From a virus (Duplodnaviria > Heunggongvirae > Uroviricota > Caudoviricetes), in the IMG/VR virus record IMGVR_UViG_3300033070_001123: a DNA stretch of 64,000 nucleotides, one strand, 5' to 3'. This document shows, in pieces, positions 1 through 64,000 of the stretch. How positions within the stretch are numbered: the stretch's first letter is position 1; each line of letters opens with the position of its first letter. The position numbers were made by a program, and so were the translations under genes. Under the pieces are notes generated by a model. That model saw only the letters and a program-made list of their open reading frames with translations. It did no database searches and was not told where the DNA came from.

Positions 1-1088
1 AAATCTCCCTTTATCAGGCTTTCCTTACAAAGATAATCCGAACCACTAACGGGACAGATAGACCTGTTTATATACGCTTTTGAACCTTGAAGCCAAGAAC
101 CTATTTTTAATCCAGAAAAAGAACAATTATGTAGACAAAAACTCTGTTGCGAAGAAGACATCTCAATACCAATAATTTCTGAATTTGATGTTGGACCATA
201 ACCTTTTATGGATATATTTTCCATGTAGAACCTATCACCATTGACTTTTATCAAAGATTCTTCAGAAACAGGATTGTAGTCTGCTGCAATAGAAAAATGG
301 CTAAGATATTGATAATCAGAAACGGTAATTACTTGATCGGTTCCATCAAATATTATCTGAGAAGATACATTAAAACTATAGTTTCCATCTATATTTGTAA
401 AAACATATCTAACATAATTCGAATGCCAAGCACCAGCCCAAGCCACGGCGTTTGCTAGGGTTGAAAATTCTTTACATTCTGAATTACTAGGATTATCTTG
501 TCCAGGGCCTGTATAAGACGGATTGATTTTTAAGCTAACATACGAACCTGGTTGGTTTATATTGTGTCCAGGGTTTGTAATTTCAGCATTAGTCCAAGAG
601 TTATAAACAGTAGGCTGAGAAACGGTTACGGTTGTAGTAGTGCTAGCGACCTCCACTCCTGCAAAAAAGATTCTCAACGTTATTGTAAATGGACTTCCTC
701 CATTATTGTGATAATAAGTATATGCAGCGCAGTTCGCTCTTTGCATTGAATTTGAAAGACCGCTACACTTGGTATAACCAGTATTGTCTACATCAGAATC
801 AATCGTTGGTATTGGAAGCCTTGTTTTGTTCTTAAAGTTTCCAGTAACAAGCTGATTAGTTGTTGTGCTTGTAAGATCTAAATCTTGATACCCCGCTGGA
901 TTTGAGTAGTATCTCTCATTGTCTTGATTGCCATTCAAAGGAGGTGAAGGGTCTCCAAAGTCCCAAAGATACTCAACCGTTTCCGAACTATTTCCATCAA
1001 GAAGACTAGTGCCTGCCGATACGAAAACCGTAAACGGAGCATAGCCCGAAGTATCTGAAACTACTGTTATATTAGCTGTCCAGGCCAT
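1..1088 (-). CDS. Structural protein, partial: start ATG at 1088, 3' end beyond the window edge. Carries an Ig/PKD-like module paralogous to one in the 3421-aa protein.
   Basis: The minus frame is open from the ATG at 1086-1088 (MAWTANITVVSDTSGYAPF...) to position 1. I hand-translated the first ~140 codons with no stop, and the ORF track shows no stop-bounded minus ORF here. The segment ...EYLWDFGDPSPP...CAAYTYYHNNGGSPFTITLRIF matches ...EWDFGDNNPP...AAYTYYHNNNGNPFTITLKIW in the giant protein. A GGGGA ribosome-binding site lies upstream. Confidence 0.55.
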   Translation of the reverse strand, partial: MAWTANITVVSDTSGYAPFTVFVSAGTSLLDGNSSETVEYLWDFGDPSPPLNGNQDNERYYSNPAGYQDLDLTSTTTNQLVTGNFKNKTRLPIPTIDSDVDNTGYTKCSGLSNSMQRANCAAYTYYHNNGGSPFTITLRIFFAGVEVASTTTTVTVSQPTVYNSWTNAEITNPGHNINQPGSYVSLKINPSYTGPGQDNPSNSECKEFSTLANAVAWAGAWHSNYVRYVFTNIDGNYSFNVSSQIIFDGTDQVITVSDYQYLSHFSIAADYNPVSEESLIKVNGDRFYMENISIKGYGPTSNSEIIGIEMSSSQQSFCLHNCSFSGLKIGSWLQGSKAYINRSICPVSGSDYLCKESLIKGD

Positions 1089-1100
1089 TTGTTCCCCATT

Positions 1101-3344
1101 TTATAGATACACTATCTCTTTTGAGTATCTCCAACCAAACTCTTGTAGTTCGTCTTTCTGCCTAACTCTAAACCAATAAAACTCGCCTCGAACCAAAAGC
1201 TCAGAAGACTGATTGATATACCTTATCTTCTTATCTTCGTAATTACTGGTTATACCATTGCCAGAAAAAGGTTGAAAATCTCCATTATAATCTTCAAAAT
1301 ACCAATTAGTTATGTCGGCAAAAGTATCCTTTGATATCAATATGTTACCCTTATCAAAATCGTTATATTCCCTAGCAATCTGTAGTTCAAAGTGGTAAAA
1401 CCTAAAATCGCCCGGATAATGCTCAAGCGTTGTTTCAAAGTTCCAAGACCCAACAACTTCAATATTTGTTGGTGTAATCGAATTTATCAAACTCTGATTC
1501 TGAAGCGTTTCCAAAACAATACTAGATACCTTAGTCTCTGTGTGCGTCAAATACTGATTAAGGTTTGGATATGCAAAATCATAAGCAGTTGCATTCCTAT
1601 CAACAACAAAATTAACAAGCTTGCCAGTTAGCTGAACGAAATCGTTTTTCCATGATAAATCGTCAAACTCCGCTGATAACTGATCAAACGGATATATCAA
1701 CTCTTCTTGAATAAATTCATCTGACCCACTTGCTACATATGTTCGAAGCTTATCAAGAACCTTTGTTTTTCTATATATACAAGCAACAGCTTCCGCAAGG
1801 CAGTTCTCCATATTATCCCACGCCTTTGGGGGAGATAGAAGAGTATTTTCTGTAAACGGAACAGGGAATGCAAACGAAGCCAAAGGATCGCCGAAGCAAG
1901 CAATAGGAGAGTTTATAAGAGGCTGAGAGAAGAACATCGCTTCTCCCATTGTTGCCCCTCTAAAAAGAGCATCCATAAAAGGAACTGGCCTCAAAAAGGC
2001 ATACGCATTTGTTCCAGACATAGAGCCTGCTGCCGCAACATATCCTTGCCTTATAGCGAGTATAGGCCAAGAACGAGCGTCCAAGTCTCTTATAGAAAAT
2101 CCGCCATCAAAATCAGCATTGTAAAAGAAAGCTCTAGTTTCTGCTGTTGTTTGAAAATAGTTCAACGAACCTCTATCAGCGCCCCATCCCCAGAAAAACG
2201 AATCTCCCTCAACCTGAGAAAAGAATGGATCTCTCGAAGGAGAAGATTGAGAAGTGGTCTCGGTCGTCAAACCAAGCCTCTCTAAATAACTGTCTCTAAA
2301 GTTGAGAAGATCTAATGAATAGTCAGAAGCCCCTGCAAACGAATAAGCAGAATATGGATCAAAATAGAACTTACCACCAACCTGAGACCTTCCTTTTGCT
2401 ATTTCAATATTATCAAACCAAGGCGTTGTCACAATATTTGGACCGTCTATTCTTGTGCAAATCAAAGCCTGTAAAGCATCAAAACCGTCAAACCTCTTGA
2501 ATACTTGTCTGTTGTAAATCGGATTAACGGCATTCTTCTCAAAAGGATAGAATAACCTAGAAAGCCTTGATGTTGAAGATATTACATCAGAACCATCTCT
2601 AAATCCACCAGGAACATATGGCATCAAAATAATAGCATAAACGCTTCGATCAGAAACTGGATAGCTTGTTATAGCAGTCCTGATTGGATCTTCTACTTCT
2701 TCTTGAAACTCTATATAGTCTGATAGCACTTCCCTATTAGAGCAGGGTATAGCTATCAACTGATTATCTTCAAGACCGTGAATCTCTTTATATCGCAATG
2801 CGGACGATAGGCTGTCTGCGTCCCCTTCTCGGTAAACGCAAACAACGTTGTCCCTTGAAAGTATTGCGGTAGGGTTGACAATTGTTTGCTGGCCCCCATC
2901 CGGGGTTGGTCCTTGAATCGAAAAAAAAACACAGGTAACCGTGCTTGGCTCAGACCTATTGCCATAGATGTCAACGGTAACAACTCTATAACAATATGTA
3001 TTCCCAAGAACAGCGGTAGAGTCAACAAAGTCTTCCGTTATTGAAGTTCCTATCAAGGAAAAAACACCATCCGCCTGATTGGAACGGTAGATTTCATAGT
3101 ACGCAAAGTCCGTAATCAAACCGCTAATAGCCTCGTTATTGAACGCTATATTGATAGTTGAAGACGGTACTGACCTATTGCCGTAAATGTCAACGGTAAC
3201 AACTCTATAGTAGTATACCGTTCCCAATACTGCGGTTAAATCAGTAAACGAGCCGCTTGTTGATGTACCTATGAGAGTGAAGGGTCCAGTTGGAGTTGTA
3301 GCCCTAAAAATCTCATAATACGCAAAATCTGTAGGCAAAATCAT
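1101..3344 (-). CDS. Structural or tail-fibre-like protein (747 aa) with two N-terminal fibronectin-III-like repeats.
   Basis: Tandem repeats DFAYYEIFR...YYYRVVTVDIYGNRS and DFAYYEIYR...YCYRVVTVDIYGNRS. A perfect AAGGAG Shine-Dalgarno site sits 4 nt upstream of the ATG at 3344, in the 12-nt gap after the giant gene's stop. Confidence 0.6.
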   Translation of the reverse strand: MILPTDFAYYEIFRATTPTGPFTLIGTSTSGSFTDLTAVLGTVYYYRVVTVDIYGNRSVPSSTINIAFNNEAISGLITDFAYYEIYRSNQADGVFSLIGTSITEDFVDSTAVLGNTYCYRVVTVDIYGNRSEPSTVTCVFFSIQGPTPDGGQQTIVNPTAILSRDNVVCVYREGDADSLSSALRYKEIHGLEDNQLIAIPCSNREVLSDYIEFQEEVEDPIRTAITSYPVSDRSVYAIILMPYVPGGFRDGSDVISSTSRLSRLFYPFEKNAVNPIYNRQVFKRFDGFDALQALICTRIDGPNIVTTPWFDNIEIAKGRSQVGGKFYFDPYSAYSFAGASDYSLDLLNFRDSYLERLGLTTETTSQSSPSRDPFFSQVEGDSFFWGWGADRGSLNYFQTTAETRAFFYNADFDGGFSIRDLDARSWPILAIRQGYVAAAGSMSGTNAYAFLRPVPFMDALFRGATMGEAMFFSQPLINSPIACFGDPLASFAFPVPFTENTLLSPPKAWDNMENCLAEAVACIYRKTKVLDKLRTYVASGSDEFIQEELIYPFDQLSAEFDDLSWKNDFVQLTGKLVNFVVDRNATAYDFAYPNLNQYLTHTETKVSSIVLETLQNQSLINSITPTNIEVVGSWNFETTLEHYPGDFRFYHFELQIAREYNDFDKGNILISKDTFADITNWYFEDYNGDFQPFSGNGITSNYEDKKIRYINQSSELLVRGEFYWFRVRQKDELQEFGWRYSKEIVYL

Positions 3345-3356
3345 AATTGCTCCTTA

Positions 3357-6300
3357 TCAAACAATGTAACCAGCTTCCTGAAGGTTGCTAACAACTTCGT
3401 ATATCTTGCTATAAGTGTCTGCTGTATCCTCTTGCGTGTTGTTTGCTCCAAGAGTTTGTCCGCAGAACCACCCAACCATAGAAACATTACGCTTGTTCAT
3501 AACCCTAAACAGATTCATCATATGATCTCTGTTGTCTATAACAGAGGCCGAGAACCCGTTTGGATACTTCGGATTACCTCTTTCATAAAGATTGTTATAA
3601 ACAAGAGGGATATTATTGTAGCTCAACCATGCTGCTATAGGCTTATTTGGATTAGCACCCTCACACGCTCTTAGTGAATAATCAAGAGAAGCAATTCTCA
3701 TTGCTTTAACCAATTCATTTGGATTCTTTATTTTGTTCAAATCAATATTAAACCTAGACGCATTTTCGTAATAAGTATTGTAACCATAGCCAGTTGGGAA
3801 ACCTATCCAATCAGTAAGACCCCATCCATAATTAGAAGGAACATGAACGTCTGATTTCATATTTGGGCCAAAATCAACAGGGCTTTCTCTAAACCTATAA
3901 CCATTAGCGTTATACTGCCTTGTTGCTCCAAAAAGCAACCAGTTTCCACAAATAACATTAGGCCAAACTTCTTTTGCAGGTTCAAATAAAGACTTGTATA
4001 ATCCCCAATCAACTCTCATTGCGTTTATACTAGAATAAACATGAACCAATTTTGAAGCTCTCAATGATTGATCATATATGTAAGGATAAAGCTCTGAAGT
4101 TGGAACTGGAAGACCATCAAGATCTTTTAGCTGGGCCGTAAAATCTGCATAACTAATAGATCCATCAAACAGAGTATTACTAGACCTACTATCTGCCATA
4201 AGCCAATTATGCCAATTAGCTCTCTCGCTTTCAACTCCTCCCGCAAAACCACCATTACCATCGCCCTCGTAGTCAGGATCCAAATAATAAGGATGAGGAA
4301 TTCCCTCTTGATTAAGAGCGTTTGCAAGTATACCAAAATACTCTTGCATTCTAGTTCTGGCTTCTTGTATTCCTGCGGTTGACCAAACTCCAGAATACCT
4401 TCCATTGCTCAAGAAATCTGAACTATGTCTAAAGAGAGCGGTGTTGGGTGTCCCCCAGTCATAAGGACCAAAATTCTGAGGCCAAAAAGTCCATCTGAAA
4501 GGTTGATTAGGTCTAACGGAAGCCCATCTATTTCTTGCTTCAACAATTTCAGCAACAGCTTCTGCGGCTCGCTGAGCCATTGTTCTATTGTCGCTATTGT
4601 TCCAAGAAACAAATTCATTAACAAGTATGTAAGTATTTGAAAGATCAAAAAGCTCGTTACCGAGGTCTACCGCTCGTCTGCTACCTTGTACAATAATCTT
4701 TGGAGGAGTTCTATTGGTTGAAGAAGGTTCAAACTCAGAAGAAGGAGCATTCCATGCAACAACAACATTACCGTCTCCAACATTGGCTGTTGAAGAAATG
4801 TTCTTTGGCGGATTAAGTACAGGATCGTCAGCTATATGAGTTACTTCAAAAGTTGTTGGAGAAGAAGCATTACCATACACATCATACGCAACAATCTTGT
4901 AGTAATACGTTCTTGCCGGAAAGACTTGATAATCAACAAAGATTGGCTTTTTAGTATAAAGCTTCTCTTGGTATGGAAGATTCAAGTCTGGCTCACCATT
5001 TATAATCCTAGCTCTAGAAACAACATAATGGCTAAAATCAGCTTCAGTATTAGCATTCCATGAAAGAATAATTGATTGCTCATGAACATCAGGATAATCT
5101 TGGTTAACAATTGCGTCAATAATCTTGTATTGCAAACCAGAAGGAGCAGCAAGAGACGAAACGCTTGCAGGCTTCTGATCGTAAACAAATCTCCTATCAG
5201 CAGCATTGAAAATCGAAGCGTCAACAAGAGGAGACTTAGGAGAAGCGTGTTGCTCATTATCTATACTTCCAACAACAAATCCCCATCTTGCAAAAGCCGC
5301 CAAAGCATTCTTTGCATGACCTTCATTATAAGTCGAATACGGGAAATCCAACCAATGAGTGTTAAAGTAGAACATAACCAAAGTCTCATGTCCTGGTAAT
5401 ATGTAGTCTGCAAGAACGTGAGGCCCAGATTGTAAATCAAAAGAGAACAAGAAGCTCATGCAGTTGATGTTGGTAATGTCTTCTGGAGATTTCTCAGCAA
5501 GAAGCTTTAGACCGTCATATTTGTATCCAATGTAGTCAATCGCTCTCTTATTTTGTCTAATCGCTCCCTTTGTTCCTGCCGCATACGCATCAAGACCAAG
5601 CATATTTGTCTTGGCATAATTAGCCATCAAATGGAGTTCGTTAGCTGCTTTATTCATAATGTAAGCAGAATCCATATTTTCAAAGCCAACAAAGTCTTTA
5701 GTTTCTGGATTCCATTGCTTATGAACTGTTGTTCCATATCCTTGATAGAAACCAAATACAGGAACCTCCTGTATTGCGTCTCTTAACATATAAATCGTTC
5801 CTTTTAGCAAGTTTGGATTTACAGTAAAAGTTCCAGGAACACAAGTTCCATTGCCAAGGCTCGTATAGCAAGTATCTGATACTGTTGCAGCAGAAGAATG
5901 AGGGAATGCTCCGTTTGTATCAAAAAACGGAGTCAACATAATAGACGGATAGTTATAGGGATTTTGATTGTAGTACAAGCCAGCAGGACTCCACATGAAG
6001 AATCTTTCGTATCCAAGCGTATTGTATAGATACTTAACCTTATTAGACCACCAAGCCCAACCCCAAATGGCAGGATTTTGATTGTTTACGTCTTCATATC
6101 CATGATAATACAATGGTTGAGTATTGCTGGTAATGGCAGGAACCACAGGTCTTATTGGTCTTGGATCTTTCATGTAACTAACAGAACCATGCGTAGCTGC
6201 AAAATAAGCCTTATAAGGAGCTAACGTCTTAACCCAATCTCTTACGTTTCTAGTAACTCTAACAGATAGAGTTACTTGCATAGACTGTCCGCGAGCAAGA

Positions 6301-9300
6301 CAATCCGCATTAACTGTAGCGGAATCGCCTTGTATATCCGTAAGCCAAGCAAGTCTGTTAGATATACAAGATACACCAATACCTCCAATAGAGCCAACGC
6401 CATATTGTCCTATGAATTCTTGAGAAATCAAATCGCTAGTTGCAAAGTTATAAAGTACAGACACGCCAACTGCATAGGTTTCTCCTATAACAACAACAAC
6501 TGGCGCAAATCTATCAAACGGATAATTCAATCCAGGACCAAAATAGTTCTTAAACGAAGTATCATAATCCATAAGATTTGAGCTATCAGTACATCTCAAG
6601 AATTTTCCTTTGAGGCCAGAAAGAACACCCTCAACTCTAAGTACACAAATTCTTTGCCTTATATCGCCAGTTACGCTATCATTAGCTCCGCTTGGACCGT
6701 CATTGGTATATGTAATAGCAATATCATATCCATCAGTTGTTGGAGTTACAGTTGTTGTTGTTTTGATATAGTTGCCAAGAGTTACTGATGAGAACTGCGA
6801 ATAAACCCATCTACCAAAACCGCTATAAGTATCGCTTTCTATACTAACCGCACTAGTATTCGCCAACAAAGAAGTAGCAAGATATCCGCAGCCAAAAAGG
6901 TCTATAGAGGTTGAAGGGTTTCCAAGATTGTTATTGACAAACAACGTGTTTATAGCACCATAAATAGCATTTGAAAGGTCTGTTAGAGTAGCATAAGAAG
7001 AAACGGTTAGACTCGTTATGGACAATGTTGAATTATCATTCTTGACAAAAGTTGCTCCAAACTTCTTTATGCCTCCGTCAAGAAGTAAGCCAAAATAAGC
7101 GTTCTTGATATTAGAATTTCCGTTTGGATCAAACTTAATCCTAAGCGCTCTAGACGTAGTATCTCCGATTGAAGAGAAGCTCAATATATCACTAACGTTT
7201 GACGTAAGCTTTTTGATAACAGGCTTAGCAACAGAAGCGTAATTGTTATCAACAGTATTTATGACAGGATCTGTAATGGCAACAAACGCATTCTGAGCGC
7301 CAGATGGAGGCGTCCAACCCGCTTCTGCTGTTCTTGTCCTTGTCGTTACGCTTGGCGAAACAATAAATGCAGCAGTTGAGTAAGAAAGAGTATATGGTTT
7401 TGTAGCTCCGACTCCGCAGCTAAATGAACCTCTAAATTCGTCATTGAAGTCTTTTGAAGCTGCTGGATACAAAACAGACAAAGACGCTAATGGAGTATTT
7501 GTCGAAGAATCAAGCTTGTATTTATAGATTGATTGAAGATCGGTTGTGATTACTTCAAACTGAGATGGACTTTCTTCATATCCGGCAGAAACCCACTGAT
7601 CCCATGTTTTTACAACGCCATTGACAAAGGCAAAATCCATAAAGCCAAGTCTTTGCGGCCATACATTGTTACTAAACTTGTCAAACTGACCAGTGTTAGT
7701 ACCGACAGAAATCCATCTAGATATGCAGAACCCACTATGCTCTGTATTAAGGTTATTTACAAACTCAATACCGCTCAAACCAACGCCTGTTGCTGTAGTA
7801 AAATTCCAGAAAGCTTTTTGGTAGTTTGTATTTATGTCTGCTATCGCCGTATTATTTCCTATCTTAAGGTTGTTTACAAGACCATAAGACCCTCCAAACT
7901 CAAACAGTCCAGAATTGATTCTTGTAGAACCCGCTGTGTAAGTGTTTGGCCTAAGTACATTGTTGACTATGGTTATGTCCGAAGAAGGCGGCGTAACAAC
8001 AAACAAACTCTTAGTTCCGCCTGCTAGCATTTCATTTGAATCAAATCTAATTGCAAAAACATCGTTTAGATTATTTGATCCGTCTTGCAAAACTGAACCA
8101 TAAATAGTAACGTATCTTGAGTTATATAGATTAATTGGTCCTGAAGAAGATATAGAAGAACCCTGCAAAGAGGCAAGGTGATCTATCCTACAGAAATTCA
8201 TAGAAAGTTTTTCTGCAAGACCACTAGTTCCTCCAAAGTTTATTGGAGAATCAGCCGGTGTCCTTACAGCAAAAACTTGAGCGCCATCAGCAAATCCATT
8301 TAGAGTTGCATGAAAACATCTATTAAGAACAAAGTTACAGCCTATGAAGTCATAACTCTTTATCTTTGTTGTTGATGTGTGGCATTGGTTGAAATATACA
8401 CCAGTTACAAAATGCGAAGTCGTTACGGCTTGATAAAGATTTCTAAACAAGCAACCTGAGAAAGTTATATTACTTGCGTTTGTTGTTGCAGAAGCTGGTG
8501 ATTTTATTACACATCCTATAAGATTAGAAGTATTATCGCTTCCCTGCTCAAGACCCCCTGGGTCTCCTGTAACATTAGCAGACGCTCCAAACTGAATATC
8601 CTGGAAATTAATATTGTATGCAGTTGCAGACAATTCAAACAAAGCTGTTGGAGAACTTCTACTAAAAGAACCGTTCTTTGCAACAATTCTTGGCTTCTGC
8701 GTTGAATACGCTGTTGAAGCCCTAATTAAAATATTTGGCTTACTTATTGTTACTTTTCCATTAAGAGGGAAATTCAAATTACCAGAACCACTATATCCTG
8801 GCAAAAGCTCAATAATGGCCTTGCCGTTGGTTCTGTTTGAGTTTATCCAAGACACAGCGGCGTCTATCGTTTGGAAAGTATTTGAAGGAGGAGTAAGCTG
8901 TTCTGGGACAACTTGCAACAAGACCCAATTATTAGAATTGTTAGTTGGATAAGAGTCTATTGTTGGATTAGAAACAGTAACGGTTGTAGAAACCGCAGAG
9001 CTAACTGCTCCATTGTGCCATATCTTTAGCGTTATTGTAAACGGATTACCGTTATTATTGTGATAATAAGTGTATGCAGCATTAATACCTCTCTGTTTAC
9101 TGGATAGAGAAGTCTTTCTATGAGGGCTTCCGTCAGCGTTATAATCGCTATCAACTCTTGGATCAAAGACCATTGTTCTTGAAATAACAGAAGTAGGAGG
9201 GTTGTTGTCTCCAAAATCCCACTCAAATATACAATCTTGAGCATCAACACCGTTGAAGTATGAATTTGTTGCATCAACATGAACAGTAAACGGAACATCA

Positions 9301-12300
9301 CCAGAAGTAGGTGTTACAACGTTTATGAAAGGTATAACTCTATTGAATATGCTTGTTCCATAAGAACCAAGAGCTATTGACTTATAAGAATTCCACCAAC
9401 GAGAACTCTCAATCCATCTGCCAAACTCATTAGTTGTATCTGTTCTTGTGTTTGTTAGATCTGTCCAGACATTGTGACGACCTATCCATTCGTCAACGCC
9501 TATATCAACACCTGGAGAAGAGCTTCCGGTCCAGGCGGTCCAAGATTTAATAACAAAGAATCCCTTGTCAAAATCTGGCGGGAAAACCATTCCGCTAGGA
9601 GATTTCAAAGTTCCTCTCAAAGTGTTCATTACAAATCTAAGATTTGACGAGTCCCATGTTACAGTGACATTTCCTATATTTCTAGGAGACGTTGGAGACC
9701 CTGAATTCCATGTAGAACCATAAGATGCGGTTACTATAGAAATGGTTGCTATCTTATTATTAAATCCGTCCTGTATCTTCTGAGCAACATCAGCCATGCT
9801 CGTTGCTGTTGAGAAGTTTATACCCTCAACCTTTACAGGATAGCCGTCAACAGCAATAATGAAACAACCATTTGTAATAGCCTGCCACTGAGCAAGCGTC
9901 TTACTTACAGTTGGAGTAAATCTATGATTGCTAGAATAAAGACTTGGCAAATTAGCATACCACATAATATAACCATCAGCGCCAGAGTCAAGAATTTGAG
10001 TATACATTCCTTGCGATAAGGTTGCATTTTGAGCCATGCCCATAAAGACGTTTTGACCACCAGATTCAAAGAACGTCGGCATAACGAAAGGATAGATTGG
10101 TTTGACTTTACCAAAAATTTCTATAGCTTTTTCTATATACCCCTTTGCGACATAAATTTCATCCGTTTCAGCGGTTGTCCAGCCTTGATAAATTGGATAT
10201 AAAGAAGGGGTAAAGAAATCATTATAATCAGCAAAAGGAACGGTAACATATACGCCGTTCTGATATCTCTGATTAATTCTTCTCATACTAGCGTCAAAAA
10301 CAGAACCGGGAATCGAATGAGCCAAACCGCCGCTACCCCAATAATAAGCGCCATAGTAGCTATTAGCAGCAAACGGGGTTCCATAGAAACCCACCTTGAT
10401 ATTCGATATACCCTTCAGCCCTGCCCTGATCTTTGTTCTTGTATACAAGCTTCTGAACTGTTCAAGATTTGCGTCAACCTCAGCCTCCGTAACTCCATAA
10501 GGCCAATTTGGTCCCGTTACAGTTACGTTGCAATAAGAGCCTTCAACGTCCCAAACAAATATATCCGCCTTCTCAGCGATGAAGGCATCAAGCTTTGAGT
10601 CAATAAAAGAATCCGTATACTGAGACCAAGAAGAATCTGCGGTATATGCAGTATACGCTCTAACAATATTGTATTGAGATTTCAACTGAGGAACGGTTGG
10701 CATTCCAGAAAAGCTTCTTACAGTACCATTGGATGTTGTAGAACCAAAAGTCTCCATAACAGATATAGATCTATCTCTTGTATATTTATCTGCTGTAGCC
10801 ATTGAAGAAAGAGCATGCCACCAATCATTTCCAACAACCCATCCATTAGACCATTCGTTTGAATCAAAGTCTTGGCCTGCATAGATATTACTATCATATT
10901 CTTGATAAGTATTAGAGTATGTACCTATCCAAAGAGCAGTACCTACGTCTGTTCCTCCAACAGGCAAAGTTCCTGTATAAGCGTAACAATACAAAAACTC
11001 TCGACCTTCATATGAGCTATGGTCAGGAGGCGTTTGCACAGACGGTGTTGTGTAGGTAAACTCAAAACATGGAACTTGAGTTATAGACAATGGAAGATTA
11101 TTCGAAACACTTGATTGATAAGTTACAACTACGCTTCCCATTTCATAAGGTCTTGAAGCCATCAAGCTTGGATACGCAACTGTAGTCGGAAAGAAATTGT
11201 TAATGTAGTATAAATCAGCATTAATAGCGGCTTCAATAAGGTTTACAACGCTTGTTGATTCTGTTCCACCAATACTTGTTGCAACCGAGAAATTAACTCC
11301 AGAAATTGACCTGTTATATCCTTGCGCGAAATAATTGAAACAACCATTCGTAATGGTTTGCCAATCAGAAAGCGTCTTAGTAGGAATAGCAGGAGGACCG
11401 CCAGAGGCTGTCATGAAGTGACGGCTTCTCGCCCTTCTATAACTTGGTCTATAAGTATTCCAAACGATAGCTCCGTCAGCTATTCTCTTGCACCAAGAAA
11501 GCATCTTGATCATGTAGTTTCCGCTTATAAGCTTTGAACACCAAGGCGTAGAGAAATGGAACGACGGATTCAAGAAAATGTACAAAGGCTTATTACCTGC
11601 CGTATACTTTGCGGCTTGAATAAGATTTTCTTTGTAATACGCATCATCAAGAGGGTCTTGCTCTCCGTAAAATGGATAAACGTCGCAAGTTATAAAGTCA
11701 GTATAATCTGAGAACTTCTTTGTATAGTAAGAGGCTCCTGATTTCCTGAGATTGACTCTTCTAAACTTAGAAGTCCATGTGTTGTAACTTGTTGTGTAAT
11801 CTGTGCTATTCCCTCTTGAGAACCAATAAAGAACAGGATCGTAATAGCTCTTGAAGTTTGGATTGAAGTAAAATCCAACCTTGACATTGCTGATACCACG
11901 GGCTGCAAGAAGCTCTTTTGTTCTTGTATAAACTCGATTGAAAGATTCCAGCATATTATCTATGACAGTATCAGAGTTTGAAGTAGGATCAAGATATGTC
12001 TGGAAAAACTCCAAATCGTAAGCATAATAAAGCGCTTGATTATTACCAAGAGCAGGGTCAAGATATGCTGTTATGCCAGCGTTGATATTACTATCACTAA
12101 TAGTTAACGTTCCAGTAAGAAGAGTTGTTGCTGCCTGAGAATAGCTTTCAACAAACGGAACGACTCCTCCCGTTTGCATAAAGTTAATTCCATAAGCTTC
12201 AAAGCCCGCGAAAGAAGGCTGACCCGTATAGCTAGAAGACATGAAATACTTAAAGTCTTTCAGTTCTGCATTCTCTAAAGACGCTTCGCTATAAGCCTGC

Positions 12301-13622
12301 CACCAATCTTGGTCTTCAGCATAATCTCTCCACTCCATATTACTTTGAGTTCCGCCATATACCCACTGTGTATTACCAGGCAAACCTGCGGTATTCTCTG
12401 TTGGAACGCCTATAAACTGATTGACAGCCAAATCTGTTCCGCTTATATTTGCTCCCCAAGCGTTCTTAGATTCAATAGTGAACCATCCTCTATGGAAGTT
12501 TGGAGGCATTGGGGTAGAAGCCCCATTTGTTGTCATATTGAATAAAAAGCCCTTTTGAGAAGAAGACCATGTTACAATAACGGTTCCCAAAGGATAGGGA
12601 TAATTTCCGTCATATGACGGGTTTGAACTAGAACTGATTTTTGTCTGTATTGCTGACTGCAAAATAGAAGCAACCTGTGTCATGGAAGTTGCAGCAGAAG
12701 TATTTATGTTTTGTATCTTGAGTCTTGCGTTGGCAACAGAAATAGAGAAGGCTCCATTTGTTACAGTTCTCCAAGTGGTTAGATCAGCCGCCTCATTCGC
12801 GCCAGAAGGCCTCCAAAACCAGTTTGAATACAAATAGCTCGCGCCCCATCCGCCCCACATGATTATGCCGTTAGCTTTTTCTTTTGCAAGAGCAACCATT
12901 TGAGACATATTGTTGTAACTTACCATTGTTCCAATATGCGTACTAGATGGATGGAATGAAAAAGTATAGAATGGATATACTGGCTTACCATTCGCAATTT
13001 TCAATTTCATTTGATCAATTGTTACTCCAGCAAATATCTTCCAATCATTTATAAACGATTGACTATTACCATAAAAAGGATAACAGCTTGGAGCTATAAA
13101 ATCGCAACAATTAGTAAACGGAGAAGAAACAAAAGCTCCATTTACATATCTTTGCGAAAGTCTATCCATCCAAGCAAGCCATGATTGGTAATTTGCCTGA
13201 TATGTTGGATTATTTGGATTTTGAGTATATTGCAAAGGAGCGTAATAGCTGTTTGGATGGCCACCAGGTATATCATACCAGCCAATTTTCAAATCAGGTC
13301 TACCCTGAGCGGCTGCTCTCGCTTTTGACCTATTGTAAATTTCAACAAGACAATCAAGAGCGGCATCCTTATCAGCCTCGCTCATAGACGGATTCCAAAT
13401 GTAAAATCTTGAAGTCTCCTCGTCCCAGGCTATTCCGTCCCAACCCTCGCTAATAGCTTGATCGACATATTGATTTATGACATCATTATTGATTGTTAAG
13501 GTTTGATAATTAGATATTGGGCTTGTACAAGCAGAAATAGCGCTCATTCCATAAACAGACCTAAATTGTCCGGCAGAAGGCTGTCCAGTAAAGCCAAAAC
13601 TTGCAAAAAACTTAAATGACAT
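3357..13622 (-). CDS. Giant multidomain virion protein (3421 aa). It has three tandem ~490-aa super-repeats, each with a hydrolase-like module, then a parallel beta-helix, PKD-like and FN3-like domains. It is probably a fibre, spike or depolymerase-type protein.
   Basis: This is a single 10266-nt ORF. The module GWYDIPGG...CDFIAPSCYPFYG...KPVYPFYTFSFHPS...IIMWGGWG recurs as VGFYFNPNF...CDVYPFYG...KPLYIFLNPSFHFS and VGFYGTPFAA...PSLYPIYQ...KPIYPFVMPTFFES. The linker segments repeat as well (LPGNTQWVYGG...DWWQA versus LPVGGTDVG...DWWHA). A beta-helix-like stretch reads NITFSGCLF...IGCNFVLNRC. An FN3-like stretch reads DFSHYVV...YYYKIVAYDVYGNAS. The start ATG is at 13622, 6 nt after an AGGGGA ribosome-binding site. 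Confidence 0.7.
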   Translation of the reverse strand: MSFKFFASFGFTGQPSAGQFRSVYGMSAISACTSPISNYQTLTINNDVINQYVDQAISEGWDGIAWDEETSRFYIWNPSMSEADKDAALDCLVEIYNRSKARAAAQGRPDLKIGWYDIPGGHPNSYYAPLQYTQNPNNPTYQANYQSWLAWMDRLSQRYVNGAFVSSPFTNCCDFIAPSCYPFYGNSQSFINDWKIFAGVTIDQMKLKIANGKPVYPFYTFSFHPSSTHIGTMVSYNNMSQMVALAKEKANGIIMWGGWGASYLYSNWFWRPSGANEAADLTTWRTVTNGAFSISVANARLKIQNINTSAATSMTQVASILQSAIQTKISSSSNPSYDGNYPYPLGTVIVTWSSSQKGFLFNMTTNGASTPMPPNFHRGWFTIESKNAWGANISGTDLAVNQFIGVPTENTAGLPGNTQWVYGGTQSNMEWRDYAEDQDWWQAYSEASLENAELKDFKYFMSSSYTGQPSFAGFEAYGINFMQTGGVVPFVESYSQAATTLLTGTLTISDSNINAGITAYLDPALGNNQALYYAYDLEFFQTYLDPTSNSDTVIDNMLESFNRVYTRTKELLAARGISNVKVGFYFNPNFKSYYDPVLYWFSRGNSTDYTTSYNTWTSKFRRVNLRKSGASYYTKKFSDYTDFITCDVYPFYGEQDPLDDAYYKENLIQAAKYTAGNKPLYIFLNPSFHFSTPWCSKLISGNYMIKMLSWCKRIADGAIVWNTYRPSYRRARSRHFMTASGGPPAIPTKTLSDWQTITNGCFNYFAQGYNRSISGVNFSVATSIGGTESTSVVNLIEAAINADLYYINNFFPTTVAYPSLMASRPYEMGSVVVTYQSSVSNNLPLSITQVPCFEFTYTTPSVQTPPDHSSYEGREFLYCYAYTGTLPVGGTDVGTALWIGTYSNTYQEYDSNIYAGQDFDSNEWSNGWVVGNDWWHALSSMATADKYTRDRSISVMETFGSTTSNGTVRSFSGMPTVPQLKSQYNIVRAYTAYTADSSWSQYTDSFIDSKLDAFIAEKADIFVWDVEGSYCNVTVTGPNWPYGVTEAEVDANLEQFRSLYTRTKIRAGLKGISNIKVGFYGTPFAANSYYGAYYWGSGGLAHSIPGSVFDASMRRINQRYQNGVYVTVPFADYNDFFTPSLYPIYQGWTTAETDEIYVAKGYIEKAIEIFGKVKPIYPFVMPTFFESGGQNVFMGMAQNATLSQGMYTQILDSGADGYIMWYANLPSLYSSNHRFTPTVSKTLAQWQAITNGCFIIAVDGYPVKVEGINFSTATSMADVAQKIQDGFNNKIATISIVTASYGSTWNSGSPTSPRNIGNVTVTWDSSNLRFVMNTLRGTLKSPSGMVFPPDFDKGFFVIKSWTAWTGSSSPGVDIGVDEWIGRHNVWTDLTNTRTDTTNEFGRWIESSRWWNSYKSIALGSYGTSIFNRVIPFINVVTPTSGDVPFTVHVDATNSYFNGVDAQDCIFEWDFGDNNPPTSVISRTMVFDPRVDSDYNADGSPHRKTSLSSKQRGINAAYTYYHNNNGNPFTITLKIWHNGAVSSAVSTTVTVSNPTIDSYPTNNSNNWVLLQVVPEQLTPPSNTFQTIDAAVSWINSNRTNGKAIIELLPGYSGSGNLNFPLNGKVTISKPNILIRASTAYSTQKPRIVAKNGSFSRSSPTALFELSATAYNINFQDIQFGASANVTGDPGGLEQGSDNTSNLIGCVIKSPASATTNASNITFSGCLFRNLYQAVTTSHFVTGVYFNQCHTSTTKIKSYDFIGCNFVLNRCFHATLNGFADGAQVFAVRTPADSPINFGGTSGLAEKLSMNFCRIDHLASLQGSSISSSGPINLYNSRYVTIYGSVLQDGSNNLNDVFAIRFDSNEMLAGGTKSLFVVTPPSSDITIVNNVLRPNTYTAGSTRINSGLFEFGGSYGLVNNLKIGNNTAIADINTNYQKAFWNFTTATGVGLSGIEFVNNLNTEHSGFCISRWISVGTNTGQFDKFSNNVWPQRLGFMDFAFVNGVVKTWDQWVSAGYEESPSQFEVITTDLQSIYKYKLDSSTNTPLASLSVLYPAASKDFNDEFRGSFSCGVGATKPYTLSYSTAAFIVSPSVTTRTRTAEAGWTPPSGAQNAFVAITDPVINTVDNNYASVAKPVIKKLTSNVSDILSFSSIGDTTSRALRIKFDPNGNSNIKNAYFGLLLDGGIKKFGATFVKNDNSTLSITSLTVSSYATLTDLSNAIYGAINTLFVNNNLGNPSTSIDLFGCGYLATSLLANTSAVSIESDTYSGFGRWVYSQFSSVTLGNYIKTTTTVTPTTDGYDIAITYTNDGPSGANDSVTGDIRQRICVLRVEGVLSGLKGKFLRCTDSSNLMDYDTSFKNYFGPGLNYPFDRFAPVVVVIGETYAVGVSVLYNFATSDLISQEFIGQYGVGSIGGIGVSCISNRLAWLTDIQGDSATVNADCLARGQSMQVTLSVRVTRNVRDWVKTLAPYKAYFAATHGSVSYMKDPRPIRPVVPAITSNTQPLYYHGYEDVNNQNPAIWGWAWWSNKVKYLYNTLGYERFFMWSPAGLYYNQNPYNYPSIMLTPFFDTNGAFPHSSAATVSDTCYTSLGNGTCVPGTFTVNPNLLKGTIYMLRDAIQEVPVFGFYQGYGTTVHKQWNPETKDFVGFENMDSAYIMNKAANELHLMANYAKTNMLGLDAYAAGTKGAIRQNKRAIDYIGYKYDGLKLLAEKSPEDITNINCMSFLFSFDLQSGPHVLADYILPGHETLVMFYFNTHWLDFPYSTYNEGHAKNALAAFARWGFVVGSIDNEQHASPKSPLVDASIFNAADRRFVYDQKPASVSSLAAPSGLQYKIIDAIVNQDYPDVHEQSIILSWNANTEADFSHYVVSRARIINGEPDLNLPYQEKLYTKKPIFVDYQVFPARTYYYKIVAYDVYGNASSPTTFEVTHIADDPVLNPPKNISSTANVGDGNVVVAWNAPSSEFEPSSTNRTPPKIIVQGSRRAVDLGNELFDLSNTYILVNEFVSWNNSDNRTMAQRAAEAVAEIVEARNRWASVRPNQPFRWTFWPQNFGPYDWGTPNTALFRHSSDFLSNGRYSGVWSTAGIQEARTRMQEYFGILANALNQEGIPHPYYLDPDYEGDGNGGFAGGVESERANWHNWLMADSRSSNTLFDGSISYADFTAQLKDLDGLPVPTSELYPYIYDQSLRASKLVHVYSSINAMRVDWGLYKSLFEPAKEVWPNVICGNWLLFGATRQYNANGYRFRESPVDFGPNMKSDVHVPSNYGWGLTDWIGFPTGYGYNTYYENASRFNIDLNKIKNPNELVKAMRIASLDYSLRACEGANPNKPIAAWLSYNNIPLVYNNLYERGNPKYPNGFSASVIDNRDHMMNLFRVMNKRNVSMVGWFCGQTLGANNTQEDTADTYSKIYEVVSNLQEAGYIV

Positions 13623-13686
13623 TCGTATCCCCTAAAGATTTCCTATACCATTATCGGGCAGCATTTAGAGCTAATAGGAATTAAAA

Positions 13687-13713
13687 GAACACAGAGGCTA
13701 TTTCTCTGTGTTC
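13687..13713 (-). terminator. Rho-independent terminator: a perfect 10-bp stem (gaacacagag / ctctgtgttc) with a 7-nt loop, followed on the minus strand by TTTTAATT.
   Basis: Inverted repeat read directly from the sequence. Together with the next feature it forms a double terminator between dut and the giant structural gene. Confidence 0.6.
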
Positions 13714-13725
13714 TAAAAGAAGCTT

Positions 13726-13752
13726 CAAAAAACCTTCCAAATCGGGAAGGGT
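13726..13752 (-). terminator. Rho-independent terminator: stem ccttcc/ggaagg with loop aaatcg, followed on the minus strand by TTTTTTG.
   Basis: Hairpin plus T-run immediately downstream of the dut stop at 13761. Confidence 0.6.
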
Positions 13753-13760
13753 TTAGATAT

Positions 13761-14237
13761 TTAGCTACCTGAAGAGCCAAATCCGCCAGAACCTCTTGCT
13801 GTCTCAACAAGCTCTTGAGCTTCAATAAAAAAAGCATCTACAGTGATTGAAACAACAAGTTGAGCTATTTTATCGCCCTTCTTATATTTCTTAAATGGCT
13901 TTGGCAAAGTAACATAAACTTCACCATCTGGCATTTGACTATATCGAAGGGTAGGCTTAAACCTTACAAGAAGTTCTCCTCTATAGCCATTATCCACAAG
14001 ACCAATACTATTAGCCAAAGCCATATCATATTTGCTAATACTAGACCTAGGCCATATTTCCGTATGAACACCCTGAAGAGGCTCAACTGCGAATCCTGTT
14101 CTATACTGTATAAAACCTTCTGAATCAACAACTCCGTCGTCGATTGCTACCAAATCGAATCCTGCGTCTCCATTTTTGGCTCTTGTCGGTATTTGAGCCT
14201 CAGGAACCAACTTTCTAAACTTAATTTGCGTCTTCAT
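13761..14237 (-). CDS. dut: dUTP diphosphatase (dUTPase).
   Basis: All canonical dUTPase motifs are present: AGFDL, RSS, GLVDNGYRGEL, GDKIAQLV and a C-terminal RGSGGFGSSG. The ATG is verified at 14235-14237. Confidence 0.9.
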   Translation of the reverse strand: MKTQIKFRKLVPEAQIPTRAKNGDAGFDLVAIDDGVVDSEGFIQYRTGFAVEPLQGVHTEIWPRSSISKYDMALANSIGLVDNGYRGELLVRFKPTLRYSQMPDGEVYVTLPKPFKKYKKGDKIAQLVVSITVDAFFIEAQELVETARGSGGFGSSGS

Positions 14238-14253
14238 AATTACTCCTTCTGTT

Positions 14254-16797
14254 TTAGCTACACTTGCTATGTCCGCAATCCTTACAAGTTAAACAACCCT
14301 CAAGACGAACAACATTAGAACTTGAACAACTAGGGCAAGCTGCGCCAGAAGCCTTTGTTCCATCAGGAATGTACTTCTTCAAAACCCTTGCCATAGCTTT
14401 ACCAAAGTTTGTCATATCACCAGGAGATTTTTCTAACTGGTCAACAACGTATGCTATATCTGAACCATGACGAAGAGATAGACTGATCATTCTAGTAATA
14501 ACAGCCTGCTCGTCTGTCAAAAGGTCGCAAACGTTCTGCACAACCGAGCCATCTTCAGCTTTGAGTTCATACTCTCCCCTCTTCTTCTTAGTAAGAGTTC
14601 CCTTCTTCAAAGTTGTAATACAGCCATTCTTACCAGCAAAAACCTCATAAGGATGACCTTCAAACATTCCAACAAGAACAAAGAAATCTTCGCCTCTTGA
14701 TCTTATATGATGAATGTCGCAATCAAGAGTTTGGGGCCTCTTTGGAGCGTTTGTCTTTTGAATGTTCTCTTTCTTCTTTTCAGAAGCAGAAACAAGAACA
14801 CCCGTTCGGCAACCGTCTCTATAAACAGTAAAGCCCTTACAACCAGCCTCCCAAGCCTTCATGTAAACCTCAGCAACAAGCTCTTTTGTAACATCATTAG
14901 GGAGGTTACAAGTCTTACTAATAGCATGGTCAATCCATTTCTGCGCGACAGATTGAATATCTACACTAGCGGACCAGTCTACGTCATTCGAAGTCGCCTT
15001 GTAATATGGAGACTTCTTGAAGAAGCTCAAATCATCATGAGAATTGATTGAACCCTTTTCACTTTCGTCAATCTTGTAACCATTAACATCCATCCATTCC
15101 TTGAATTGATGATGGAAAACAAAAAACTCTTGCCACTTATCACCCTTCTGATCTACAAAATCAACGCGAGTGTTAGTTCCGTCGCCAGTGTTAATCTTCT
15201 TACGACGCTTGTATAACAAGCTATACGCAGGCTCAATACCAGAAGTTGTCTGAGTCAACGTAGAAACAGAACCAGTAGGAGCGGTTGTTGTATTAGCTAT
15301 ATTTCTACGACCATACTTCTTGTATATAGCATAAACATCAGGAGCCGCCTCCCAAATACGATTAAGGAACGGATGGTCTTTCTCAAGCTTATGATCAAAG
15401 ACGGGGAAAGCGCCTCGTTCCTTAGCCATAACACAAGAGGCTCTGTATGAACCAATTGCAAGAGCTTGATACATCTTCTCTGTAAGAACAACAGACTCCT
15501 TAGAGCCGTAACGAACTCCGAGTGCCGCAAGAGCGTCACCAAGAGCCGTAATACCAAGTCCGGTTCTGCGACCATTTACGCATGCTTGCCTAATTCTTAC
15601 CCACAAATTTCTTTCAACATGCTTCGCGTCATCAGATTCCGGATCTGCATCAATCTTAGCGAGAATCTTATCAATCTGCTCAATCTCAATATCAATCATG
15701 TCGTCCATGAGACGTTGAGCAACCTCGGCAACTCTCTCTAACTCCTTAATGTCAAGGAATGAGTTTTCTGTAAACTTGTTACCAACAAAAGATAACAAGT
15801 TAATACAAATCAACCTACAAGAGTCATATGCACTAAGGACAATTTCTCCGCATGGATTTGTAGAAAGACTCTCATAACCAAAGTCTTTATAGATATCAGC
15901 AGGAGTAAATTTCTGAGCGGTATCCCAAAAGAGAAGACCAGGCTCCGCAGATTGCCAAGCAGCATCAATAATCTCTTTCCACAAAGATTCTGCGTCAACC
16001 ATCTCCCTAATCTTTGGTTCGCTAGAATTAACAGGCCAACGCAATTCAACTTGCGTCTTATTCTTAACTGCATTCATAAACTCATCAGTTAAACGAATAG
16101 AAATGTTTGCACCAGTTACCTTAGAAAGGTCTTTCTTGATATTTATGAAAGTCCTAATCTCAGGATGATGACATGAGATAGTCAACATCAAAGCGCCGCG
16201 ACGACCGTTCTGAGCAACTTCTCTACAAGTATTAGAGAACCGCTCCATGAAAACGCCAATACCATCTGTTGTTCTAGCTGCGTTATTGGTTTGAAGACCA
16301 CGGGGACGGATATGGCTAATATCAAAACCAACACCGCCACGACGCTTCATAATTTGAGCTTGCTCTTGATCTGTCTTCAAGATACCACCATAACTATCTT
16401 CAGGAGACGGTATGACAAAACAATTGGAACAAGACTGAATTTGATATGGATTTCCAATTGCGCTCATTGGAGAACCCTGAGGTACGATATATTTGAAATG
16501 CTTGAAATACTCGTATATCTCTTGCTCTGAAAGAGGATTAGGATATTTCTTCTCTATCCTCGCAAACTCTCTAGCAAGCCTACGATGCATTTGATCTGGA
16601 TTTGATTCCAGAATTCTACCTTCATTATCCCTAAGAGCGTACTTGCTTACAAAAACGCTCGCCGCCAAACTATCTCCCCCAAAGTATTCAAGCGATTTGT
16701 CCAACGCTTCTTGATTCGAGTATATCTTCTTAATTGAACCTTCGTCTACACTAACATCAGTATCCATCATAATCATTTTCTTCTCCATGTATTCCAA
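14254..16797 (-). CDS. Ribonucleotide reductase large or catalytic subunit (847 aa), probably class II monomeric (B12-dependent).
   Basis: Contains the active-site NPCGEI motif (TNPCGEIVL). The C-terminus is a four-Cys zinc ribbon (CPSCSSS...CLTCKDC). There is no ATP cone and no NrdB-like gene nearby. The class assignment is an inference. Confidence 0.8.
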   Translation of the reverse strand: MEYMEKKMIMMDTDVSVDEGSIKKIYSNQEALDKSLEYFGGDSLAASVFVSKYALRDNEGRILESNPDQMHRRLAREFARIEKKYPNPLSEQEIYEYFKHFKYIVPQGSPMSAIGNPYQIQSCSNCFVIPSPEDSYGGILKTDQEQAQIMKRRGGVGFDISHIRPRGLQTNNAARTTDGIGVFMERFSNTCREVAQNGRRGALMLTISCHHPEIRTFINIKKDLSKVTGANISIRLTDEFMNAVKNKTQVELRWPVNSSEPKIREMVDAESLWKEIIDAAWQSAEPGLLFWDTAQKFTPADIYKDFGYESLSTNPCGEIVLSAYDSCRLICINLLSFVGNKFTENSFLDIKELERVAEVAQRLMDDMIDIEIEQIDKILAKIDADPESDDAKHVERNLWVRIRQACVNGRRTGLGITALGDALAALGVRYGSKESVVLTEKMYQALAIGSYRASCVMAKERGAFPVFDHKLEKDHPFLNRIWEAAPDVYAIYKKYGRRNIANTTTAPTGSVSTLTQTTSGIEPAYSLLYKRRKKINTGDGTNTRVDFVDQKGDKWQEFFVFHHQFKEWMDVNGYKIDESEKGSINSHDDLSFFKKSPYYKATSNDVDWSASVDIQSVAQKWIDHAISKTCNLPNDVTKELVAEVYMKAWEAGCKGFTVYRDGCRTGVLVSASEKKKENIQKTNAPKRPQTLDCDIHHIRSRGEDFFVLVGMFEGHPYEVFAGKNGCITTLKKGTLTKKKRGEYELKAEDGSVVQNVCDLLTDEQAVITRMISLSLRHGSDIAYVVDQLEKSPGDMTNFGKAMARVLKKYIPDGTKASGAACPSCSSSNVVRLEGCLTCKDCGHSKCS

Positions 16798-16850
16798 TTA
16801 GGTGTAAAAGGGATTTCCAATAATAGTATTCGTCTTCCTTCTGTCAGAAT

Positions 16851-18194
16851 TTAGAAATCGTCATCTAAAAAATCTTCTAACATAGGATTCATTGCTTGTC
16901 CAAAGCCAAATGGCTTATTCTTACTCTGTTGCTCCATGTAGGTGGAATAATCCTTATCCTTTGTTTCCTTAATTGCTCTATCAAAATGCTTCTTTTGAAG
17001 AAGGAGTTTTTCTCCTTCGAAAGAAGAATCTTTGACTGCAAATATAGCAGAGGTCAAACAGAGGTCGTTCATGTGAGCGCCAGTTAGACCGTCAGTTGCC
17101 TTTGCAAACTTTTCAAAATTAACGGTCTTGGCTACAACAAATTTCTCCGTGAACTTACGGAGCATTTTTACTCGACATTCTTCGTTGGGCTTATCAACGC
17201 TTATGATTCTATCAAATCTTCCCGGGCGATTCTTGATTGCGTTCTCAAGCTCTCCAAGAGCATTTGTTGTTCCGAGCGTTATGATATCGCCAAAAGATTC
17301 AAGACCATCAAGCTTGTTCATAAGCTCCATAACGAACGCCGAGCCACCCTTTGATCTATCAGAAGCAATCCAATCAATGTCTTCTATTACAAAGAGGCAT
17401 GGAGCAAGATCTTTTACTATCTCGCAAACTCTAGATATAGAATTAGGATTAGGAAAATCAGAAGGCAAAGCGTACAAAACGCTATATCCTGATTCTCTCG
17501 CAAGACACTTACAAATCTTTGTCTTACCAGTTCCAGGCACGCCATGAAGAATAACGCCTCTCTTAACCGAGAGACCATATTTCTTGAAAGTTTCTCTTAG
17601 AGCAAAATTCTCTTCTATATTAGACTTAATAACCTTCTTCGTACTTTCAGGAAGAATGATATCGTCCCAAGAAACATTTTCAAGCTTTAAGAAATTGCCT
17701 CTGCAATCAATCTTCTTGCCCTTATAAAGATTATTCTCAGAAGCATACTTCTTAAGTTTTTGCAACAGCTTAGAATCTTCTTCAGAAGTTGTTATGCTAT
17801 AGGAATATTCTTCTCTTCCATGACCCCTATCAATTTGAACACAAAGCTTGCTGCCTTCTTTCTCGTAAAAGAGACAGCCTTCTCTGTATCCCTTGATATA
17901 CTTATCAGGAGATATCTCTATATCGAATGTTACAACAGGAGTTTTCGCTGTAAACGAAAAATCGCATTGTTCTGTTAGAGTCCATCCCTCTTTAGTAAAG
18001 AAGTCATTCCAAACAGCCTGCATCTTTCTATGCTCGTAAGGCGAGAGCGTCTCCGAATTGAGGGCTGTTGTTTTGGCGTTTCCAAAGAAACCATTAATGT
18101 AGTTATCCCTAAAGGAGTCTCCTTCAGCAGCCATTAATGAATGGGCGAACTCTAATAAGGTTGCGTCCTTAAGATGAATCTTAGATATGTCCAT
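16851..18194 (-). CDS. AAA+ ATPase with an N-terminal domain of unknown function.
   Basis: Walker A motif GVPGTGKT, Walker B motif LFVIEDID, and the second region of homology PGRFDR. I moved the start to the ATG at 18194, 1 nt after the DHH gene stop at 18196-18198. This avoids the 110-bp overlap produced by the most upstream in-frame start in the ORF track. Confidence 0.75.
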   Translation of the reverse strand: MDISKIHLKDATLLEFAHSLMAAEGDSFRDNYINGFFGNAKTTALNSETLSPYEHRKMQAVWNDFFTKEGWTLTEQCDFSFTAKTPVVTFDIEISPDKYIKGYREGCLFYEKEGSKLCVQIDRGHGREEYSYSITTSEEDSKLLQKLKKYASENNLYKGKKIDCRGNFLKLENVSWDDIILPESTKKVIKSNIEENFALRETFKKYGLSVKRGVILHGVPGTGKTKICKCLARESGYSVLYALPSDFPNPNSISRVCEIVKDLAPCLFVIEDIDWIASDRSKGGSAFVMELMNKLDGLESFGDIITLGTTNALGELENAIKNRPGRFDRIISVDKPNEECRVKMLRKFTEKFVVAKTVNFEKFAKATDGLTGAHMNDLCLTSAIFAVKDSSFEGEKLLLQKKHFDRAIKETKDKDYSTYMEQQSKNKPFGFGQAMNPMLEDFLDDDF

Positions 18195-18195
18195 A

Positions 18196-19341
18196 TTATA
18201 TGTTGCTCTTCTCTGTTCTCGCTTTATCAGCGTAGTATTCAAAAAACGGGGCAACGAGTTGCTCGATACGAACCGCCCCATTTTCCTGCCTCTTAGCAAA
18301 GTCAATTACTGCTGATATCTTATCGTCAAGAGGAACCTTCGCCGCGCCAGCACCACGACGCCCGCCCCCATACTTTTTGCCAAATATCTTCTGAATAAAC
18401 TGAGAAACATTGATACCCAAAACGCCCGTTCTGAAAGATGCTATCAAAAACTTGGGCTTATCAAAGCCTTCGTCAACAAGCCCCATAACAAGAGCGCTAT
18501 CTATTGACTCGACTTCGAGCATTTCTTCGCAAAGCTTCGCAAGCAAGGCTCTTTGCTGAGGATTAACAATGCCAACATTTGATATGGTCAGGTTATTTCC
18601 GCTAATACAGAAGTTTGAATATGCTCTTCTTCTAAGCTCCAACAAAGCCAAAGGCTTAGGATAATCGTAGATCTTCCTAAGAAGCTCAACGTCCATAATT
18701 GACCTGAGAAAATCCATTGCGTCAATATCGTTCTGAACGGTTCCTTCTGATTTCAAATCCGCAGTATCTGTTGAAATGCCAAGATAAAGAGCCGTTGCAA
18801 GACCTTTGCTTATTGGGATATTCAATCCCGTTAGCATTTCAAGCAATATGGTCGAGCATGCGCCGTACTGCTTATTTATATACATAGGACAGTCTATAGA
18901 AGGATTGATTGTATGATGGTCTATAACAGCGTCTGGCTTTCTATCTTTTTCAAGGAAAGCAAAAACTCCGGTATTGTTTTCTTTTCCAAAGTTTGCGCTT
19001 GTATCAACAACAATGACGCAGCTTTTCTTGATGTTGTCTTTTATTTGCTGAGTTGATTCTTCTTCGTTATCCTCGTCAACCTCAAGCTTGATTGCTGAAA
19101 TATTGAGGACATTCATCATGACGCTATTTTGAGTATAAGGAATTTCTCCGCCATAATAAATGACGGCATTCTTACCCTTTGATTGAGCAAGGGTTTGAAT
19201 GGCAAAAGCTGAAGCCAAACAATCGGGGTCTGGCTGGTCATGACAAATGATTGAAATGTCGTCGTTCTTGTCAATAATAGACAACCACTTTTCAACAACC
19301 TTAGTGTCAATCTTGATATTTTCCGTTTGCTGATCGCCCAT
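18196..19341 (-). CDS. DHH/DHHA1-family phosphoesterase (NrnA/RecJ-core-like nanoRNase or phosphodiesterase).
   Basis: Motif I HDQPDPDCLAS, motif II VVDTS, motif III IDHH, and a motif IV-like GGGRRG at the C-terminus. Confidence 0.75.
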   Translation of the reverse strand: MGDQQTENIKIDTKVVEKWLSIIDKNDDISIICHDQPDPDCLASAFAIQTLAQSKGKNAVIYYGGEIPYTQNSVMMNVLNISAIKLEVDEDNEEESTQQIKDNIKKSCVIVVDTSANFGKENNTGVFAFLEKDRKPDAVIDHHTINPSIDCPMYINKQYGACSTILLEMLTGLNIPISKGLATALYLGISTDTADLKSEGTVQNDIDAMDFLRSIMDVELLRKIYDYPKPLALLELRRRAYSNFCISGNNLTISNVGIVNPQQRALLAKLCEEMLEVESIDSALVMGLVDEGFDKPKFLIASFRTGVLGINVSQFIQKIFGKKYGGGRRGAGAAKVPLDDKISAVIDFAKRQENGAVRIEQLVAPFFEYYADKARTEKSNI

Positions 19342-19342
19342 T

Positions 19343-20014
19343 TTATGTCAACCTATTTAACCACTCTAACCTAGGAAGCCCATTGGGTTTACACTCGTCA
19401 ATGGCTGCCTGCAAAGAAATCTTGGGCCAGTATGGTGCATCGCCACAATTCGTTACGGGAATCGGAGATTCACGGCTGATCCATTCCATTGCCGCAGAAA
19501 AATTGGTCAGAGTATTTGTACTATGATTCTTGTTCTTTCCATAAAAATCTGTTTGCTCTCCTCGATAAGAACAATCGCAACCGAGAAGAACAACTTTAGA
19601 AAAACCCATCGCAACGGCAAGCTGAACAGAAAGACAAGCTGTTGAGCCGCCGCCATGCAAAACGCTTGGGTCTTCTCCAAAAGAGAAACTACCTCGCTCT
19701 ATTCTAAAATGCGTAAACAGGTCTTCTTTGTCTATTTCTTTTCTTGTTAGTTTTGCGCAAGCAAGAGTAACAAGGTCACGAAAACAGTCTTCATACAAAG
19801 ACTCGTCCTGCCACATAAGAATGCATGGCGAAAGAACCTTATATGCTCGATTCGTGCCTATGGTAAAATAGTTCTTGATTAGGTCAAGATTGTTGTCAAG
19901 AAGAGAAGGCCCATTGCCTATTATGAAAGCTGTCTCACCGACAAACCTTTTCTTCCAGAGCTTTATAGGAAACTTGTATCTCGACCTAAAAATCATAACA
20001 AAAACTGATTCCAA
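19343..20014 (-). CDS. GT42/DUF115-like protein (Cst-II or Maf-like fold). Tandem paralog A.
   Basis: FIIGNGPSL...TIGTNR and GGGSTACLSVQLAVAMGFSKVVLLGCDC...DFYG resemble the Cst-II-type GNGPSL...CNQ and SGIDFY signatures. This is an assignment from memory. Confidence 0.45.
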   Translation of the reverse strand: MESVFVMIFRSRYKFPIKLWKKRFVGETAFIIGNGPSLLDNNLDLIKNYFTIGTNRAYKVLSPCILMWQDESLYEDCFRDLVTLACAKLTRKEIDKEDLFTHFRIERGSFSFGEDPSVLHGGGSTACLSVQLAVAMGFSKVVLLGCDCSYRGEQTDFYGKNKNHSTNTLTNFSAAMEWISRESPIPVTNCGDAPYWPKISLQAAIDECKPNGLPRLEWLNRLT

Positions 20015-20769
20015 TACTCTCTGTTTTGTTTATGCTTAGCGTCTATCGAAGATAACACTGAAAAAAGAGACTGTCTAGGAAACAAATCATTATCAGAGCA
20101 ACTAATGATTGTTCTTTTACCGCTTTCGTGCAAATCCTTAATCCAGGAAAGACCTACATAACACTGAGACATTGTTCTTGGATTATGGAACTTGTTGTTG
20201 CCGTAAAAATCGCTTTCGCCGTCTCTTGGCCTACAGTCGCAACCAAGCAGAATTATCGGATTGCAACCCATTAAATAAGCAAGCTGAACGGCCAACGGCG
20301 ACGTTGACCCGCTTCCCTTTAGAGTTGATACAGTTTCTGGTAAAGCAAATCCGCCAGGACTAATCTTAAAATGATAGTAACGATTCTCTGGATCTGCATG
20401 AGCAGTGCAATACTTGATAGCCTTTACTTCTGATAATCTTTTTCGCTCAGAATACCAAAGGCTAGCGTCCTGCCACATAAGAATCGTTGAATCAAGTTTA
20501 TAGAAAGACCTGTTTATACCTATGGTTAGGTAATTAGATAAAGGGGTGATGTCTTCGTCGTTGAGAGAAGGTCCATTGCCCAGTATGAAAACCGGACAAT
20601 TAGGGAACTTCCCCAACCACTTACGAGCATCACCCCTTTGCTTGACTGACGAATACCTGATTCTACGTCGCTGCTGCATCTGCTGCCCCAAATGGATTTC
20701 CTTCAACCTTGACGAACTGAGTCCAGGATGATGGAACATTTGACGAGGCGAGCCTTGCAAAGCGAGCAT
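19993..20769 (-). CDS. GT42/DUF115-like protein. Tandem paralog B. The true start is probably an internal Met near 20682.
   Basis: FILGNGPSLNDED...TIGINRSFY and SGSTSPLAVQLAYLMGCNPIILLGCDC...DFYGNN run parallel to the neighbouring gene. The N-terminus overlaps the HNH gene by about 107 bp if the most upstream start is used. Confidence 0.45.
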   Translation of the reverse strand: MLALQGSPRQMFHHPGLSSSRLKEIHLGQQMQQRRRIRYSSVKQRGDARKWLGKFPNCPVFILGNGPSLNDEDITPLSNYLTIGINRSFYKLDSTILMWQDASLWYSERKRLSEVKAIKYCTAHADPENRYYHFKISPGGFALPETVSTLKGSGSTSPLAVQLAYLMGCNPIILLGCDCRPRDGESDFYGNNKFHNPRTMSQCYVGLSWIKDLHESGKRTIISCSDNDLFPRQSLFSVLSSIDAKHKQNREYWNQFLL

Positions 20770-21289
20770 AAACAGGACTCCACTTTGGCCTCTCAGGCTT
20801 CTTCAAAAGCTTGAGACCTGCCTCATCTGGAGTTCTATCGGCCTTTTTCGCATTGACTTCCAGGCAGCACATAACCAAGTTCTCCCAAGTGCTTGCGCCG
20901 CCTCTTGATCTTGGGATAACGTGGTCAATAGTACCAGTATCCATTGAGATTCTTCTACCTGTGTATTGGCAGGTATAGTTGTCTCTAATCAAGAGATTTC
21001 GACGAGTTAGCTTAACCTCTCTTTGAGGAAGCCTCCCGTACTCTGAAAGAACAATGATTTCCGGGACTCGAACCTCAGTTCTAGAAGTCCTGATCACCTT
21101 TTCACCTTCTCGAACCGGCAAAGCCATCCAGTCCTCAAAGTTGTACAAGATGTAAGTTTCAGGATCAAGAATATGAGCGAGACCAAGCATCGTCTTGGCA
21201 ATTGCCTTCTTCGTAGTGCAAATCGAAACAGGACTCCAACTCTTGTTCAAAACGAGAGTCGGCATTGTGATTGAAGATTGAGTTGCCAT
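20663..21289 (-). CDS. HNH endonuclease.
   Basis: HNH motif DHVIPRSRGGASTWENLVMCCLEVNAKK. Confidence 0.75.
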   Translation of the reverse strand: MATQSSITMPTLVLNKSWSPVSICTTKKAIAKTMLGLAHILDPETYILYNFEDWMALPVREGEKVIRTSRTEVRVPEIIVLSEYGRLPQREVKLTRRNLLIRDNYTCQYTGRRISMDTGTIDHVIPRSRGGASTWENLVMCCLEVNAKKADRTPDEAGLKLLKKPERPKWSPVYARFARLASSNVPSSWTQFVKVEGNPFGAADAAAT

Positions 21290-21293
21290 ATTA

Positions 21294-21833
21294 CTACGTC
21301 TCAGTCGGAACGCTCAGGTTCTTTTTGAATGCATCTATGAACTCTTGGTTCATGTCTACAACTTCGATTTTGATTCTTCCGTTATAGGCCTCAGCAACAT
21401 GCGCCATTTCTCTAGCAACATCGGACTTGCTAAGGCCTCCGATACCACATCCTAGGCCTCCAAAAGCTATCGAGCTTTCACCATTTGCGATTGCTGTTTC
21501 AAAAACTTTCGTCAAGAGAGAGGGTATCGTGCCTAAAGAAGTTTGTCCACCAGGGTACTTCATTGTGACCGCATGGTAGATTCTTTTCACTCCCCTGCGC
21601 TTCAAAAGCCCTGCGTCAGAGATGTAAACGTCCCCAACATCGAACGGACCCTCTTTTTCAACAACCTCAGCCACAATAGTTCGGATATTCACACCATTTG
21701 GTTCGGTACTTGTACCTGCTGAGCGGGCAATAGCGCCTGCTACGCCCGCTCCCATAACACCAATACCGTTTGCGGCATTCACGATAACGTCTATGCCTTC
21801 AACCTTTGTGATATCGCCAACGTAAACCTTCAT
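21294..21833 (-). CDS. Macro domain protein (ADP-ribose binding or mono-ADP-ribosyl hydrolase fold).
   Basis: VIVNAANGIGVMGAGVAGAI and AFGGLGCGIGGLS match the macro-domain N-x6-GG[VLI] and G-I-Y-G-like motifs. Confidence 0.75.
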   Translation of the reverse strand: MKVYVGDITKVEGIDVIVNAANGIGVMGAGVAGAIARSAGTSTEPNGVNIRTIVAEVVEKEGPFDVGDVYISDAGLLKRRGVKRIYHAVTMKYPGGQTSLGTIPSLLTKVFETAIANGESSIAFGGLGCGIGGLSKSDVAREMAHVAEAYNGRIKIEVVDMNQEFIDAFKKNLSVPTET

Positions 21834-21844
21834 GGTTCATCCTT

Positions 21845-22663
21845 TCAAGACTGAAGTATAGCCTCCAATCCCTTCATATAGTTGGGATTGAGTTCCACTT
21901 TTTTCTGCAACCGCTCAATAATTTTGGAGTGCATTTGACTGATTCTGGACTCGCTATAACCAGTCTCTTTTGCTATCTCCTTCATGGTCATATTGTCGTA
22001 GTAGTGCATATGGACAATTTTCCTCTCAAGAGGAATGAAATTCTTGCCCATAAGCTTCTTGAACATTTCTTCACGAAGAACGGTAGTATCTGGTTTCTCT
22101 TCGTCAGTTGTAATGCTCTCTATTTGAATCTCTTCCCCTGTATCAGAGTCTTCAGAGCGACCAGCATTCATGCTGATACAACTAACCGGAGTAGCCTTTG
22201 CGCTAATCTCCATGTACTCATCCAGGGAAAGACCCATATGGTCGGCAATCTCTTCATGAGTTGGCATTCTACCAAGCTCTGATTCAAGAGTCTGCTTTAC
22301 CTTTTGTATCTTGGAGTATCGCTGTCTAACAAGACGCGGAACCCAATCAACCTGACGAATGTTGTCAAGTATAGAACCCCTTATGCGATGTATCGCAAAG
22401 GTTTCAAACTTGTTCTTGAGAGACGGATCAAATCTCTCAACAGCATGGAACAACCCGTCCGTACCCCAAGCAACAAGGTCGCCAATATCGACCTCTCTTA
22501 TCTTCTTGTGCATTCTTTCTGCCACTTTTGTTACAAGTGGATAATAAATCTCAAGTAAAGAGTTTCTTGCTTTGATGTACTGCGGGTCTTGCTTGTCCAA
22601 CTTCTCTCGTATTACAACAAACTCGTCCCACTTGTTTCTGATTGATTCTTCACTAATCATCAA
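21845..22663 (-). CDS. Phage-encoded sigma-70-family sigma factor (FliA/sigma-28-like).
   Basis: Region 2 (DLVAWGTDGLFHAVERFDP...TFAIHRIRGSILD) and a region 4 helix-turn-helix (MTMKEIAKETGYSESRISQMHSKIIERL). Confidence 0.8.
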   Translation of the reverse strand: MMISEESIRNKWDEFVVIREKLDKQDPQYIKARNSLLEIYYPLVTKVAERMHKKIREVDIGDLVAWGTDGLFHAVERFDPSLKNKFETFAIHRIRGSILDNIRQVDWVPRLVRQRYSKIQKVKQTLESELGRMPTHEEIADHMGLSLDEYMEISAKATPVSCISMNAGRSEDSDTGEEIQIESITTDEEKPDTTVLREEMFKKLMGKNFIPLERKIVHMHYYDNMTMKEIAKETGYSESRISQMHSKIIERLQKKVELNPNYMKGLEAILQS

Positions 22664-22758
22664 CTAGCTCCTTCTCTGCTGTCAGCTACAACCAAGTATA
22701 CAGCGCTACAAAAGCACTATCTTTGTATTCAGAACCAGAGCCTCATATTTAGGCTGAT

Positions 22759-23829
22759 TTATCCTAAAATTGTCTTTGAAGTGCTTGCGGTAAATGTTGG
22801 AACACTCGCTACTGAATAAGGATCTTGAAATGCAACCTTTGTTTCTGGTTGTACTAAGTCTCCTGCCGTTGGCCTCCAAAACTTAGGAAGCTCAGGCGCA
22901 AGGCCATAACCTCTCTTATCCTTATTTAGCTTCCTTACATTTCTAACAAGCTTCATTGTAGTTTCAGACTGAACATTATGAGCAACGCCTGGCTCAACCG
23001 CATTTCCAAAGATTTTCTCTCTTGCGGGAAGAGGTAGATATGTCTTAGCGATTTCACCTGTATGAACAAGCTCGTCAACAGCCTTGTCTCTGTTCTTGAT
23101 TTGCCATGCAACGTAGGCGATGGCTCCAATAAATCCAGCGCCAAGAAGAGCAAGAGAAATCCAAGCTATTTGAGTAAGATACAAGCTAACCGCTACAGAA
23201 ACGCCCAATGTCGCTACACAACCAGCAGCAATCATAAATGCCGCAGGCGTCTTGAAGAAGAAACCAATAACAACAGAAGCGCCGATTCCGACAACGCAAG
23301 CTACTGTTATCCAAGCTAAAAGCGTATTAAGCATCTTCTTTTGAGAACTCTCTAAGTCTTTAATCTTGTTCTGTAACTTTGCTTTTTCCGTTTCCGCAGC
23401 CTTCGCAAAATCGGTATACTTGTTGATTGCCACTTGCTGATCAGCAAGTTTACTTTCTGTATCCTTCAGCTTTTGCTCTACGGCTGAGAGCGTTGCTGAA
23501 TCTTGACGAAGCCCTTTAGTCTCTTCTCTAATTCCAGAGATTTCTGGCTTTACAGCCTCTTTGACTTCGGGCGGAGTTTTGCTTTCGATTGAAGTCGTAT
23601 GCGTATCTATCTTGTCGGCATGGTCTGAAACACTCTTTGATGTTTCACCAACCGTTTTAGCCGCTTCTCCAACGTGTTCTTTTTCTTTATCAACCGTTGG
23701 TAAAGCGGGAGGAGTATTGAGGGTTGCCCCTCCCTGAGAAGAAGAGCAAGACGACAAAACAAAAACCCATCCCAATAATCCCAAAACAAGAATTGAAATG
23801 GTCACGCCAAATGTAAATTGGTTTTTCAT
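22759..23829 (-). CDS. Membrane protein. Lipoprotein-like signal (VLSSC), a coiled-coil and four predicted transmembrane helices.
   Basis: N-terminal hydrophobic segment with a lipobox-like LSSC, then an E/K-rich heptad region, then long hydrophobic stretches (LLAWITVACVVGIGASVVIGFFF...). Confidence 0.45.
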   Translation of the reverse strand: MKNQFTFGVTISILVLGLLGWVFVLSSCSSSQGGATLNTPPALPTVDKEKEHVGEAAKTVGETSKSVSDHADKIDTHTTSIESKTPPEVKEAVKPEISGIREETKGLRQDSATLSAVEQKLKDTESKLADQQVAINKYTDFAKAAETEKAKLQNKIKDLESSQKKMLNTLLAWITVACVVGIGASVVIGFFFKTPAAFMIAAGCVATLGVSVAVSLYLTQIAWISLALLGAGFIGAIAYVAWQIKNRDKAVDELVHTGEIAKTYLPLPAREKIFGNAVEPGVAHNVQSETTMKLVRNVRKLNKDKRGYGLAPELPKFWRPTAGDLVQPETKVAFQDPYSVASVPTFTASTSKTILG

Positions 23830-24032
23830 ATTTTTCCTCCAAAGGCCTTGTTCAAAATTTCGGTAGCTTCTTCGTTTGTAAAGTCTCTATAGGAATAAAG
23901 AACGTAGTAGTGTCCATTTACATACAAAAGTTTGGCGCAAAATCCTACCTCGCAAAGCCTGTTTTTATTGAACAAAGCCTCTTCGCTAGTCCATTCACAG
24001 CCAATACCAGATATCTTAATTGGTTGAGTCAT
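23826..24032 (-). CDS. Hypothetical small protein (68 aa).
   Basis: ORF with ATGA-type overlap to the upstream gene. No recognisable motif. Confidence 0.3.
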   Translation of the reverse strand: MTQPIKISGIGCEWTSEEALFNKNRLCEVGFCAKLLYVNGHYYVLYSYRDFTNEEATEILNKAFGGKI

Positions 24033-24351
24033 TGGGTTTGGATTTATCTAGAGCATTCAAAAACTCTATAGCTGACCAAGTAAAGCCCAAGGCGATAACG
24101 CCTGTAAAAGGCCATAAAAACAAGTCAGTAATCCAAAACTTTAACACAAGCTCGCCAACAAGAGTTGCCCAAAAAGAACAACAAACAGTACAATCTAGAA
24201 GCTCAGGTAGTTTCCTGTAAATCTTGCCAAATAAAAACTTCAAAGGCCTAGTCAATATAGTAACAGGCCAATCGTCTCCTTTTTCAACAAGGAGGATAGC
24301 TAAGGCATAGCCAAACAAGACAGACAAGATACAATGCGTTATGAGTTCCAA
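24016..24351 (-). CDS. Small membrane protein (111 aa, about three transmembrane segments). A holin candidate by position.
   Basis: Hydrophobic segments ILSVLFGYALAILLV, CSFWATLVGELVL and FTGVIALGFTWSAI. It sits in the cluster next to the endolysin. Confidence 0.35.
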   Translation of the reverse strand: MELITHCILSVLFGYALAILLVEKGDDWPVTILTRPLKFLFGKIYRKLPELLDCTVCCSFWATLVGELVLKFWITDLFLWPFTGVIALGFTWSAIEFLNALDKSKPNDSTN

Positions 24352-24578
24352 CTATTTATCTCCGGGAAATCAAATATGTATCCATAACGGTTTATGTAAG
24401 AAAATATCTCGTCAAACCCTACGAATTCCCTAAGTAATCGAGTCGTCTTGATAGAGAAAACAAACCTATCATCTGTATAAACAAACGTATGCCCTATCTT
24501 TCTACTAAGCAGCAAGTAGCTTATTTTATAGCCACTTCTTGAACAATCACCATAGAAGAAAGACTCATACTCTCTCAT
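24339..24578 (-). CDS. Hypothetical protein (79 aa).
   Basis: ORF only. Confidence 0.25.
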   Translation of the reverse strand: MREYESFFYGDCSRSGYKISYLLLSRKIGHTFVYTDDRFVFSIKTTRLLREFVGFDEIFSYINRYGYIFDFPEINSWNS

Positions 24579-24913
24579 GCCTTCTTTTTACTATTTCCGA
24601 ACTTCTCAGACCTCTGTAGCGCTGTCTGAATTATTTCCCATTTACTCTTCCCAATCTCACTCTTACTAAGGGATAAGGGTGTTTTAGCCTTTGAAGTTAG
24701 GCTCATAGCCATAACCGTCACATATAGCCATTTGTTTTCTATCTCGGAAATGTTATACTTCTCAAAGAAACCCCAATCGAAAAGCTCTTTATAGAGAACA
24801 AGAGCCTCGCCAGTAACCGCTTTATCTGGTCTAGAAAAAGCCTCTTTGATTTGCTCGTAAGCCTCTACCGCTTTCTCAACCGTTTGTATTTTGAAGCTCA
24901 TTACCTTTTCCAT
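24575..24913 (-). CDS. Hypothetical protein (112 aa).
   Basis: ORF with ATGA overlap to the downstream gene. Confidence 0.35.
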   Translation of the reverse strand: MEKVMSFKIQTVEKAVEAYEQIKEAFSRPDKAVTGEALVLYKELFDWGFFEKYNISEIENKWLYVTVMAMSLTSKAKTPLSLSKSEIGKSKWEIIQTALQRSEKFGNSKKKA

Positions 24914-24986
24914 ATTGAAATCTCCATGTCAATCTAAAGTGTATCGTCAATCAAGGGAAAGTAATAAAGCCGAAGTATATAGAAGT

Positions 24987-25820
24987 ATGCAACAAGAAAA
25001 CGGATGGTATATCAGAGCAAAGAGTCTAACTCTCCATAAAGAGGCAGACGTAAACTGGAAAGACGTTCGCAAAGGACTTGGTATAGGAGGAGCCTTGGGC
25101 GTATTACCTCTTAGCTTTAGTCTTATGGGACAACCTTCGGTTCCAGAAAATAAACAACAAGCTCCAATAAGAGAAGTTCAGCCACAGCAACAACCGGCTA
25201 AAGCGGCTCCAGTTGAGCAACCTAAAGTAGAACAAGCTCCACAACCCCAAAAGGCTGCTCCTCAACAATCGCCTCAAGGTATGGTTTCAGAAGACGAGCT
25301 TGAGTCTTTTATCGCCCCGTTTGAAGGCGGCTTTATAGCTAAGGCATATAAAGATAGTAAAGGAATATGGACTGTTGGTTGCGGTTTTAACCTGGAAAGA
25401 AAAGACGCAGACACTCTTCTTAAGAGTATTGGCGCAACTAAAAATGGGCTAATCTCTGGCAAAGAAACCCTTAGTCAAGATCAAATGTCTAAGCTATTTA
25501 GAGTTAATCTAAAAACAGCTATCGCTGACGCCCAAAAATGGATTCCAAACCTAAGTAGTCAACCCAAAGAAATTCAACTCATTTGCGTTGATATGTCCTT
25601 CAATATGGGAGGACCAACTCTGTCCAAGTTTGTCAATACCGGCAAAGCTATAGCTAACAAAGAATACGCGAAGGCGGCTGGACTTATGGAAAAAAGCGCC
25701 TGGTATGGGCAGGTTGGGAATAGATCAAAACATCATGTTAGAGTTATGAGAGAGCTTGCGAAGAATCAAGATCAAACACCAACTTCGCAATCTTCGCAGC
25801 AGCAGAAGCGTCAGCCATAG
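24987..25820 (+). CDS. Endolysin. A GH24 T4-lysozyme-like catalytic domain follows an N-terminal membrane anchor and a Pro/Gln-rich linker.
   Basis: EGGFIAKAYKDSKGIWTVGCGFN matches the GH24 E-x8-D-x5-T catalytic signature. The N-terminus has a hydrophobic GLGIGGALGVLPLSFSLMG segment and a PQ-rich spacer. I chose the start at the ATG at 24987 to avoid overlap with 24575..24913. Confidence 0.75.
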   Translation: MQQENGWYIRAKSLTLHKEADVNWKDVRKGLGIGGALGVLPLSFSLMGQPSVPENKQQAPIREVQPQQQPAKAAPVEQPKVEQAPQPQKAAPQQSPQGMVSEDELESFIAPFEGGFIAKAYKDSKGIWTVGCGFNLERKDADTLLKSIGATKNGLISGKETLSQDQMSKLFRVNLKTAIADAQKWIPNLSSQPKEIQLICVDMSFNMGGPTLSKFVNTGKAIANKEYAKAAGLMEKSAWYGQVGNRSKHHVRVMRELAKNQDQTPTSQSSQQQKRQP

Positions 25821-26307
25821 CCCTATGAAGGCCCGAACCATCGCCAAGGCCTTCCCTAATTAGAACATCCTTAACATTGCACTTCTCGCGAGAAGACAAG
25901 TTTCTTCTTTGCATATAAATTGCCTTGAGATCTCGATGCTCCCCAAAAGGGAAAGAAATCTTGTTTCTCTCGCAATCCCCAATTAGGCAACCCAAGTCCC
26001 AGCTACCCCATGTATACCATATTCTATTGGTTGGGTCATAATCGCTCTCTTTGCACCATTTGTAAAAGCGATCAAACACTTGCTCAATATGTTCGGCAGA
26101 ATCAACGTCTATCTGCTTTATAGAAGTAAGTCTTTTACAGAAGCCAGATAGCCTAGTATTAGACTTAGGCTTAACAAGACTTTCCCATGCACCTATTTTT
26201 TCATAACTATCATTGCAGACAATGATTCCAATGTCTATAATTTCGTTAAGATCAGGTGTTCTTGGGCTTTCCCAACAAGTCGCTTCTAGGTCTACAATAA
26301 AGTACAT
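25744..26307 (-). CDS. DEDDh-family 3'-5' exonuclease (DnaQ/ERI-1-like).
   Basis: Exo I motif FIVDLEATCWE and Exo III motif HRAMADA. Confidence 0.7.
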   Translation of the reverse strand: MYFIVDLEATCWESPRTPDLNEIIDIGIIVCNDSYEKIGAWESLVKPKSNTRLSGFCKRLTSIKQIDVDSAEHIEQVFDRFYKWCKESDYDPTNRIWYTWGSWDLGCLIGDCERNKISFPFGEHRDLKAIYMQRRNLSSREKCNVKDVLIREGLGDGSGLHRAMADASAAAKIAKLVFDLDSSQALS

Positions 26308-26310
26308 GAC

Positions 26311-27270
26311 TTACATCATCTTCGACAGATTATCCATAAATTCTTTCCTTCTACGAGGACTCCACCCCTTAGCGTCAAAAGCAGCGTTAAGTTTATCGTT
26401 TAGATTTTCTACATTCATAAGAGACTTATAAATATCAACTTCGTCGTGAGAAATATGTATAGATTTCATCCTATGAATTTCAAAAGCCTCTGTAGCAATA
26501 GGAGCAAGTTCTTTGCAAATATTGTACATAGCTTCTGCGTATACTCTAATTTCATACTGAGCATGAGGGTCGTATCTCAAACCTATAAAGTGATACAAGT
26601 TATGAAGGTCAATCTTCCAGTACCACTCTGTGTAATACGCAACTGGCAAGAACATTCTTGCGGTTTCTCTTGAAACGCCTTGAGACAAGAATTCTTGATA
26701 ATCGCCATACGTTTCAGAAGCAACAGTCTGCAATCTGCCAATAAAGTCGTTCTTCGTCTCCTGAGACAAGCTTCCGTCAGAGGCCTGTTTATTCATTTTG
26801 CTTTGACCCATTATTCTTTCAGGGTCTGGTACATAACAAAGATCAGGTACTTCAGAATAACGAGCCGAGTATTCATTGACATTGGCGGTTCTATGACGAA
26901 TCCACTGCCGAGCAACAAACATTGGCATTCTCGCATGAAACTTAAACTCAACCATTTCAAATGGAGTTGTATGGCGATGCCTCATGAGATAGTTAATGAG
27001 ACCCTTATCCTCATTAACCGCCTTTGTTCCCTTTCCATAAGAAACCCTAGCAGCCTGCACAATAGCTGCGTCAGCCGGAATACTATATGGGTCCGTTGGA
27101 CTTGGCATCGAATCAACAAGGCGAATGAAGCCAGCGTCTAGAACCTTATGAACCTCAAAAGCCTTATGGGGTTTCTCTTGCTCAGGATAAACAATACTTT
27201 CATTATGCATATGAACCTCTTCGTTTACTCTGTCATTCGGCATTTCCAGCGCACAACAAAGGAGATACAC
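26311..27270 (-). CDS. thyX: Flavin-dependent thymidylate synthase ThyX.
   Basis: The ThyX signature RHR-x7-S is present as RHRTANVNEYSARY, within a typical ThyX length. Confidence 0.85.
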   Translation of the reverse strand: MYLLCCALEMPNDRVNEEVHMHNESIVYPEQEKPHKAFEVHKVLDAGFIRLVDSMPSPTDPYSIPADAAIVQAARVSYGKGTKAVNEDKGLINYLMRHRHTTPFEMVEFKFHARMPMFVARQWIRHRTANVNEYSARYSEVPDLCYVPDPERIMGQSKMNKQASDGSLSQETKNDFIGRLQTVASETYGDYQEFLSQGVSRETARMFLPVAYYTEWYWKIDLHNLYHFIGLRYDPHAQYEIRVYAEAMYNICKELAPIATEAFEIHRMKSIHISHDEVDIYKSLMNVENLNDKLNAAFDAKGWSPRRRKEFMDNLSKMM

Positions 27271-27357
27271 CCAACAAAGACAATAGCGTAAAGAGGAAAA
27301 TAAGTGGAATACCGAAAATGATGTGTAAGGAGAACACTACATTGAAGGTCTATATAT

Positions 27358-27969
27358 ATGAAATGGTATGAAAAAGCAATCCCAAGAATACGAGACATTC
27401 AGCCTTATCTAAAAGAGGCTTCGAAGAATATTTCTAATTTCAAGCAAGTTAAGAACATATACGCTTGGGGTTCTATCGCTGAAAATTTCAACAAGAAAGA
27501 CCATAGAATCAAAGACGTAGACATACTTATTGAATGCAACTTTGACTCTGGTGATTTACTTGCTATTGACAATAGTTTCAATGGCGCTCTAAAAATGTCT
27601 TCTGAGGAGCTAGAAGACTTAGGATTCAATCCGGCTGCGGTCCTCTTTACAAAGTCAATACTGAGCCATAAAATGCCTTCTATTGATTTCTGGGCAGTCT
27701 CAAAAGATAAGAAGTTATTACACTGGGGACCAATAACAGAAACAATCGAAGAATGGAAACAGGTTAGAAAAGAAGCGGAAAGTAAAGCCGAAATTCTAAC
27801 AGGCTTCAAGAACAAAGAAGTTCTTAGCGCTTCAGAAAATGACCGAAAGAAATGGCATGAAGCATACGAAAAGTATCTTCAAGACTTCTCAAGCGGTTGC
27901 CCTCAAGGATGGTATTCGTCGCAAAATAATGTAGATAAGATATTCGAAAAAGCCGTTAAGCTTTTATGA
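27358..27969 (+). CDS. Minimal nucleotidyltransferase-fold protein (Pol-beta superfamily). N-terminus is MKWY.
   Basis: GS...D-x-D core: YAWGSIAENFNKKDHRIKDVDILIE. Confidence 0.45.
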   Translation: MKWYEKAIPRIRDIQPYLKEASKNISNFKQVKNIYAWGSIAENFNKKDHRIKDVDILIECNFDSGDLLAIDNSFNGALKMSSEELEDLGFNPAAVLFTKSILSHKMPSIDFWAVSKDKKLLHWGPITETIEEWKQVRKEAESKAEILTGFKNKEVLSASENDRKKWHEAYEKYLQDFSSGCPQGWYSSQNNVDKIFEKAVKLL

Positions 27970-28376
27970 GTGATATCTTCTTGAAAAATCCAGTTTGCGC
28001 TATCTGCGGCTCAAAAAGCGTATCCAAAACAAATAGGCACATCTTTTATCTCATAGACTGCAAAGACTGCGAGCATGCCTATACTTTGATAGAAGAGAAA
28101 AGCCTAAGGAAGTTTACCAAAGAGAACTCTCTTGAGTACAGCTTCTGTCCATATTCAGATATTATGAAAAAGCTTCGCAATGAACAGTTTGAAGTTCAAC
28201 TTCGCTACGGAGATTACAACAATCATCTCTGCCACTACTTTTCAGAGAAAAGCTTGAGAAGGTTCCTATCAAACCTCGGTGTTGACTTCAATCTTCAAAT
28301 AGAAGACAAAACAGCTACGTTTACCATTCTTCTTCCTCGTCGCCGTCAGCAAGAAGCTCGTCAATGTCTTCCTTGA
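27966..28376 (+). CDS. Zinc-ribbon protein (136 aa), translationally coupled to the nucleotidyltransferase gene.
   Basis: CAICGS...CKDCEH. A 4-nt ATGA overlap with 27358..27969. Confidence 0.4.
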   Translation: MSDIFLKNPVCAICGSKSVSKTNRHIFYLIDCKDCEHAYTLIEEKSLRKFTKENSLEYSFCPYSDIMKKLRNEQFEVQLRYGDYNNHLCHYFSEKSLRRFLSNLGVDFNLQIEDKTATFTILLPRRRQQEARQCLP

Positions 28377-28671
28377 GAACGTACATTTGTCGCCAGTCTA
28401 TATCTATAAAATCAGGATATTCGTCATAGATATAAGACAAAACTTCGTCATTGATGTAGATTGCTATATCTTCGCAAGTCATATAGGGAGAAGGCTCTTT
28501 GATTGGAACCCTAACCCTTCTTTCACAAAAGTATCCAATCAAAATGTTGGATACAGCGCCGCTTCGTTGTTTGCCGACAATTTCTAAAGGCTCTTGTTCA
28601 ACAAAATAATCCCTTATCAAAATCAAACTCGTAATAAACGTCTTTTGCCATTCCTCTCGGGTCTTACTCAT
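28321..28671 (-). CDS. Hypothetical acidic protein (116 aa).
   Basis: ORF only. It overlaps the previous gene convergently by 56 nt. Confidence 0.35.
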   Translation of the reverse strand: MSKTREEWQKTFITSLILIRDYFVEQEPLEIVGKQRSGAVSNILIGYFCERRVRVPIKEPSPYMTCEDIAIYINDEVLSYIYDEYPDFIDIDWRQMYVLKEDIDELLADGDEEEEW

Positions 28672-28763
28672 AGAATCTCCTTTACAGGTATATCGAGCAG
28701 AGGAAGTGTTTTTCTTTGCAGCGTAAATAGAAAAGACGATATTACATAAAAGGAAAGCAGTAA

Positions 28764-29273
28764 ATGATTAAACCTATCATAAATGCAACCTGTCAACTCT
28801 TTGCAGCAATATTTGGTAAATTCCGTTCCAAGAAGATTACCGAAACACCAACGGTAAACCTTCAAGACGAACAAGGGATTACCATAACAATCAAAACCGA
28901 CGAAGAGAATGTAGAAACCAATATTCCAGTCATCACAAAAGATAAACTACTGTTTCAGCCTAATACGATGCAGGCGAACAGCCCTCTGGAATGTCCTATT
29001 CGTTCTAAAAATCAACAAGCGTCAACAGAGATACCTATTGACGCTCCGAAGATTGAAAACTTCAAAATTACGCTTGAATGCAACGAAACAGCAATCAATC
29101 ATCTCAATAACCTTTGTAGGTTCTTTGAAGTGACTCAGCCAGACGCGCTCGCAAGAGGTGTTTGGTTGCTCACAATAGCAAGAGATGTTGAAGTTAACAA
29201 TAAGAAACTTGGCATCATAACGACAGACCCAAATGGTCTAATTGTTGACGTTATGCCAATCAATATTGTTTAA
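28764..29273 (+). CDS. Hypothetical protein (169 aa).
   Basis: ORF only. Confidence 0.4.
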   Translation: MIKPIINATCQLFAAIFGKFRSKKITETPTVNLQDEQGITITIKTDEENVETNIPVITKDKLLFQPNTMQANSPLECPIRSKNQQASTEIPIDAPKIENFKITLECNETAINHLNNLCRFFEVTQPDALARGVWLLTIARDVEVNNKKLGIITTDPNGLIVDVMPINIV

Positions 29274-29713
29274 GTCTTATCCAGAATTGTAATTCCATTT
29301 AAGTGATCAATCTCATGCTGAGTGCAACGAGCTTCTAAGTCTCTTAGATGCTCTTTTACTTTCTTGCCCTCATAATTGATATACTCAATGAGGATATACC
29401 TGCTTCTCGTGATTTCTTTTCTAACATTAGGGCAGGATAAACAACCTTCTGTATCTTTGTATGGAACGCATTCATAAAGAATAACCGGGTTGATGAAGGT
29501 TTTTGGTTTCTTCATCTTCTTGGTTTTCATTACAAACATTCTCCAGGGAATATTTGCCTGATTTGCTGCTAACCCAATACCATTGTTGGCTAGCATAATA
29601 GATAGCATCTTGTCAGCAAAAGGCTTTAGATCTTCAGAATAATCAACTTCAATACACTTCTGTCGAAGTATTTCTGAAGGTATTTGCATAAGTTTTACGT
29701 CTTCGATTTTCAT
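29270..29713 (-). CDS. def: Peptide deformylase.
   Basis: The three PDF motifs: GIGLAANQ, EGCLS and HEIDHLNG. Confidence 0.85.
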   Translation of the reverse strand: MKIEDVKLMQIPSEILRQKCIEVDYSEDLKPFADKMLSIMLANNGIGLAANQANIPWRMFVMKTKKMKKPKTFINPVILYECVPYKDTEGCLSCPNVRKEITRSRYILIEYINYEGKKVKEHLRDLEARCTQHEIDHLNGITILDKT

Positions 29714-29795
29714 ATTGTTATTTCGTCTTTTTGTCGATAAACATTTTGGTTAGTCACAAACAGGTTGTGACTTGTTTACAAAAAGGAGTTGGCTT

Positions 29796-30572
29796 ATGCT
29801 AACCGTTAGGTGTCCCGTGCATTTCCCTCAGTTGTTGTTCAAAGAGGAAATTTGTTTTCCAACGAATTCCTCAAAAGCCCCGTTATACAAGCTAGACTGG
29901 TCAAAGTTCGACGCTCACGGCAGGCAAACATTATCTAAATGGAATAGTCTGTACAAACCTGAAGTTGAAATTCCGTATTTCTCTATCGTGCCAGAAAATA
30001 TCGAAGAGCTACTAAATAATAGGACGTTTTTGCTTGAAGGCAAATACCTAAACGAAATCAACAGGTGCTTTCGACAGGCTTTTGAAGAGTGGCAAATCAA
30101 AAAACCATTTGATACGGCTATCACAAGCATGACAATGGAAATACAAAAAGCATATGTCTTTGTTGGCTTCAAACTTCTTTGCGACTGTCTGTTTGATGAA
30201 AAAACTTTCTACTATGAACGTTCTATTTTGAAAAGAATTGCGCCTCACGCTATGGCGGCCAGGTTTTGGCAACAGTATGTTGGAACAGGTTTGATTGAAG
30301 AATTTTCGTACATTAACAAGCTTGAAGGTCTAATATCAATTAAAAATCTAGGCACGGACGGTATTGTTATTGAAACATTTATTAAGGATTTAAGAAACAA
30401 AATAAAAAGTCTTGAGTTATGGAGAGAAAATCCAATAAAAGCCGAGCAAACAAAAATTAATGAAAGCATCGAAAGCATTAAAAATGGATTTCTTGTAAAT
30501 GGAGATATACCTGATAAGTGTTGTGAAAAGGATACTAATAACGACGAAAATTGCAACATTCGTCATAAATGA
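29796..30572 (+). CDS. Hypothetical protein (258 aa).
   Basis: The start in the ORF track at 29772 is a TTG. The ATG at 29796 has a perfect AAGGAG site 8 nt upstream, so I chose it. Confidence 0.5.
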   Translation: MLTVRCPVHFPQLLFKEEICFPTNSSKAPLYKLDWSKFDAHGRQTLSKWNSLYKPEVEIPYFSIVPENIEELLNNRTFLLEGKYLNEINRCFRQAFEEWQIKKPFDTAITSMTMEIQKAYVFVGFKLLCDCLFDEKTFYYERSILKRIAPHAMAARFWQQYVGTGLIEEFSYINKLEGLISIKNLGTDGIVIETFIKDLRNKIKSLELWRENPIKAEQTKINESIESIKNGFLVNGDIPDKCCEKDTNNDENCNIRHK

Positions 30573-30601
30573 AATTAGTTTAAGATAAGACAAGCTCATC
30601 A

Positions 30602-30635
30602 CCCTCTGCACTCTTGTGTAGAGGGTTTTTGTTTT
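30602..30635 (+). terminator. Rho-independent terminator: 10-bp stem (ccctctgcac / gtgtagaggg, one G-U pair), loop tctt, followed by TTTTTGTTTT.
   Basis: Read directly. It lies 30 nt after the stop of 29796..30572. Confidence 0.7.
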
Positions 30636-31242
30636 GAAAGATTTCAATTTTGGAAGCAGGTTTCGGCACTCTAAAACTGTACCTTTTCATTGGGATAGGG
30701 GAGTTTGGAACGTTATCAGCTTTTTCCTCGCTACGCTCGGTGATACGTCTTTGCTTCGCAAATCCGTATCAGTATATAGAAGAGTATTTTGTAATGCGCT
30801 ATAACAACTTAATTGCGCTATTGCGCTGCGCAACAACCTTTTCAGCCGCCAACGCATCTCTAAAAGAGAAGCGAAAGCGACTGAATCCGCCGAAGCGGTT
30901 ACTAAGTTGATCTTTTAAGGTCGGCGTTAAGACTTAGTTCTCATTCAGTCAGGCCGTCTTGTTTTCGCCTACGTCAACAAGTGAAAAGGCAAAGCCTGTT
31001 GAGCAGCTATCCCTTGCGGGATTCCAAGACAATGCTGTAGAAGTCGGAATTCTCAGCAAAGACCGCTCTTTTGGAGCGTAACCCCCTTTACAACAGAGGC
31101 CAAAGAGGGGAAACCTATTCGAGAAGAAAGAAGAGTCTCGAATACTCTTGTTCATTCGCCTTCTGCGTTCCGACTACAGAAGGCTGCTTATCGTTCAATT
31201 CACTCTTTCGGAATATACAAGCGAACTCGGCCAGTTTTTCAC

Positions 31243-31271
31243 CAAAGAAAACCCCCGCTGCTCGGCGGGGG
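31243..31271 (-). terminator. Rho-independent terminator: stem cccccgc/gcggggg, loop tgctcg, followed on the minus strand by TTTTCTTT.
   Basis: Read directly. It lies 7 nt after the stop of the acidic protein gene and ends the long minus-strand operon that starts near 37485. Confidence 0.65.
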
Positions 31272-31277
31272 TTCAAT

Positions 31278-31481
31278 TTAGAACTCGTCATCGTCGTCGT
31301 CAAGGTCGAAATCGTCGTCGTCTTCGTAATCTTCGTCATACTCTTCATCGTCGTCAAACTCTTCTTCATCTTCGTCTTCGATTTCGTCCTCGTCTTCGTC
31401 CTCATCGTCAAGATCAAGGTCGTCGTCTTCTTCTCTTTCAAACGAGTCCTCAATGTCTTCAAATTCCTTTTCTCGTCCCAT
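31278..31481 (-). CDS. Hyper-acidic small protein (67 aa, almost entirely D/E after residue 5). A candidate DNA mimic.
   Basis: MGREKEFEDIEDSFEREEDDDLDLDDEDEDEDEIEDEDEEEFDDDEEYDEDYEDDDDFDLDDDDDEF. An AAGGAG site lies 8 nt upstream of the ATG at 31481. Confidence 0.6.
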   Translation of the reverse strand: MGREKEFEDIEDSFEREEDDDLDLDDEDEDEDEIEDEDEEEFDDDEEYDEDYEDDDDFDLDDDDDEF

Positions 31482-31492
31482 TTCTTATCTCC

Positions 31493-32239
31493 TTATAGGA
31501 ACATGCCCCTTTCCAGGCTAAAGACTTCTTTCTCAATATTGCTGATCGCAATATTGTTTAAGTGTTCAAAATGGCTTGTTCTGAAAACCCTGCCGTTTTT
31601 CCTCTGCAAAAAACCCTTCCAGAAAGCGATTCTGCCTTCGGTCCAGGTCTTGTTGTCAATAAAAGAAAACTCTTTGCGAACCATTGCGGTTAGTCCAAAG
31701 AATGTTTCGACAGGAGTTGAGGCGATTCTTAATAGATCAATATCAACAATGAGATTCGCCTCATAATCTGCTTCAGGAGGGTTCTTGTCATGTTTTGTCC
31801 ACATAACAAGATCGTGAATTCTTCCGGCTCTTTCGGCTGAGAATCCCATACTAACAAGATCTTCAAGCGCATACCAGGCACTTTCTTCTTCGTTTGTCGT
31901 CGTCTTCGGGTTTAGGCGATAAATTGAATCGTGATAGAACCACGCAAGCAAAACGTCATCAATTGAGCCATCAGAGCAATCGCAATCGCTTTCAATTGAA
32001 AGGATATCTTTTACTCCTTCGATAACATGGTTAAAGTCATGGTATCGTCTGTTGATAATAGGAGATTCAGAAACAGGAGTTGCATACTTTGCAACAAGGC
32101 TGTTGAAATTTGTTCTGGTTTGTACAAGACCAGAAAGACTTGCTCTTGCGTTGATAGCTTTGTCGTAAATGTAGAAGAGGTAATCAATTCCCATATCAGG
32201 AGTGAGCCTCTTGTCTGCAATCTTTGTGAAATCTCTCAT
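31493..32239 (-). CDS. Putative HD-superfamily phosphohydrolase-like protein (weak assignment).
   Basis: Several H and HD dipeptides in HD-domain-like spacing (RRYHDFNHV, FYHDSIY, RIHDLVMWTKHD). No full motif match could be verified. Confidence 0.35.
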   Translation of the reverse strand: MRDFTKIADKRLTPDMGIDYLFYIYDKAINARASLSGLVQTRTNFNSLVAKYATPVSESPIINRRYHDFNHVIEGVKDILSIESDCDCSDGSIDDVLLAWFYHDSIYRLNPKTTTNEEESAWYALEDLVSMGFSAERAGRIHDLVMWTKHDKNPPEADYEANLIVDIDLLRIASTPVETFFGLTAMVRKEFSFIDNKTWTEGRIAFWKGFLQRKNGRVFRTSHFEHLNNIAISNIEKEVFSLERGMFL

Positions 32240-32748
32240 TTCTTCGCCTTCCCTTCAAGAGCAATTGCGACATGCTCAGGAACGTATTTCCTTATCTCTT
32301 TCTGCCATCCGTCATAGCCAATCAAGCTTTTCACAAAACTGCTTGAAACAATCGAAAGATCATGCGGCGGTTGCAACATGACTGTTTCGACGGCAACGCC
32401 TCTATCTAAAGCCATTCTACGGTTGATTTCAGCCATTGTTGACTCAACGGAGAAATCTTCGGCATTTCGAACGCCTCTCAAGAGATGAGTTGCTTTTTCT
32501 TGTTTCACGAAATCAACCAGGTAGTTCGGACCAATTGCCATTACCTTGACAGTTGGAGGAACACAAATCCTGGTCATTTCGGTTCTCTCTTCAACAGAAA
32601 AGAGATACCTGCCAACTTTGTTGGGGTTTACCGCAATACAAACGACAAGTTCTTCAAAAAGTCGAGTTCCCTGGTTGATCAGCCAGAGATGACCCGCAGT
32701 AATAGGGTCAAGGCTTGCCGCATAGATTGCTTTGGGTCTCATGCCCAA
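32236..32748 (-). CDS. coaD: Phosphopantetheine adenylyltransferase (CoaD-like cytidylyltransferase).
   Basis: AIYAASLDPITAGHLWLI matches CoaD AIYPGTFDPITNGH. LLRGVRNAEDFSVE matches LIRGLR..DFEYE. ISSSFVKSL matches ISSS.VKE. Confidence 0.8.
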   Translation of the reverse strand: MGMRPKAIYAASLDPITAGHLWLINQGTRLFEELVVCIAVNPNKVGRYLFSVEERTEMTRICVPPTVKVMAIGPNYLVDFVKQEKATHLLRGVRNAEDFSVESTMAEINRRMALDRGVAVETVMLQPPHDLSIVSSSFVKSLIGYDGWQKEIRKYVPEHVAIALEGKAKK

Positions 32749-32772
32749 TTCTAGGTGCTAGAAAAGCACAAA

Positions 32773-33720
32773 TCAAAAATCAGCTTCTTCGTCTTCTTTC
32801 AGGTATGGAATATCTGCTTGATAAACAGCCATGCTGATATCACAGATTTCTCCAGAATGCTCCTGGGACAGAACAATGGCTTCAGCAAAACAGCAACCTG
32901 TCAGGTTTCTGAATGATTCAACAAGCTGACGGAGTATCGTGTTTACTTCGTTCTCGGAGGACGCTCTCATAACAGAAAGAGCATGAATGCATCCTTCTGT
33001 TTGCTTTTTGGCATTATAGAAGTTTTGCGAAGAGCCACCAACAAGATGCTTTCCAAAAAAGGTCGAATCTCTAGGCAGTAGGCTTAGTACATGCTTGTTC
33101 TTATCGTCAATCGTTAGTTTGCGCTTTTCAAAATCAAGGATAGACTCTCTATGAACTTTTAGAGTTTGAACTTCATGCGGATCTTCCATATCCGCAATAA
33201 CAGCAAACCAGGATTCATCGTCCTGAACTTTAATTGGTTCGCAAAGCATGGTTTGTACATTTAGTTTGTGAATTAGCTCATTCTTTGGCTTGAGATTTGT
33301 TCCGCCAATAGCAAAGTTGCGATTGCCTTTTTCGTCAATATACTTTGAAATAGTTATCTTCAGTGTTGGGCTATTGGTTTTCTCTATTTTAGAAACTTCT
33401 TCGCCAAGACGGGCTGCGAGTCTACTAACGCAGCGAGCCAATTCTTCTTTGCTCTGTATTTCAATGTATGGAACAAAGAAACATCCAGTATTGCAATCCT
33501 TATTGACATGCGTAGAGATATTGTCTTTATGAAGCGCAATACCAAAGCAGGAAACGTCAAAGCCAAGGGGAAGCTTCCTGTAACCGTCTTCAATATCATC
33601 AACATCGTTAAAGACAAGTTCAAAACGAACATTGCCTTCGGTCATGTAGTGAGGCAGGCAATTTCTGCCCCAACCATTAAGAGGTTCATTTTCCATTGAT
33701 AACCTTGTCTGCGCTTGCAA
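32773..33720 (-). CDS. Hypothetical protein (315 aa), third gene of the ATPase operon.
   Basis: ORF with a 35-nt overlap to the upstream gene. No family recognised. Confidence 0.45.
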   Translation of the reverse strand: MQAQTRLSMENEPLNGWGRNCLPHYMTEGNVRFELVFNDVDDIEDGYRKLPLGFDVSCFGIALHKDNISTHVNKDCNTGCFFVPYIEIQSKEELARCVSRLAARLGEEVSKIEKTNSPTLKITISKYIDEKGNRNFAIGGTNLKPKNELIHKLNVQTMLCEPIKVQDDESWFAVIADMEDPHEVQTLKVHRESILDFEKRKLTIDDKNKHVLSLLPRDSTFFGKHLVGGSSQNFYNAKKQTEGCIHALSVMRASSENEVNTILRQLVESFRNLTGCCFAEAIVLSQEHSGEICDISMAVYQADIPYLKEDEEADF

Positions 33721-34264
33721 GTATTTGGGTATTGACTATGCCATAGTCGTTGACTATATAACTGTCAAGGTTGTTGGTTACTATTTTGCCGCAAAATGCC
33801 AGGTTCAAACAGAATGAACGAGTAAGCACTTCTTTTGCTGGCCGATCAACTCCCGTAACGTCAAAAACCTGAAACTCAAGCTTGTCAGAAACTAAGACAA
33901 TCGAGTTTGTCAAGAGCCGAACGGTTAGATGATCGTTTTGTGAAATATGGGCAGCAAGTCTGTCAACAAACTCCTCAGAGATACTCATGGAAGTTTCAAC
34001 TTCTTTTCCTGCAACTCTCAAACACGCTGTTACAGTCTCGACCATTCTTTTTGTGTCAAAATAAGAACTTGCAACTAAGAAAACAAATGGTTTACAAGAT
34101 CCTACCTTTGGAGTAAAAACCTTTGTAACCATGTTCTTCCGAGAGGTTTCTAACAAGATTTTGTTTCTACTTAAAAAGATATCTTTACAAGCAAAACAAA
34201 ACTCGCTCAGTTTCTGGGAGAGAATGTCAAATCGTGATTTGTTTTCTTCCATGTGAATACTCAA
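33686..34264 (-). CDS. Hypothetical protein (192 aa), translationally coupled to the ABC-type ATPase.
   Basis: 4-nt overlap with the ATPase gene. No family recognised. Confidence 0.45.
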   Translation of the reverse strand: MSIHMEENKSRFDILSQKLSEFCFACKDIFLSRNKILLETSRKNMVTKVFTPKVGSCKPFVFLVASSYFDTKRMVETVTACLRVAGKEVETSMSISEEFVDRLAAHISQNDHLTVRLLTNSIVLVSDKLEFQVFDVTGVDRPAKEVLTRSFCLNLAFCGKIVTNNLDSYIVNDYGIVNTQILASADKVINGK

Positions 34265-35271
34265 TCAACAAGAGGCTGACCCTTGATGATTGGTATATCG
34301 AATAAGCAGCTATCCCCAAACTTGTTTTTCACGTGATCAATCATAATACTACTATGAGTTGTCACAATAAACTGCTTAGTTGGAAACTTTTCCAGTATCT
34401 TTTCCAGCATTTTTACATGCCTTTTGAAGTATACATGCATTTCTATATTATCAACGAGAACGATATCGCTTTTGTCAATAACAGCAGGATCGCAGAGATT
34501 TCTTAGAAGCGTTGCAATCTTCTTCTCTCCTGCGCTCATGGATTTGTAATGAACTTTAACTTCACCCTTCTGAATCACAAAGTCCTGATAGAATGCAAGT
34601 TCAGCATTTTTGTGGTCAGAAAGATGAGCGTAAATCTCTTCCTTTGAAACTGTTGGTTTTGATTCTGAGGAAGCGATTGCTTTGTAGTTATTTGCGTAAA
34701 CGCTTATGATCTCTTTAAGAGATTCATTACCCGCTTCAACGCCTGTAGCTGAAACAGGTTTCTCAACAAAACACTTGTACCCATATATTGCTTCTGCAAG
34801 TTCAAGAAAAAGCTCAATCCTCTCGGACGGGATTTGGAACTTGCTATTGTTTATAGGATGGTCTGCGTCAATGAATACTATATTTTCGGAACCTAGATTT
34901 GCGAGATCGTTTCTTATAACGTCATCGTCTTTGATGTGAACGATAAGCTCTTCGCCTTTCTGGTCTTCAAATATAGCAATCATTTCCATATCTTCGTTGT
35001 ACTTTGTAAAACCTGCGTAGTTTGGATCGTAGTCCGGATGGAACTGCATCTTCCTTAGAAGAAAGTTCTCTTCGTCTTTCTTTCTTTTTGAGTATGCCTT
35101 GGCTCTAGAAAGAACAGCAATAGCATTAAGCCCTGTGCTTTTTCCGCAACCGTTTGGTCCAAAGAATACGCAAAGAGGTTTATAAGAACCGTTGTTATAT
35201 GTGAATCTGAAAACGCTTCGCTTATTGAAACCTGCGTAGTTGGATAGTTCTAGTGAACGAATTTTGAGCAT
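34261..35271 (-). CDS. ABC-type / SMC-like P-loop ATPase (AAA_21/AAA_15-like, 336 aa).
   Basis: Walker A FFGPNGCGKST, signature-like MSAGEKK, Walker B IVLVDNIEMH, and an H-loop-like TTHSS. Confidence 0.65.
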   Translation of the reverse strand: MLKIRSLELSNYAGFNKRSVFRFTYNNGSYKPLCVFFGPNGCGKSTGLNAIAVLSRAKAYSKRKKDEENFLLRKMQFHPDYDPNYAGFTKYNEDMEMIAIFEDQKGEELIVHIKDDDVIRNDLANLGSENIVFIDADHPINNSKFQIPSERIELFLELAEAIYGYKCFVEKPVSATGVEAGNESLKEIISVYANNYKAIASSESKPTVSKEEIYAHLSDHKNAELAFYQDFVIQKGEVKVHYKSMSAGEKKIATLLRNLCDPAVIDKSDIVLVDNIEMHVYFKRHVKMLEKILEKFPTKQFIVTTHSSIMIDHVKNKFGDSCLFDIPIIKGQPLVD

Positions 35272-35332
35272 GAAAAAACCTCCTGACTAACCGTTTATCG
35301 GCAATCAGGAGGCCAGAAAGGAGGTAGCAATT

Positions 35333-35581
35333 TTAGTTCTTTGCTTTTGCCTTTTTCTTGGTCTTCTTAGGCTCAGGATTTTTCTTTTGGAACCAGCCCA
35401 TCTGATTCAAAATGACGGTCGGCTCAATCGGGTTCTCGTCGTCCTCTACTCCAAGGAATACAAACGCAAACCTTTTGCCCTTTGGGGACTTAAAGGTTAC
35501 GTTCATGCCGCCACCAAGCTTGTTGACGAAGCTGGTTGTTGCTACAATCTGTCCTCTACTTAGAGAAAAAGCGCTTGGCAT
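35333..35581 (-). CDS. Hypothetical small protein (82 aa) with a Lys-rich C-terminal tail.
   Basis: ORF. C-terminus is KKNPEPKKTKKKAKAKN. Confidence 0.35.
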   Translation of the reverse strand: MPSAFSLSRGQIVATTSFVNKLGGGMNVTFKSPKGKRFAFVFLGVEDDENPIEPTVILNQMGWFQKKNPEPKKTKKKAKAKN

Positions 35582-35726
35582 TCTTGACCTTTTCGGAAAT
35601 CTTGTAACAGAACCATGAAATCATGGCAAGGATCGCCATGCCCATAACATGCTTTTGATGCATAACGCTATTGCGGGCGGATTCCTCGGCAACAGGTTGC
35701 ATGAAATCTTCAAACTTCTTACTCAT
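35566..35726 (-). CDS. Small predicted membrane protein (about 52 aa). Not in the ORF track because it is under 60 aa.
   Basis: Hand-translated as MSKKFEDFMQPVAEESARNSVMHQKHVMGMAILAMISWFCYKISEKVKNAKRFFSK. A GGGGGA ribosome-binding site lies 7 nt upstream of the ATG at 35726. Confidence 0.3.
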
Positions 35727-35764
35727 AAGCAATCCCCCGCCCTTTCGGGCAGGGGACTGTTGTA

Positions 35765-37018
35765 TTACTTGGTGACGGGAAGAGTCGCGGGGGCGGTTGT
35801 TGAGGTATTGAAGGGAGTATTAGGACGAGCAGAAGGCTGACCAAGAGCCGTTCTGATAGCGCCCATGAAGTCGCCAGACAGAGAGGTGAAGCTCATGTTC
35901 TGAGGGAGGAAACCGTTGAAGTTCTGGAATGCAGAACCCATGTTTCGAGAAATCTCAATCTGAGCAAAGGTTTGACCGCCGATTCCCTCATAAGCCGCAT
36001 AGAGAAGCTTCTGGGCTTCGGCCTTGGCGCGACCCTCAGCAAGAACAGCAGATGCTCTGTTCTCAGCAGCCGCCTTCTCCGCCTCAGACGCAATCTTCAA
36101 TCTTTCAGCCTCAGCCTGAGCCGCAAGAATGGTTTGCTGCTTCTGCGCTTCAGCAGCGGTCAGTTTTGCGGCGGCTTCCTGCTCAGCCTTGAGCTTGGCA
36201 ACCTGCTTGTCTCTTTCGGCCTCAACAACAGCCTTGTTCAAGTCCGCCTGAGCAACGGCTCTTACTCTCAGAGCGTCAGCCTCAGCAGCCTTGGTTTCTT
36301 CGTCGGCGCGCAACTTCTTTTGCTGGGCAATCTGGCGAGCTTTGATTTCCTCAGCGTACTTCGGGTCGAGACCGATCTTCTCGATAACGAAGTTCTCAAC
36401 AATGATTCCCTGCTTGCGAAGCTCGCTATCGGGCGAGGCGAGATCCTGCTCGATTTCGGTCTGCAACTTAACAAGGCCTTCGCCAGAGTAGGCGTCGGTT
36501 GCCTTCATCTTTGTTGCATGATTCTTGACAACCAACTGAACAGTGTTGCGAAGAAGACGCTCTTCGATAATGTTCGGGTCGGCAGCGTCCATATGGGCGT
36601 GATAGTTCTTGTGAACATTCACAATACTTGGCTGATCGAATCTCCAACGAACGCTGAGATTGATGTGCATGTCTTGCTGGTCTTGCGACTGAACAAGATA
36701 TGCGTCATAATCTCTGCCATGACCGCTCTCTCTTGCCGTTGGCGGAGTGTCATTCATGACGAAAACTCTGCTCGTCATGTCGTAGCGATAGATATTGGTC
36801 GTTATTCGGTTTCTGGAATAGGTTCCAGGAGGAAGAGGGTTGGGATCAACACCACTCCAGGTCTCTTTGACGCCAACCTCGCTACCAGCAACGGTTTCGA
36901 GGTCAACAAGGGCAACAACGCCCAAAAGAACACCAACACCAATAACACCCGAAATAGCAAGCTTGACCGGAAATTGACTCATCGAATTTGCTCCTGAATA
37001 TGGACTTCTGCGACTCAT
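35765..37018 (-). CDS. SPFH/band-7 (stomatin/prohibitin/HflKC-like) membrane protein with a long Ala/Glu/Lys coiled-coil.
   Basis: N-terminal transmembrane helix, SPFH core (QLVVKNHATKMKATDAYSGEGLVKLQTEIEQDL...GIIVENFVIEKIGLDPKYAEEIKARQIAQQ), then an AEAxxK coiled-coil. Sampled sequence is about 57% G+C. Confidence 0.75.
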   Translation of the reverse strand: MSRRSPYSGANSMSQFPVKLAISGVIGVGVLLGVVALVDLETVAGSEVGVKETWSGVDPNPLPPGTYSRNRITTNIYRYDMTSRVFVMNDTPPTARESGHGRDYDAYLVQSQDQQDMHINLSVRWRFDQPSIVNVHKNYHAHMDAADPNIIEERLLRNTVQLVVKNHATKMKATDAYSGEGLVKLQTEIEQDLASPDSELRKQGIIVENFVIEKIGLDPKYAEEIKARQIAQQKKLRADEETKAAEADALRVRAVAQADLNKAVVEAERDKQVAKLKAEQEAAAKLTAAEAQKQQTILAAQAEAERLKIASEAEKAAAENRASAVLAEGRAKAEAQKLLYAAYEGIGGQTFAQIEISRNMGSAFQNFNGFLPQNMSFTSLSGDFMGAIRTALGQPSARPNTPFNTSTTAPATLPVTK

Positions 37019-37485
37019 AGCTTTCTTTCTGACTGCCGTTGCAGTCTGTCGATCTGATCGAGAACTCGATCAGTTTCTGCGGCGGTTTCTGCGGCCTGCC
37101 TCTTTAGCTCTTTATCCTTGTGATGCTTGAGAAGGTTGAGGCCTAAACAAACAACCCCAACGAGAGCTAACGGAGGAACAACAAACTCAAGCAACTGAGG
37201 ACGCCGAGTAAAGATAGAGGCCAGGAAAACAACGGCACAAAAACCAAACATGACTAGCGTTATGGTTCCGTAATGATCCTTTTGAGGAACAAAAACAGCG
37301 CCTCTATCGGATAGGTTTTTGTACTCTTCCGATTCTTTGTACAAGTCAACCTGCTCTCGTTTGAACAGGATGATGTCTTTGTCCCTAAATTGTTGAAAAA
37401 CACCGTCTTCACCAAGTTGGTGGACTTTTGAAGCAGGTAAACCAAGTTGGTCTGCGGCTTCCTTTTCTGTAACGAACATTTTCAT
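37015..37485 (-). CDS. Membrane protein with an N-terminal excisionase/MerR-like helix-turn-helix and two transmembrane helices. Translationally coupled to the SPFH gene.
   Basis: KEAADQLGLPASKVHQLGEDG is helix-turn-helix-like. Hydrophobic stretches GTITLVMFGFCAVVFLASIF and VVPPLALVGVVCLGLNLL. 4-nt overlap with the SPFH gene. Confidence 0.5.
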   Translation of the reverse strand: MKMFVTEKEAADQLGLPASKVHQLGEDGVFQQFRDKDIILFKREQVDLYKESEEYKNLSDRGAVFVPQKDHYGTITLVMFGFCAVVFLASIFTRRPQLLEFVVPPLALVGVVCLGLNLLKHHKDKELKRQAAETAAETDRVLDQIDRLQRQSERKL

Positions 37486-37513
37486 GTGCTACCTCGCCAT
37501 CCTTTCCAACCGT

Positions 37514-38082
37514 TTATAGTAGGCTTCGATTTTTCACAAAGAACCAAGAGGGCCAAGGTTCCTTTGTCGTTTGGATTTTCGTGTCAACTCTTTTAGCGAA
37601 CTCGTCAACGGCCTGCTTTACCCCAAAATTTCCATGAACAGGTATTTCACCGTTCAAGTAATCATGACCAGAGACTAGACCCCCATATCGAACCTTTGTA
37701 TACCAGGCCTCGATATCTTGTTTAACATATTCGTATTTGTGGTTTGCGTTTATGTAGACAAAATCAAGAGACTCGTCATCAAAAGCAGAAGCCGCAATCG
37801 TAGACATTTCTCGTATAATAAAAAACCTGTCACCAAACTTCTTTAGTCGCTTTTTCGTCTCTTTCAAATGCTCTTCTTGTTTTGCGGAACATTTGAAGCG
37901 TCATTATAAACTTCTTTTTCCTGCTCTTCCCAGCAATCAATACAGAACAGTTTTTGTCCTTTCCATTTCGAAAGGATAAGCTCAGAAAAGACTCCCCGCT
38001 TTACGCCTACTTCTGCTCCTTGTCTAACAAGATGCAGACTGTTAAGGTAGTCTCCGAAATTTGATCTATATTTGAGTATCAT
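37514..38082 (-). pseudogene. Class I SAM-dependent methyltransferase (Methyltransf_24 / TylF-like) split into two ORFs (37864..38082 and 37514..37867) by a frameshift.
   Basis: The upstream ORF carries motif I (GAEVGVKRGVFSE) and beta-2 (LFCIDCWEE). The downstream ORF carries the C-terminal half (DFVYINANHKYEYV...GGLVSGHDY). The downstream ORF's first start candidate is a TTG. Homopolymer runs lie at the junction. Confidence 0.45.
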
Positions 38083-38876
38083 GAGCTATAGCTAGTGTAG
38101 TTCATTGGCTCGTCAAGATTCTCGTTATAGAAAAACCAGCCAATAAACTGTTCGCCGAAATAATCGGCAATTACAATTTTGACATGAGTTGTTGCAAATC
38201 CAATTTCAGGACAACTTTTGTTGTTGTATTTCTCTTCGCAAACATCCTGCTTGAAAATGCTATTTATGATAGAGTCATAGAATATATCGCTATTTTGCCA
38301 ACCAGCAGCTTTGGCTTGTTCAAAAGAGGTCTTTTTGGTCTTCTTCAAGACTCTTTCAACCATTTTTGGAGCAGAGCGAAGTATGAGAGGTTGGCTAATA
38401 ACCTTACCTCTGACTTTGCATCGAATATTTGCATAAGTCAAACGAAACAATTCTGAATGCTCTTCTTTTTCAGGAAGTAGAAGAACTCCGCTATCAATGA
38501 GGTGAATACCAACCTTCTTGCCATTGATAGTTTTTGGCGTTAGTTCGCTTATCCTTTCTTGTAAACCATCTGGTAAAGACTTGAACGATTTCATATGACC
38601 TCTTTCCTGGTCTTCTTGGAACTTGACCTCTATCTTGTCTTTGAATTTTCTTCTTATATTCTTCATGAATCGTTCAGCATCTTCCTTCGATTCAAAGCAG
38701 TAATCGCAAGAGGTTGTGTTCCAGCTATAAAAGTCGCCTTTGTTCTTTTTTGCTTCCTGGTCTATTTTATCAAATGGAGGACTGAGAGGAAACCCGTCTC
38801 CATGAAGCATCTGCTCCATAGATTCTTCGGCTCCTTGCGCCAATGAAACCGTTACGCTGAACTTACAATTAGACAT
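38079..38876 (-). CDS. Hypothetical protein (265 aa).
   Basis: ORF with a 4-nt overlap to the downstream gene. Confidence 0.45.
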   Translation of the reverse strand: MSNCKFSVTVSLAQGAEESMEQMLHGDGFPLSPPFDKIDQEAKKNKGDFYSWNTTSCDYCFESKEDAERFMKNIRRKFKDKIEVKFQEDQERGHMKSFKSLPDGLQERISELTPKTINGKKVGIHLIDSGVLLLPEKEEHSELFRLTYANIRCKVRGKVISQPLILRSAPKMVERVLKKTKKTSFEQAKAAGWQNSDIFYDSIINSIFKQDVCEEKYNNKSCPEIGFATTHVKIVIADYFGEQFIGWFFYNENLDEPMNYTSYSS

Positions 38877-38937
38877 TCGGCTAGGACTCCAAAAAGTTCC
38901 TAGGACTCATCGGAAATCCACTAGCCACTTTTTAAGG

Positions 38938-41900
38938 TTACACAGAACCTGCCAAGATCGTTCGGTCATACCAAGTGGAAGCTTGGCGAGGATTCTCTTC
39001 GTCGTCGTTGCCTTCAACTTCTCTTTCGAGAACAGCGTCATTGAAGTCAATAGCAATCTGCCCGAAGTCGTTATCTTTTCCACCAAACTCGATACCGTTT
39101 TCTGCGAACATTTCGTTCAGGTCTTTTCCAAGCTGTACGTCGGCTTCCATATCAGCCGCTCTTGCCTTTGCAATCTCTGCCTGGATTTTGGCGTCATTGA
39201 GGCCGTTGAGAATGTACTCTTCGGCTTCAGAGTCAAGATTTTGAATGATCTGAGCAATCTTGATCTTGCTTCTTACGAACTTATAGAAAACCTCGTCAGG
39301 ACTCAATCTTCCGTCAGGGCCTTTAACAACCATATACTTCGTGTTTACGGGCATAACATTAGTGATTCTGAAAGCTCGGCCTTCCGTTTGCTCTGCGATG
39401 TATGGAGACCAGTCAAAGTCGTTCATGATTACATTTTGCGTAGAGTTTTCCAAGCTAACGCCTGTACCACCCTTCTTTGCAGCAATAACCATAGCTCTTG
39501 CAGGGTTTTCTGGGTCTTTGAACTGAGCAACAGCGTTCATAATTGCAGCACCATTGTCGTCTCCCATGATGCGAACAACTTCAAAATCAGGATCTTGAGC
39601 TTTTAGATGAGCGTCAAGACCAGCATACAAAGACTGACAGCAAGTTCTGAAGTTAGAGAAAACAAGAACCTTCTCTCCTCTGTCAAGAATTTCTTTTGCA
39701 AGAGCCATTGTATGAGGAACTTTCATTTGCGCAATAAGAACTCTTTGCTTCGTGAGAACAGCAAGAGCAGCGCCAGCGTTTCCGCCATACTGAGCTTTTA
39801 TGTTTTCGAAATCTCTAGCAAAGGCTCTTATATCAAAATCTTCTTCAGAAATATACTGTTCGTCAATAACGTGTTCTGGAAGATTTGGATTGATAGCCTT
39901 TTGAGAACGGCTTAGATAGGCTCCAGAAAGGGTTAGCCATTTCCTAAGATTATAAGCTTTCTCTTCTTGTAGAGCCAAAATTTCTCTAGCCTTGATTGGA
40001 TCTGCAAAATCTTTAATTGTTGACTTTCTTCCAACGAATTCTTTATTGAAGTCTCTTGTTGAAATCTCGCCAAGAGTGTGACCAACAATGCTTAGGATGT
40101 TATGAACGTCAATTGCTGTATTAGCTGCTGAAGTTGCAGAAGCACCCCACTTAAATGGAACTCTTGGAGCAATCAAAGCCATAATCTGAGAAGCTCCGCT
40201 TGTTTCATTTTTGATCAAATGAGCTTCGTCAAGAATAAGGGCAGTAAACTGCGTATTGAAAATTCCGTCAATAATCTGTTGCTTAGATCTCCAACGAGGC
40301 TTGAGAACAGGAGAACCGTTTGGTTGAAGGATAACGCCTGCATTGTTCTTTTCTGGAGCAGCAGAAATATTGGGATAGGTTATGATTGTCCACTTCTTAT
40401 TGTCGCCAGGATTAAAGCTTATGTTAGCAGGATCTTCTCCAAGTTTGTTTTGAATTTCATTAGCCCATTGTATTTGAGTTGTCTTAAGAGTAATGATGAG
40501 ACATCTTCCGCCTGACTGCTTAAGTCTCATAGCAGCAGCAACAAGAGTTGTTAGCGTTTTACCAGTTCCTGTTTTGTCGCCAAGAATTGCGTTGCCTCTT
40601 TCATAGAGCCATCTTACGCCGTCCTTTTGTTTATCAAAAAGCTTTGCCCTGTCGCCTGTTATTTCTTCTACGTCTTTGTAGAATCTTTCATAATCAAACT
40701 GAGGATTACCCTTAGCGTCTCTTAGTTGACGACCATTTTCATCCTTAACTTCGTAACCGTCGAGTTCTCCAGAGTATCTTGTTCTTTCGAGAGCCTTTGA
40801 TCTCAAAAGACCGCTTAGTACGGCTCTTAGATTCGTTACGTCCCAGCCTCTGCTTTTAATTAGCGCTCCAAAGCGGAAGAAGTCGTCAAAAGAACCATAG
40901 ACATACCATTTGTTTTGTTGGTCAAGTCTCATACCGGAAGGCTCCCATCTTCCGTTAGGAAGTTGTTTTGGAACCTTTGCGTGATAGTTTTCTGGAGCCG
41001 GGTCTAGTCTAAGATCGGTAAGATCGCCTTTGCTTGGGAAAGAGAACTTAACATAGTCTTCCATTTCCTGAATAAGCTGAGGAGTTCTTGGGAAATTGAT
41101 AGACACAAGAAACTTAGTATTTCTCGTTGCGTCCTGAACAATAAGAGTCTTAAGTGGGTCTTTGAGGTTTTCTTTGTTCTTCTCAAGCTCGTCTTTGTAT
41201 TCTTTGATTGCAGCGTCAAGCTCGGCTGTGTCAAAGCCTTTTTGTCTCATAAACTCAGACATAGATTCGAGTCTTGAGGGAAGAATTGGAGGGTCGCCTC
41301 TAAGGTCAAATCTCCAAGCAACATAAGCAGGATCCCAGCGGCCTCCTATTTTGTTGTTTACAATGAAGTTTCTAATATCATTGTTTCTTTCGAACTTTAC
41401 AATCAAAGTTTGCCAGCCTTCAGGCTTTGAAACTTGAACTTTATTTTTCTGTTCAACAGGTTGCTGCTGTTGCTCAGCAGGAACGGCTGGATCGTTTTGT
41501 TTTTCGTATCTTTGTATTTGAGCCGTATCAAAACCCATTTCTGATAGTTTATCAAGAATCTGAGTAAAGAACGGACCTTCTGTTGTTCCAATATTAAAGA
41601 ACGGACCTTCCATATCCTTTGTTTTTGAGAACAACTTAAAGTCAGCAATTTGTAAGGCTCCCTTTTTCGCCTTATTGACCCATGTTGCCCAAGTTGGATA
41701 AGTTCCATTTGGCTTCTTTGTGCTTTGAATGTAAACTTTTGCAAGAGATTGCAAAGAGCTAAACTCGTCTTTGGTCATGCTTGGAGCCTGAACAACAATT
41801 GACATCCAACTACCAAAAGGAGCTTCTTTAACAAAGAGTAAAGGCCTGTTTCCGCCTCTTTGAGGACGAGCAGCAGGCGGTTGAGCGGGTGGCTGAGCAA

Positions 41901-42057
41901 CAGGTGGTTGAGCAGGAGGTTGTTCCACAGGAGCCGCAGCCTCTGGTTGAGGAGCAGGCTCTTGTTGCGGTTGAGCAACAGGTTGAGGTACGGGCGCAGG
42001 AGCCGCTGGCTCATTTACATTCTGCGCAATCTTTGTTATATCAAAATAGTTATTCAT
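38938..42057 (-). CDS. SNF2-family helicase / DNA-dependent ATPase (1039 aa) with a Pro/Gln-rich N-terminal region.
   Basis: Motif I GDKTGTGKT, motif II LILDEAHLIKN, and motifs V-VI GGTGVSLE...QTEGRAFRI. Three GFDTA(Q/E) short motifs occur in the N-terminal part. Confidence 0.8.
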   Translation of the reverse strand: MNNYFDITKIAQNVNEPAAPAPVPQPVAQPQQEPAPQPEAAAPVEQPPAQPPVAQPPAQPPAARPQRGGNRPLLFVKEAPFGSWMSIVVQAPSMTKDEFSSLQSLAKVYIQSTKKPNGTYPTWATWVNKAKKGALQIADFKLFSKTKDMEGPFFNIGTTEGPFFTQILDKLSEMGFDTAQIQRYEKQNDPAVPAEQQQQPVEQKNKVQVSKPEGWQTLIVKFERNNDIRNFIVNNKIGGRWDPAYVAWRFDLRGDPPILPSRLESMSEFMRQKGFDTAELDAAIKEYKDELEKNKENLKDPLKTLIVQDATRNTKFLVSINFPRTPQLIQEMEDYVKFSFPSKGDLTDLRLDPAPENYHAKVPKQLPNGRWEPSGMRLDQQNKWYVYGSFDDFFRFGALIKSRGWDVTNLRAVLSGLLRSKALERTRYSGELDGYEVKDENGRQLRDAKGNPQFDYERFYKDVEEITGDRAKLFDKQKDGVRWLYERGNAILGDKTGTGKTLTTLVAAAMRLKQSGGRCLIITLKTTQIQWANEIQNKLGEDPANISFNPGDNKKWTIITYPNISAAPEKNNAGVILQPNGSPVLKPRWRSKQQIIDGIFNTQFTALILDEAHLIKNETSGASQIMALIAPRVPFKWGASATSAANTAIDVHNILSIVGHTLGEISTRDFNKEFVGRKSTIKDFADPIKAREILALQEEKAYNLRKWLTLSGAYLSRSQKAINPNLPEHVIDEQYISEEDFDIRAFARDFENIKAQYGGNAGAALAVLTKQRVLIAQMKVPHTMALAKEILDRGEKVLVFSNFRTCCQSLYAGLDAHLKAQDPDFEVVRIMGDDNGAAIMNAVAQFKDPENPARAMVIAAKKGGTGVSLENSTQNVIMNDFDWSPYIAEQTEGRAFRITNVMPVNTKYMVVKGPDGRLSPDEVFYKFVRSKIKIAQIIQNLDSEAEEYILNGLNDAKIQAEIAKARAADMEADVQLGKDLNEMFAENGIEFGGKDNDFGQIAIDFNDAVLEREVEGNDDEENPRQASTWYDRTILAGSV

Positions 42058-42077
42058 TCAATCTCCAAGATTCATAT

Positions 42078-44870
42078 TCAATATGTCGTAGCCGCTTTCC
42101 TATACCATCCTTTAGAAGCATTCTTTTGCGGAAAATCCATTCCTGGATCTTGATTATCAACGTCTTCGACAACAGGAAAGTTGAAAGGAGTATTTCTCTT
42201 ATTACACATCTCGACAATCTCAGGGTCTTGAGCCGCAATGATATCAAGTTCGCTACAGTTTATGTAGTTTATCTTATCTCCTGGCATCGCCGTCCGCATA
42301 AGCCTCTTAACAACCTCTATATACTTTTGTTGAATGACAGGATTTTCTTTTAGAAACTCAGGTAATTTAGTAAACTCTTTAGCCAAAGCGTTCTGAAAGT
42401 TCATATTTGTTGAATAAACTCTTGATTGTATATACGCTTCAACAACCTGAGGATTCTCTTGAACTTGAGGAGGAAGAGTTAGATAAACAGAAGCTCTCCA
42501 TTTCATTGTTTTAAGAACCTGCTCAATACCTTGATCAAAGTTGCCAACCGCTGCTTGATAATCCTTATCTTGCAATAGTTTCTCGTCAACCTTGTCTTTA
42601 CCAACAAGCTTTTTCTTAAGAGGGTCATTTGCAAGAACCTGCTCTTTATACAATCTGTAAAGTTCAGGATCTTCTTTATAGCGAGGATCAAAACTTGGGA
42701 AGTTGTGTATATTCTTGATAAGAACTTTTCTCTTTGTAAGATTTACAAAGTTTTGGAATCCAGGCGTTTTTCTAGCCCAAAGAGGGGCTATTGCTGAAAA
42801 CTCAGAGTCCATATAAGAATCAAGAAGAACTGAAGTCTCTGTTTGTCGAGAATGAGGCTCTAAGTGAGCTTTACTTATCTTGTCAGCATACTTTTCAGCC
42901 ATTTCCTCAACATTAGCAGGATCTGCAAAAATTCTATCAATAACAGGTCTTGGAGTATCAATAGCTATATAGCCTTCTCTAACCGCAGCTTCAGCGCTTT
43001 GATTCTTAGCAACATTGATAGCTTGCTCAAAATCCCTGTCCGCATGAAGTTCTGGCAACAAATCTCCAATTACTTGTTGAAGAGCGTCATATTCAATCTT
43101 GGCGGTGGCAATTCTACCCTTTTGTTCTTTGGTTTTTCTGCTCGCGCTGAAAACATTTGCCTTCCAATAAAGACCTTCTTGATACTTTCTAAGAACAGCG
43201 TGCTTAAAGACTTCTTTACCTCTTGGGTAGTCTCTCCAGTGATTAGGAACCTTCTCAAGAACATTTCTAATACGGTCAGGGCTGTTTTCATAAAGAACCG
43301 TAAGTCTTCCATGAACATTTTCCATGAAAGCAGGATCTCTAAGAACAAACTCTGGCATGTTCTGAGCATTGGCGGCAACGTTCTCGGCCATCTGAAGAGC
43401 GTCGTTTCCTCCAAGATTTTGAACCTTCTTGAACCAACCTTCTTTACACGCAGTTTGAAGTCCCTCTAAAAGCTGAGGATACTGAGCAAACTTGTCGTTT
43501 TCTGTAACCCTGTTATAAAGAGCAGGATTGGTAAGAAGCATTTTTCTAAACTCTTCAATCTCTTCAAGATTTGGCGTACCGTCTTCATTGAAGAAGCTCT
43601 TATTGAGGTTTGCTTCCTTGAGGATTTGGTCCCAGTGGGTCTTTGCGTAAGAAGTAATCCTTGGTTCAAGGCCTTCTCTATAGATAATATCTGTAATCTC
43701 TCGCCAATAAGCTGTTGGGCAAGAACGACTTACGCCACCTGCGTAGCTTTGGTCTCCTGCGATTTCAACAATATCTTCGCCGCTAAAGCGAATACCAACA
43801 TTGGCTTTACCATTTTCAACTAATATCCAGAAATCGCCAGCGCTAAGATATCTTGGACCATTACTATTCTTGGTTGTACACCAAGCATTAGGAACAGAGA
43901 AGTTGTGGAGTATTTCAACGTTGTTTTGAAATACTTTTTCAGCGTCTATTGGCTTGCCGTCTTTGTCAATGCCTTCTTTTGTCTTATCTTTACTTGGAAG
44001 CTTGAGCCAACCAGTCTTATCAGCTTCATTATATCCTTGCTTAGCGACGGCAAGACTATGCTCAACAAGACTCTTCTCATAGTCTTTGAATATATCAATG
44101 TTACGAGAGTTGTTTTGATTTATAGCGTCCTGAACTTGCTCTGGCGGAAGATTTACTTCCTGAGCAATCTGGTCAACAGGCTTACCTTCTTTGGCAAGGG
44201 CTAAAACCTTCTTGAAAACATTCTCGTCTTTGATTGGACCGTTATATTTGAACTTTACATTCTTGACTTTTTGAAAGATTTGAGCAATAACAGGCGGAGA
44301 GGCAGACGGAGCAGGATTGATAGTCTTTGGACCCGAACTATCAAAGATAGAGTTCAAAAGAAGGTAAACGAAAGCAGGGCTGCTTGAATAATCAGGATGG
44401 TCTTTGACGTAGGTTATCCAGCCGTCGAATGCTTGTTTCTTAATGTTGTTGATAACGTCTACATAGAACTTTTCAGCGCCTTCTTTATCATACTTAGCCA
44501 TGTTGTAGGCATGCTCAAGTTCAGGGTTGAAAATGTTGTTTTGTCTAGCAAAGTTATAACCTGCCTCAACATCAAACTTCTTTATATAGTTACTATTTGG
44601 GTTATTCTGGTCTACTTTTGCAAAGACCTTTGGTAGTAAAACAACCTTGATAAAGTCATTGATATCGTCTTGATTTTCAATCGACTTTTGGATTTGAGCG
44701 GCTTCTCCAGCCTCGTTTTTGCTTTCGACAGTATAGCCGTTCCACTTGATCATACCCTCATAGCGCATGATAAGAAGTTGAAGGGCGGGGTCTGTAACTC
44801 CGTACTTCTGTATCTTTTCTTTTGGTCCTGCGACCTTTATCATTGACCTGATTATTCTATACCAACTCAT
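42078..44870 (-). CDS. Large hypothetical protein (about 930 aa). N-terminus is MSWYRIIRS.
   Basis: Long ORF. I chose the start at the ATG at 44870, which gives the MSWY N-terminus shared with other proteins in this region. Confidence 0.5.
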   Translation of the reverse strand: MSWYRIIRSMIKVAGPKEKIQKYGVTDPALQLLIMRYEGMIKWNGYTVESKNEAGEAAQIQKSIENQDDINDFIKVVLLPKVFAKVDQNNPNSNYIKKFDVEAGYNFARQNNIFNPELEHAYNMAKYDKEGAEKFYVDVINNIKKQAFDGWITYVKDHPDYSSSPAFVYLLLNSIFDSSGPKTINPAPSASPPVIAQIFQKVKNVKFKYNGPIKDENVFKKVLALAKEGKPVDQIAQEVNLPPEQVQDAINQNNSRNIDIFKDYEKSLVEHSLAVAKQGYNEADKTGWLKLPSKDKTKEGIDKDGKPIDAEKVFQNNVEILHNFSVPNAWCTTKNSNGPRYLSAGDFWILVENGKANVGIRFSGEDIVEIAGDQSYAGGVSRSCPTAYWREITDIIYREGLEPRITSYAKTHWDQILKEANLNKSFFNEDGTPNLEEIEEFRKMLLTNPALYNRVTENDKFAQYPQLLEGLQTACKEGWFKKVQNLGGNDALQMAENVAANAQNMPEFVLRDPAFMENVHGRLTVLYENSPDRIRNVLEKVPNHWRDYPRGKEVFKHAVLRKYQEGLYWKANVFSASRKTKEQKGRIATAKIEYDALQQVIGDLLPELHADRDFEQAINVAKNQSAEAAVREGYIAIDTPRPVIDRIFADPANVEEMAEKYADKISKAHLEPHSRQTETSVLLDSYMDSEFSAIAPLWARKTPGFQNFVNLTKRKVLIKNIHNFPSFDPRYKEDPELYRLYKEQVLANDPLKKKLVGKDKVDEKLLQDKDYQAAVGNFDQGIEQVLKTMKWRASVYLTLPPQVQENPQVVEAYIQSRVYSTNMNFQNALAKEFTKLPEFLKENPVIQQKYIEVVKRLMRTAMPGDKINYINCSELDIIAAQDPEIVEMCNKRNTPFNFPVVEDVDNQDPGMDFPQKNASKGWYRKAATTY

Positions 44871-44979
44871 TAGTTTTCCCAAAAGTTATAGTATCCCTGT
44901 CTATATTTCTGTAAAAATACCTTCTATCCTTCCTGAATTAGAGGACTCTCTACCTTTGAAATCGGCAAATTTTCGCGCA

Positions 44980-45019
44980 AAGAAAAACCGCCGGTCCAAC
45001 CCGAAGGTCAAACCGGCGG
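44980..45019 (-). terminator. Terminator hairpin: 8-bp stem ccgccggt/accggcgg with a 16-nt loop, followed on the minus strand by TTTTTCT.
   Basis: Read directly, downstream of the G+C-rich AAA gene. Confidence 0.45.
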
Positions 45020-45068
45020 CTGAGATAAGAAGAACGGATTATTCCGTCAACTTATGCGAGGTTGGTGA

Positions 45069-46685
45069 TTAGGACTTGACAACAGCGCCAATCGGAGGAG
45101 CCTTGACGCTGTTCAGGTTGAGGCCCATCTTCTTGACATCCTCAGCGCTCTTGAAGGGCTGACCAGTGCCGTCAGCGTTAGCGACCTGGAGGAACTTCAT
45201 GAGAGTCTCAGTAACGGCGAGGTCAGCAATCTGCTTGAGAACAGGAGGCAGGTTAGCGCCGCCCGTTGCAGCAATGCCGCGACCGATACCAGCGCCCAAG
45301 CAGGCGAGGCCGACTTCCATGACCGAAGGACCGTCGCCCGTCTTGGCCCCGTTGAGGAGGCGCATGTGAGGCTCCATGCCCTTCATGGCAATGATGAGGT
45401 CTTCGCTGGTGACCTGACCAGTGATATCGTTGGTGCGAGTGAGCGCCGAAATCTTGCTGCGCTCAACGCATTCGCGGATAGTCGCCGGAATCTGACCCGC
45501 CAAGAACTCGGCGGCAGGATTCAGGTCAGTACCGTCAGCGAGCAAGTCGCCGCCGTACTTCTGAATCAGACGCAGCGTTGCCTCGCGGTCGGGCGGCTCA
45601 ACAGGGATAACCGTGTCGATACGACCAGGACGGAGGAAGGCGCGGTTGATGTTCTCGGCGTGGTTGGTCGTCAAGATCGTGATGATCTCAGCGTCCTTGT
45701 AGTCAGCGCCGTCAATGGTGTTCAGCAACTCGTTCAACTGAGTGCTGCGAGGACCGTTAGTAGCAATGTCAACGTCCTCAGCAAAGATGACACAGGGCGA
45801 GTACAGCTTGGCGTACTTCAGAGCAATCGGCAGGTCTTCGACGTTCGAAACGTACATGAACGTCCAGCCGTTGTCTTCGCAAATCTTGGCCGTGGTGTAG
45901 GCGGTCAAGGTCTTGCCGCAGCCGTAAGGACCAGTGAGAAGAACGCCGCGCTTGAGGGGAATACCGAACTCGCGGAACGCGCCCGTCTTCTCAATCGCAG
46001 AGAACAGACCAGTCTGGATGAGGTCAGCAACTTCCTTGCCGAAAACAAGGTTGTCCTTACGAGCATTGGAAACGTCCAGGAAGGTCGGAGCGTCGTTCGT
46101 CGGGTGGAAATCGCGGCCTTCGCGCATCCAGGCGAACGAGACCTTGATGGCCTTGCCCTTGTAGATGCTCTTCTCGCGAAGGTTCTTCTCGGTACGAGCC
46201 GCAATGTTCTGTACCGACTTCTGGTACTTCTTGAGAATCGTACCGCCGATGATGAACTTCGGCTTGGTGTTGCCCTTGCCAGGAATGACGGTCGTAAGAA
46301 CGCTGTCCTTCAACTGAGGGAACGAAATGTTGCCCCAAGGAACCTGAGTCTTGGCGTTGTGACCAATCGGAACCGTCATCATGGTCGGAGGGGTCGGACC
46401 CCAGAAACCAGGAGTCGGAGTACCGATAGCAATACCGAACTCCTCAAGACAGGCGCGATTGAAGTTCACCAAGCCGTCGAGAGGGAAACACTCGATCTCA
46501 TGGTTGATAGACGTTTCGGCCTCTTCGTCAGCCTGAATGCCGAGAAGAGCGTCAATCGCCTCCTGAATCTCCATGTCGCGGGGGTCGCTGGGCAGAGTAA
46601 TCAACTTACCAGAACGCTCAACCTGAACGTCCTGAAAGGGATTCTCCTGAAGTTCCGTCTTCTTTGCTTTGGGAGTGATAGACAT
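45069..46685 (-). CDS. AAA+ ATPase (538 aa). A second copy of the same architecture as 16851..18194, but in a G+C-rich gene.
   Basis: Walker A GPYGCGKT, Walker B VIFAEDVDI, and second region of homology PGRIDTVI. About 57% G+C in a counted 60-nt sample, against about 38% elsewhere. The long antisense ORF 45366..46868 is the usual high-GC artefact. Confidence 0.75.
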   Translation of the reverse strand: MSITPKAKKTELQENPFQDVQVERSGKLITLPSDPRDMEIQEAIDALLGIQADEEAETSINHEIECFPLDGLVNFNRACLEEFGIAIGTPTPGFWGPTPPTMMTVPIGHNAKTQVPWGNISFPQLKDSVLTTVIPGKGNTKPKFIIGGTILKKYQKSVQNIAARTEKNLREKSIYKGKAIKVSFAWMREGRDFHPTNDAPTFLDVSNARKDNLVFGKEVADLIQTGLFSAIEKTGAFREFGIPLKRGVLLTGPYGCGKTLTAYTTAKICEDNGWTFMYVSNVEDLPIALKYAKLYSPCVIFAEDVDIATNGPRSTQLNELLNTIDGADYKDAEIITILTTNHAENINRAFLRPGRIDTVIPVEPPDREATLRLIQKYGGDLLADGTDLNPAAEFLAGQIPATIRECVERSKISALTRTNDITGQVTSEDLIIAMKGMEPHMRLLNGAKTGDGPSVMEVGLACLGAGIGRGIAATGGANLPPVLKQIADLAVTETLMKFLQVANADGTGQPFKSAEDVKKMGLNLNSVKAPPIGAVVKS

Positions 46686-46880
46686 ACGCTTCTTACCTCA
46701 TTTTTCTCCGCACAACGGCGGACTAGGAAACTGAAAGGGCCGATACCTTTCGACCCAACTGACAGAACAATAGCACCCCAAACAATGCGAAGAAAACTCT
46801 TGCATGTGGAAATACAGAGAATCTTTTCGCTTTTCGTGTCTTTGGAAGCATTCTCGCTTTTACTATAGGTGACGCTTGAG

Positions 46881-46919
46881 CCGCCAAAAGAGAACGCCCG
46901 ACCTTTTCAGGTACGGGCG
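46881..46919 (-). terminator. Candidate terminator: stem cgcccg/cgggcg with a 13-nt loop, followed on the minus strand by TTCTCTTTTGG.
   Basis: Read directly. It lies 116 nt downstream of the 1165-aa gene. Confidence 0.35.
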
Positions 46920-47034
46920 CTGAATATTTTCGCCGGTTTCTCTTTTCTCGCTTCTCCGATTACTCGGAAGGTGTAAAAAAACATCTCTGCCTTTTACAAG
47001 ACCGTACAGGTCTCGGTAGCCTGGATATAGAAAC

Positions 47035-50000
47035 TTACACGACTCTTCTGTGTCTCAAAGCTCTAAAGAAGGGGTAGCCGTCACTCGTCATGAGGCCCGG
47101 CTTAATTACTAAGCCAGGATTTTCTTCTTTCATCTTTTTCATCAAAAGAGTCCCAACACCCTGCCTTCGGTATTTTGGAACAACCTCAATCATGCTAATA
47201 TGCAACTCATTGTCAAATATGTTGTAGCTCAGTTGTCCAACAAGATCTTTCGTTTGCGTATCGTAGGCTCGTATTACCATGTCTGATTGCCCATGATGAT
47301 ACCCGATACACTCTGAATCCTCAACCTCTATGTTACTCTTGATAGGCTCTGCGTTTCTCTGGGTCTCGTCCGGCGAAAACTCGCTTGCTAGTTTACATAA
47401 ATCATACCAACCGCTTGCTCTTCGTTTCGTTTTTCCTTTGAGCGCTTCCTTCTTTTTACGAGCAATCCCCTCAAGAGTCCAAAGTATCGTCGGGTAGCGA
47501 GACCTTTCTTGTTTCTTGTTGAAGTATTTACTTATCCATCTTGGTATTCTGATTTGGGTTTGCATGAGAAGTTTTTCAACATCTTCTATAACAGCGTCGT
47601 CAAGACAGTATGGAAGATTTTCCGCTCTAGCAGAATCAGCGGCTTCGTCTTGAATCTGCTGCTTTTCGTCCTCCCAATCGCTAAGCGCTTTTTGATACTC
47701 TTCAGGATCTTCAAAATCATCTTCCTGAGGTTCGTCTGGAAACTCTAAATAAGAATCATCATAGTGGTCAAAGAATTTCTCGTTGTTTTCTTGCCTCTTG
47801 TTATATATTTGCGCAATCTGAAACTGAGCATCAAGAACCTGAGCCATAAACCTTCTTTGATTTTTCTCGTCAAGCTGATCAAAGCTTCTAAGCTTGCTGT
47901 AATCAAACTCTTTAGCTTGACTCATATTGTAATAAGCCTTTTCAATAGTTTTCTGTTCAACAGCTTGCGGGCTTGTATATCTTTCCCATCCTTGCCATTT
48001 ATCTTTGAGAGCTTGATCTGTCTCTCTTTGAACTGCCGCCGCTGCCTCTGGTATATAGTCTTTGAGATATATCTTTTTGTTCTCGGGCGACATTCTATCG
48101 AACTGTTCTTTCTTCATAACGCTATGCTTTGCAGACTTATGCGCCCAATTCAATGCCATTGCTTTCATTTCTTTTTCGTTAATAAGACCTTGATTGAGTT
48201 TTTGTATATCAGAATCAACAGCGGCTCTGGCTAATACCTTCGAGACATGATGCGTTTGATATCCGCCGTCATTACGGTATCCTCTATCATTGTTGAGCTT
48301 TTTGTAAACAGCTTCATATGCGTCTTGATATTCCCATTTTGTTAGAGATACTGGTAAGCCGTAGCCCTCTGCTCCCTTATATATGGCTCTTTCAAGATCG
48401 TCGTCCATGCTTCCATAGCTAAGATCGCTATAATCAAAGTCGTCCATACCCTCAATAGCAGCGCCTTTGAGAGTTCTCATCCACTCGCCAATCATTGCTT
48501 TTAGATTGTCGCTTGGGTCTACGTTTCCAGTCTTTGGACCGTTGCCATAAATTTGTCTAAAGGTCCAACTATTAGGGCTAACTTCCATTGTTACATAAGG
48601 TACATTAGAAGGATCTCGAAGCGAAAAGATCCTGGTATTACCTTTCATAACGTCATCGCAATAACTTCCGACGCAATTGTGAGCAACAAGATGTTGAACT
48701 ACATAAGAATGTATTCCTTCAACTTCTATGTTATAAACCTTACCTGTAAATTGTATTTTTTCATGGCAAATAGGTTTAACTAAAACTTCTTTTTTATGTA
48801 TCCAAAAGTTTGATTTTCTAGAATCTCTTTTTATGCTTGCGTCAGCACCCTCAAGAGTGTATGCTGTTTTTCTATTTCTTTTAGTATTATCTTTTTTTGA
48901 TAAAGAAGGAAACCCTCCCAATCTAAGAGAGATCTCAGTCATTTGAAGAGCAAGCTCTTTGGATGTTTGATGTAAAACATTTCTGCCTTTGCATCCATCT
49001 CCATCAAATATTCCTTGCCAAATATAAATAACTTTTTCATTAGGCAAATTAAGGAATTGCGAAGGTATTTTTTTGTTAGAACATCCACATCCAAACATTT
49101 CACTGAACCATCTGCACAGCATTCTGCTGTTTACTAAAACAACTATTCCCCCAAATTCTTCCGAATCTTTTCTTATGCGCGGCGAAAAGCCATTTTTTGA
49201 GAAAAAATCAAAAATTCTATTAACATATTCTGTTTCTGTTTTTGAAAGAGCAAAACTCAGTTTGTCTCCGTCATTTGAGCCTTCCGCTATGTATATCCCA
49301 AAAATCCATAATAAATCTTTATCTACATTATATATCTTATTGCCTTTAGATTCGTTTATAATACAATGATCTGGAATTTTTATTTCATTTATATCTTCAA
49401 ATTCTTTTGGAACTCTTGATAAAATATACGAATCTTTTAGCGATTCTATAGGTTGCCACTCAATAATGTGTTTTTCCTCAGGTTTATTATTTCTACATAA
49501 AGATCCACACGTATGAAGTCTACAAGGCTTATTTCCTTTGTGATTCGATTTCAGAGATAAAAATAAATGTTCGGGAGTAACATATATAGGATCTGTACCT
49601 AATTTAGTTTGTAATTTAATAATTTCACCAACATAATCTCTTTCGAATTTTTCTGTTACTTTTTGAAATGTTCCATTTTCAACAAGAACTAAATCTCCTA
49701 TTTCTATTTCTTCTATAGGAATAAACCCTTGTTTAGTTCTTATTAAAGAACCAGCAGCAAAACAATGACCCATCTTACCGCCTTCGGTTCTTAGATTGTT
49801 CTTTGTTACAACTTGCTTGATTGTCCAACCGGCCCAATCAGGTCTACTCCATTGAGGACCAAATACAACGTCTTCTCTTTTTTCGCCGTAATACTCAAGA
49901 CCTTCGCCTTCTCCAGAAATAACATCATGCCAGTTTTCAGCAAACTGATCTGCTTGGTCAAGAGTTAGTCCGGCAAGGTTGGTGTTTGCATTTGTAACGC

Positions 50001-50532
50001 CGTATTCATTGATAACGATGGCTTTTTCTTCTGGCGTCTGAGCGGCTTGAAAAGCTTGTCTCGCAGGAAGAACGCCTCTTACATACCAGTCAAATATGCT
50101 TTGAGCAATATCTGGAATCAAAGTAAAATTGACATTTCCTCGGCCAGGAATTGAATATCCGTCACCAGTAAGAGCCATGCCGTCAGGTTTCTTCTTAATC
50201 TGATATTCATTTCTTGCTTTTCTTAGAGATACAAGTAGCCACTTCTGAAATTCAAGGTTCTGAAACCTATTGGCAAGCTGAAGCTCTTGAGGAGTATTTG
50301 GGTTTTGCTTAGGTTGTTGGTTCTGCGGCCTAATCTTGTCCATAAGCAAAGCTGACGGAGTTTGAGGAAACTTGCGCAGATAACCAATAACCTGTTGTTT
50401 TAGTTCTGGGTTTGTTATCGTTGTAACAAAGCTTACCGTTTCTTCAGGAACTCCAATTCGCGCAAGAAAAGCCTCAACAGAGTTATCGCCTGCTGCGGAT
50501 TCTTTTATGATTTGACCATAATACCAGTTCAT
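47035..50532 (-). CDS. Intein-containing protein (1165 aa). The 802-aa extein has an MNWY N-terminus and a C-terminal GNAT-like acetyltransferase motif.
   Basis: Residues 257-619 are an intein: N-terminal CFAAGSLIRT, TPEH block B, LAGLIDADG motifs (IFGIYIAEGS and IWQGIFDGDGC), C-terminal VYNIEVEG...VVQHLVAHN followed by Cys as the +1 residue. The C-terminal extein has VPKYRRQGVGTLLMKKM, a GNAT motif A. Confidence 0.7.
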   Translation of the reverse strand: MNWYYGQIIKESAAGDNSVEAFLARIGVPEETVSFVTTITNPELKQQVIGYLRKFPQTPSALLMDKIRPQNQQPKQNPNTPQELQLANRFQNLEFQKWLLVSLRKARNEYQIKKKPDGMALTGDGYSIPGRGNVNFTLIPDIAQSIFDWYVRGVLPARQAFQAAQTPEEKAIVINEYGVTNANTNLAGLTLDQADQFAENWHDVISGEGEGLEYYGEKREDVVFGPQWSRPDWAGWTIKQVVTKNNLRTEGGKMGHCFAAGSLIRTKQGFIPIEEIEIGDLVLVENGTFQKVTEKFERDYVGEIIKLQTKLGTDPIYVTPEHLFLSLKSNHKGNKPCRLHTCGSLCRNNKPEEKHIIEWQPIESLKDSYILSRVPKEFEDINEIKIPDHCIINESKGNKIYNVDKDLLWIFGIYIAEGSNDGDKLSFALSKTETEYVNRIFDFFSKNGFSPRIRKDSEEFGGIVVLVNSRMLCRWFSEMFGCGCSNKKIPSQFLNLPNEKVIYIWQGIFDGDGCKGRNVLHQTSKELALQMTEISLRLGGFPSLSKKDNTKRNRKTAYTLEGADASIKRDSRKSNFWIHKKEVLVKPICHEKIQFTGKVYNIEVEGIHSYVVQHLVAHNCVGSYCDDVMKGNTRIFSLRDPSNVPYVTMEVSPNSWTFRQIYGNGPKTGNVDPSDNLKAMIGEWMRTLKGAAIEGMDDFDYSDLSYGSMDDDLERAIYKGAEGYGLPVSLTKWEYQDAYEAVYKKLNNDRGYRNDGGYQTHHVSKVLARAAVDSDIQKLNQGLINEKEMKAMALNWAHKSAKHSVMKKEQFDRMSPENKKIYLKDYIPEAAAAVQRETDQALKDKWQGWERYTSPQAVEQKTIEKAYYNMSQAKEFDYSKLRSFDQLDEKNQRRFMAQVLDAQFQIAQIYNKRQENNEKFFDHYDDSYLEFPDEPQEDDFEDPEEYQKALSDWEDEKQQIQDEAADSARAENLPYCLDDAVIEDVEKLLMQTQIRIPRWISKYFNKKQERSRYPTILWTLEGIARKKKEALKGKTKRRASGWYDLCKLASEFSPDETQRNAEPIKSNIEVEDSECIGYHHGQSDMVIRAYDTQTKDLVGQLSYNIFDNELHISMIEVVPKYRRQGVGTLLMKKMKEENPGLVIKPGLMTSDGYPFFRALRHRRVV
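48676..49764 (-). mobile_element. Intein with a LAGLIDADG homing-endonuclease domain (363 aa) inside 47035..50532.
   Basis: I mapped the boundaries from codon positions. The Cys codon aca/TGT is at 49762-49764. The Asn codon att/AAT is at 48676-48678, followed by the Cys codon gca/TGC at 48673-48675. Confidence 0.65.
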
Positions 50533-50565
50533 ATTCTAAAATTCGTACTTTTACAATCAAAACCT

Positions 50566-52683
50566 TCAAAACTCTCTTATTACAATATCGTTTCCAAAAG
50601 TCTGATGAATATTGTTCTTGCAAACTTCTTTCATTCTTTTACAATACATTTCTTTTGCAGCGTTCATAGGAGCAAGGTTTCGATTAAAACAAGCATCGCA
50701 AGCGGTTAGGCTCGCCATTCTCTTGCAAGTATCAACCCTTCCTTTGTAAATATAATCGTCTGATAAATCGCCTTCGATTTTCCATGTACCATGATTGTTT
50801 ACTAAGTCTGTTTCTTTTGTATGCCTAAAAGATCCGTTTCTATAAAAGAACCAAAGATAGTTACAACCATACTCGCCTTTTTCAAAACCAGAATGACCAA
50901 TGCTTAAATAATTGTCGTCCAAGTCATAAACTTGTTCGCCTTGAGCTTTTTTGTACCAGTTTGTGCCAGAAGCATTCTTGGCTCCAGATATTCCAAAGTT
51001 CTTTTCATAATAGGTTGGAATTGCTTTGTCTTTGTTATTTAGAATGTAAGGTTCCATTTCTGGCCATCTTGCTTTCATAATGGTTACAGCATATTGACCA
51101 GCAGCCCATTCATTTTTGAGTTCCATGATTCTTTGTTCAAGCTCTGGCCATCTTTGTCTTACTAAGTCTCTTGCGTAATAAAGGGCCTCAGATAGCCCTC
51201 CCCATTTGTCATTAAGGAGTTTTGGCTCAATTTCTGGCCATCTTCCTTTGATAACTTCTTTTGCGTATTGGTACATATCCCATATCTTGTTGCTTTGTAT
51301 AATAGCTCTTTCAAGTTCAACCCATCTAAAATTGCAATTCTTGGCATAATCTATGGCATATTCAAAATCATAACTCTCTTGACCAACCTTGATTAAATAG
51401 TCTTCAAATCGCTTTTCTGCTCTTCTATTACCATTTAGATGCCAAAGATAACTAACAACTTCTTCTGCGCGAAGAGGATTGCTAAGCATCGCAGCTTCAT
51501 ACTCTGGCCAAGTAGAATAATCACCATTTCCAGGCTTACCCTCTCCAAAGTTGTAGCTTGAATATCTGTCTTTCCAATAATTATGAGCATATGTTGAGTT
51601 TATAATTTGAGCTTCATGTCTTTCTTCTGTCCAACGAAGGCCTCCAGAAAGGACCGCTTCCATATACTCTTCTATGCGAGAACCATTGATAACACCATAG
51701 TTCTTAAGCATCTTTTTATCAGATAAGATTGGTTTGAATATAACATTTTCTTCAACAGCTTTGAGTCTTCCAAAATCTCTTGCATACTCAAGTATGTCAT
51801 TAAAGAGATAAGACGGAAACTCTCCGTCGTTTTCTTGTAGTTCTTTTTCAAAGTAGTTTGCGAAATCAACGTCAGCGCCGTCATAAAATACGTTCTTAGC
51901 ATAGTTACCAAAGAAGTCTTCATCTTTGATATGACCAAGCTGAATAAGCTTTTTGAGAACCTCAATAAAAGATTGCGGAGGCTGATCTATGGATTTATCA
52001 AGAATATCCATTACTTGATCTAGGTCTTTTGTCGCTTGAGCATATTTCTGCCACTTGCCGCCTTCGTTATGCAAAAACAAAAATAAAGGCCCACCCTTCA
52101 AGTACATTTGCGCATTTTCAAGACCGTCATTATCAGCATTAGTACACCACTTTGTTCCTTTGCCAAGCTCGCAAACAGCCTCAGGCGTTGTCATTTCAAT
52201 AACGCGCCACTCATCGTCTCTATAAACCTCTCTGCTGCCTTGCATCTTTACATTCTTGGCAACCTGTCTTTTGCTTTCTTCATTAACACCAGTAACTTTG
52301 CTAACAGCCTCTTCAAGGTCTCCAAGAGAAGGATACTGTTGTATATTCTTTAGCTGAAACTTGTTATTTTGTTGCGTAAAGACAGATAAAGCTCTTGTTA
52401 GTCTGCCCAAATCTTCAGGGAGCCTTATTACGCCACGATTTAGCCATGCATATACAGGAAACAAGAAGCGATTTGGTATCTTGCCTTGAACTTCATGCAA
52501 AAATCCCTTATATCTGTTGAGATGAAACTCAAGCCTTGAAGCTCCTTTTTCATTTGTAAGCTTTGATAACTCAACAGCCGTTCCTCGGTCCCAGTTGTTC
52601 AATGACATTAAATAGGCTTGAGCGCCTTGACTAAAGCCTAAGGCTTGAAGATTAAGATCTGCTATACGAAGAAACCAACTCAC
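50566..52683 (-). CDS. Hypothetical protein (about 705 aa) with four tandem ~40-aa repeats of the form Y-A-x-x-V-I-K-G-R-W-P-E-x-E-P. Probable N-terminus MSWFLRIADL.
   Basis: Repeats: KGRWPEIEPKLL, RQRWPELEQRIM, KARWPEMEPYIL. The ORF-track start at 52731 is a TTG that overlaps the helicase gene by 52 nt. A GTG at 52683 gives a GTGA overlap with the helicase stop and an MSWF N-terminus. Confidence 0.45.
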   Translation of the reverse strand: MSWFLRIADLNLQALGFSQGAQAYLMSLNNWDRGTAVELSKLTNEKGASRLEFHLNRYKGFLHEVQGKIPNRFLFPVYAWLNRGVIRLPEDLGRLTRALSVFTQQNNKFQLKNIQQYPSLGDLEEAVSKVTGVNEESKRQVAKNVKMQGSREVYRDDEWRVIEMTTPEAVCELGKGTKWCTNADNDGLENAQMYLKGGPLFLFLHNEGGKWQKYAQATKDLDQVMDILDKSIDQPPQSFIEVLKKLIQLGHIKDEDFFGNYAKNVFYDGADVDFANYFEKELQENDGEFPSYLFNDILEYARDFGRLKAVEENVIFKPILSDKKMLKNYGVINGSRIEEYMEAVLSGGLRWTEERHEAQIINSTYAHNYWKDRYSSYNFGEGKPGNGDYSTWPEYEAAMLSNPLRAEEVVSYLWHLNGNRRAEKRFEDYLIKVGQESYDFEYAIDYAKNCNFRWVELERAIIQSNKIWDMYQYAKEVIKGRWPEIEPKLLNDKWGGLSEALYYARDLVRQRWPELEQRIMELKNEWAAGQYAVTIMKARWPEMEPYILNNKDKAIPTYYEKNFGISGAKNASGTNWYKKAQGEQVYDLDDNYLSIGHSGFEKGEYGCNYLWFFYRNGSFRHTKETDLVNNHGTWKIEGDLSDDYIYKGRVDTCKRMASLTACDACFNRNLAPMNAAKEMYCKRMKEVCKNNIHQTFGNDIVIREF

Positions 52684-54995
52684 CTTTTCTTTTTCCTTTT
52701 CTTCTTGGTACTCTTTGCCTTGACATACCAACCAACCTTGGAAGAAGCCTCTCTTCTTTCTTTCTTTTCTTCCTTGCTTGGAGCAAGAACATGCAAGCCC
52801 TTCATCGCTCTTGTATATGCGACATACTTAGCATTCTCTTCTTGTAAAAGCTCTTCTGGCGTTTTGGCTTTAGGATGAGGAAAGAGATTCGGTTCAAGAA
52901 TAAAGACTCTATCAAACTCCAAACCCTTAGATCTATGAGCAGAAGTAAGAGTTACATAGGATAGAGGGTCTTTCTTCTTCAAAGCCTCTGCTTCTTCCGC
53001 ATTATCCATATTGACACCAGCAAACTTCTTCTTGATATAATCAATAAAGCCCGTGCTGTCGTCAACTCTCATATTCAACTGAGGGTCTCTATAGCCAGAA
53101 GCCGCTAAATACTCAATAACATTACTCAAGGCTTCGGTTGTTGCCTTCATATCCTTGAGTTCTGACTCTCTTGCAATCTTGCCCTTCCAAGCTGTTTCTC
53201 TTTCGCTAAGGAAGTTGTTGATCGTTTCGCCAAGAACTCGTATAGGAACCTTCTTCGCCATTCTGCCCTTGCCCGTTATCTTTTCGATATGGTCAACAAG
53301 CTCTTTTGAGAAGTCTCTACCAATGATGACAAACTCAACATTGTTCTTCATAAGCTCAAGAGCAGTCTTTACAAGAGGAGAGTTCGTTCTCGCAATAAAC
53401 GCTGTTTGTTCCGCAAGCCTATTTCTTTGCCTCTTCTCGTTGAAGATATCGCCCATAGCTTCTTCAACCTTGCGGCCTTCGGTTACTTGACCGTCAAAGT
53501 CCCTACCAGCCTGAAGATTCTTAACATGGGTCTTTTCATTGACGTACTTGATAATGGCTCTTCCGCTTCTGTAGTTAACAGGAAGTTCATGAGGAACATT
53601 ACCGTTCGGAGCCTGACCAAGAACGCCTTGAACCTTCTGGAAAGCTTGAGCGTCAGCGCCTCTAAACATATAGATAGCTTGATTTGGGTCGCCTACCGCA
53701 ATAACCCTCGCGCCTGCCTGAGATAACTTCTGCAACATAATCGTTTGACAAGTATTGAAGTCTTGAACTTCGTCAGCCAAAACAACGTCAAAATGAGGCC
53801 ACTTTACGTCGTTGATCGCAGAATACCATAACGTATCGTCATGGTCTCTCATAGAGTTAAGCTCTGGCGTTGGCGCATTTCCGGGCAAGCAATAATGCAA
53901 CAAGTCAAGAGCCTTGTCTATAATCTGAGGCGCATAGTTGACGCCCGCTGCGTTTGGTTGCTTATCCTTATTAGGAGATAAGTCTGTATCAATATTGTAC
54001 TGACGGATAATCTCTGTCATTTGCTGAGCAGCATTTTGCGACTGAGGATGAACCGCAAACGCCTTACTCAAAGAAGCAAGTTGCTTGATTGTTTGCTTTG
54101 CAACGTATTTTACAGATTGAGGGAACGTGTTGTCTCTTTCCATCATGTGGTCAAGAATCTGAGTAATACGCTCGCCAAAGTTGTTCCATAAATCTGTATG
54201 CTGAATCATGTTAAGTTCAGAGCTTCGACCTAGAACTTGTCCAAGGAAGCTGTGGCTTGTCTTAACTTCAACACCGTTCGGGAACTTACCCTTGCCCGTA
54301 GAAGCTTCAACTTGGTTCTTTTTGTTGAAAACCAAGTATAGCCACTTTTCGCCAGGCGGCTTAAAGCTTGCCAAGTGACGAAGCATGGTCGTCTTACCAG
54401 ACCCGGCAAGAGCGTTGATCATAATGCTCTGAGGCGTATTAAGGAATGAGTTCTCAATATCTTTTTGTTGAGGACTGATTCTGTTGGCTGGAATTCGGCC
54501 AGGAGCTTCGGGTTGTTGCTGTTCAGCTTCTTGAGCTTTAGGATTGAGTTGATGATACTTGTTAAAAAGAACCGCAGGATTTGTGCCTGAAACCTTTTGA
54601 CCGTTTTCTTCAACTGACTTAATAGTTTTCGCAACTTCAGCGTTTGGGATTGTTCCAAAGTCGCCATTTTCTGTTTGATAGTCCCATCCCGTCGCTCCCT
54701 TAGCGGCAACAACAGGCTCGCCAGTTGCAATCATCGTTGCAAGAATCCATGTTCTTTGCTTTTCAGGCTGCGGCATAGCAGCCTGCGGCGGACGAGGTTG
54801 GGGAGCTTGAGGTTGTCTGTTCTGAGGAGCGGCAGGAGCTTCATTAAGCTTCCTTACTCCTTTGCATTGCGGATATTTGCTGCATCCAAAAAACTCGCCA
54901 TACGGTCCCTTCCTCTTCGTCATCGGAGAACCGCATAACGGGCATGGGCCGTTCGCTTTCTTCTTCATATTGCTCGCTTTCTTTAACCAATCCAT
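52680..54995 (-). CDS. UvrD/PcrA/Rep-like SF1 helicase with an N-terminal topoisomerase-type zinc ribbon.
   Basis: Zinc ribbon CPLCGS...GCSKYPQC. Walker A ALAGSGKTT, motif II VLADEVQDFN, motif III AVGDPNQAIYMFRGAD, and motifs V-VI TSAHRSKGLEFDRVFIL and YVAYTRA. Lys-rich C-terminal tail. Confidence 0.8.
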   Translation of the reverse strand: MDWLKKASNMKKKANGPCPLCGSPMTKRKGPYGEFFGCSKYPQCKGVRKLNEAPAAPQNRQPQAPQPRPPQAAMPQPEKQRTWILATMIATGEPVVAAKGATGWDYQTENGDFGTIPNAEVAKTIKSVEENGQKVSGTNPAVLFNKYHQLNPKAQEAEQQQPEAPGRIPANRISPQQKDIENSFLNTPQSIMINALAGSGKTTMLRHLASFKPPGEKWLYLVFNKKNQVEASTGKGKFPNGVEVKTSHSFLGQVLGRSSELNMIQHTDLWNNFGERITQILDHMMERDNTFPQSVKYVAKQTIKQLASLSKAFAVHPQSQNAAQQMTEIIRQYNIDTDLSPNKDKQPNAAGVNYAPQIIDKALDLLHYCLPGNAPTPELNSMRDHDDTLWYSAINDVKWPHFDVVLADEVQDFNTCQTIMLQKLSQAGARVIAVGDPNQAIYMFRGADAQAFQKVQGVLGQAPNGNVPHELPVNYRSGRAIIKYVNEKTHVKNLQAGRDFDGQVTEGRKVEEAMGDIFNEKRQRNRLAEQTAFIARTNSPLVKTALELMKNNVEFVIIGRDFSKELVDHIEKITGKGRMAKKVPIRVLGETINNFLSERETAWKGKIARESELKDMKATTEALSNVIEYLAASGYRDPQLNMRVDDSTGFIDYIKKKFAGVNMDNAEEAEALKKKDPLSYVTLTSAHRSKGLEFDRVFILEPNLFPHPKAKTPEELLQEENAKYVAYTRAMKGLHVLAPSKEEKKERREASSKVGWYVKAKSTKKKRKKKR

Positions 54996-55071
54996 CCGCT
55001 AAACCCCTTCTCGTCGAACGCCGCCATGCTCGCACGAAAAAATTTCCCAGAGGTATAATTGCTTAACTTTT

Positions 55072-55551
55072 TCACACTTTCCCTCTAAACCTACCGTCGT
55101 TCCTCATCCATGCCGGTATATAAGCCTTTGGATTCCTCTCCAACTCCCTAAGCTTCTCCGCCGCCATACGCTCTTGCTCCGCTGTCCATCCCCCAACCTG
55201 CTGACCAACCTCTAACCCATGCCTTATGTCCGCTGGCTTTCCTATCGAAGCGTCCATGCTGTCAAACTTCTCAACGCCCTTGCAGTATCTCATTGGAATG
55301 TCGCCAACCGTCGTTACTACCGTACCAACCCGACCTTCTATTAAATTTCGCGGAAGTACAAAAGAAAGGATTACTGTTTCGTCGCCCTCAAAGAACTGCT
55401 TCCCAAACGCCTTCGCTAACTCTTTGCTCGTTGTAAGGTTCGGTACGTCCGATTTCCTCAAAACGCCAGTCCTATTCATTAAAAGATAGTTCTCACGGCT
55501 GGTGCCATGATACAAAGTTACAAAGGTCTCGTTAGCGGCTTTATACCACAT
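55072..55551 (-). CDS. Hypothetical protein (159 aa). N-terminus MWYKAANE, followed by LYHGTS.
   Basis: I chose the ATG at 55551. The ORF-track start is a TTG. Confidence 0.45.
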   Translation of the reverse strand: MWYKAANETFVTLYHGTSRENYLLMNRTGVLRKSDVPNLTTSKELAKAFGKQFFEGDETVILSFVLPRNLIEGRVGTVVTTVGDIPMRYCKGVEKFDSMDASIGKPADIRHGLEVGQQVGGWTAEQERMAAEKLRELERNPKAYIPAWMRNDGRFRGKV

Positions 55552-55633
55552 GATACTATAGTATCGAAATATAAACAGCCTTTCCTTTCTCAACAATCAA
55601 GGATTAGAGCATACTTTCTCGATACATAGTGGT

Positions 55634-56746
55634 ATGAACTGGTACTCTAGAGCAAAGTTTGCAACAACGCCTATATGGAACGTCCAATATAACAGAGACT
55701 CCATATCAAGCATGCTCTATGCCCTCTATGAACTTACTTATAAGTACCAATACTTACAACACCATAACTTCAACGGCTACCCAAAGAGACTTGAAAATAT
55801 CCTCAAACAAATAGAAAACTCCGCAAGAACCGTTATCGCAGACTTTGTGGATATACTCGTTCCAGTCTTTGAAAACTGGCTTTCGGGTCACGCCCTCCTT
55901 ACCCCTCGAACTTGGGCAACCAAAAGAGCTAAAGAATGGTTTGAAATAAACGGAGATTCCCCGCAATCCCTCGCCGAAATGATCGAGAGCGAATGCGATA
56001 TGCAAAGACTAAGAAAGAAGTTTAACATTTCTCCAGAGCTACACCGACTCGACGAACCTGTTAAGAACGGCCAAGCTCCTGTTCTTCATAAACTCTTTGA
56101 AACCGCAAAGTATGAGCTTATTGAAGCTGATACCGAAAACGCTTTTTACGAAGCTAATAGAAACCAAGAAGAAATAGACGAGGAACAAATACAAGCTGAA
56201 ATCAAACAACGCTACGAAGAAATGCCGTTCTCCGAATATCTTAGCACCTGGCACGGCGACGATTTGGCAGGATTCCTTGAGGCCGCTTCCCAAATGTATG
56301 ACCTTGAGGAAATATGTATAGAGTTTGCTCAGTTCTTATGCTTCCCTATTTGGTACGGCTTCTGGAAGCCCCAAGGTATAGACCAAACAAGACAAAGAAT
56401 AGAGAATGCCTATAGCATGCTCAAGAGCGTTGAGAACCAACCTATCGGTCAAGCCCTCGCTACAATCAATATTGTTATCAACTCCGCTCACCAAACCGGA
56501 GACATGCTCGATTATATAGCTGACGTTACCCAAGACTCAAAGGGCGAGATTCGTCGAGCAATGGACCTTCTTAGTAATGCTACCGAGTTTGAGGAATGGG
56601 ACTTAGACCTTCGAGAGGTTGGGTTACAGTTGCCGCCAAAGACTCCTCCAACGGCTCCGCTCAAACCAATAACACAAAAACCCAACCAAGTTGGGCTTCC
56701 TCCTGTTGCGCGAAATCTATTGTTCGAGCCGCCTAAAGAGGTCTGA
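55634..56746 (+). CDS. Hypothetical protein (370 aa), N-terminus MNWYSRAKFA. One of the few plus-strand genes.
   Basis: ORF. ATG verified at 55634. Confidence 0.5.
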   Translation: MNWYSRAKFATTPIWNVQYNRDSISSMLYALYELTYKYQYLQHHNFNGYPKRLENILKQIENSARTVIADFVDILVPVFENWLSGHALLTPRTWATKRAKEWFEINGDSPQSLAEMIESECDMQRLRKKFNISPELHRLDEPVKNGQAPVLHKLFETAKYELIEADTENAFYEANRNQEEIDEEQIQAEIKQRYEEMPFSEYLSTWHGDDLAGFLEAASQMYDLEEICIEFAQFLCFPIWYGFWKPQGIDQTRQRIENAYSMLKSVENQPIGQALATINIVINSAHQTGDMLDYIADVTQDSKGEIRRAMDLLSNATEFEEWDLDLREVGLQLPPKTPPTAPLKPITQKPNQVGLPPVARNLLFEPPKEV

Positions 56747-57041
56747 CGCTTTCAAGTCTTGCCTTGCTTACCCTTACCTCGCCGCCATTCGCAGAATCGC
56801 CTCCTGATATTATATCAGCTTCTTCATACGAATAGGTGAGCAAAAGCTCTTGCCCGTCCGTCATATTACTGTAATAGTCTATAACGAACTGTTCTGTCGT
56901 TCCTAAGAAAGTATCGCCAACGACGCTGCCAATGGTAAGGTTGTATTGGAGGTTGCGGTTGGCTAGAGAATAAGCCTTGCCGTTGGCAAAGCCAACGACC
57001 TTAAACCCTGTTCTTCTATTTTGCGCGAATTTATACCACAT
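56733..57041 (-). CDS. Hypothetical protein (about 102 aa), N-terminus MWYKFAQN.
   Basis: I chose the ATG at 57041. The ORF-track start at 57065 is a TTG. The sequence ttataccacat at this start is identical to that at the 55551 start. Confidence 0.4.
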   Translation of the reverse strand: MWYKFAQNRRTGFKVVGFANGKAYSLANRNLQYNLTIGSVVGDTFLGTTEQFVIDYYSNMTDGQELLLTYSYEEADIISGGDSANGGEVRVSKARLESVRPL

Positions 57042-57924
57042 TGCGATTCTTGTACTCTCTGCCAAGCCATCTCAAAGCTGCGGGTAACTGTTTAGGCCAT
57101 ACATACCTATATAGCTCGCTCTTCATAACTTGTACACTCTTATTACCAAAACCTCTTATCAAAGCTTTCTTCGCTTCGTCAAAGGTCCATCTTCCGCCAT
57201 ACCTATCAACAAAGCTCTGTACAAACTTGTTAGGGTCAAACTCCTCGTCTACCCTAAACACTCTTCTTGCTGCCAAGGTTGATTCATGATTGCTGTTGCC
57301 CTTGAACTCGTAACCCTTGTTGTTCGCTAAGAACTGTTGTCTTGATACATTGGATAACTGACCGTTACGGTTGTCTCTTAGCCATACTCTGATAATACGG
57401 TTTGGATTCAAGTGTCCAACGAATAAAGCTTGGCTCTCGCCAAATCCTAAAAGAGTATTTGCAAGCTCTGGTCTTTCGCTCTGAGAGATGGGCGGAATGT
57501 TGCGGTCTACCGCTCGTTGCCTTGCTCGAACTCTTTCTTCTTCTCTTTTTGCTTTGCTGTTGCCAAAGTATTCAGCCATCTGCCCTTGAACGGTATAAGA
57601 ACCGCCTGGCCAAACGGGAGCCTCAAGCTCGTTCATGTTCGCATGAAACTCAACTATCCAAGCTCCAAACTCCGAAGCTTTCTTTGGGTCTGTTGTTACA
57701 AATAACCCTGTAGGATTGTTGTCGGCTTCATATGAGTAAACCCTACCAACTCTTGACTTTCCAGATAAGCCGTAGCGACATGCGGCTATGGCGTCCTCTA
57801 AATCCCTAAAACCATGAAAGACCCTTACTACGTCGTTCTTCTGTAGCGCCGGTCTTTCTTCGGGACTCCTGCCGGGAGGCAAGGTGAGCCTGTCTGCAAA
57901 CTTAGCAAGGTCGTACCAACTCAT
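57031..57924 (-). CDS. Hypothetical protein (297 aa), N-terminus MSWYDLAKFA. Has a VFHGFRD segment.
   Basis: ATG verified at 57924. ATGA overlap with the downstream gene. Confidence 0.5.
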   Translation of the reverse strand: MSWYDLAKFADRLTLPPGRSPEERPALQKNDVVRVFHGFRDLEDAIAACRYGLSGKSRVGRVYSYEADNNPTGLFVTTDPKKASEFGAWIVEFHANMNELEAPVWPGGSYTVQGQMAEYFGNSKAKREEERVRARQRAVDRNIPPISQSERPELANTLLGFGESQALFVGHLNPNRIIRVWLRDNRNGQLSNVSRQQFLANNKGYEFKGNSNHESTLAARRVFRVDEEFDPNKFVQSFVDRYGGRWTFDEAKKALIRGFGNKSVQVMKSELYRYVWPKQLPAALRWLGREYKNRNVV

Positions 57925-58547
57925 GAGGACCGTCCTTCCCTCATAATCTTTTGAACGAAGTTCATGACTTGAGAGTTTGGAGGCATGCTCTTGAGCTTAT
58001 TGTACTCTTCGTGAGAGCCGATCCAATACCATATAAACTGAGATTGAAACTTAACAGCTAATGCTCTGTAACGACCGCCAACCTGAGCAGACCAAACTTC
58101 TAGCTTTCCCCTATTTTCGGGTAATGGCTTAATGCCAACTTGTTGAGGATTGGAAAGAAGCGTTTGATATTTTTGAGAGGCTAGCTGTTGAACTTGAACT
58201 GGCAATAAGGATAGCGAGTCTCTGAAGCTTTTGGTTTGCCAATGCCCAGTATCAAAGCCTGCAAATTTTACCAAACCATGTTCATGAGAGTTTGATTCTA
58301 GGTTTTTCTTAAAAGCGTCTGGATCTTCTTCAAGTGTATTAAGGTCTTTGGTTAGACTCTTTCCAGGTATTCCTGTTGGTTTGCATTTTAGACAGTATAT
58401 AGGAATGCGATCTTTTCTTGCTTTTTCTATATCAGATTCTTTTGCTCTCATTACATCGCCACAATGGTCGCAACGATAACGAAAAAATCTACTACCAGGG
58501 ATAGGTAGTAGATTCATTTTATAGTTTTCAGAAACTATGATTTTCAT
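57921..58547 (-). CDS. Hypothetical protein (208 aa) with a Cys4 zinc ribbon (CDHCGD...CLKC).
   Basis: ORF with 4-nt overlaps at both ends. Confidence 0.45.
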   Translation of the reverse strand: MKIIVSENYKMNLLPIPGSRFFRYRCDHCGDVMRAKESDIEKARKDRIPIYCLKCKPTGIPGKSLTKDLNTLEEDPDAFKKNLESNSHEHGLVKFAGFDTGHWQTKSFRDSLSLLPVQVQQLASQKYQTLLSNPQQVGIKPLPENRGKLEVWSAQVGGRYRALAVKFQSQFIWYWIGSHEEYNKLKSMPPNSQVMNFVQKIMREGRSS

Positions 58548-59141
58548 GCCGCTTCCTGTTGCCCGTCATAAAACATTTCAACAATACGCTTTACATTATG
58601 AACTTCTATACCTAATAGTTTTGATATTTGAGAAGACGATAGGTTTGGATTTTTGTTTTTGAAACCTATAATCTTATCAACTATTTTCTTGAAGTTAGAG
58701 TCTTTTCTAGATAAGAACTTTTCTCTTATTTCTGCTCGCTCATTTGGATTGAGAGCTTTCATAAGATATGGAAGAAGGGTTTGATTAGCTACATTAAAAT
58801 GAGCAGCAATTTGATTGATGGTATAGCCCTTTCTGTAAAGATCAGCAGCTTTCTTTCCTTTATTTTCGTCTAGGGCGGGGCCGTTATACGCATTATTTCC
58901 AGGACCAAACCGTTCTGGTTGAAACCCTTTTCTTTTGGATAAAAAGTTTCTTAGAATATTGGGACCGATATTCATTTGTCTTGATATTTGCTGAAGAGAT
59001 ACGCCTTTTTGATAGAGATACGCCTTTTTGATATAGATCCCAAGCTTGATCAACAATTGATTTATCATTTTGCAATTCGTCGGTTCTGAGACCAGTCCAT
59101 TGACCGTCCGCAAACTTTGCCATTTCATACCAGTTAGACAT
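58544..59141 (-). pseudogene. Gene for a protein with three helix-turn-helix-like repeats (N-terminus MSNWYEMAKFA), split into two frames (58893..59153 and 58544..59128) by a 19-bp tandem duplication.
   Basis: Perfect direct repeat gagatacgcctttttgata at 58996-59014 and 59015-59033. 19 nt is not a multiple of three. Both ORFs contain LYQKGVSL, one encoded by each copy. The ATG at 59141 is verified, with a GGAGG site 6 nt upstream. Confidence 0.55.
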
Positions 59142-59562
59142 TGTTACCTCCAAGCGGCTCTTGATTCGTTAGCCAAGTAATGTTATTGTCTTTTGGAGGA
59201 AGTATACCCCTGTGTCCGACTTGACCTTTCTGAGCTAACAAAGCTTGTAAGCTCTTCTTGTCATGATTGCTACCGCCAGGACGAGGAGGATAACCTGCGT
59301 CAATCCACATGTTAACAGTTGTTTGATCCGTATCGTATGGGCTTATATCAGGATAAAGCGTTTTGCCTTCAGGAGTTATAACGGTATGATAAGCTTTAGC
59401 AACCTCTGGAACGCCTCTATGGTCTCTTTCAACGTCAATATCAATCTTGCAGGTATGGCCTTTATAGTTCCATTCCTGATCATGCATTGCTTTCTTATAA
59501 GATTTTGTTTGTATATTCTTCATTGTTCGTTTTCCTCTCTTCTCATAGATACTATCGAACAA
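59134..59562 (-). CDS. Hypothetical protein (142 aa).
   Basis: ORF only. Confidence 0.45.
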   Translation of the reverse strand: MFDSIYEKRGKRTMKNIQTKSYKKAMHDQEWNYKGHTCKIDIDVERDHRGVPEVAKAYHTVITPEGKTLYPDISPYDTDQTTVNMWIDAGYPPRPGGSNHDKKSLQALLAQKGQVGHRGILPPKDNNITWLTNQEPLGGNNV

Positions 59563-59563
59563 T

Positions 59564-60255
59564 GAGGTATCCTTTCGTTGCGCGAAATTTTATTAGATGT
59601 TTGGTTTGAAGAATGCGACTAGAGGAGCAAGAGGCGGGATATACAGAACAATTAGCGGGGAGCAATCCAAGGTATCCTTCTTGCGCGAATTTTAAGTGAC
59701 GGTATACCCTTTAGAAATTTACTCTACGGGTGAGCGAGATAAGGTATCCTTTTATTCCTGAATTTTAAGTGACGGCATGCCCTTCATTATAATGAACCTT
59801 GGCATGACAGTTATGACAGAGTATATCGCATTTGGCAATTTCTGCTAAAACTCTTTTCATTCCATACTTACAGAGGTATGTAACATCTCCGTCCTTTGTT
59901 GATGGATCTCTATGATGAAAAGATAAACATGCAGGATGCTTTTCTCCGCAATGCATACATGGATGAGTTCTTTTATACTCCCAACAGTATTCTCTACATT
60001 GTTGATAAATCTTTTTCTTGTATGAAGTCCTATACTCTTTACTCTTTGCGTTTTTAATTCTATTCTTCTCTTTGTTTGTCATAATTATCCCTCGTATACC
60101 CCAAAGCTTTCAGGTATATTATCGGCAAAGAGTCTTTCCGTAGCTGCGCATGCCTTAGGCTACCTCCGCAAACTAGGTATCTTTTAGATTAGAGAAGGGG
60201 CGGGCTGGGGGGTGGGGTATCCTTTCCAACAAAATTAAATCGTTATGAGTGAGGA
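59564..60255. repeat. Block of degenerate direct repeats (AGGTATCCTT...GCGCGAA(A)TTTTA...GTGACGG) that flanks and overlaps the HNH gene.
   Basis: Copies start near 59568, 59671, 59744, 60174 and 60222. Units B and C reproduce the 3' end of the HNH gene. Confidence 0.5.
59765..60082 (-). CDS. Small HNH endonuclease (105 aa).
   Basis: CMHCGEK...HHRDP...LCHNCHAKVH. Confidence 0.65.
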   Translation of the reverse strand: MTNKEKNRIKNAKSKEYRTSYKKKIYQQCREYCWEYKRTHPCMHCGEKHPACLSFHHRDPSTKDGDVTYLCKYGMKRVLAEIAKCDILCHNCHAKVHYNEGHAVT

Positions 60256-60429
60256 GTCTTCCACTGCGCCATTATTAAATAGCAAACCCCAACCAACATG
60301 GCTGGGGGTTGCTGAGACAATCAAATCTGTGTGAGTCTTTGGTGGTGGGAGTTTAGTTCTTCATGGCTCGCTCCTTTGTTAAGACCCTTCGTTCCGTTGT
60401 CTGACTCTGTTGTTCTTTGCGACCGAAGT

Positions 60430-60723
60430 TTAGTTACGGTCGATGGTCGTCTTCATGGGGCCTTGCCCTTTGAGGCTGAGGTAGCGGAGGGCCGCTGCGT
60501 CCTCTCCCGCCTCTCGGACGATTCGAGCGGCCTTGCGGCAAGCCTCTCTGCTGCCCTTGGCGACGAGGGCCTTGCCGTTGTTGTGGACCTTGAGGGCGAC
60601 GGCCTTGGCGTCGTCGTAGGAGAGTTCGGGGTTGATGCGCTGAACGAGGGAGATGACGAATTCGAGGCTGTGGGTCTTGCTGTTCTTGAGGAAGGTTCGG
60701 AATGGCTTGCGAGCGGTTTTCAT
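60430..60723 (-). CDS. Small hypothetical protein (97 aa) in the G+C-rich array.
   Basis: I chose the ATG at 60723, which has an AGGAAG/AAAGGA ribosome-binding site. The TAA stop lies inside a GAAGTTTAGTT motif copy. The longer ORF-track version 60430..60912 runs across a motif copy. Confidence 0.4.
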   Translation of the reverse strand: MKTARKPFRTFLKNSKTHSLEFVISLVQRINPELSYDDAKAVALKVHNNGKALVAKGSREACRKAARIVREAGEDAAALRYLSLKGQGPMKTTIDRN

Positions 60724-60763
60724 GGGCTGTCCTTTCTTCCTTACAAGCGACGGCAGGAAGTTT

Positions 60764-61006
60764 AGTTCCCCCGTTTCTTCTTCCGCTGCCTCTCCTTGCG
60801 GTTGTGCTTCTTCTCTTGCTGTTCGGCCCAGTTCTGGATGGCTTGGGCGTCGCGGTCTGCGTCGGTCTGATACTTCATGCGGCTCTGGCTCCTCGGCGGT
60901 TGCTGAGTTCATTCCAAAGGGTCAACATGAGTTCGGCGTCACCCTCCATCTTGGCGACCTCAAAGGCGTCCATCAATTGACCGAATGACATTTCGCTGAT
61001 TTTCAT
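60764..61006 (-). CDS. Two tiny coupled ORFs, about 43 aa (ATG 61006) and about 38 aa, with a GCATGAAG overlap. Low confidence.
   Basis: Hand-translated as MKISEMSFGQLMDAFEVAKMEGDAELMLTLWNELSNRRGARAA and MKYQTDADRDAQAIQNWAEQQEKKHNRKERQRKKKRGN. The second stop TAA lies inside motif copy #3. Confidence 0.25.
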
Positions 61007-61048
61007 GGGTAAGAGTCCTTTCTTACCTAACTGGTAAGGTTGGGAAGT

Positions 61049-61276
61049 TTAGTTCTTCCCGGCGACGGTTGCGAGGGTCTTGCGGAGTTTCTTGGGGATG
61101 TTCACTCGGGTCTTGTCGTTGCCGACGAAGCGGAGAATCTTGTCCACCATCTTCTGGGCCTTGTCGGGTCCAGCGACTCGGACGATATCCCCAACGTCGA
61201 TGTAAACACCGAGTTGGACGTTGGCTGACTTGCGGGGCTTGGACTTCTTGGACTTGGGCTTGGTTGCGTTGCTCAT
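61049..61276 (-). CDS. Small basic protein (75 aa).
   Basis: ATG at 61276 is 18 nt after motif copy #5. The TAA stop is inside motif copy #4. Confidence 0.5.
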   Translation of the reverse strand: MSNATKPKSKKSKPRKSANVQLGVYIDVGDIVRVAGPDKAQKMVDKILRFVGNDKTRVNIPKKLRKTLATVAGKN

Positions 61277-61314
61277 GGCTTTCTCTCTTTCGCGAGAAGT
61301 TTAGTTCTCGGTTC

Positions 61315-61614
61315 TTAAGACTCCTTGACGATTCGGTAGCCCCAGTTCGGGACTTGCTGAATCACGAACCCTTCGGCGACGTTGGGAAGCGGGAAGAATT
61401 CGCCCTGATACCACTCTCCCTCTCTGACGCATCCGCCGTTGTAGCGGATTGCGCCGTACTTGGGAGGGATTGAGGTGGAGGAGCCGATGTAGCCCTTGAA
61501 AGGGTAAGGCGTTCCAAGACCGTCCTTAGCGACATGCTTGGCCTTCTTCTCGCAAGTCTTGGCGTCCCAAGTCTCGGCCTTGTGCTGGTAGAATTCGGTC
61601 TTCTGCTTTGCCAT
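61315..61614 (-). CDS. Small hypothetical protein (99 aa).
   Basis: ORF with an AAGAG ribosome-binding site. It is bracketed by motif copies #6 and #5. Confidence 0.5.
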   Translation of the reverse strand: MAKQKTEFYQHKAETWDAKTCEKKAKHVAKDGLGTPYPFKGYIGSSTSIPPKYGAIRYNGGCVREGEWYQGEFFPLPNVAEGFVIQQVPNWGYRIVKES

Positions 61615-61800
61615 GCTCTTGTTATTTAAGAGAGAAGTTTAGTTTCGGCGTTCGTAAGGCAGCGGGCGTTCACTCATAACGATTAGGCGTTGTTAAGTAA
61701 CAAGTGCGGCTCGGGCGACTAACTCCCGTCCGCTGCTGCCGCCAGTCTCGCGGCAACCTTGCTTTTTCCGTTGACTTTCCCTTTTGCGCGGAAAGTTTAG

Positions 61801-62046
61801 TTACGAATACCTACGGCTCTGGTCGAGTCTCTTGAGGTTTGCCCAAACTCCTTGCGGCGTTGATGAGGGGACTTCTGCGACGACTCCAACATGGGTTTGA
61901 ACGCCCCAGACTTTGCGCTCGTAACCGATGGCTCGTTGGGTTGCTTCTTCGAGCGTACAGGCGACGGCGTTCTGAATCCACTCTCCCTCGATGATTGTTC
62001 CGTCGCTGCTCTCTTTGCGGATGTTGATGAGGGAGAAGTTTGCCAT
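61801..62046 (-). CDS. Small hypothetical protein (81 aa).
   Basis: ATG at 62046 is 19 nt after motif copy #8. The stop abuts motif copy #7. Confidence 0.45.
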   Translation of the reverse strand: MANFSLINIRKESSDGTIIEGEWIQNAVACTLEEATQRAIGYERKVWGVQTHVGVVAEVPSSTPQGVWANLKRLDQSRRYS

Positions 62047-62070
62047 GCTATTTAGGTCATGGCAGGAAGT

Positions 62071-62379
62071 TTAGTTCCGCGAAGTGATGTCCTTCAGTTC
62101 GATGTTGATGGTTCGGTCCTCCTTATGAACCACCACAAGGTTCTGGCGGCTCGTCTTGGGGTCATGGGCGAACCCAACGACTTCCCAACCGTTGTCATTG
62201 AAGTAGAGGGGACGCTCGCCTCCTGCGACAATGTAGCGGAATCCAACGATGTCGCCCGCCTTGAGGGAAGTTGGGAAGGGCGGCTCTCGGAGGATGGGGA
62301 GAATGAGGTTTCCCATTCCCTTGCTGGCGCGCTTCGATTCGACTCGGATTTTGGCGGCTTCTTGTTCAGACAGAGGCAT
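62071..62379 (-). CDS. Small hypothetical protein (102 aa).
   Basis: ORF. Its TAA stop is the TAA inside motif copy #8. Confidence 0.5.
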   Translation of the reverse strand: MPLSEQEAAKIRVESKRASKGMGNLILPILREPPFPTSLKAGDIVGFRYIVAGGERPLYFNDNGWEVVGFAHDPKTSRQNLVVVHKEDRTINIELKDITSRN

Positions 62380-62554
62380 GGGCTTCCTCCTGTTGCTTCT
62401 TAAGTTCCTCGATATACCGCTGATGAGCGGTCTTACCCGTCAAGCGAAACAAAACTTGACAAGTAATGCAACGGACTTCGGCCTTGCATGTTGGGTCGAG
62501 TACCTCAAAGGGTTCTCTGCAATCCTCGCAAGTTCTTGTTTGGATTGCTTCCAT
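62366..62554 (-). CDS. Small zinc-ribbon protein (about 62 aa: CEDC...CKAEVRCITC).
   Basis: I chose the ATG at 62554. The ORF-track start at 62563 is a TTG. It is preceded by motif copy #9. Confidence 0.45.
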   Translation of the reverse strand: MEAIQTRTCEDCREPFEVLDPTCKAEVRCITCQVLFRLTGKTAHQRYIEELKKQQEEAHASV

Positions 62555-62578
62555 GCCTAACAAGGGTAGGCAGGAAGT

Positions 62579-62806
62579 TTAGTTCTCCTCCAAGTATTGA
62601 GCGGCGGAAGCGACTCTCTTGCGTGCTTCTTCCCAAACTTGAGCGGAAGTTCCGTCGAGTTCGGTCTTGGCTTTCTCGGAGATGAGTTTGCAAGCCATTG
62701 CGGTTGCTTTGAGCATGCGCTCGCCTCCGTGTTCTTCCATGAACACAACCATTGACCATACAAGGTCATCGTCGGAGAGTTTGGGCTTTTGATTGTCTTG
62801 CGGCAT
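62579..62806 (-). CDS. Small acidic hypothetical protein (75 aa).
   Basis: ATG at 62806 has a GAGGG ribosome-binding site and lies inside the 37-bp perfect repeat. The TAA stop is inside motif copy #9. Confidence 0.5.
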   Translation of the reverse strand: MPQDNQKPKLSDDDLVWSMVVFMEEHGGERMLKATAMACKLISEKAKTELDGTSAQVWEEARKRVASAAQYLEEN

Positions 62807-62835
62807 ACCAATCCCTCTTTGCGCGGAAGTTTAGT

Positions 62836-62994
62836 TTACTTCTGCGTTTCCTCGGCGTAGTTGAAACCTTCCATCCATGCCTTGCGCTCTTCGGACCCTT
62901 CGGCGTAAAGGCAGGACGTTGAGGGCTTCTTATCAAAGAAAGCGTTGTAGCCCTCGTCCCAAAGGTTACTGTATTGTTCTCTGTTGAGCGGCAT
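62836..62994 (-). CDS. Small hypothetical protein (52 aa). Not in the ORF track because it is under 60 aa.
   Basis: Hand-translated as MPLNREQYSNLWDEGYNAFFDKKPSTSCLYAEGSEERKAWMEGFNYAEETQK. Its start context is identical to that of 62579..62806 (37-bp repeat). The TAA stop is inside motif copy #10. Confidence 0.35.
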   Translation of the reverse strand: MPLNREQYSNLWDEGYNAFFDKKPSTSCLYAEGSEERKAWMEGFNYAEETQK

Positions 62995-63022
62995 ACCAAT
63001 CCCTCTTTGCGCGGAAGTTTAG

Positions 63023-63244
63023 TTACGACTTAAGCGTAACCCAACCGCTGTCAAACGCTGGCGGAGTCTTGAGCGGCTCGCCTCGCTCTTTGCGGAGTTG
63101 TTCGCTGTGCGCCCATGAACCCTTGTAGGGCGTTTGGGGAGTTGGACGCTTCGGCTTGGGCTGGCGATTCCTTCGGAGATTCGCCTCGATGTTGGCGATG
63201 ATGACTTTGCCATGTTCAACGGTAGCGGCGAAGGGGTCGAGCAT
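63023..63244 (-). CDS. Small hypothetical protein (73 aa).
   Basis: ATG verified at 63244. The stop abuts motif copy #11. Confidence 0.5.
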   Translation of the reverse strand: MLDPFAATVEHGKVIIANIEANLRRNRQPKPKRPTPQTPYKGSWAHSEQLRKERGEPLKTPPAFDSGWVTLKS

Positions 63245-63480
63245 GTTAGTTCTTAATGTTTGGGAAGTTTAGTTTCGCATAGACCTGGTTCCTCGGCGAA
63301 CCTGATTCACTCATAACGATTACGCTGCGTTGGCCCGAGAGCCAACCTTGCGGCTGGCGGATTGCTCGTCCCTTACGTCTCGGCATGGTTCAGAAAGTTT
63401 AGTTCTTAAACCGCCAAAGGGCCTTGCGGCCCTTATTGGGGGATTACCGATTGTCGGCTCCCTGCTTGGCGGCTGGAGGA

Positions 63481-63834
63481 TTACTTCTTCTTCTTGGGCT
63501 TGACCTCGATGACGTTGCCGCCGTTGGCGTTGGCGGCTCGAAGTTCGTTGACTTGGTTCTGGAGGGCAACCATGCCGCCCGCAACGCCCGCCATCCATTG
63601 GCGATTCATGGCGATGAGGGATTCGGTCGTCCGAACGATGGTTCGGTCGCCCAATTGTTCGGCCGCGGCGGCGCGCTTGCGAAGTTCGTCCTCGATGTCC
63701 TTGAGCGTCATGCCGGGGAGTTGGACGGGGACGTTGCCGCCCGCCATTGCCGCGATTTCGGCTTGCTGCGCTTCCATGAGGGCTTGGGCGGGGTTCTGCA
63801 TGAGTTTGGCGAGTTGGTTGCGGTCGAGAGGCAT
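63481..63834 (-). CDS. Small hypothetical protein (117 aa) with a Lys-rich C-terminus.
   Basis: ORF with an AAAGGA ribosome-binding site. The hairpin agggcc-ttgc-ggccct (63418-63433) lies just downstream on the minus strand. Confidence 0.5.
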   Translation of the reverse strand: MPLDRNQLAKLMQNPAQALMEAQQAEIAAMAGGNVPVQLPGMTLKDIEDELRKRAAAAEQLGDRTIVRTTESLIAMNRQWMAGVAGGMVALQNQVNELRAANANGGNVIEVKPKKKK

Positions 63835-64000
63835 GATTCGGTCCTTTCAGTTAGGCGAAGGGTTCATTCCCTTCATGCCTATCTGTTCTGCGCCGAAAGT
63901 TTAGTTTCGGAATTGAACAACCGAAACCGATTGAAGTTTGGGCTGGTTCTGAAGTTTAGTTCTTCAGATTGAAGCGGTCGAATGGACGACGGCGTTGCCG

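Follow-up and report, generated by a model that had tools for sequence, protein, structure and literature searches.

Hyper-acidic ORF and its expression signals

The DNA analyzed here, referred to as the window, is a stretch of 64,000 nt from the record IMGVR_UViG_3300033070_001123 (Caudoviricetes), in which positions count from the first letter. An ORF on the minus strand at 31278..31481 (ATG start, stop codon counted in) encodes a 67-aa hyper-acidic protein, the translation of which is MGREKEFEDIEDSFEREEDDDLDLDDEDEDEDEIEDEDEEEFDDDEEYDEDYEDDDDFDLDDDDDEF. The protein contains 28 Asp and 21 Glu, i.e., 49 acidic residues out of 67 (73%), and its net charge is −46. Only three Lys or Arg residues are present, all within the first 16 residues, and residues 17–67 are free of Lys, Arg, and His. 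These values agreed with the first-pass annotation of this DNA, which had described a protein made up almost entirely of Asp and Glu and encoded largely by runs of GAA, GAC, GAT, and GAG; the four codons occupy 49 of the 67 positions. Furthermore, the composition was unique in the window. Among 391 ORFs encoding 40 aa or more, the runner-up in D/E content reached 23%, and a second 40-residue stretch with at least 50% D/E was not found in any frame.

The ORF carries its own expression signals, as had been proposed. A Shine-Dalgarno (SD) sequence, AAGGAG, is located on the minus strand at 31489..31494, with a spacing of 7 nt to the ATG, and it shares bases with the TAA stop codon (31495-31493) of the preceding gene; SD matches of at least 6 nt were observed at 6 of the 46 gene starts in the window. 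An intrinsic terminator (31241..31274, minus strand), consisting of a hairpin and a U-tract, begins 3 nt past the stop codon, and its 10-bp stem (31274-31249), with seven G-C pairs, is followed by UUUUCUUU. GAC accounted for 21 of the 28 Asp codons in the ORF, compared with 47% in the window genes (p=0.004). K/T-rich and R-rich ORFs overlap the acidic ORF in other frames; these were regarded as by-products of the GAN repeat, since this repeat yields no stop codons in those frames. The ATG, SD, and stop codon were kept across all lineages described below by the acidic frame only. An RNA structure z-score of −2.8 was obtained for the ORF region, but the span takes in the strong terminator hairpin, which is its probable driver, and the score is therefore uninformative for the ORF itself. 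The acidic ORF is a genuine gene, and it is apparently well translated.

Genomic setting and the HD-like partner gene

The gene upstream of the acidic ORF (31493..32239, minus strand) encodes a 248-aa HD-superfamily phosphohydrolase-like protein and is the conserved partner of the acidic ORF. This protein matched phrog_19425 ('phosphohydrolase') at 1.7e-18, its H...HD...D residues were invariant, and it was modelled by AlphaFold2 (AF2) with a pLDDT of 90.7. The nearest solved folds were class I cyclic-nucleotide phosphodiesterases and HD hydrolases, with a weak and generic TM score of ~0.5.

Elsewhere, the window encodes ribonucleotide reductase, dUTPase, ThyX, peptide deformylase, a CoaD equivalog (127.9 bits, above the cutoff of 103.3), UvrD-like and SNF2 helicases, AAA+ proteins, a sigma-70 family factor, a macro-domain protein, an intein-containing protein, and an ORF of 3421 aa. 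The acidic gene thus lies in a nucleotide-metabolism, replication, and transcription module of a large phage. This setting did not favour the anti-defence role that had been suggested for the protein: the neighbourhood is one of nucleotide metabolism and replication, the partner is phosphohydrolase-like, and the locus is not an early anti-restriction locus. Neither an aca-type HTH regulator nor an acr locus was found beside the acidic ORF, which is flanked in all lineages by the HD-like gene upstream and by non-coding RNA downstream.

The order of the conserved block is an ABC ATPase (PtuA/AAA_15/AAA_21-like), a protein of ~190 aa, a protein of ~310 aa, CoaD, the HD-like protein, the acidic ORF, and the terminator; CoaD is missing from the cassettes of lineages L010 and L023. 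The acidic gene had been placed last in an operon starting with the ATPase gene. It is indeed the last gene before the terminator, but the start of the operon could not be fixed, because the co-directional array extends upstream of the ATPase gene and no minus-strand terminator was predicted. Homologues of the 192-aa, 315-aa, and HD proteins were not found outside this phage lineage; since homologues of these three proteins are confined to it, guilt by association gives no function.

A search by charge for a strongly basic partner protein in the conserved cassette found none: the net charges of the operon proteins range from −13 to +9, and that of the HD neighbour is −8. Among the neighbours, the highest net charge (+9) belongs to an 82-aa protein with a lysine-rich tail, the equivalent of which in L020/L022 looks different. 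The presence of CoaD and of an AcpH-like HD gene also raised the idea of an acyl-carrier-protein-like carrier, but a Ser of the D-S-L type is not conserved. The acidic protein of the window has a single Ser (in EDSFE), and those of L020, L022, and L023 have none. A carrier-protein role was excluded, since neither the Ser nor the CoaD gene is conserved.

Relatives of the acidic ORF

The exact 67-aa protein was present on four public contigs. More distant orthologues were traced by synteny with the upstream HD-like gene and by the downstream RNA motif, because composition-bias correction blinds homology tools to the acidic protein. Nine diverged lineages were recovered, each with a small acidic ORF directly 3' of the HD-like gene. 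The contigs of these relatives are viral and 39-506 kb long, seven of them exceeding 200 kb. Where measured, the HD proteins of the lineages were ~50-92% identical to that of the window, and the ninth lineage, L050, was visibly more divergent. An inversion seen in L005 probably arose as an artefact of assembly or rearrangement, since inverted repeats are absent at the flanks in the window.

Across the lineages, the acidic ORF is 50-73 aa long, its D/E content is 58-74%, and its net charge is −29 to −47. It follows the HD gene after a gap of 11 nt in several clades, that of the window included, and overlaps it by 10 nt in L010. AAGGAG preceded the orthologue in every lineage examined, and a hairpin terminator was located 0-7 nt past the stop codon at 10 of 10 loci. 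The sequence similarity of the acidic protein between lineages is weak; composition and position are kept instead. A recognizable N-terminal pattern is shared by L020 and L006 only, with the common core YDDDED-x-LE. Between close relatives, indels in the ORF are multiples of three, amino-acid replacements are mostly exchanges between Asp and Glu, and the terminator stem varies via compensatory substitutions.

Synonymous differences at D/E codons were rare in the acidic ORF (2/44) compared with seven neighbouring genes (50/189, p=0.001), and a second such comparison again gave fewer of them (3/46 vs 48/185, p=0.003). Together with the GAC preference, this suppressed synonymous change fits codon selection for high expression. 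Alternatively, it could reflect a constraint at the RNA level, or a tract of recombination that also covers the near-identical downstream region.

Homology searches

The acidic protein had no recognizable relative in any of the collections searched. In a phmmer search, none of the 1142 word-sharing candidates scored. No Pfam-A family, including the Ocr and ArdA models, was matched at E<=0.01; PHROGs, PADLOC, and NCBIfam gave no matches, and the PDB gave only one match at chance level (E=1.1). No close relative was found among GenBank phages, in which the best lead was a 28%-identical HD protein of Rhodococcus phage Weasels2 with unrelated neighbours. Both the HD protein and the RNA motif were absent from 185,579 bacterial and archaeal species genomes. 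When IMG/VR was scanned for DDDDDEF followed by a stop, this tail recurred on unrelated phage proteins, and no stand-alone polyacid was found outside this phage lineage. A free-standing, fold-less family with 58-74% D/E that is conserved across a lineage of large, mostly huge, phages is not known to have been described, and a literature search yielded no account of one.

Chain features and predicted disorder

The AF2 model of the acidic protein had a pLDDT of 58, a pTM of 0.14, and no secondary structure by DSSP. The input was a single sequence, and folding upon binding remains compatible with this result. At 73% D/E, the chain lacks the material for a hydrophobic core. The acidic protein is therefore predicted to be intrinsically disordered. 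Structure prediction had been put forward earlier as a way of revealing a charge array like that of B-DNA; the single-sequence model, with neither helices nor strands, offered no such array.

The hydrophobic residues (F, I, L, and Y), described earlier as periodic, are never adjacent to each other, and their spacing was more even than expected by chance (gap CV 0.46 vs 0.79 in shuffles, P about 0.02). A fixed period was looked for but not found, so that only the even dispersal was retained. Uninterrupted D/E runs do not exceed 10 residues, and 9 residues in all lineages but one. The N-terminal segment EKEFEDIEDSFERE (residues 4-17) had a helical hydrophobic moment above that of shuffles (P=0.02), as did residues 8-21 of the L010 protein (P<0.001). 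This amphipathic signal was significant in these two clades only; the best-scoring stretch was also N-terminal in L023 and L025.

The protein of the window ends in DFDLDDDDDEF. In six of the nine lineages, the C-terminus is poly-Asp followed by F, L, or I (DEF, DEF, EDF, DDL, and DDI among those listed), and the remaining three terminate in FD, FLDTDE, and EFYLGDDEDE. The acidic ORFs are thus characterized by a recurring trio of an N-terminal amphipathic segment, dispersed hydrophobic anchors, and a hydrophobic C-terminal tip, none of which is found in every lineage. Separately, a second protein of the window (28321-28671) was seen to terminate in DGDEEEEW, and its L010 homologue in DGDDSDSF. 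Given this terminus and the DDDDDEF tails on unrelated IMG/VR proteins, an acidic tail that ends in an aromatic residue may be a recurrent phage interaction motif.

Structured RNA candidate downstream of the acidic gene

The 650-730 nt between the acidic ORF and the next gene contained no convincing ORFs in any lineage, and an alignment of eight lineages revealed invariant blocks within this stretch. In the window, a candidate structured non-coding RNA of ~585 nt (30662..31246, minus strand) starts at a UUUGGUG motif after the terminator U-tract. RNAalifold predicted 77 pairs, 38 of which had compensatory double changes. In the core, 92.4% of cells were paired, compared with 23-47% when the partners were slid, and double changes occurred at 16 pairs versus 7.0 +/- 1.7 in shuffles; none of the 500 shuffles gave as many. 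The RNA was placed on the strand of the ORF because of its G-U pairs. A predicted outer helix, which varies through G-U changes only, joins UUUGGU after the U-tract with a conserved AAACC ~585 nt downstream (31246-30662). No match to an Rfam 15 family, a tRNA, or tmRNA was obtained, and the motif was found in this phage lineage only.

These results point to a conserved structured RNA candidate supported by covariation, which may be a more novel feature of the locus than the acidic protein. The adjacency of the ORF and the RNA was invariant, which suggests a possible functional link between the two.

Discussion

Comparison with known acidic proteins

One of the closest precedents is a region of the Bacillus phage SPO1 protein Gp44. 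Its residues 56-122 form a stretch of 67 residues, 57% of them D/E and none of them basic, which is disordered, has been termed a flexible ssDNA mimic, and binds the beta/beta' subunits of RNA polymerase (RNAP) (PMC8208478). The acidic protein described here is likewise phage-encoded, 67 residues long, and predicted to be disordered, and it is more acidic (73% vs 57%). In Gp44, a 27-kDa protein, the acidic part is flanked by a folded DNA-binding N-domain and a required C-region, whereas here the polyacid is nearly the whole protein. A flanking folded DNA-binding domain is absent, the nearest thing being an amphipathic segment of 14 residues at most at the N-terminus, and sequence homology to Gp44 was not detectable.

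The acidic C-terminal region of the RNAP delta subunit of Firmicutes is a polyanion that competes with nucleic acid for binding to an enzyme that acts on it. In Bacillus subtilis, this C-terminal region is disordered and has a net charge of −47 (PMC7749165). The net charge of the acidic protein (−46) is close to that of the delta (RpoE) region. Delta, however, is a host protein tethered by its folded N-domain, while the phage protein has at most its short amphipathic segment and shares no homology with it.

SSB-type tails, such as the E. coli SSB-Ct and the tails of T7 gp2.5 and gp4, also combine an acidic run with a C-terminal Phe. In T7 gp2.5, the acidic tail contacts a basic patch on the DNA polymerase and cannot dispense with its C-terminal Phe (PMC12339929 and references therein). 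Such tails are appendages of ~10-25 residues on OB-fold or helicase proteins. The acidic protein, in contrast, is a free-standing chain of 67 aa in which no OB-fold domain was found and no family was matched, and the hydrophobic tip is missing in three of the nine lineages.

The first-pass annotation had likened the composition to that of Ocr, ArdA, and some anti-CRISPR proteins. Ocr (T7 gp0.3), ArdA, and the DNA-mimic anti-CRISPRs are folded, acidic residues making up roughly 25-35% of their chains, and folded DNA mimics place carboxylates to match the phosphates of B-DNA. Members of this group (T7 Ocr, ArdA, T7 gp5.9, AcrF2/AcrIIA4, and Ugi/p56) are small and acidic, as is the protein found here, and act as phage- or plasmid-encoded competitors for the DNA-binding site of a protein. 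Unlike them, the acidic protein has 73% D/E, no predicted fold, and no family match. The comparison fails because of these last two points and of the lack of an anti-defence context. What survives of the proposed DNA mimicry is its electrostatic part: the protein is an extreme polyanion for which charge mimicry is plausible, and the folded Ocr/ArdA/anti-CRISPR type is unsupported.

Among eukaryotic proteins, the acidic protein resembles prothymosin-alpha, DSS1/Sem1, and the intrinsically disordered regions (IDRs) of histone chaperones, which are D/E-rich and disordered with dispersed aromatics. Such polyanionic proteins are small or modular, D/E-rich, and interspersed with aromatics; they bind basic partners and serve as charge mimics of DNA (PMC10987829, PMC8442969), a role described for the acidic IDRs of histone chaperones (PMC10987829). 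These proteins differ in belonging to another domain of life, in showing no homology, and in having partners (histones, BRCA2, and the proteasome) that are absent from bacteria.

Proposed role as a disordered charge mimic

Nucleic-acid charge mimicry is the most plausible way of working for the acidic protein. We tentatively propose, with somewhat less than even confidence and by a mechanism that we infer, that it is a stoichiometric, disordered charge mimic or decoy of nucleic acid. A flexible polyanion present in stoichiometric amounts would imitate the charge of nucleic acid and occupy the basic surfaces by which host or phage proteins, one or several, bind DNA or RNA. Candidate targets would be RNA polymerase, nucleoid-associated proteins, SSB-partner pockets, and basic patches of the replisome. 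Binding would combine bulk electrostatics with the hydrophobic anchor residues, and the bound polyanion would displace or exclude DNA or RNA. The benefit to the phage might lie in host takeover, in the control of replication, or in anti-defence.

Counted in favour of this proposal were the selection of the acidic gene for composition, the predicted disorder, the hydrophobic anchor features, the precedents of SPO1 Gp44, the RNAP delta tail, and the SSB/T7 gp2.5 tails, which are the closest by analogy, and a genomic setting of replication, nucleotide metabolism, and transcription. Counted against it were the lack of a strongly basic partner encoded nearby, the absence of the C-terminal tip in three of nine lineages, and the restriction of the significant N-terminal helix signal to two clades. 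High accumulation of the protein is open to some doubt, because nascent poly-D/E chains are known to destabilize translating ribosomes (PMC12340396). Moreover, a generic decoy role would not account for the constant association of the acidic ORF with the HD gene and the downstream RNA.

Alternative explanations

A charge-shielding chaperone, which is possible though rather unlikely, would draw on the same composition and predicted disorder. Such a polyanion would solubilize basic phage proteins, e.g., DNA-condensing or packaged ones, and hand them over to DNA, in the manner of prothymosin-alpha and the acidic disordered histone chaperones with histones. The aromatics dispersed in the acidic runs resemble the anchors of histone-chaperone acidic IDRs, and the strong SD and codon bias suggest stoichiometric amounts. 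What speaks against a chaperone is the conserved cassette itself, in which the 82-aa neighbour marks the maximum of basic charge and no strongly basic client is encoded.

We consider it unlikely that the protein is a free-standing mimic of an SSB tail, in which D-F-D-L-D5-E-F-COOH would compete with host SSB or regulate the phage replisome. The hydrophobic termini of most lineages, the DDDDDEF-COOH ends of unrelated IMG/VR phage proteins, the DGDEEEEW end of the second window protein, and the position of the gene within a replication module are in line with such a role, as is the documented importance of the tail and terminal Phe of T7 gp2.5 (PMC12339929). Yet the protein has no OB fold, the SSB-Ct signature is absent, notably the proline of the IPF tip, and three lineages finish in D or E. 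In addition, a 9-residue tip has no need of a polyacid of 50-70 residues.

The translation of poly-D/E could itself be the signal, controlling read-through into the downstream structured RNA. A ribosome at the stop codon would occlude the 5' arm of the terminator and permit read-through, whereas aborted translation would let the terminator form. Consecutive acidic residues in nascent chains destabilize translating ribosomes, an established effect (PMC12340396, citing Chadani 2017). IRD-type sensing leader ORFs of the mgtL kind couple an acidic nascent chain near the N-terminus to a downstream RNA switch or terminator; D/E runs and a stop-adjacent terminator (0-7 nt past the stop at 10 of 10) were observed at all loci of the acidic ORF. 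Furthermore, the U-tract abuts the UUUGGU, which in the RNAalifold model is paired to the 3' end of the ~585-nt RNA, the suppressed synonymous change could mean an RNA-level constraint, and the adjacency of the ORF and the RNA is invariant. Several features nevertheless make control by translation distinctly improbable. Known leader ORFs are much shorter than the 50-73 codons found here, no alternative anti-terminator structure was identified, and stop-adjacent terminators are common in compact phage genomes. A sensor needs no conserved length, dispersed hydrophobics, amphipathic N-terminal segment, or C-terminal tip, which are features conserved at the level of the protein, and the limit on the length of D/E runs looks rather like avoidance of ribosome destabilization. 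The acidic ORF and the RNA might even form one regulatory unit, in which translation of a chain with more than 70% D/E, intrinsically risky for the ribosome, would report on the state of the ribosome or of Mg2+, and the ORF might have a protein function as well; this, too, is a long shot. Some regulatory coupling of the two is conceivable, because poly-D/E destabilizes ribosomes and the 5' arm of the terminator would lie beneath a ribosome that is terminating.

A folded B-DNA mimic of the Ocr/ArdA or anti-CRISPR kind, blocking restriction-modification, BREX, or CRISPR effectors, is very improbable: net negative charge and phage origin are all that agree with it, while no match was obtained in Pfam (including Ocr and ArdA), PADLOC, PHROG, NCBIfam, or the PDB, the AF2 model lacks helices and strands, 73% D/E leaves too few core residues, and the gene lies outside an early or leading-region anti-defence setting. 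Equally hard to credit, despite the extreme carboxylate density and a low-complexity DNA that leaves all frames open, is a sink for cations (Mg2+, Ca2+, or polyamines during infection), which has no need of a conserved N-terminal segment and hydrophobic C-terminal tip, or the absence of any functional gene, with the ORF as a by-product of GAN-rich DNA, which is contradicted by the conservation of ATG, SD, frame, and stop across nine lineages despite divergence of the DNA.

Implications

If the acidic protein is a disordered charge decoy, it would represent nucleic-acid mimicry in a minimal form: a free-standing, fold-less polyanion of 50-73 residues that is conserved in composition. The concept of the DNA mimic would then widen from the folded Ocr, ArdA, and Acr proteins to disordered charge mimics, and the protein would provide a very small, easily synthesized probe or inhibitor of nucleic-acid-binding proteins. 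Such proteins are probably under-counted in phage genomes, because homology searches cannot see them. The HD phosphohydrolase-like gene, the acidic ORF, and the large structured RNA candidate together constitute an invariant, uncharacterized module of large, mostly huge, phages. If the ORF and the RNA do form a regulatory unit, the RNA would be a large structured RNA of huge phages that had not been described before.

Structured RNA downstream of the acidic ORF

The gene for the 67-aa hyper-acidic protein (acidic ORF) is followed immediately on its 3' side, and on the same strand, by a large putative structured RNA, apparently non-coding and approximately 585 nt long (window 30662–31246, minus strand), which lies within an ORF-poor interval (30573–31277). 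The candidate contains invariant blocks. RNAalifold predicted 77 pairs, and compensatory changes were observed in 38 of them. In the core, 92.4% of cells were paired, compared with 23–47% when the partners were slid. The corresponding interval was located in seven related large-phage loci: L004 (6963–7612), L006 (3155–3866), L007 (4155–4882), L010 (5929–6656), L020 (4939–5668), L023 (4951–5681), and L025 (4929–5640). The candidate RNA had no match in Rfam 15 and none to tRNA or tmRNA, and it was not found in any bacterial genome searched; among the sequences searched, it was confined to this phage lineage.

In six lineages, the RNA is separated from the peptide deformylase gene by a conserved N/K/Q-rich ORF of 61–68 aa with the pattern ...FRFN.SKIN..K.N.PS.IDWN.L...SLWGFV..QQN..KK. 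This ORF was identified in L006 (3867–4055), L007 (4883–5089), L020 (5669–5863), L023 (5682–5879), L025 (5641–5826), and L050 (2747–2938); the window, L004, and L010 lack it.

Possible inversion and variable genes around the acidic ORF

In L005 (IMGVR_UViG_3300033067_001661, a 333-kb contig), a segment at approximately 6700–7900 that contains the acidic ORF and the RNA has the opposite orientation to that in the window and L004. One breakpoint lies within the 3' end of the HD-phosphohydrolase-like gene and the other within the peptide deformylase gene, and both genes are split. No matching inverted repeats were found around the corresponding segment of the window. The inversion probably reflects either misassembly or a variant that has been rearranged.

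In the window, the conserved gene cassette that contains the acidic ORF includes a pantetheine-phosphate adenylyltransferase gene (32236–32748, minus strand), whose product scored 127.9 bits against the CoaD equivalog TIGR01510 (cutoff, 103.3); this gene is missing from the L010 and L023 lineages. In the related locus L019, a LAGLIDADG-like ORF (1033–1797) is inserted between the ATPase gene and the next cassette gene.

Other features of the window

A 1165-aa ORF with Hint/intein, LAGLIDADG, PcfJ-like, and GNAT domains was identified at 47035–50532 (minus strand). An ORF with a ParE-like toxin domain (57921–58547, minus strand; PF24732, 1.7e-06) adjoins a gene encoding an HTH/resolvase-like protein (58544–59128). 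The G+C content of 60001–64000 was 53–54%, compared with approximately 40% in the remaining window; in the same region the AT skew was strongly negative and the ORFs were foreign-looking in composition. This region could be mosaic or acquired, or could represent the end of a chimeric contig.

Acidic C-terminal tails on other proteins

A conserved 116-aa protein with no assigned function, encoded at 28321–28671 (minus strand; L010 counterpart, 8550–8900), has an acidic C-terminus with an aromatic end; the window protein finishes with ...ADGDEEEEW and its L010 counterpart with ...SDGDDSDSF. Such tails are similar to those of SSB and T7 gp2.5-type proteins. A scan of IMG/VR for DDDDDEF followed by a stop codon (loci L027–L044) indicated that DDDDDEF-COOH forms the C-terminal end of unrelated phage proteins of 41–460 aa; an AAA-like ATPase and a zinc-ribbon protein are among them. 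This distribution suggests that DDDDDEF-COOH may be a short interaction motif that recurs at the C-termini of phage proteins.

Follow-up and report, generated by a model that had tools for sequence, protein, structure and literature searches.

About a dozen unrelated proteins encoded in the window, a 64,000-nucleotide stretch of the IMG/VR virus record IMGVR_UViG_3300033070_001123 (Caudoviricetes), carry an M-N/S-W-Y-K/R-K-A-Q-like peptide on a flexible end or linker. This tag is found at N-termini and also at domain junctions and C-termini, where copies are kept down to about 30% identity. With a confidence somewhat above even, we favour the view that it is a short linear docking peptide for one common putative receptor, with virion loading as the favoured purpose. 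We infer that the tag binds a partner; the identity of that partner, and virion loading as the purpose, are speculative.

The 42-59 kb region has eight genes that begin M-x(0-2)-W-[YF] and, in the UvrD helicase, a further one whose MDWL start is decayed; the tenth tagged gene begins at 27358 (Table 1). A first-pass annotation had listed these ten M-x-W-[YF]-type N-termini, and all are present in the sequence. For six genes (those of the 1165-, 705- (GTG), 159-, 370-, 102- and 297-aa proteins), gene calls made independently on the source contig begin exactly at the tag, in agreement with its corrected starts. All 12 database homologues of the 930-aa protein with an intact N-terminus begin M-x-W-Y, homologues of the 705-aa protein begin M-x-W-F/Y, and orthologues of the 370-aa protein start MNWFRLAKFG, MRWFELAKYG or MNWYQILKFA. 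For the helicase, whose MDWL is a decayed copy, the publicly available gene call begins at M10, but the proposed upstream start is supported because orthologues begin MNWYKKAHQMKKKANGPCPQC, MSWYKMTK, MNWFKEIM and (TTG)NWYRRLK; further orthologue starts are MNWYKKAHQMKKKANG and MTWYKKKF. The reading of 58544..59141 as a single ORF had to be given up: the frame shifts after residue 43 at a 19-bp tandem duplication, and removal of one copy yields a 192-aa HTH protein, whose orthologue in L017 begins MSTWYELSKKADGQW. Orthologues of the 203-aa protein keep WYEK plus the residues after it, and on this comparison its MKWYEKAI may be partly intrinsic to its family. The DNA identity noticed at pairs of starts is correct (ATGTGGTATAA at 55551 and 57041, ATGAGTTGGTA at 44870 and 57924), and these strings are shared because the codons of the common peptide dictate them. 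That the carriers are otherwise unrelated holds at the BLAST level: once the tagged window proteins were trimmed by 14 residues, the sole match was between the 930-aa and the HTH protein, over 33 aa of HTH similarity. The motif is enriched in the window. When ORFs of 80 aa or more in all six frames are counted, with the motif at any start within the first 60 codons, it is borne by 11/126 ORFs in the window (8/32 in 42-59.2 kb) versus 10/1080 in controls from seven unrelated UvrD phages and six loci of five untagged huge phages (Fisher p = 1.5e-6, window versus controls). The five control phages have no tags.

Table 1. Tags and associated features in the window (positions on the 64,000-nucleotide stretch).
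Feature	Carrier	Position	Strand	Basis or remark
N-terminal, MKWYEKAI, tag-like	203-aa nucleotidyltransferase-like protein	27358..27381	+	orthologue starts MSSWYEKCMPKIKD, MKTKSWYKKSMPQ
C-terminal, ASTWYDR	SNF2 helicase (gene 38938..42057)	38962..38982	-	beyond the first-pass annotation's coordinates
C-terminal, ASKGWYRKAA	930-aa protein	42090..42119	-	3 residues ahead of stop
N-terminal, MSWYRIIR	930-aa protein (gene 42078..44870)	44847..44870	-	sequence, homologues, AlphaFold
Internal, ASGWYDLCKLA	1165-aa protein	47386..47418	-	residues 1039-1049, just ahead of GNAT domain (1073-1137)
N-terminal, MNWYYGQI	1165-aa protein (intein, PcfJ-like, GNAT; gene 47035..50532)	50509..50532	-	
Internal, NWYKKAQ	705-aa protein	50941..50961	-	residues 575-581, junction to C-terminal ~125-aa module
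N-terminal, (GTG)SWFLRIA	705-aa protein (gene 50566..52683)	52660..52683	-	gene caller uses GTG
C-terminal, ASSKVGWYVKAK	UvrD helicase	52713..52748	-	followed by basic tail
N-terminal, MDWLKKAS, decayed	UvrD-type helicase (gene 52680..54995)	54972..54995	-	orthologue starts
N-terminal, MWYKAANE	159-aa protein	55528..55551	-	YHGT motif as in tagged ART-PolyVal proteins
N-terminal, MNWYSRAKFA	370-aa protein (faint Cdc6-lid match)	55634..55663	+	
N-terminal, MWYKFAQN	102-aa protein	57018..57041	-	
N-terminal, MSWYDLAKFA	297-aa protein	57895..57924	-	
19-bp tandem duplication, TATCAAAAAGGCGTATCTC x2	HTH gene (58544..59141)	58996..59033	-	frameshifts the gene
N-terminal, MSNWYEMAKFA	HTH protein	59109..59141	-	frame broken downstream

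The tag core is W-[YF]-[KR]-[KR/L/I]-A-[QK], preceded by M-[NS] at N-termini and usually by [KR]-x-A-S-x-x at junctions and C-termini; the consensus, M-N-W-Y-K-K-A-Q, is eight residues long and basic. In a logo of 90 tagged ORFs, W and Y/F are each found in 90/90, K/R in 66 and A in 58, and no residue is kept past W+5. The distance from Met to W varies (MWY, MNWY, MSNWY, MKTKSWY). Judged from the sequences, selection is on the peptide and not on RNA, because the peptide is kept across contigs of 24-44% GC despite synonymous and non-synonymous conservative codon changes. CGC and CGT are used besides AGA for Arg, as are both Asn and both Tyr codons. An RNA-level start-site element (translational operator or enhancer) was rejected, since the peptide and not the nucleotides is conserved and TGGTAY is found only in frame, at +3/+6/+9, and is not enriched upstream of untagged genes.

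Internal and C-terminal copies are conserved too. In the 930-aa family (13 sequences, 33-97% identity) W922 is invariant and Y923 is kept in at least 90%, and C-terminal copies lie 5-8 residues from the protein end in conserved cases. The junction tag of the 705-aa family, with W576, Y577 and K578 invariant in 7 sequences, is retained to 30% identity before at least four different C-terminal modules; distant homologues of the family have no tag. The orthologue of the 1165-aa protein in L004, of 709 aa, terminates directly past RTRASG-WYARINK, and the helicase in L128 has the junction KQASKKG-WYKKSQ followed by an extra 180-aa HExxH module. This module, which has no significant Pfam match, also stands behind the tag in the 705-aa family (L035) and is encoded by a stand-alone tagged gene in L002. 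The pattern A[SFV].{0,3}W[YF].[KR] gave 8 matches versus 0.7 in shuffled sequences. In two AlphaFold models, of the 930- and 705-aa proteins, mean pLDDT is 81.7 and 76.8 for the confident bodies, and the tagged segments fall below 50. The former has a short helix at 3-10 within residues 1-12 (pLDDT <50) and a helix at 921-929 on a tether formed by 895-930 (pLDDT <50); the latter has short helices at 4-7 and 576-582, the second in a low-pLDDT linker. The predicted form of the tag is a single short helix carried by a flexible tether.

Pfam matches on the 90 tagged proteins include ART-PolyVal, GNAT, 2H/Acb1, AAA_33, P-loop kinases, helicases and HTH proteins. Most are single-domain proteins, and carrier-plus-effector fusions are also present. 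The fold of tagged P-loop kinases begins about 10 residues past the Met. Homologues from isolates match a tagged ART from residue 6-12 on and not before, which, like the tag-free distant homologues of the 705-aa family, marks the tag as an add-on. A Sec or Tat signal peptide, with a hydrophobic core of at least 10 residues and, for Tat, a twin arginine, was rejected for a basic tag of 8 residues with a folded domain directly behind it.

Of the 28 stretches that scanning IMG/VR for MNWYKKA returned, almost every one is at an ORF start; many belong to tandem arrays, each of 4-6 small genes that are unrelated and have in common just their first eight residues. Tagged contigs are up to 548 kb long. 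The tag recurs on 'arsenal' enzymes of many related huge phages, a clade of uncultivated members of which several have a phage-G-type head protein. The tag arrays of L020 adjoin the major head protein and a protease fusion, and in L032 and L025 a tagged gene lies downstream of the head gene on the same strand. The tag is not simply tied to this capsid, because phage G (1-100 kb) and Tunturi_5 (41 kb around the head gene) are tag-free in these regions, though they have the same head-protein family. No cultured tag-bearing phage was found.

A selected peptide on unrelated proteins is naturally read as a common recognition signal, as the first-pass annotation had proposed. Its description as an N-terminal signal is right for the N-termini and too narrow for the conserved copies at inter-domain junctions and C-termini. 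We favour a docking peptide that would bring all carriers to one putative receptor, for which the favoured site is inside the assembling capsid or the ejection apparatus. It is attached to otherwise unrelated proteins of early or counter-defence kind, at the N-terminus of stand-alone enzymes and where swappable effector modules join carriers (the 705-, 930- and 1165-aa proteins, the UvrD helicase and the SNF2 helicase), and on this reading the tagged set would be loaded and delivered together. Like clamp-binding/PIP, p97/Cdc48 cofactor and encapsulin cargo-loading motifs, the tag is short, position-independent and found on functionally diverse clients, and is predicted helical on disordered tethers, but its consensus matches none of them. 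If this reading is true, the tag would correspond in function to the T4 capsid-targeting sequence (CTS), and the tagged set to a polyvalent protein whose parts are not covalently joined. The CTS of IPI, IPII, IPIII and Alt is also a short N-terminal peptide (about 10 residues) common to unrelated proteins, and T-even internal-protein genes cluster in hypervariable arrays, an organisation that the arrays of small tagged genes resemble. T-even internal proteins are diverse, have the CTS as their only common part and include many counter-defence proteins (PMC3012670). The analogy with capsid targeting, which had been suggested from the N-termini, is thus carried by the array organisation and the kind of proteins tagged, but not by any prohead-protease cleavage motif adjoining the tag. 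Moreover, compared by eye, M-N-W-Y-K-K-A-Q bears no resemblance to the T4 CTS, and the tag is in contrast also a junction and C-terminal element and is found on very large proteins, including helicases.

Phage polyvalent proteins, which are predicted to be packaged, include ART-PolyVal, GNAT, 2H phosphoesterase, zincin-like peptidase and SF1/SF2 helicase domains, with two to fifteen domains to a polypeptide (Iyer et al. 2017, PMC5512222); the tagged set draws on the same repertoire. Tunturi_5 gp321, encoded in a virion module, is a covalent example that fuses SprT-like, 2H, ART-PolyVal and GNAT domains, comparable to the carrier-plus-effector fusions here, whereas most effectors in our set are separate genes with a common short tag and not one chain. 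The text of PMC5512222 contains none of 'N-terminal motif', 'N-terminal peptide' or 'tryptophan', and literal tag peptide strings and a description of the motif are absent from the searchable literature, in line with the initial impression that no M-S-W-Y signal had been described. There are points against virion docking. A fusion should need no more than one tag to dock, yet its junction copies are strictly kept, which suggests that they have some further or other role (processing site or linker element). The cargo would also be heavy, given that a 771-1313-aa helicase and several more large proteins are tagged.

It also tells against virion loading that the tagged genes in the window stand among helicase and AAA+ genes, not head genes. 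They form a contiguous module with UvrD, SNF2, the 370-aa protein (faint match to a Cdc6, AAA+ lid) and HTH proteins, and no tag is found on the structural proteins, on ribonucleotide reductase or on the AAA proteins of unfoldase type. This would fit an intracellular hub, a reading we consider rather unlikely, in which the tag would anchor its carriers (helicases, proteins that bind DNA, enzymes that modify nucleic acids) at a platform for replication or transcription, be it a clamp-like protein, an SSB-like one, a compartment of the phage or the phage's own DNA. In this it would be similar to clamp-binding/PIP-type motifs, which likewise are found at N-termini, at C-termini and inside proteins. 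Position independence and flexible tethers are typical for hub-binding motifs, but the tag does not match the QL[SD]LF or PIP consensus, P-loop kinases, 2H phosphoesterases, GNAT and ART proteins are not replisome components, and no hub candidate was found.

Terminal tags that are predicted to be unstructured could alternatively be degrons or translocation signals for an AAA+ unfoldase or protease, such as host Clp/Lon or phage Cdc48-like ATPases with a ClpS-like adaptor, which would control how long potentially toxic effectors persist or pass them through a pore. The window has genes for two Cdc48/VCP-like AAA proteins, of which one (45069..46685) is within the tagged module, and a divergent ClpS-like ORF (60430..60912); ClpS accepts W, Y, F and L in its pocket. 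However, this ORF scores far below family cut-offs, has, on our own reading of the sequence, N-S-K where E. coli ClpS has N-D-D, and is found elsewhere only in near-identical copies, unlike the widespread tag. Tag-free phages commonly have the AAA family as well, and conserved junction copies are hard to square with degrons. We regard this reading as quite unlikely. For the proteins as translated, a bacterial N-degron or ClpS substrate in the strict sense, with a destabilising L, F, W or Y as the very first residue and a free amino group, was rejected, as W lies at position 2-4 after Met and is never residue 1, and internal and C-terminal copies are conserved.

The exchange of modules behind the tag raises the further idea of a cassette junction, in which about 20 nt of tag-coding homology serve recombinational effector swapping and the peptide is merely tolerated, or of a processing site, A-S-x-G / W-Y (cut at the slash), at which a phage peptidase releases effectors. 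Orthologous carriers do have different C-terminal modules behind the same junction, the HExxH module being among the swapped cassettes, and module-less carriers still terminate in the tag. Yet the selection on the protein described above and the retention of 'empty' C-terminal tags to 33% identity argue against this, N-terminal tags offer no upstream residues for a protease to read and the HExxH module has no significant Pfam match; either version is very doubtful. A translation-start effect, in which initiation or early elongation would gain from the first codons or from the nascent peptide, as with artificial N-terminal expression tags, is highly improbable, for although the codons are A-rich (AAA 86-91% versus 62% in gene bodies, GCA 64% versus 26%) and position 2 is mostly Asn, an invariant Trp is not expected for such an effect, the copies conserved inside proteins and at C-termini have no way to act at initiation, the Met-to-W offset is not fixed and untagged neighbours share operons with tagged genes.

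Helix A of Sel1-like repeats (W-Y-x-K-A-A-x-Q-G) is nearly identical to the tag as a string. The tag differs in being a single helix outside tandem 36-44-aa repeats, and Sel1 is not among the Pfam matches listed for tagged proteins; the resemblance is probably convergent. MNWYKKA matches in bacterial genomes are mostly internal, and some are Sel1-type-like, lying at 216-nt spacing or continuing WYKKAAEQ.

A short peptide with the core W-[YF]-[KR]-[KR/L/I]-A-[QK] (here, the tag) is carried by many proteins of this uncultivated phage, preceded by M-[NS] at N-termini and by [KR]-x-A-S-x-x at junctions and C-termini; it takes forms such as MNWYKKAQ..., MSWYDLAKFA... and ...KNASKGWYRKAATTY. The first-pass annotation had read it as an N-terminal targeting signal, a reasonable idea that is supported in part, but the 'N-terminal' framing was too narrow: our main new finding is that the tag is not confined to N-termini, with both internal and C-terminal copies present. 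In the 705-aa protein (proteins are named by length), GAKNASGT-NWYKKAQ at residues 575-581 forms the seam to a C-terminal module of ~125 aa, which elsewhere is a stand-alone tagged gene. The W-Y-K/R of this seam is kept in database homologues down to 30% identity, and the module past it varies between an 'IGH' domain, ART-PolyVal, a HExxH module and short tails. The HExxH module lies behind this seam in one tag-bearing phage (L035), behind a helicase seam (KQASKKG-WYKKSQ) in another (L128), and is a stand-alone tagged gene in a third (L002); Pfam returned nothing significant for either the HExxH or the 'IGH' module. Full-length members of the 930-aa family are tagged at both ends, with M-x-W-Y at the N-terminus of every one and, in each, [KR]-x-A-S-x-G-W-Y-x-K placed 5-8 residues before the stop, and W922 does not vary among 13 sequences of 33-97% identity. 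In the 1165-aa protein, KRRASG-WYDLCKLA stands directly before the GNAT domain, and the orthologue of this protein in the tag-bearing phage L004 ends immediately past the tag. Both helicases are tagged at the C-terminus, UvrD by ASSKVG-WYVKAK followed by a basic tail and SNF2 by RQAST-WYDRTILAGSV. A regular expression for such junctions gave 8 matches, against 0.7 in shuffled sequences.

Every N-terminus that the first-pass annotation listed was found in the sequence where it had been placed, and public gene calls, made independently for the source contig, agree with the tagged starts of the 1165-, 705- (GTG), 159-, 370-, 102- and 297-aa genes. The UvrD helicase start, MDWLKKAS, is present but is a decayed copy of the tag; orthologues start with MNWYKKAHQMKKKANGPCPQC, MSWYKMTK, MNWFKEIM, (TTG)NWYRRLK or MTWYKKKF. 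The HTH gene had been taken as one intact gene, and this did not hold, as a 19-bp tandem duplication breaks its frame; with one copy removed, the frame is open throughout a 192-aa HTH protein starting MSNWYEMAKFA. The duplication could be a pseudogenising event or an assembly artefact, the sole other copy being the contig from which the window derives. Among six-frame ORFs of at least 80 aa, M-x(0-2)-W-[YF] stands at the start of 11 of 126 in the window (8 of 32 in 42-59.2 kb) against 10 of 1080 in thirteen control loci, drawn from seven unrelated UvrD phages and five untagged huge phages (Fisher p = 1.5e-6). That the proteins are otherwise unrelated was borne out by BLAST after removal of the first 14 residues, which left a 33-aa HTH similarity as the sole match.

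AlphaFold2 models of the 930-aa and 705-aa proteins, made from 13- and 17-sequence alignments, have confident bodies (mean pLDDT 81.7 and 76.8), and in both the tagged segments lie outside the confident body with pLDDT <50. Short helices are predicted at residues 3-10 and 921-929 of the 930-aa protein, where 895-930 is disordered, and at residues 4-7 and 576-582 of the 705-aa protein, the latter helix within the linker; such low-confidence segments with short helices are the picture usually predicted for a short linear docking motif. Searches of the PDB with the 930-aa protein gave no sequence match and, for its model, no significant fold (best, HEAT/karyopherin-like solenoids, E = 5e-3, TM 0.08), and NCBIfam had no match for the 930-, 705-, 370-, 297-, 159- and 102-aa proteins. 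The analysis establishes the tag as a position-flexible peptide under selection, set on disordered tethers, common to unrelated proteins and used as the seam between carriers and swappable modules.

A logo of 90 non-redundant tagged ORFs reads M, N(61)/S(14), W(90), Y(80)/F(10), K(57)/R(9), K(44)/R(11)/L/I, A(58), Q(32)/K(18), with no conservation past the last position. Selection at the peptide level is favoured by three features: both codons of Asn and of Tyr are in use, CGC/CGT serve besides AGA for Arg at the basic positions, and the distance from Met to W differs (MWY, MNWY, MSNWY). The A-rich codon bias within the tag is the usual start-proximal effect. An RNA element was rejected on this codon variety and on the distribution of TGGTAY, which is confined to the in-frame positions +3/+6/+9 in tagged genes and shows no enrichment ahead of untagged ones; DNA upstream of tagged genes shows no conservation. 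The tag is an add-on: alignments of a tagged ART-like protein with isolate homologues begin only at residue 6-12, distant homologues in the 705-aa family have ordinary N-termini, and the Walker A strand of tagged P-loop kinases starts ~ten residues past Met.

Relatives of the window phage, whose helicases range from 66% down to 37% identity to that of the window, have the same tagged starts in orthologous genes. Window 45634-62829 is identical to the last 17.2 kb of the 85-kb Logan contig SRR32380203_2322, and the end of a 333,623-bp IMG/VR viral contig aligns with most of 41.6-61.3 kb at 89-96% nucleotide identity. Among isolates, megablast of the region found no phage match, tblastn with the helicase reached only 27% identity at best, and the 930-aa family gave no match in a search for a cultured tag-bearing phage. 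A DNA pattern coding for MNWYKKA occurs in 28 IMG/VR stretches (~3 by chance, as estimated from base composition), nearly always at an ORF start; many lie in tandem arrays in which four to six small genes, unrelated to one another, each start MNWYKKA, MNWYKR or MSWYKK, on contigs of 5.7 kb to 548 kb and 24 to 44% GC. Across 596 Gb of genomes from bacteria and archaea the pattern gave 78 stretches against an estimated ~17, internal in most; some are 216 nt apart or run on as WYKKAAEQ and look like Sel1-type repeats, and a tag array was present in one contig only, of 19 kb, binned with a Halanaerobium MAG. The untagged major head protein family phrog_2522 recurs in seven tag-bearing contigs, its best isolate match being Bacillus phage G gp27 (54.7% identity). 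No tags were found in the first 100 kb of phage G, in the head regions of Tunturiibacter phage Tunturi_5 and LR745208, or in 41 kb each of two further uncultured huge phages, and the tag is therefore the mark of only some huge phages, mostly uncultivated ones. Full-text searches of PMC and bioRxiv did not turn up the peptide strings, and a literature search on shared N-terminal motifs in huge phages found nothing relevant; the tag is real, widespread and, so far as the searchable literature goes, undescribed.

Pfam matches among the 90 tagged proteins include AAA_33 kinases (5), UvrD helicases (4), ART-PolyVal (4), 2H phosphoesterase/Acb1 (3) and GNAT (3), in addition to several HTH proteins and one cREC_REC; untagged neighbours include Ro60/TROVE, Tpt1, RNA ligase, ADP-ribosylglycohydrolase, NAD synthase, NUDIX and peptidases. 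Tunturi_5 gp321, encoded between head-tail connector and tail genes, is by its domains a textbook polyvalent protein, a 1362-aa chain of fused SprT-like, 2H, ART-PolyVal and GNAT domains, and for proteins of this kind Iyer et al. 2017 (PMC5512222) predict packaging and injection. In tag-bearing phages, by contrast, 2H, ART-PolyVal and GNAT are separate genes, each with its own tag. The W-F-G-x-S-K lead-in of gp321 resembles the N-W-Y-K-K-A before YHGT in tagged ART-like proteins and may hint at the origin of the tag. Some arrays lie near head genes: in L020 a six-gene array adjoins the genes for a head protein and a 1842-aa protein, which has a very long helical extension past its protease-like N-terminus and may be a protease-scaffold fusion, and in L032 and L025 a tagged gene lies behind the head gene on the same strand.

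We file the tag with phage targeting and docking peptides. Most economically, it would dock all its bearers to one common receptor, and loading into the virion for co-delivery is the favoured putative purpose because the arrays resemble T-even internal-protein genes, the tagged cargo types match those of polyvalent proteins and some arrays are close to head genes. T-even internal-protein genes have only a capsid-targeting sequence in common (PMC3012670); the tag would work like this T4 sequence (CTS) or like a hub-binding motif, but is not a member of the CTS family, and no cleavage site was found behind it. Against virion loading, the window's tagged genes sit with helicases, not head genes. 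An intracellular hub or compartment as destination is compatible with the data and fits the nucleic-acid enzymes among the tagged proteins. Recognition by an AAA+ protein or protease is a rival, as the phage encodes a pair of Cdc48-like ATPases along with a weak ClpS-like ORF; however, W never stands at residue 1, the ORF is found in near-identical genomes only, and untagged phages commonly carry the 538-aa AAA family, the two tag-free uncultured huge phages among them, so that neither the ClpS nor the AAA link was retained. A recombination or processing junction would suit the module swapping, but is weakened by 'empty' C-terminal tags conserved at the protein level. The copies inside proteins and at C-termini rule out a translation-start effect as the only explanation.

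Going beyond docking, a universal eight-residue 'address code' of a huge-phage clade, read at either end or at a junction, by which one receptor gathers swappable effectors and large carriers for joint delivery into the virion (co-injection) or a phage-made compartment, is a tentative reading that we consider rather unlikely. If true, it would be a type of sorting signal for which the T-even CTS is the sole precedent described in phages, and tag-plus-module cassettes would explain how polyvalent proteins arise. Any sorting or loading role would allow hundreds of 'hypothetical' huge-phage proteins to be annotated at once as a single set that is delivered or co-localised, would imply a receptor to be found, and would offer an 8-residue handle by which the large capsids or compartments of phages could be loaded with foreign proteins. 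The modular grammar, carrier, then [KR]-x-A-S-x-G-W-Y-K-K, then effector, ties stand-alone effectors to polyvalent fusion proteins, and the origin of the fusions is therefore testable.

Positions of tagged genes and of further features in the window and in compared phage stretches
Feature	Stretch	Position (strand)	Observation
3421-aa ORF	window	3357..13622 (-)	single ORF; sole Pfam match DUF3383, residues 1239-1334; MWYANLPS in frame inside, probably by chance
Lysozyme-like protein	window	24987..25820 (+)	starts MQQENGWYIRAK, then hydrophobic segment; tag-like W-Y-x-R-A-K at residues 7-12; T4-lysozyme-like motif, read from sequence
SNF2 helicase	window	38938..42057	
930-aa protein	window	42078..44870	
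1165-aa protein	window	47035..50532	
Intein in 1165-aa gene	window	about 48678..49762 (-)	~362 aa, directly before PcfJ-like segment
705-aa protein	window	50566..52683	
UvrD helicase	window	52680..54995	
159-aa protein	window	start 55551 (-)	
Divergent intergenic region	window	55552..55633	82 bp; inverted pair TCGATAC(A/T)TAGT, ends 4-6 nt before both ATGs (55551, 55634)
370-aa protein	window	start 55634 (+)	
102-aa protein	window	start 57041 (-)	
297-aa protein	window	start 57924 (-)	
HTH protein	window	58544..59141	
Tandem duplication	window	58996..59033 (-)	TATCAAAAAGGCGTATCTC x2; frameshifts tagged HTH gene
Segment of differing composition	window	60100..64000	53-54% GC and strong AT skew, against ~40% GC in rest of window; short minus-strand ORFs, among them the ClpS-like ORF
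ClpS-like ORF	window	60430..60912	divergent; N-S-K at position of E. coli ClpS N-D-D
End of source contig	window	62829	window runs on
Insertion in 333-kb relative	L003	2437..4270	4.7 kb relative to window 59592..60138; two further tagged paralogues, starts MWYIIAQN and MWYILAQN
gp321	L123 (Tunturi_5)	397..4485	F-x-x-W-F-G-N-S-K-V-V precedes both ART-type domains (residues 747 and 1066)
1842-aa protein	L020, also L025	6177..11702 (-) in L020	matches to head-maturation proteases, and to phage G around gp19, in first ~250 residues
Untagged gene in otherwise fully tagged module	L128	486..1043 (-)	prepilin-type N-methylation motif

The window also encodes a 3421-aa DUF3383 protein, ribonucleotide reductase, two Cdc48/VCP-like AAA proteins, an SPFH protein and the SNF2 and UvrD helicases. 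The inverted pair between the 159- and 370-aa genes might serve leaderless transcripts as a -10-like element; as an account of the tag, a promoter or leaderless-mRNA element was rejected, since the pair does not recur in the rest of the window (5 matches against 7.7 expected) and DNA upstream of the tagged genes is unconserved. The intein of the 1165-aa protein has Hint_2, LAGLIDADG_3 and intein-splicing matches at residues 257-619, and the orthologue in the 333-kb relative is 802 aa long and lacks it. The untagged protein of L128 has a DUF1559 match under the Pfam cut-off; this family is expanded in Planctomycetota, and the protein may be a clue to the host of that relative.

Follow-up and report, generated by a model that had tools for sequence, protein, structure and literature searches.

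In phage P23-45, the pre-early genes each lie behind a strongly conserved motif that is read by the virion polymerase (bioRxiv 10.1101/2022.12.01.518664), which provides a precedent for a conserved motif repeated gene by gene in an array. In the promoter-early stem-loop elements (PeSLs), short-homology recombination at a repeated promoter has been proposed as the cause of gene shuffling (PMC4122927). Two further systems combine uniformity within a genome with divergence between genomes: the promoters of the T7, T3 and SP6 type and the attC sites of chromosomal integrons, which are homogeneous within an array.

The window analyzed here, a 64-kb stretch of Caudoviricetes DNA, ends in an array of tiny genes punctuated by a 13-nt element. 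The preliminary description had left a promoter, an RNA processing site, a translational operator and a recombination site as options and had stressed a hairpin that turned out to be weak; comparison favors a promoter in a hyperplastic region, because a lineage-specific core lies at a fixed distance, terminators adjoin it, and cassettes are replaced at the element. We give a probability of about 0.55 to the reading that the element is a phage-specific promoter located near -25, which would produce leaderless or minimal-leader mRNAs and would double as the recombination seam of a hyperplastic cassette region.

A Repeated Element Confined to a G+C-Rich Array

With up to one mismatch, the element RAAGTTTAGTTY has 15 matches in the window, all on the plus strand and all within 60348-63962, whereas shuffled sequence gave a mean of 2.9 matches and a maximum of 9. 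All 15 window copies of the coding-strand form, AACTAAACT, fall in the same interval, with none in the other 60 kb, and a search of both strands of the 64 kb for the exact 9-mer AGTTTAGTT gave 15 occurrences, all of them in the array. Since this 9-mer is absent outside the array, the motif is not a compositional word found at similar density in the A+T-rich part of the window, and its restriction to the array stands as first described.

The jump in base composition reported at the array boundary is real, but the 57-72% G+C quoted for it is true of short stretches only: in 1-kb windows from 60 kb to the edge, G+C is 0.52-0.57, compared with about 0.37-0.46 over most of the window (about 0.39 taken together). 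The array ORFs have a GC3 of 0.70, the remaining ORFs one of 0.35. A search with the protein of the 117-aa ORF (63481-63834) recovered metagenome contig L001, which is identical to and collinear with the window and carries 39 element copies over 13.5 kb, all on the coding strand and none outside the array; in this contig the array goes on for at least 10 kb beyond position 64000. The array and its surroundings are as follows.

59765-60082, minus strand: HNH-domain gene (PHROG HNH endonuclease, E = 8e-23)
60085-60277, unstranded: non-coding block downstream of the array, conserved in lineages A, B, and C (see below)
60328-64000 and past the window edge, minus strand: G+C-rich array of tiny co-oriented genes, delimited by G+C, GC3, and collinear L001
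60430-60723, minus strand: ClpS-like ORF of 97 aa (Pfam ClpS, E = 1.2e-11, 44.7 bits, cutoff 23); its stop is the element's AAC TAA, and the gene is also called in L001
60762-61006, minus strand: two overlapping tiny ORFs, of 43 aa (60875-61006) and 38 aa (60762-60878)
61049-61276, minus strand: 75-aa ORF, conserved in lineages B and C
61315-61614, minus strand: 99-aa ORF
61801-62046, minus strand: 81-aa ORF
62071-62554, minus strand: zinc-ribbon-like 62-aa ORF (62366-62554) overlapping a 102-aa ORF (62071-62379) that has no element of its own
62579-62806, minus strand: 75-aa ORF
62836-62994, minus strand: 52-aa ORF resembling ribosome modulation factor (RMF; Pfam E = 3.6e-6, 27.4 bits, under the cutoff of 27.9; NCBIfam E = 2.1e-5, below cutoff)
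63023-63244, minus strand: 73-aa ORF
63481-63834, minus strand: 117-aa ORF

The element does lie between small minus-strand ORFs, as had been stated, but five window units contain no ORF of any size. The distance between window copies, earlier given as 150-350 nt, is in fact 55-508 nt.

Related Arrays and Lineage-Specific Cores

Elements of this type also punctuate arrays elsewhere, in related huge-phage contigs (257-494 kb) and in metagenome contigs, where the arrays contain dozens of tiny genes, extend over 10 to more than 20 kb and have about 10 points more G+C than their flanks. Each related locus has zero or one reverse-strand match, with the exception of L151 (six with a looser pattern). 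Depending on the lineage, the core word is GAACTAAACTT, GGCTAGACTT, GACTAGACTT, or tCACTGAC: GAACTAAACTT in lineage A and L148-L150, GGCTAGACTT in lineage B, GACTAAACTT in lineage C, GACTAGAyTT in L151, and tCACTGAC in L152-L154. The core is thus uniform inside one genome and different between genomes (concerted evolution), like the T7-, T3-, and SP6-type promoters. Wherever the end of the array could be seen, in all lineages, the HNH-domain gene directly follows it; by tblastn this gene occupies the same position, with 44-54% identity, in L126, L127/L140, L141, and L148.

Fixed Geometry and a Start-Site-Like Signature

In 8 of the 15 window copies, an ATG begins exactly 21 nt after AACTAAACT, i.e., 19 nt after the 12-mer. 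The spacing of about 18-19 nt proposed earlier is thus more exact than claimed in these eight copies. When the cores of different lineages were aligned on their shared CT, 205 of the 392 copies had an ATG beginning exactly 28 nt downstream of the core's C (39-63% in the individual loci), and this geometry is kept in seven or more lineages despite their differing cores. The window copies are listed by 12-mer coordinates, with +1 as the A of the fixed ATG or the equivalent position.

60348-60359, minus strand: copy 1, the array's last (plus-strand sequence GGAGTTTAGTTC); +1 predicted at 60328; followed on the minus strand by a 51-nt unit ending in the array's terminator (hairpin z = -4.1)
60425-60436, minus strand: copy 2; +1 predicted at 60405 (G), then an SD leader and a 3-codon ORF
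60757-60768, minus strand: copy 3; +1 predicted at 60737 (A); leader AGAAAGGACAGCCC from +1, to the ClpS-like ORF
61044-61055, minus strand: copy 4; +1 predicted at 61024 (A); leader AAGAAAGGACTCTTACCC, to the 43-aa ORF
61296-61307, minus strand: copy 5; ATG exactly at +1 = 61276
61634-61645, minus strand: copy 6; ATG exactly at +1 = 61614
61792-61803, minus strand: copy 7; +1 predicted at 61772 (A), then a 127-nt unit without ORF
62066-62077, minus strand: copy 8; ATG exactly at +1 = 62046
62574-62585, minus strand: copy 9; ATG exactly at +1 = 62554
62826-62837, minus strand: copy 10; ATG exactly at +1 = 62806
63014-63025, minus strand: copy 11, identical to copy 10 in element and spacer; ATG exactly at +1 = 62994
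63264-63275, minus strand: copy 12; ATG exactly at +1 = 63244
63394-63405, minus strand: copy 13; +1 predicted at 63374 (A), then a 99-nt unit without ORF
63896-63907, minus strand: copy 14; ATG at +1 = 63876 opens a 9-codon ORF, downstream of which lie an SD (AAAGGA) and the 117-aa ORF
63951-63962, minus strand: copy 15; +1 predicted at 63931 (A); empty 55-nt unit in tandem with copy 14

The minicistrons noted after some copies are present in the sequence: ATG ACC TAA is located within the 21-nt spacer of copy 8, and ATG AAG AAC TAA, after copy 2, runs into copy 1; the copy 2 unit looks like an emptied cassette.

Lineages A, B, and C together have 52 copies without this ATG. Of these, 31 have an A at +1 (p = 1.4e-6), 43 have a purine there, and 35 have a C or T at -1; a purine at +1 after a pyrimidine is also the pattern in most other loci. 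Shine-Dalgarno (SD) cores show a sharp peak at +2 to +6 (57 occurrences), with an ATG 11-13 nt further on, and the SD leader often starts exactly at +1 where the ATG is absent. A 5' end at +1 would account for both classes of genes. Upstream, positions -13 to -5 are A-rich within a G+C-rich context, and there is no other promoter signal, nothing being conserved farther upstream than about -33. The preliminary description had overlooked both the exact spacing and the TSS-like signature. The GAGGG or AAGAG ribosome-binding sites that it reported do exist, but are limited to roughly one copy in five among those with a fixed-position ATG. SD-like cores at -13 to -9 are found in about 22% of ATG-at-+1 copies versus about 9% of the others, which shows that longer RNAs, made by read-through, serve as templates for translation of these genes as well; it would fit an element inside an mRNA equally well.

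Terminators and Possible RNA Processing

Strict intrinsic terminators on the coding strand are concentrated at the element: 22 of 29 end no more than 45 nt upstream of a copy, against 13% expected. Two terminator features belong to the window.

60277-60307, minus strand: intrinsic terminator closing the array, CCCCAGCCatgTTGGTTGGGG then TTTGCTATTT (13528-13558 in L001)
63408-63432, minus strand: terminator-like hairpin read from the sequence, GGGCCGCAAGGCCC then TTTGGCGGTTT, ending 3 nt upstream of copy 13 and below the strict terminator criterion

Only 8-17 nt separate terminator and core in lineages A-C, L150, and L151. A second promoter would not fit between them, so the element itself must restart expression there. 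Lineage D has an extra conserved block, CAAAGATAGGTG, between terminator and core, and this block could be the true promoter in that lineage.

It is unlikely, although seriously to be considered, that the element acts instead in long polycistronic RNAs, where a phage or host endoribonuclease would recognize the core, possibly as a small hairpin with a CUAAAC loop, and cut 22 nt downstream at the C/A step, freeing leaderless or SD-led monocistronic mRNAs. Such cleavage would explain the constant distance to the ATG, the point at which SD leaders start, and the conserved C/A step, and it is consistent with the SD-like cores in some spacers and with a weak but non-random complementarity of the flanks; in lineage D, the promoter that it requires could be the block upstream of the core. 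However, the strict terminators of lineages A-C, L150, and L151 end just before the core, which would therefore be absent from any RNA after termination. The hairpins are weak, missing from most copies, and different in register, and the element has no match in Rfam. We know of no nuclease that cuts at a set distance of about 22 nt from a 13-nt recognition word.

A conserved loop with compensatory stem variation had been put forward as a sign of selection for structure. In the window genome, folding at -5 kcal/mol or better is seen for only 45% of copies, versus 28% of chimeric flank pairs, and the proportion of such copies across loci is 15-45%. Native flanks do pair slightly better than chimeric ones in eight of nine loci (z from 0.0 to -2.95), but the gain is only 0.2-1 kcal/mol, the stem register varies from lineage to lineage, and an AA-to-GG change in a related lineage has no compensating change in the other arm. 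Hairpin selection by compensatory stems is therefore weakly supported, and the weak hairpin or dyad around the core is a secondary feature of a minority of copies.

Cassette Exchange and Recombination

In a near-identical strain (UvrD helicase about 100% identical), one array ORF, the 43-aa ORF at 60875-61006, is replaced by an unrelated one, with breakpoints at the element and the start codon. Between lineages, 65 of 307 HSPs start within -35 to -26 of an element, and only 2 of 17 lineage-B array ORFs have a BLASTP match in the lineage-A array (E <= 1e-4). A third lineage-B/A pair, involving the 38-aa ORF, looks homologous when the sequences are read.

These replacements and indels bounded at the element would be expected if it were primarily the target of a site-specific recombinase or nuclease for integron-like cassette insertion and excision, its transcription signal being secondary. 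The empty tandem units 50-61 nt apart resemble excision scars, an HNH-domain gene is retained right after the array, and the repeats, like attC sites, are homogeneous per array and differ between genomes. We nevertheless consider a primary recombination site improbable. The window, the gene tables for eight array loci, and the boundaries that were seen all lack an integrase or recombinase; the fixed ATG/SD distance, the A-rich spacer, and the adjacency of terminators would be left unexplained; and short-homology exchange at a repeated promoter, as has been suggested for PeSLs (PMC4122927), already explains the shuffling. An integron attC was rejected: attC sites are 57-141 bp long with an R''/L''-L'/R' architecture and GTTRRRY, whereas the element is 13 nt long and has neither.

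Sigma Promoters and Translational Signals as Alternatives

The chances are similarly slim that the element is an ordinary sigma promoter, in which TAAACT would be a -10-like box for host sigma-70, with a start about 7 nt after it and a 14-nt leader, or CTAAAC/TAAACTT would be the -35 box of a FliA-like phage sigma. In lineages A, B, and C, the motif TA[AG]ACT does retain T1, A2, and T6 of the -10 box; the phage has its own sigma factor, of the FliA/WhiG family, and the -35 consensus of this family, TAAAGTTT, resembles TAAACTT. On the other hand, the array contains 7 sigma-70-type sites versus 5.9 expected, just one of which uses the element, and the lineage D core CACTGAC lacks TAnnnT; a -10 box at TAAACT explains neither the C/A step 15 nt on nor the SD leaders at that step. 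There is also no -35 conservation. A sigma-28 promoter should have a GCCGATAA-like box 11 nt past the core, where none is present; TAAA-N14-17-CCGATA has no match in the window, and at the canonical spacing transcription would begin some 8 nt into the ORF. Both sigma-70 and sigma-28 promoters were rejected. Moreover, regions 2.4 and 4.2 of the phage sigma, which read DNA, are invariant across lineages whose cores differ, so this factor is probably not the reader of the element.

Slightly less credible again is a translational element in the mRNA, read by a phage factor as a termination-reinitiation, translational-enhancer, or operator site, in which the core's stop would end the upstream ORF and position or recruit ribosomes to re-initiate at the fixed-distance ATG. 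The genes are tightly packed, the ATG distance is constant, and in all three core types a stop codon (TAA, TAG, or TGA by lineage) occupies -27 to -25. The embedded TAA, first said to be often the stop of the upstream ORF, has this role in 5 of the 15 window copies, and overall about 45% of the cases that could be assessed have the upstream ORF ending at the core's stop, compared with about 33% by frame chance. However, three of the four triplets that T-R-R covers are stops, which may make this one incidental, and, 16S rRNA being conserved, lineage-specific cores would require a co-evolving phage factor. SD leaders that start exactly at the usual ATG position, the purine/pyrimidine step in units without ORF, and the terminators directly upstream would also remain unexplained. 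An N4 hairpin promoter was rejected.

A Putative Phage Promoter in a Hyperplastic Region

As a phage-specific promoter, the element would consist of three parts: a lineage-variable upstream recognition core at about -31 to -19 (gGAACTAAACTTyC on the coding strand of the window genome), an 18-nt spacer (-18 to -1) of fixed length and loose A-rich sequence, and an initiator-like pyrimidine/purine step, usually C/A. Transcription would start at, or a few nt from, the fixed A (+1). About half of the array genes would then be expressed as leaderless mRNAs, with the ATG as +1, and many others would have a minimal leader opening with the Shine-Dalgarno sequence AGAAAGGAC, followed by 6-9 nt and the ATG. 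Further points count against this promoter: a core at -31 to -19 without a -10 hexamer matches no characterized bacterial or phage promoter class, many bacteria translate leaderless mRNAs inefficiently, and a search of the 64-kb window turned up no RNA polymerase gene or motif. The core would be read by a polymerase or specificity factor that the phage itself encodes.

Each tiny gene or gene pair would thus have its own start, in addition to read-through from upstream units, and the occasional intrinsic terminators directly upstream of the element would form terminator-promoter junctions. Because the 13-nt word repeats about every 350 nt, it would also be the site where recombination joins unrelated genes; with core, spacer, and ORF as the unit of exchange, the block would be a hyperplastic cassette region. 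Its genes would be early genes, and are likely host-takeover genes, such as the ClpS-like and RMF-like ones.

The repeated element and the unit of the array

The preliminary description of the window, made from its sequence alone, had reported a short repeat between the tiny minus-strand genes of the G+C-rich array (window ~60328–64000), and this pattern was confirmed. With at most one mismatch, RAAGTTTAGTTY has 15 matches in the window, all on the plus strand of the array (60348–63962), whereas dinucleotide-preserving shuffles average 2.9 and never exceed 9. Similarly, the exact 9-mer AGTTTAGTT, which reads AACTAAACT on the coding (minus) strand, occurs 15 times in the array, and a check of the motif's density in the rest of the 64 kb, on both strands, found no copy there. 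A search with a 117-aa array protein led to L001, a JGI contig identical to the window that extends the array by 10 kb and in which [AG]ACTAAACT has 39 copies in 13.5 kb, on the coding strand only, at a G+C content of ~0.53. The array of the window's genome is at least 13.5 kb long, its upstream end lying beyond L001; an exact 42-mer used to extend L001 upstream had no match in viral_contigs or metagenome_contigs.

On the coding strand, the conserved part of a unit is gGAACTAAACTTyC, with no conservation farther upstream. The upstream ORF extends into the element, where its stop is either the internal TAA or a tAA/TGA built with the bases just before. The next ATG lies exactly 21 nt past ...ACT in 8 of the 15 window copies and 21 of the 38 L001 copies; the base that precedes it is nearly always C, and the start codons at this fixed distance are those picked by an independent gene caller in L001.

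Several other features of the units were observed. An exact 35-nt duplicate (element, spacer, and ATG) is located at window 62803–62837 and 62991–63025, with a different gene after each copy. Three independent Logan contigs stop exactly within this duplicate, which indicates that array repeats break short-read assemblies; such arrays are therefore probably under-represented in phage catalogues. Two ORF-less units (window 61646–61772 and 63276–63374) have the 15-mer AATCGTTATGAGTGA in common on the coding strand, and an inverted copy of it is found at 60240–60254, in a conserved block past the array. Considered as structured RNAs, these two units are not unusual (folding z-scores -0.4 and -0.5). 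Finally, a short unit that recurs after some elements reads ...ACTTTCATGGGCG... (L001 7955–8000 and 8556–8630; merged coordinate 13536 in lineage C, a related lineage); it has a terminator at its end in one case and might encode a conserved micro-ORF or else a small RNA.

Related arrays and lineage-specific cores

With the UvrD helicase, the 75-aa array protein, and the 242-aa array protein as handles, the corresponding region was recovered from IMG/VR contigs of 334 kb (IMGVR_UViG_3300033067_001661), 257 kb (3300020577_007233), 371 kb, and 494 kb (3300005681_000225), as well as from metagenome contigs with a 242-aa homologue of 82% to 43% identity. In all of these relatives, tiny genes with a common orientation form an array of 10 to >20 kb, whose G+C content is ~10 points above that of the flanks wherever flanks were recovered. 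In the 494-kb contig both boundaries are seen, and the array (~16 kb, 41 copies) is internal to the contig. A scan of IMG/VR with a 14-base core pattern returned only single chance matches among the matches listed.

The core word is specific to the lineage, here named A (the window's own), B, C, and D.

Core words of the arrays, by lineage or contig
Window genome (lineage A) and contigs L148, L149, and L150: GAACTAAACTT
Lineage C (494-kb contig): GACTAAACTT
Lineage B (257-kb contig): aaGGGCTAGACTTTC
Contig L151: aAGACTAGAyTT
Lineage D (contigs L152–L154): tCACTGAC

The geometry from core to ATG is identical in every lineage or locus compared. When copies are aligned on their common CT, an ATG is found exactly 28 nt after its C in 205 of 392 (39–63% per locus), these counts not being independent events, as the lineages are related. 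In the literature searched, the core words were matched only by primers and by the TRS core of coronaviruses, CUAAAC. The latter likeness is a coincidence, because the source is a dsDNA phage with ribonucleotide reductase, ThyX, helicases, and a sigma factor.

Position +1 and the proposed promoter

Position +1 is defined as the A of the fixed-distance ATG or, in copies without an ATG there, as the same position. Among the 52 copies of the second type in lineages A, B, and C, +1 is A in 31 (p = 1.4e-6) and a purine in 43, and the base before it is C or T in 35; a pyrimidine/purine step at +1 is likewise found in most other loci. Shine-Dalgarno (SD) cores cluster at +2 to +6 (57 occurrences over all loci), with an ATG 11–13 nt later. 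Two such leaders in the window are:

Window 60737, minus-strand array, SD leader AGAAAGGACAGCCCATG
Window 61024, minus-strand array, SD leader AAGAAAGGACTCTTACCCATG

There are two classes of genes, those with the ATG on +1 itself and those with a minimal SD leader that starts at +1, and both would be accounted for if +1 were the 5' end of the mRNA. Positions -13 to -5 are A-rich within G+C-rich surroundings. These start-site statistics, like those on the hairpin below, are sequence-based only. They point to our preferred reading, to which we give a probability of about 0.55: the element would be a phage-specific promoter in a hyperplastic region, its core doubling as a recombination seam. Such a promoter would consist of a recognition core (~-31 to -19), an A-rich melting region, and a start at the step from C to A, which would yield leaderless or minimal-leader mRNAs.

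Terminators upstream of the element

Strict intrinsic terminators are not placed at random in the arrays. On the coding strand of nine arrays, 22 of the 29 end no more than 45 nt upstream of an element, where 13% would be expected by chance (binomial p ~1e-13, by our own arithmetic); elements that have no strict terminator upstream are the majority, and generic terminator counts in the array are at shuffle level. A strong intrinsic terminator also closes the array at window 60277–60307. The gap between terminator and core is 8–17 nt in lineages A–C, L150, and L151, and is therefore too short to hold a separate promoter. This placement argues for an element that would itself restart transcription after the adjoining terminator, since one that acted within a long RNA would stay untranscribed there.

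In lineage D, a conserved block, cgcgccCAAAGATAGGTG, lies between terminator and core. About one-fifth of the elements in L152, L153, and L154 are composite, with a strong terminator, cgcgccCAAAGATAGGTG, 6 nt, CACTGAC, 23 nt, and ATG in succession, as in these examples:

L153 1520–1570, composite element
L153 8550–8600, composite element
L153 12440–12490, composite element

The extra block of lineage D, together with the SD-like cores present in 22% of spacers, is what an RNA-processing site cut at +1 could explain. We regard this alternative as unlikely, given the terminators that stand 8–17 nt upstream in lineages other than D.

Exchange of cassettes

The array of the 334-kb contig, whose UvrD helicase is ~100% identical to that of the window, has one ORF swapped for an unrelated one and a different gene upstream of a common element; homology with the window breaks at the element's first base and just past a start codon. 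By BLASTP (E <= 1e-4), only 2 of 17 lineage-B array ORFs have a match in the lineage-A array; a 38-aa ORF also looks homologous when judged by eye, and the genes common to both arrays differ in order. Over eight arrays, 65 of 307 nucleotide-homology blocks (HSPs) start within -35 to -26 of an element, and blocks tend to end immediately before or after the next core, which makes core, spacer, and ORF together the apparent unit of exchange. Tandem empty units 50–61 nt apart and minicistrons of 3 and 9 codons resemble what deletions would leave behind. As in a hyperplastic region, the elements coincide with indels and replacements among close relatives.

A site at which cassettes are joined might have recombination as its primary function. 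This is very unlikely in our view, since neither an integrase nor a recombinase was found among the window ORFs, in the gene tables of L001 and L148–L154, or at the upstream boundary of contig L143.

What might read the element

Sigma-70-type -35/-10 sites with ~17-nt spacing are at shuffle level in the array, with 7 in 14.5 kb against 5.9 expected, and only one of them uses the element. Neither a -35 box nor a -10 hexamer is found at the right place, and nothing is conserved upstream of ~-33. The sigma-70 holoenzyme in its usual mode is not the reader of the element. The phage itself encodes a sigma factor:

Window 21845–22663, phage sigma factor of the FliA/WhiG (sigma-28) family (TIGR02479, 193 bits against a cutoff of 189.6)

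The -35 box of this family, TAAAGTTT, resembles the TAAACTT of the element, and TAAAC is present in lineages A and C. A sigma-28 promoter has a -35 TAAA(GTTT), an 11-nt gap, and a -10 GCCGATAA, with the start ~7 nt beyond. At 11 nt downstream of the core there is no GCCGATAA-like box, the 8 nt there being taAaaggC; canonical spacing would place the start ~8 nt inside the ORF, and the sigma-28 pattern has 0 matches in the window. In addition, regions 2.4 and 4.2 of the factor are invariant in lineages A, B, and C though the elements differ (relatives 67–94% identical). The phage sigma-28 was thus rejected as reader on geometry, the absence of a -10 box, and the absence of co-variation, and an ordinary sigma-dependent promoter, which fails both the sigma-70 and the sigma-28 tests, is quite improbable. 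Exact GCCGATAA does occur twice on the minus strand (60119–60126 and 35295–35302), each time 25–40 nt upstream of a gene start, and CCCGATAA is found at 13651–13658, before the 3421-aa gene; these sites may be real targets of the phage sigma.

An HTH protein adjoining the array (58544–59128) was rejected as reader because lineages B and C lack a conserved counterpart. The large ORFs of the window, whose 64 kb represent about one-fifth of a ~330-kb genome, have no RNA polymerase motif or match (PDB, PHROG). They include:

Window 3357–13622, 3421-aa ORF, with a match only to DUF3383 (tail-sheath-like), at residues 1239–1334

This ORF has no PDB or PHROG match and neither a DxDxD nor an Rx3Kx6-8YG motif.

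A translational re-initiation element is very unlikely as well; the T-R-R of the core is TAA, TAG, or TGA and serves as a stop in ~45% of cases.

The hairpin

The proposal that the element is a hairpin whose stems vary in a compensatory manner is borne out in only a subset of copies. The flanks of each copy were folded and compared with chimeras that join the left flank of one copy to the right flank of another. Native pairs were more stable in 8 of 9 loci (z: -2.9, -1.0, -2.95, -2.0, -1.2, -0.55, -1.6, 0.0, and -1.6); the combined z of ~-4.6, by our own arithmetic, is only an upper bound on significance, because the loci are related. Compensatory stems such as cgaccg/cggtcg, ctgaag/cttcag, and ccgaaa/tttcgg are real. 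However, the gain of native flanks is small (0.2–1 kcal/mol), hairpins reach -5 kcal/mol in only 15–45% of copies, and where lineages A and B differ by AA to GG, the other arm shows no compensating change. Predicted loops are 6–11 nt and stems 3–7 bp, the register varies, and many copies have no hairpin. The stems are secondary, much like the optional stem-loop of the promoter-early stem-loops (PeSLs).

Comparison with known systems

PeSLs, known from T4-type phages, are cassettes that combine a terminator with a promoter (Arbiol et al., 2010, PMC2839356; Comeau et al., 2014, PMC4122927). Both they and the array elements are short conserved modules that end at the start codon, and both occupy the intergenic spaces of hyperplastic regions whose small, co-oriented genes are mostly ORFans. 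A PeSL includes a stem-loop or terminator just upstream of the promoter; in the arrays, weak hairpins or strict terminators accompany some of the elements. In both, the consensus depends on the lineage, and the boundaries of indels and replacements among close relatives fall at the modules. However, PeSLs have a sigma-70 -35/-10 pair (TTGACA-N17-TATAAT and variants) and an SD sequence, whereas the array element has no such pair: its core, a 13-nt word, spans -31 to -19, half of its genes are leaderless as judged from the predicted start, and its stem-loop is weak and optional. Moreover, the array is one contiguous block of 13 to >20 kb with 40–60 copies, its codon usage is sharply unlike that of the rest of the genome, and the huge phages that carry it appear unrelated to T4. 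PeSLs are therefore the closest concept, alike in role and evolutionary behaviour, but the array element is not one of them, because the promoter grammar differs.

The promoters of phage polymerases (T7/T3/SP6, P23-45, phiKZ, AR9) also invite comparison, including the early and pre-early sets of the P23-45 virion polymerase (bioRxiv 10.1101/2022.12.01.518664) and of phiKZ and AR9 (PMC7598289). As in the array, where the genes are only probably early, a high-information motif precedes many small early genes that share a region and an orientation; it is lineage-specific and does not depend on the host -35/-10 grammar. In contrast to the array core, which is 18 nt of loose sequence away, these motifs abut the start (~-17 to +6, or -11 to +1), and their starts are mapped, whereas that of the array is deduced from sequence.

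Integrons resemble the array in their long series of small, promoterless-looking, co-oriented ORFs with a repeat between them, in their fast cassette turnover, and in a repeat that is uniform within an array and differs between genomes. An integron attC array was nevertheless rejected, as the array has no IntI integrase, attI, or Pc and no attC architecture. An attC site is a 57–141-bp imperfect palindrome with paired R''/L''-L'/R' boxes, whereas the conserved part of the array repeat is ~13 nt, and GTTRRRY/RYYYAAC is matched by neither strand of the element. In addition, the array repeat keeps a constant distance to the start codon that comes after it and does not merely follow each ORF.

The conserved intergenic repeats of halovirus HF2 (29 and 58 bp) were found as repeats and later proved to be promoters (PMC8707807). 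They too are kept in sequence and position among related viruses, but HF2, which infects archaea, has AT-rich TATA-type motifs, far fewer copies, and no cassette array. Each of the three virion-polymerase promoters of N4 forms a 5–7-bp stem with a 3-nt loop, ~11 nt away from the start (PMC4496689); they share with the element the idea of a promoter read in part as a small DNA hairpin, and the window does encode a giant 3421-aa protein, in which no polymerase motif was found. An N4-type promoter was rejected on stem, loop, and distance: array stems are weak, mostly absent, and variable in register, with loops of 6–11 nt at ~25 nt from the predicted start.

Composition and gene content

The abrupt change in base composition described near 60260 is evident in 1-kb windows, whose G+C content rises from ~0.40 to 0.52–0.57 at 60 kb. 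The shift is mainly synonymous, since GC3 is 0.70 in array ORFs and 0.35 in the others. The T content of the coding strand is strikingly low in the array (16%). Two other G+C-rich islands encode an AAA ATPase and an SPFH/Band-7 protein (window 45069–46685 and 35765–37018; GC3 ~0.63 compared with 0.35 for the genome), and the array element is absent from both.

Besides DUF2958 and many ORFans, the array encodes:

Window 62836–62994, RMF-like 52-aa protein (Pfam E = 3.6e-6, slightly below cutoff)
Window 60430–60723, ClpS-like adaptor protein
L001 8157–8555, second ClpS-like adaptor protein

The RMF-like and ClpS-like products suggest interference with host ribosomes and proteolysis. From this content (two ClpS-like proteins, the RMF-like one, DUF2958, and the ORFans), from the position of the array upstream of and co-oriented with replication genes, and by analogy with the pre-early genes of P23-45, we infer that the array genes are probably early or host-takeover genes.

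Two features lie just past the array:

Window 60085–60277, non-coding block (also at ~1330–1545 in L126, ~10500–10760 in L140, and ~10460–10730 in L141)
Window 59765–60082, HNH-domain gene, the first gene past the array in every lineage with this boundary seen

Lineages A, B, and C all retain the non-coding block, in which the conserved pieces are, in order, GGCGCAGTGGAAG, CACTCATAAyGAT, CCCCnnCCCC, AAAAGTAAGATATCTATATT, and GGTAGCCTAAAGTATACTCAGCTACGG; it may serve as a regulatory region or an origin, or encode an RNA. The HNH gene is found at the same position, with 44–54% identity, in L126, L127/L140, L141, and L148, and might be functionally linked to the adjoining cassette array.

Outside the array, the window reads as a large phage-like genome, with ribonucleotide reductase, ThyX, SNF2 and UvrD helicases, and the sigma factor. 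It also contains:

Window 47035–50532, 1165-aa ORF with a Hint and LAGLIDADG intein, a PcfJ-like segment, and a C-terminal GNAT acetyltransferase

No close relatives were found among deposited phages, and cultured phages have no DNA similar to the array or the adjoining 20 kb; the best protein matches of the window helicase are 25–28% identical. No tRNA or tmRNA was found in the window, and Rfam has 0 matches in it at gathering thresholds and 0 in L001 1–14300 at E <= 1. In the A+T-rich part (1–60000), AAGAAGTTTG occurs 31 times with at most one mismatch, compared with 11.6 expected, almost always on the minus strand. It was rejected as a relative of the element and is probably a coding word (KKF), since its sites are mostly within ORFs.

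What the array may mean for huge phages

A more far-reaching reading, which we offer tentatively and hold to be rather doubtful, is that huge phages possess an undescribed transcription system with the array as its regulon. Its polymerase or initiation factor would read the 13-nt word ~25 nt upstream, RNA would begin on the A of the start codon to give dozens of leaderless mRNAs, and the same word would act as an integrase-free cassette joint; the codon usage of the block (GC3 0.70 vs 0.35) would be tuned apart from the genome. Alternatively, a ruler-type endoribonuclease would make leaderless mRNAs from the word.

To our knowledge, huge phages known only from metagenomes are almost without experimentally grounded regulatory grammar. 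The array provides a searchable signal, namely a 13-nt word with an exact 28-nt ruler and 40–60 copies per genome, which marks a whole class of genes, likely for host takeover (ClpS-like adaptors, RMF-like protein), and predicts transcript 5' ends to the nucleotide. It also points to two codon regimes maintained in one genome, and suggests that a repeated regulatory word can make a region a hotspot of cassette exchange without an integrase. If the element is a promoter, as we favour, its geometry would be new and would imply a polymerase or specificity factor that reads it, and the array genes would form a large natural set of leaderless mRNAs in bacterial viruses.
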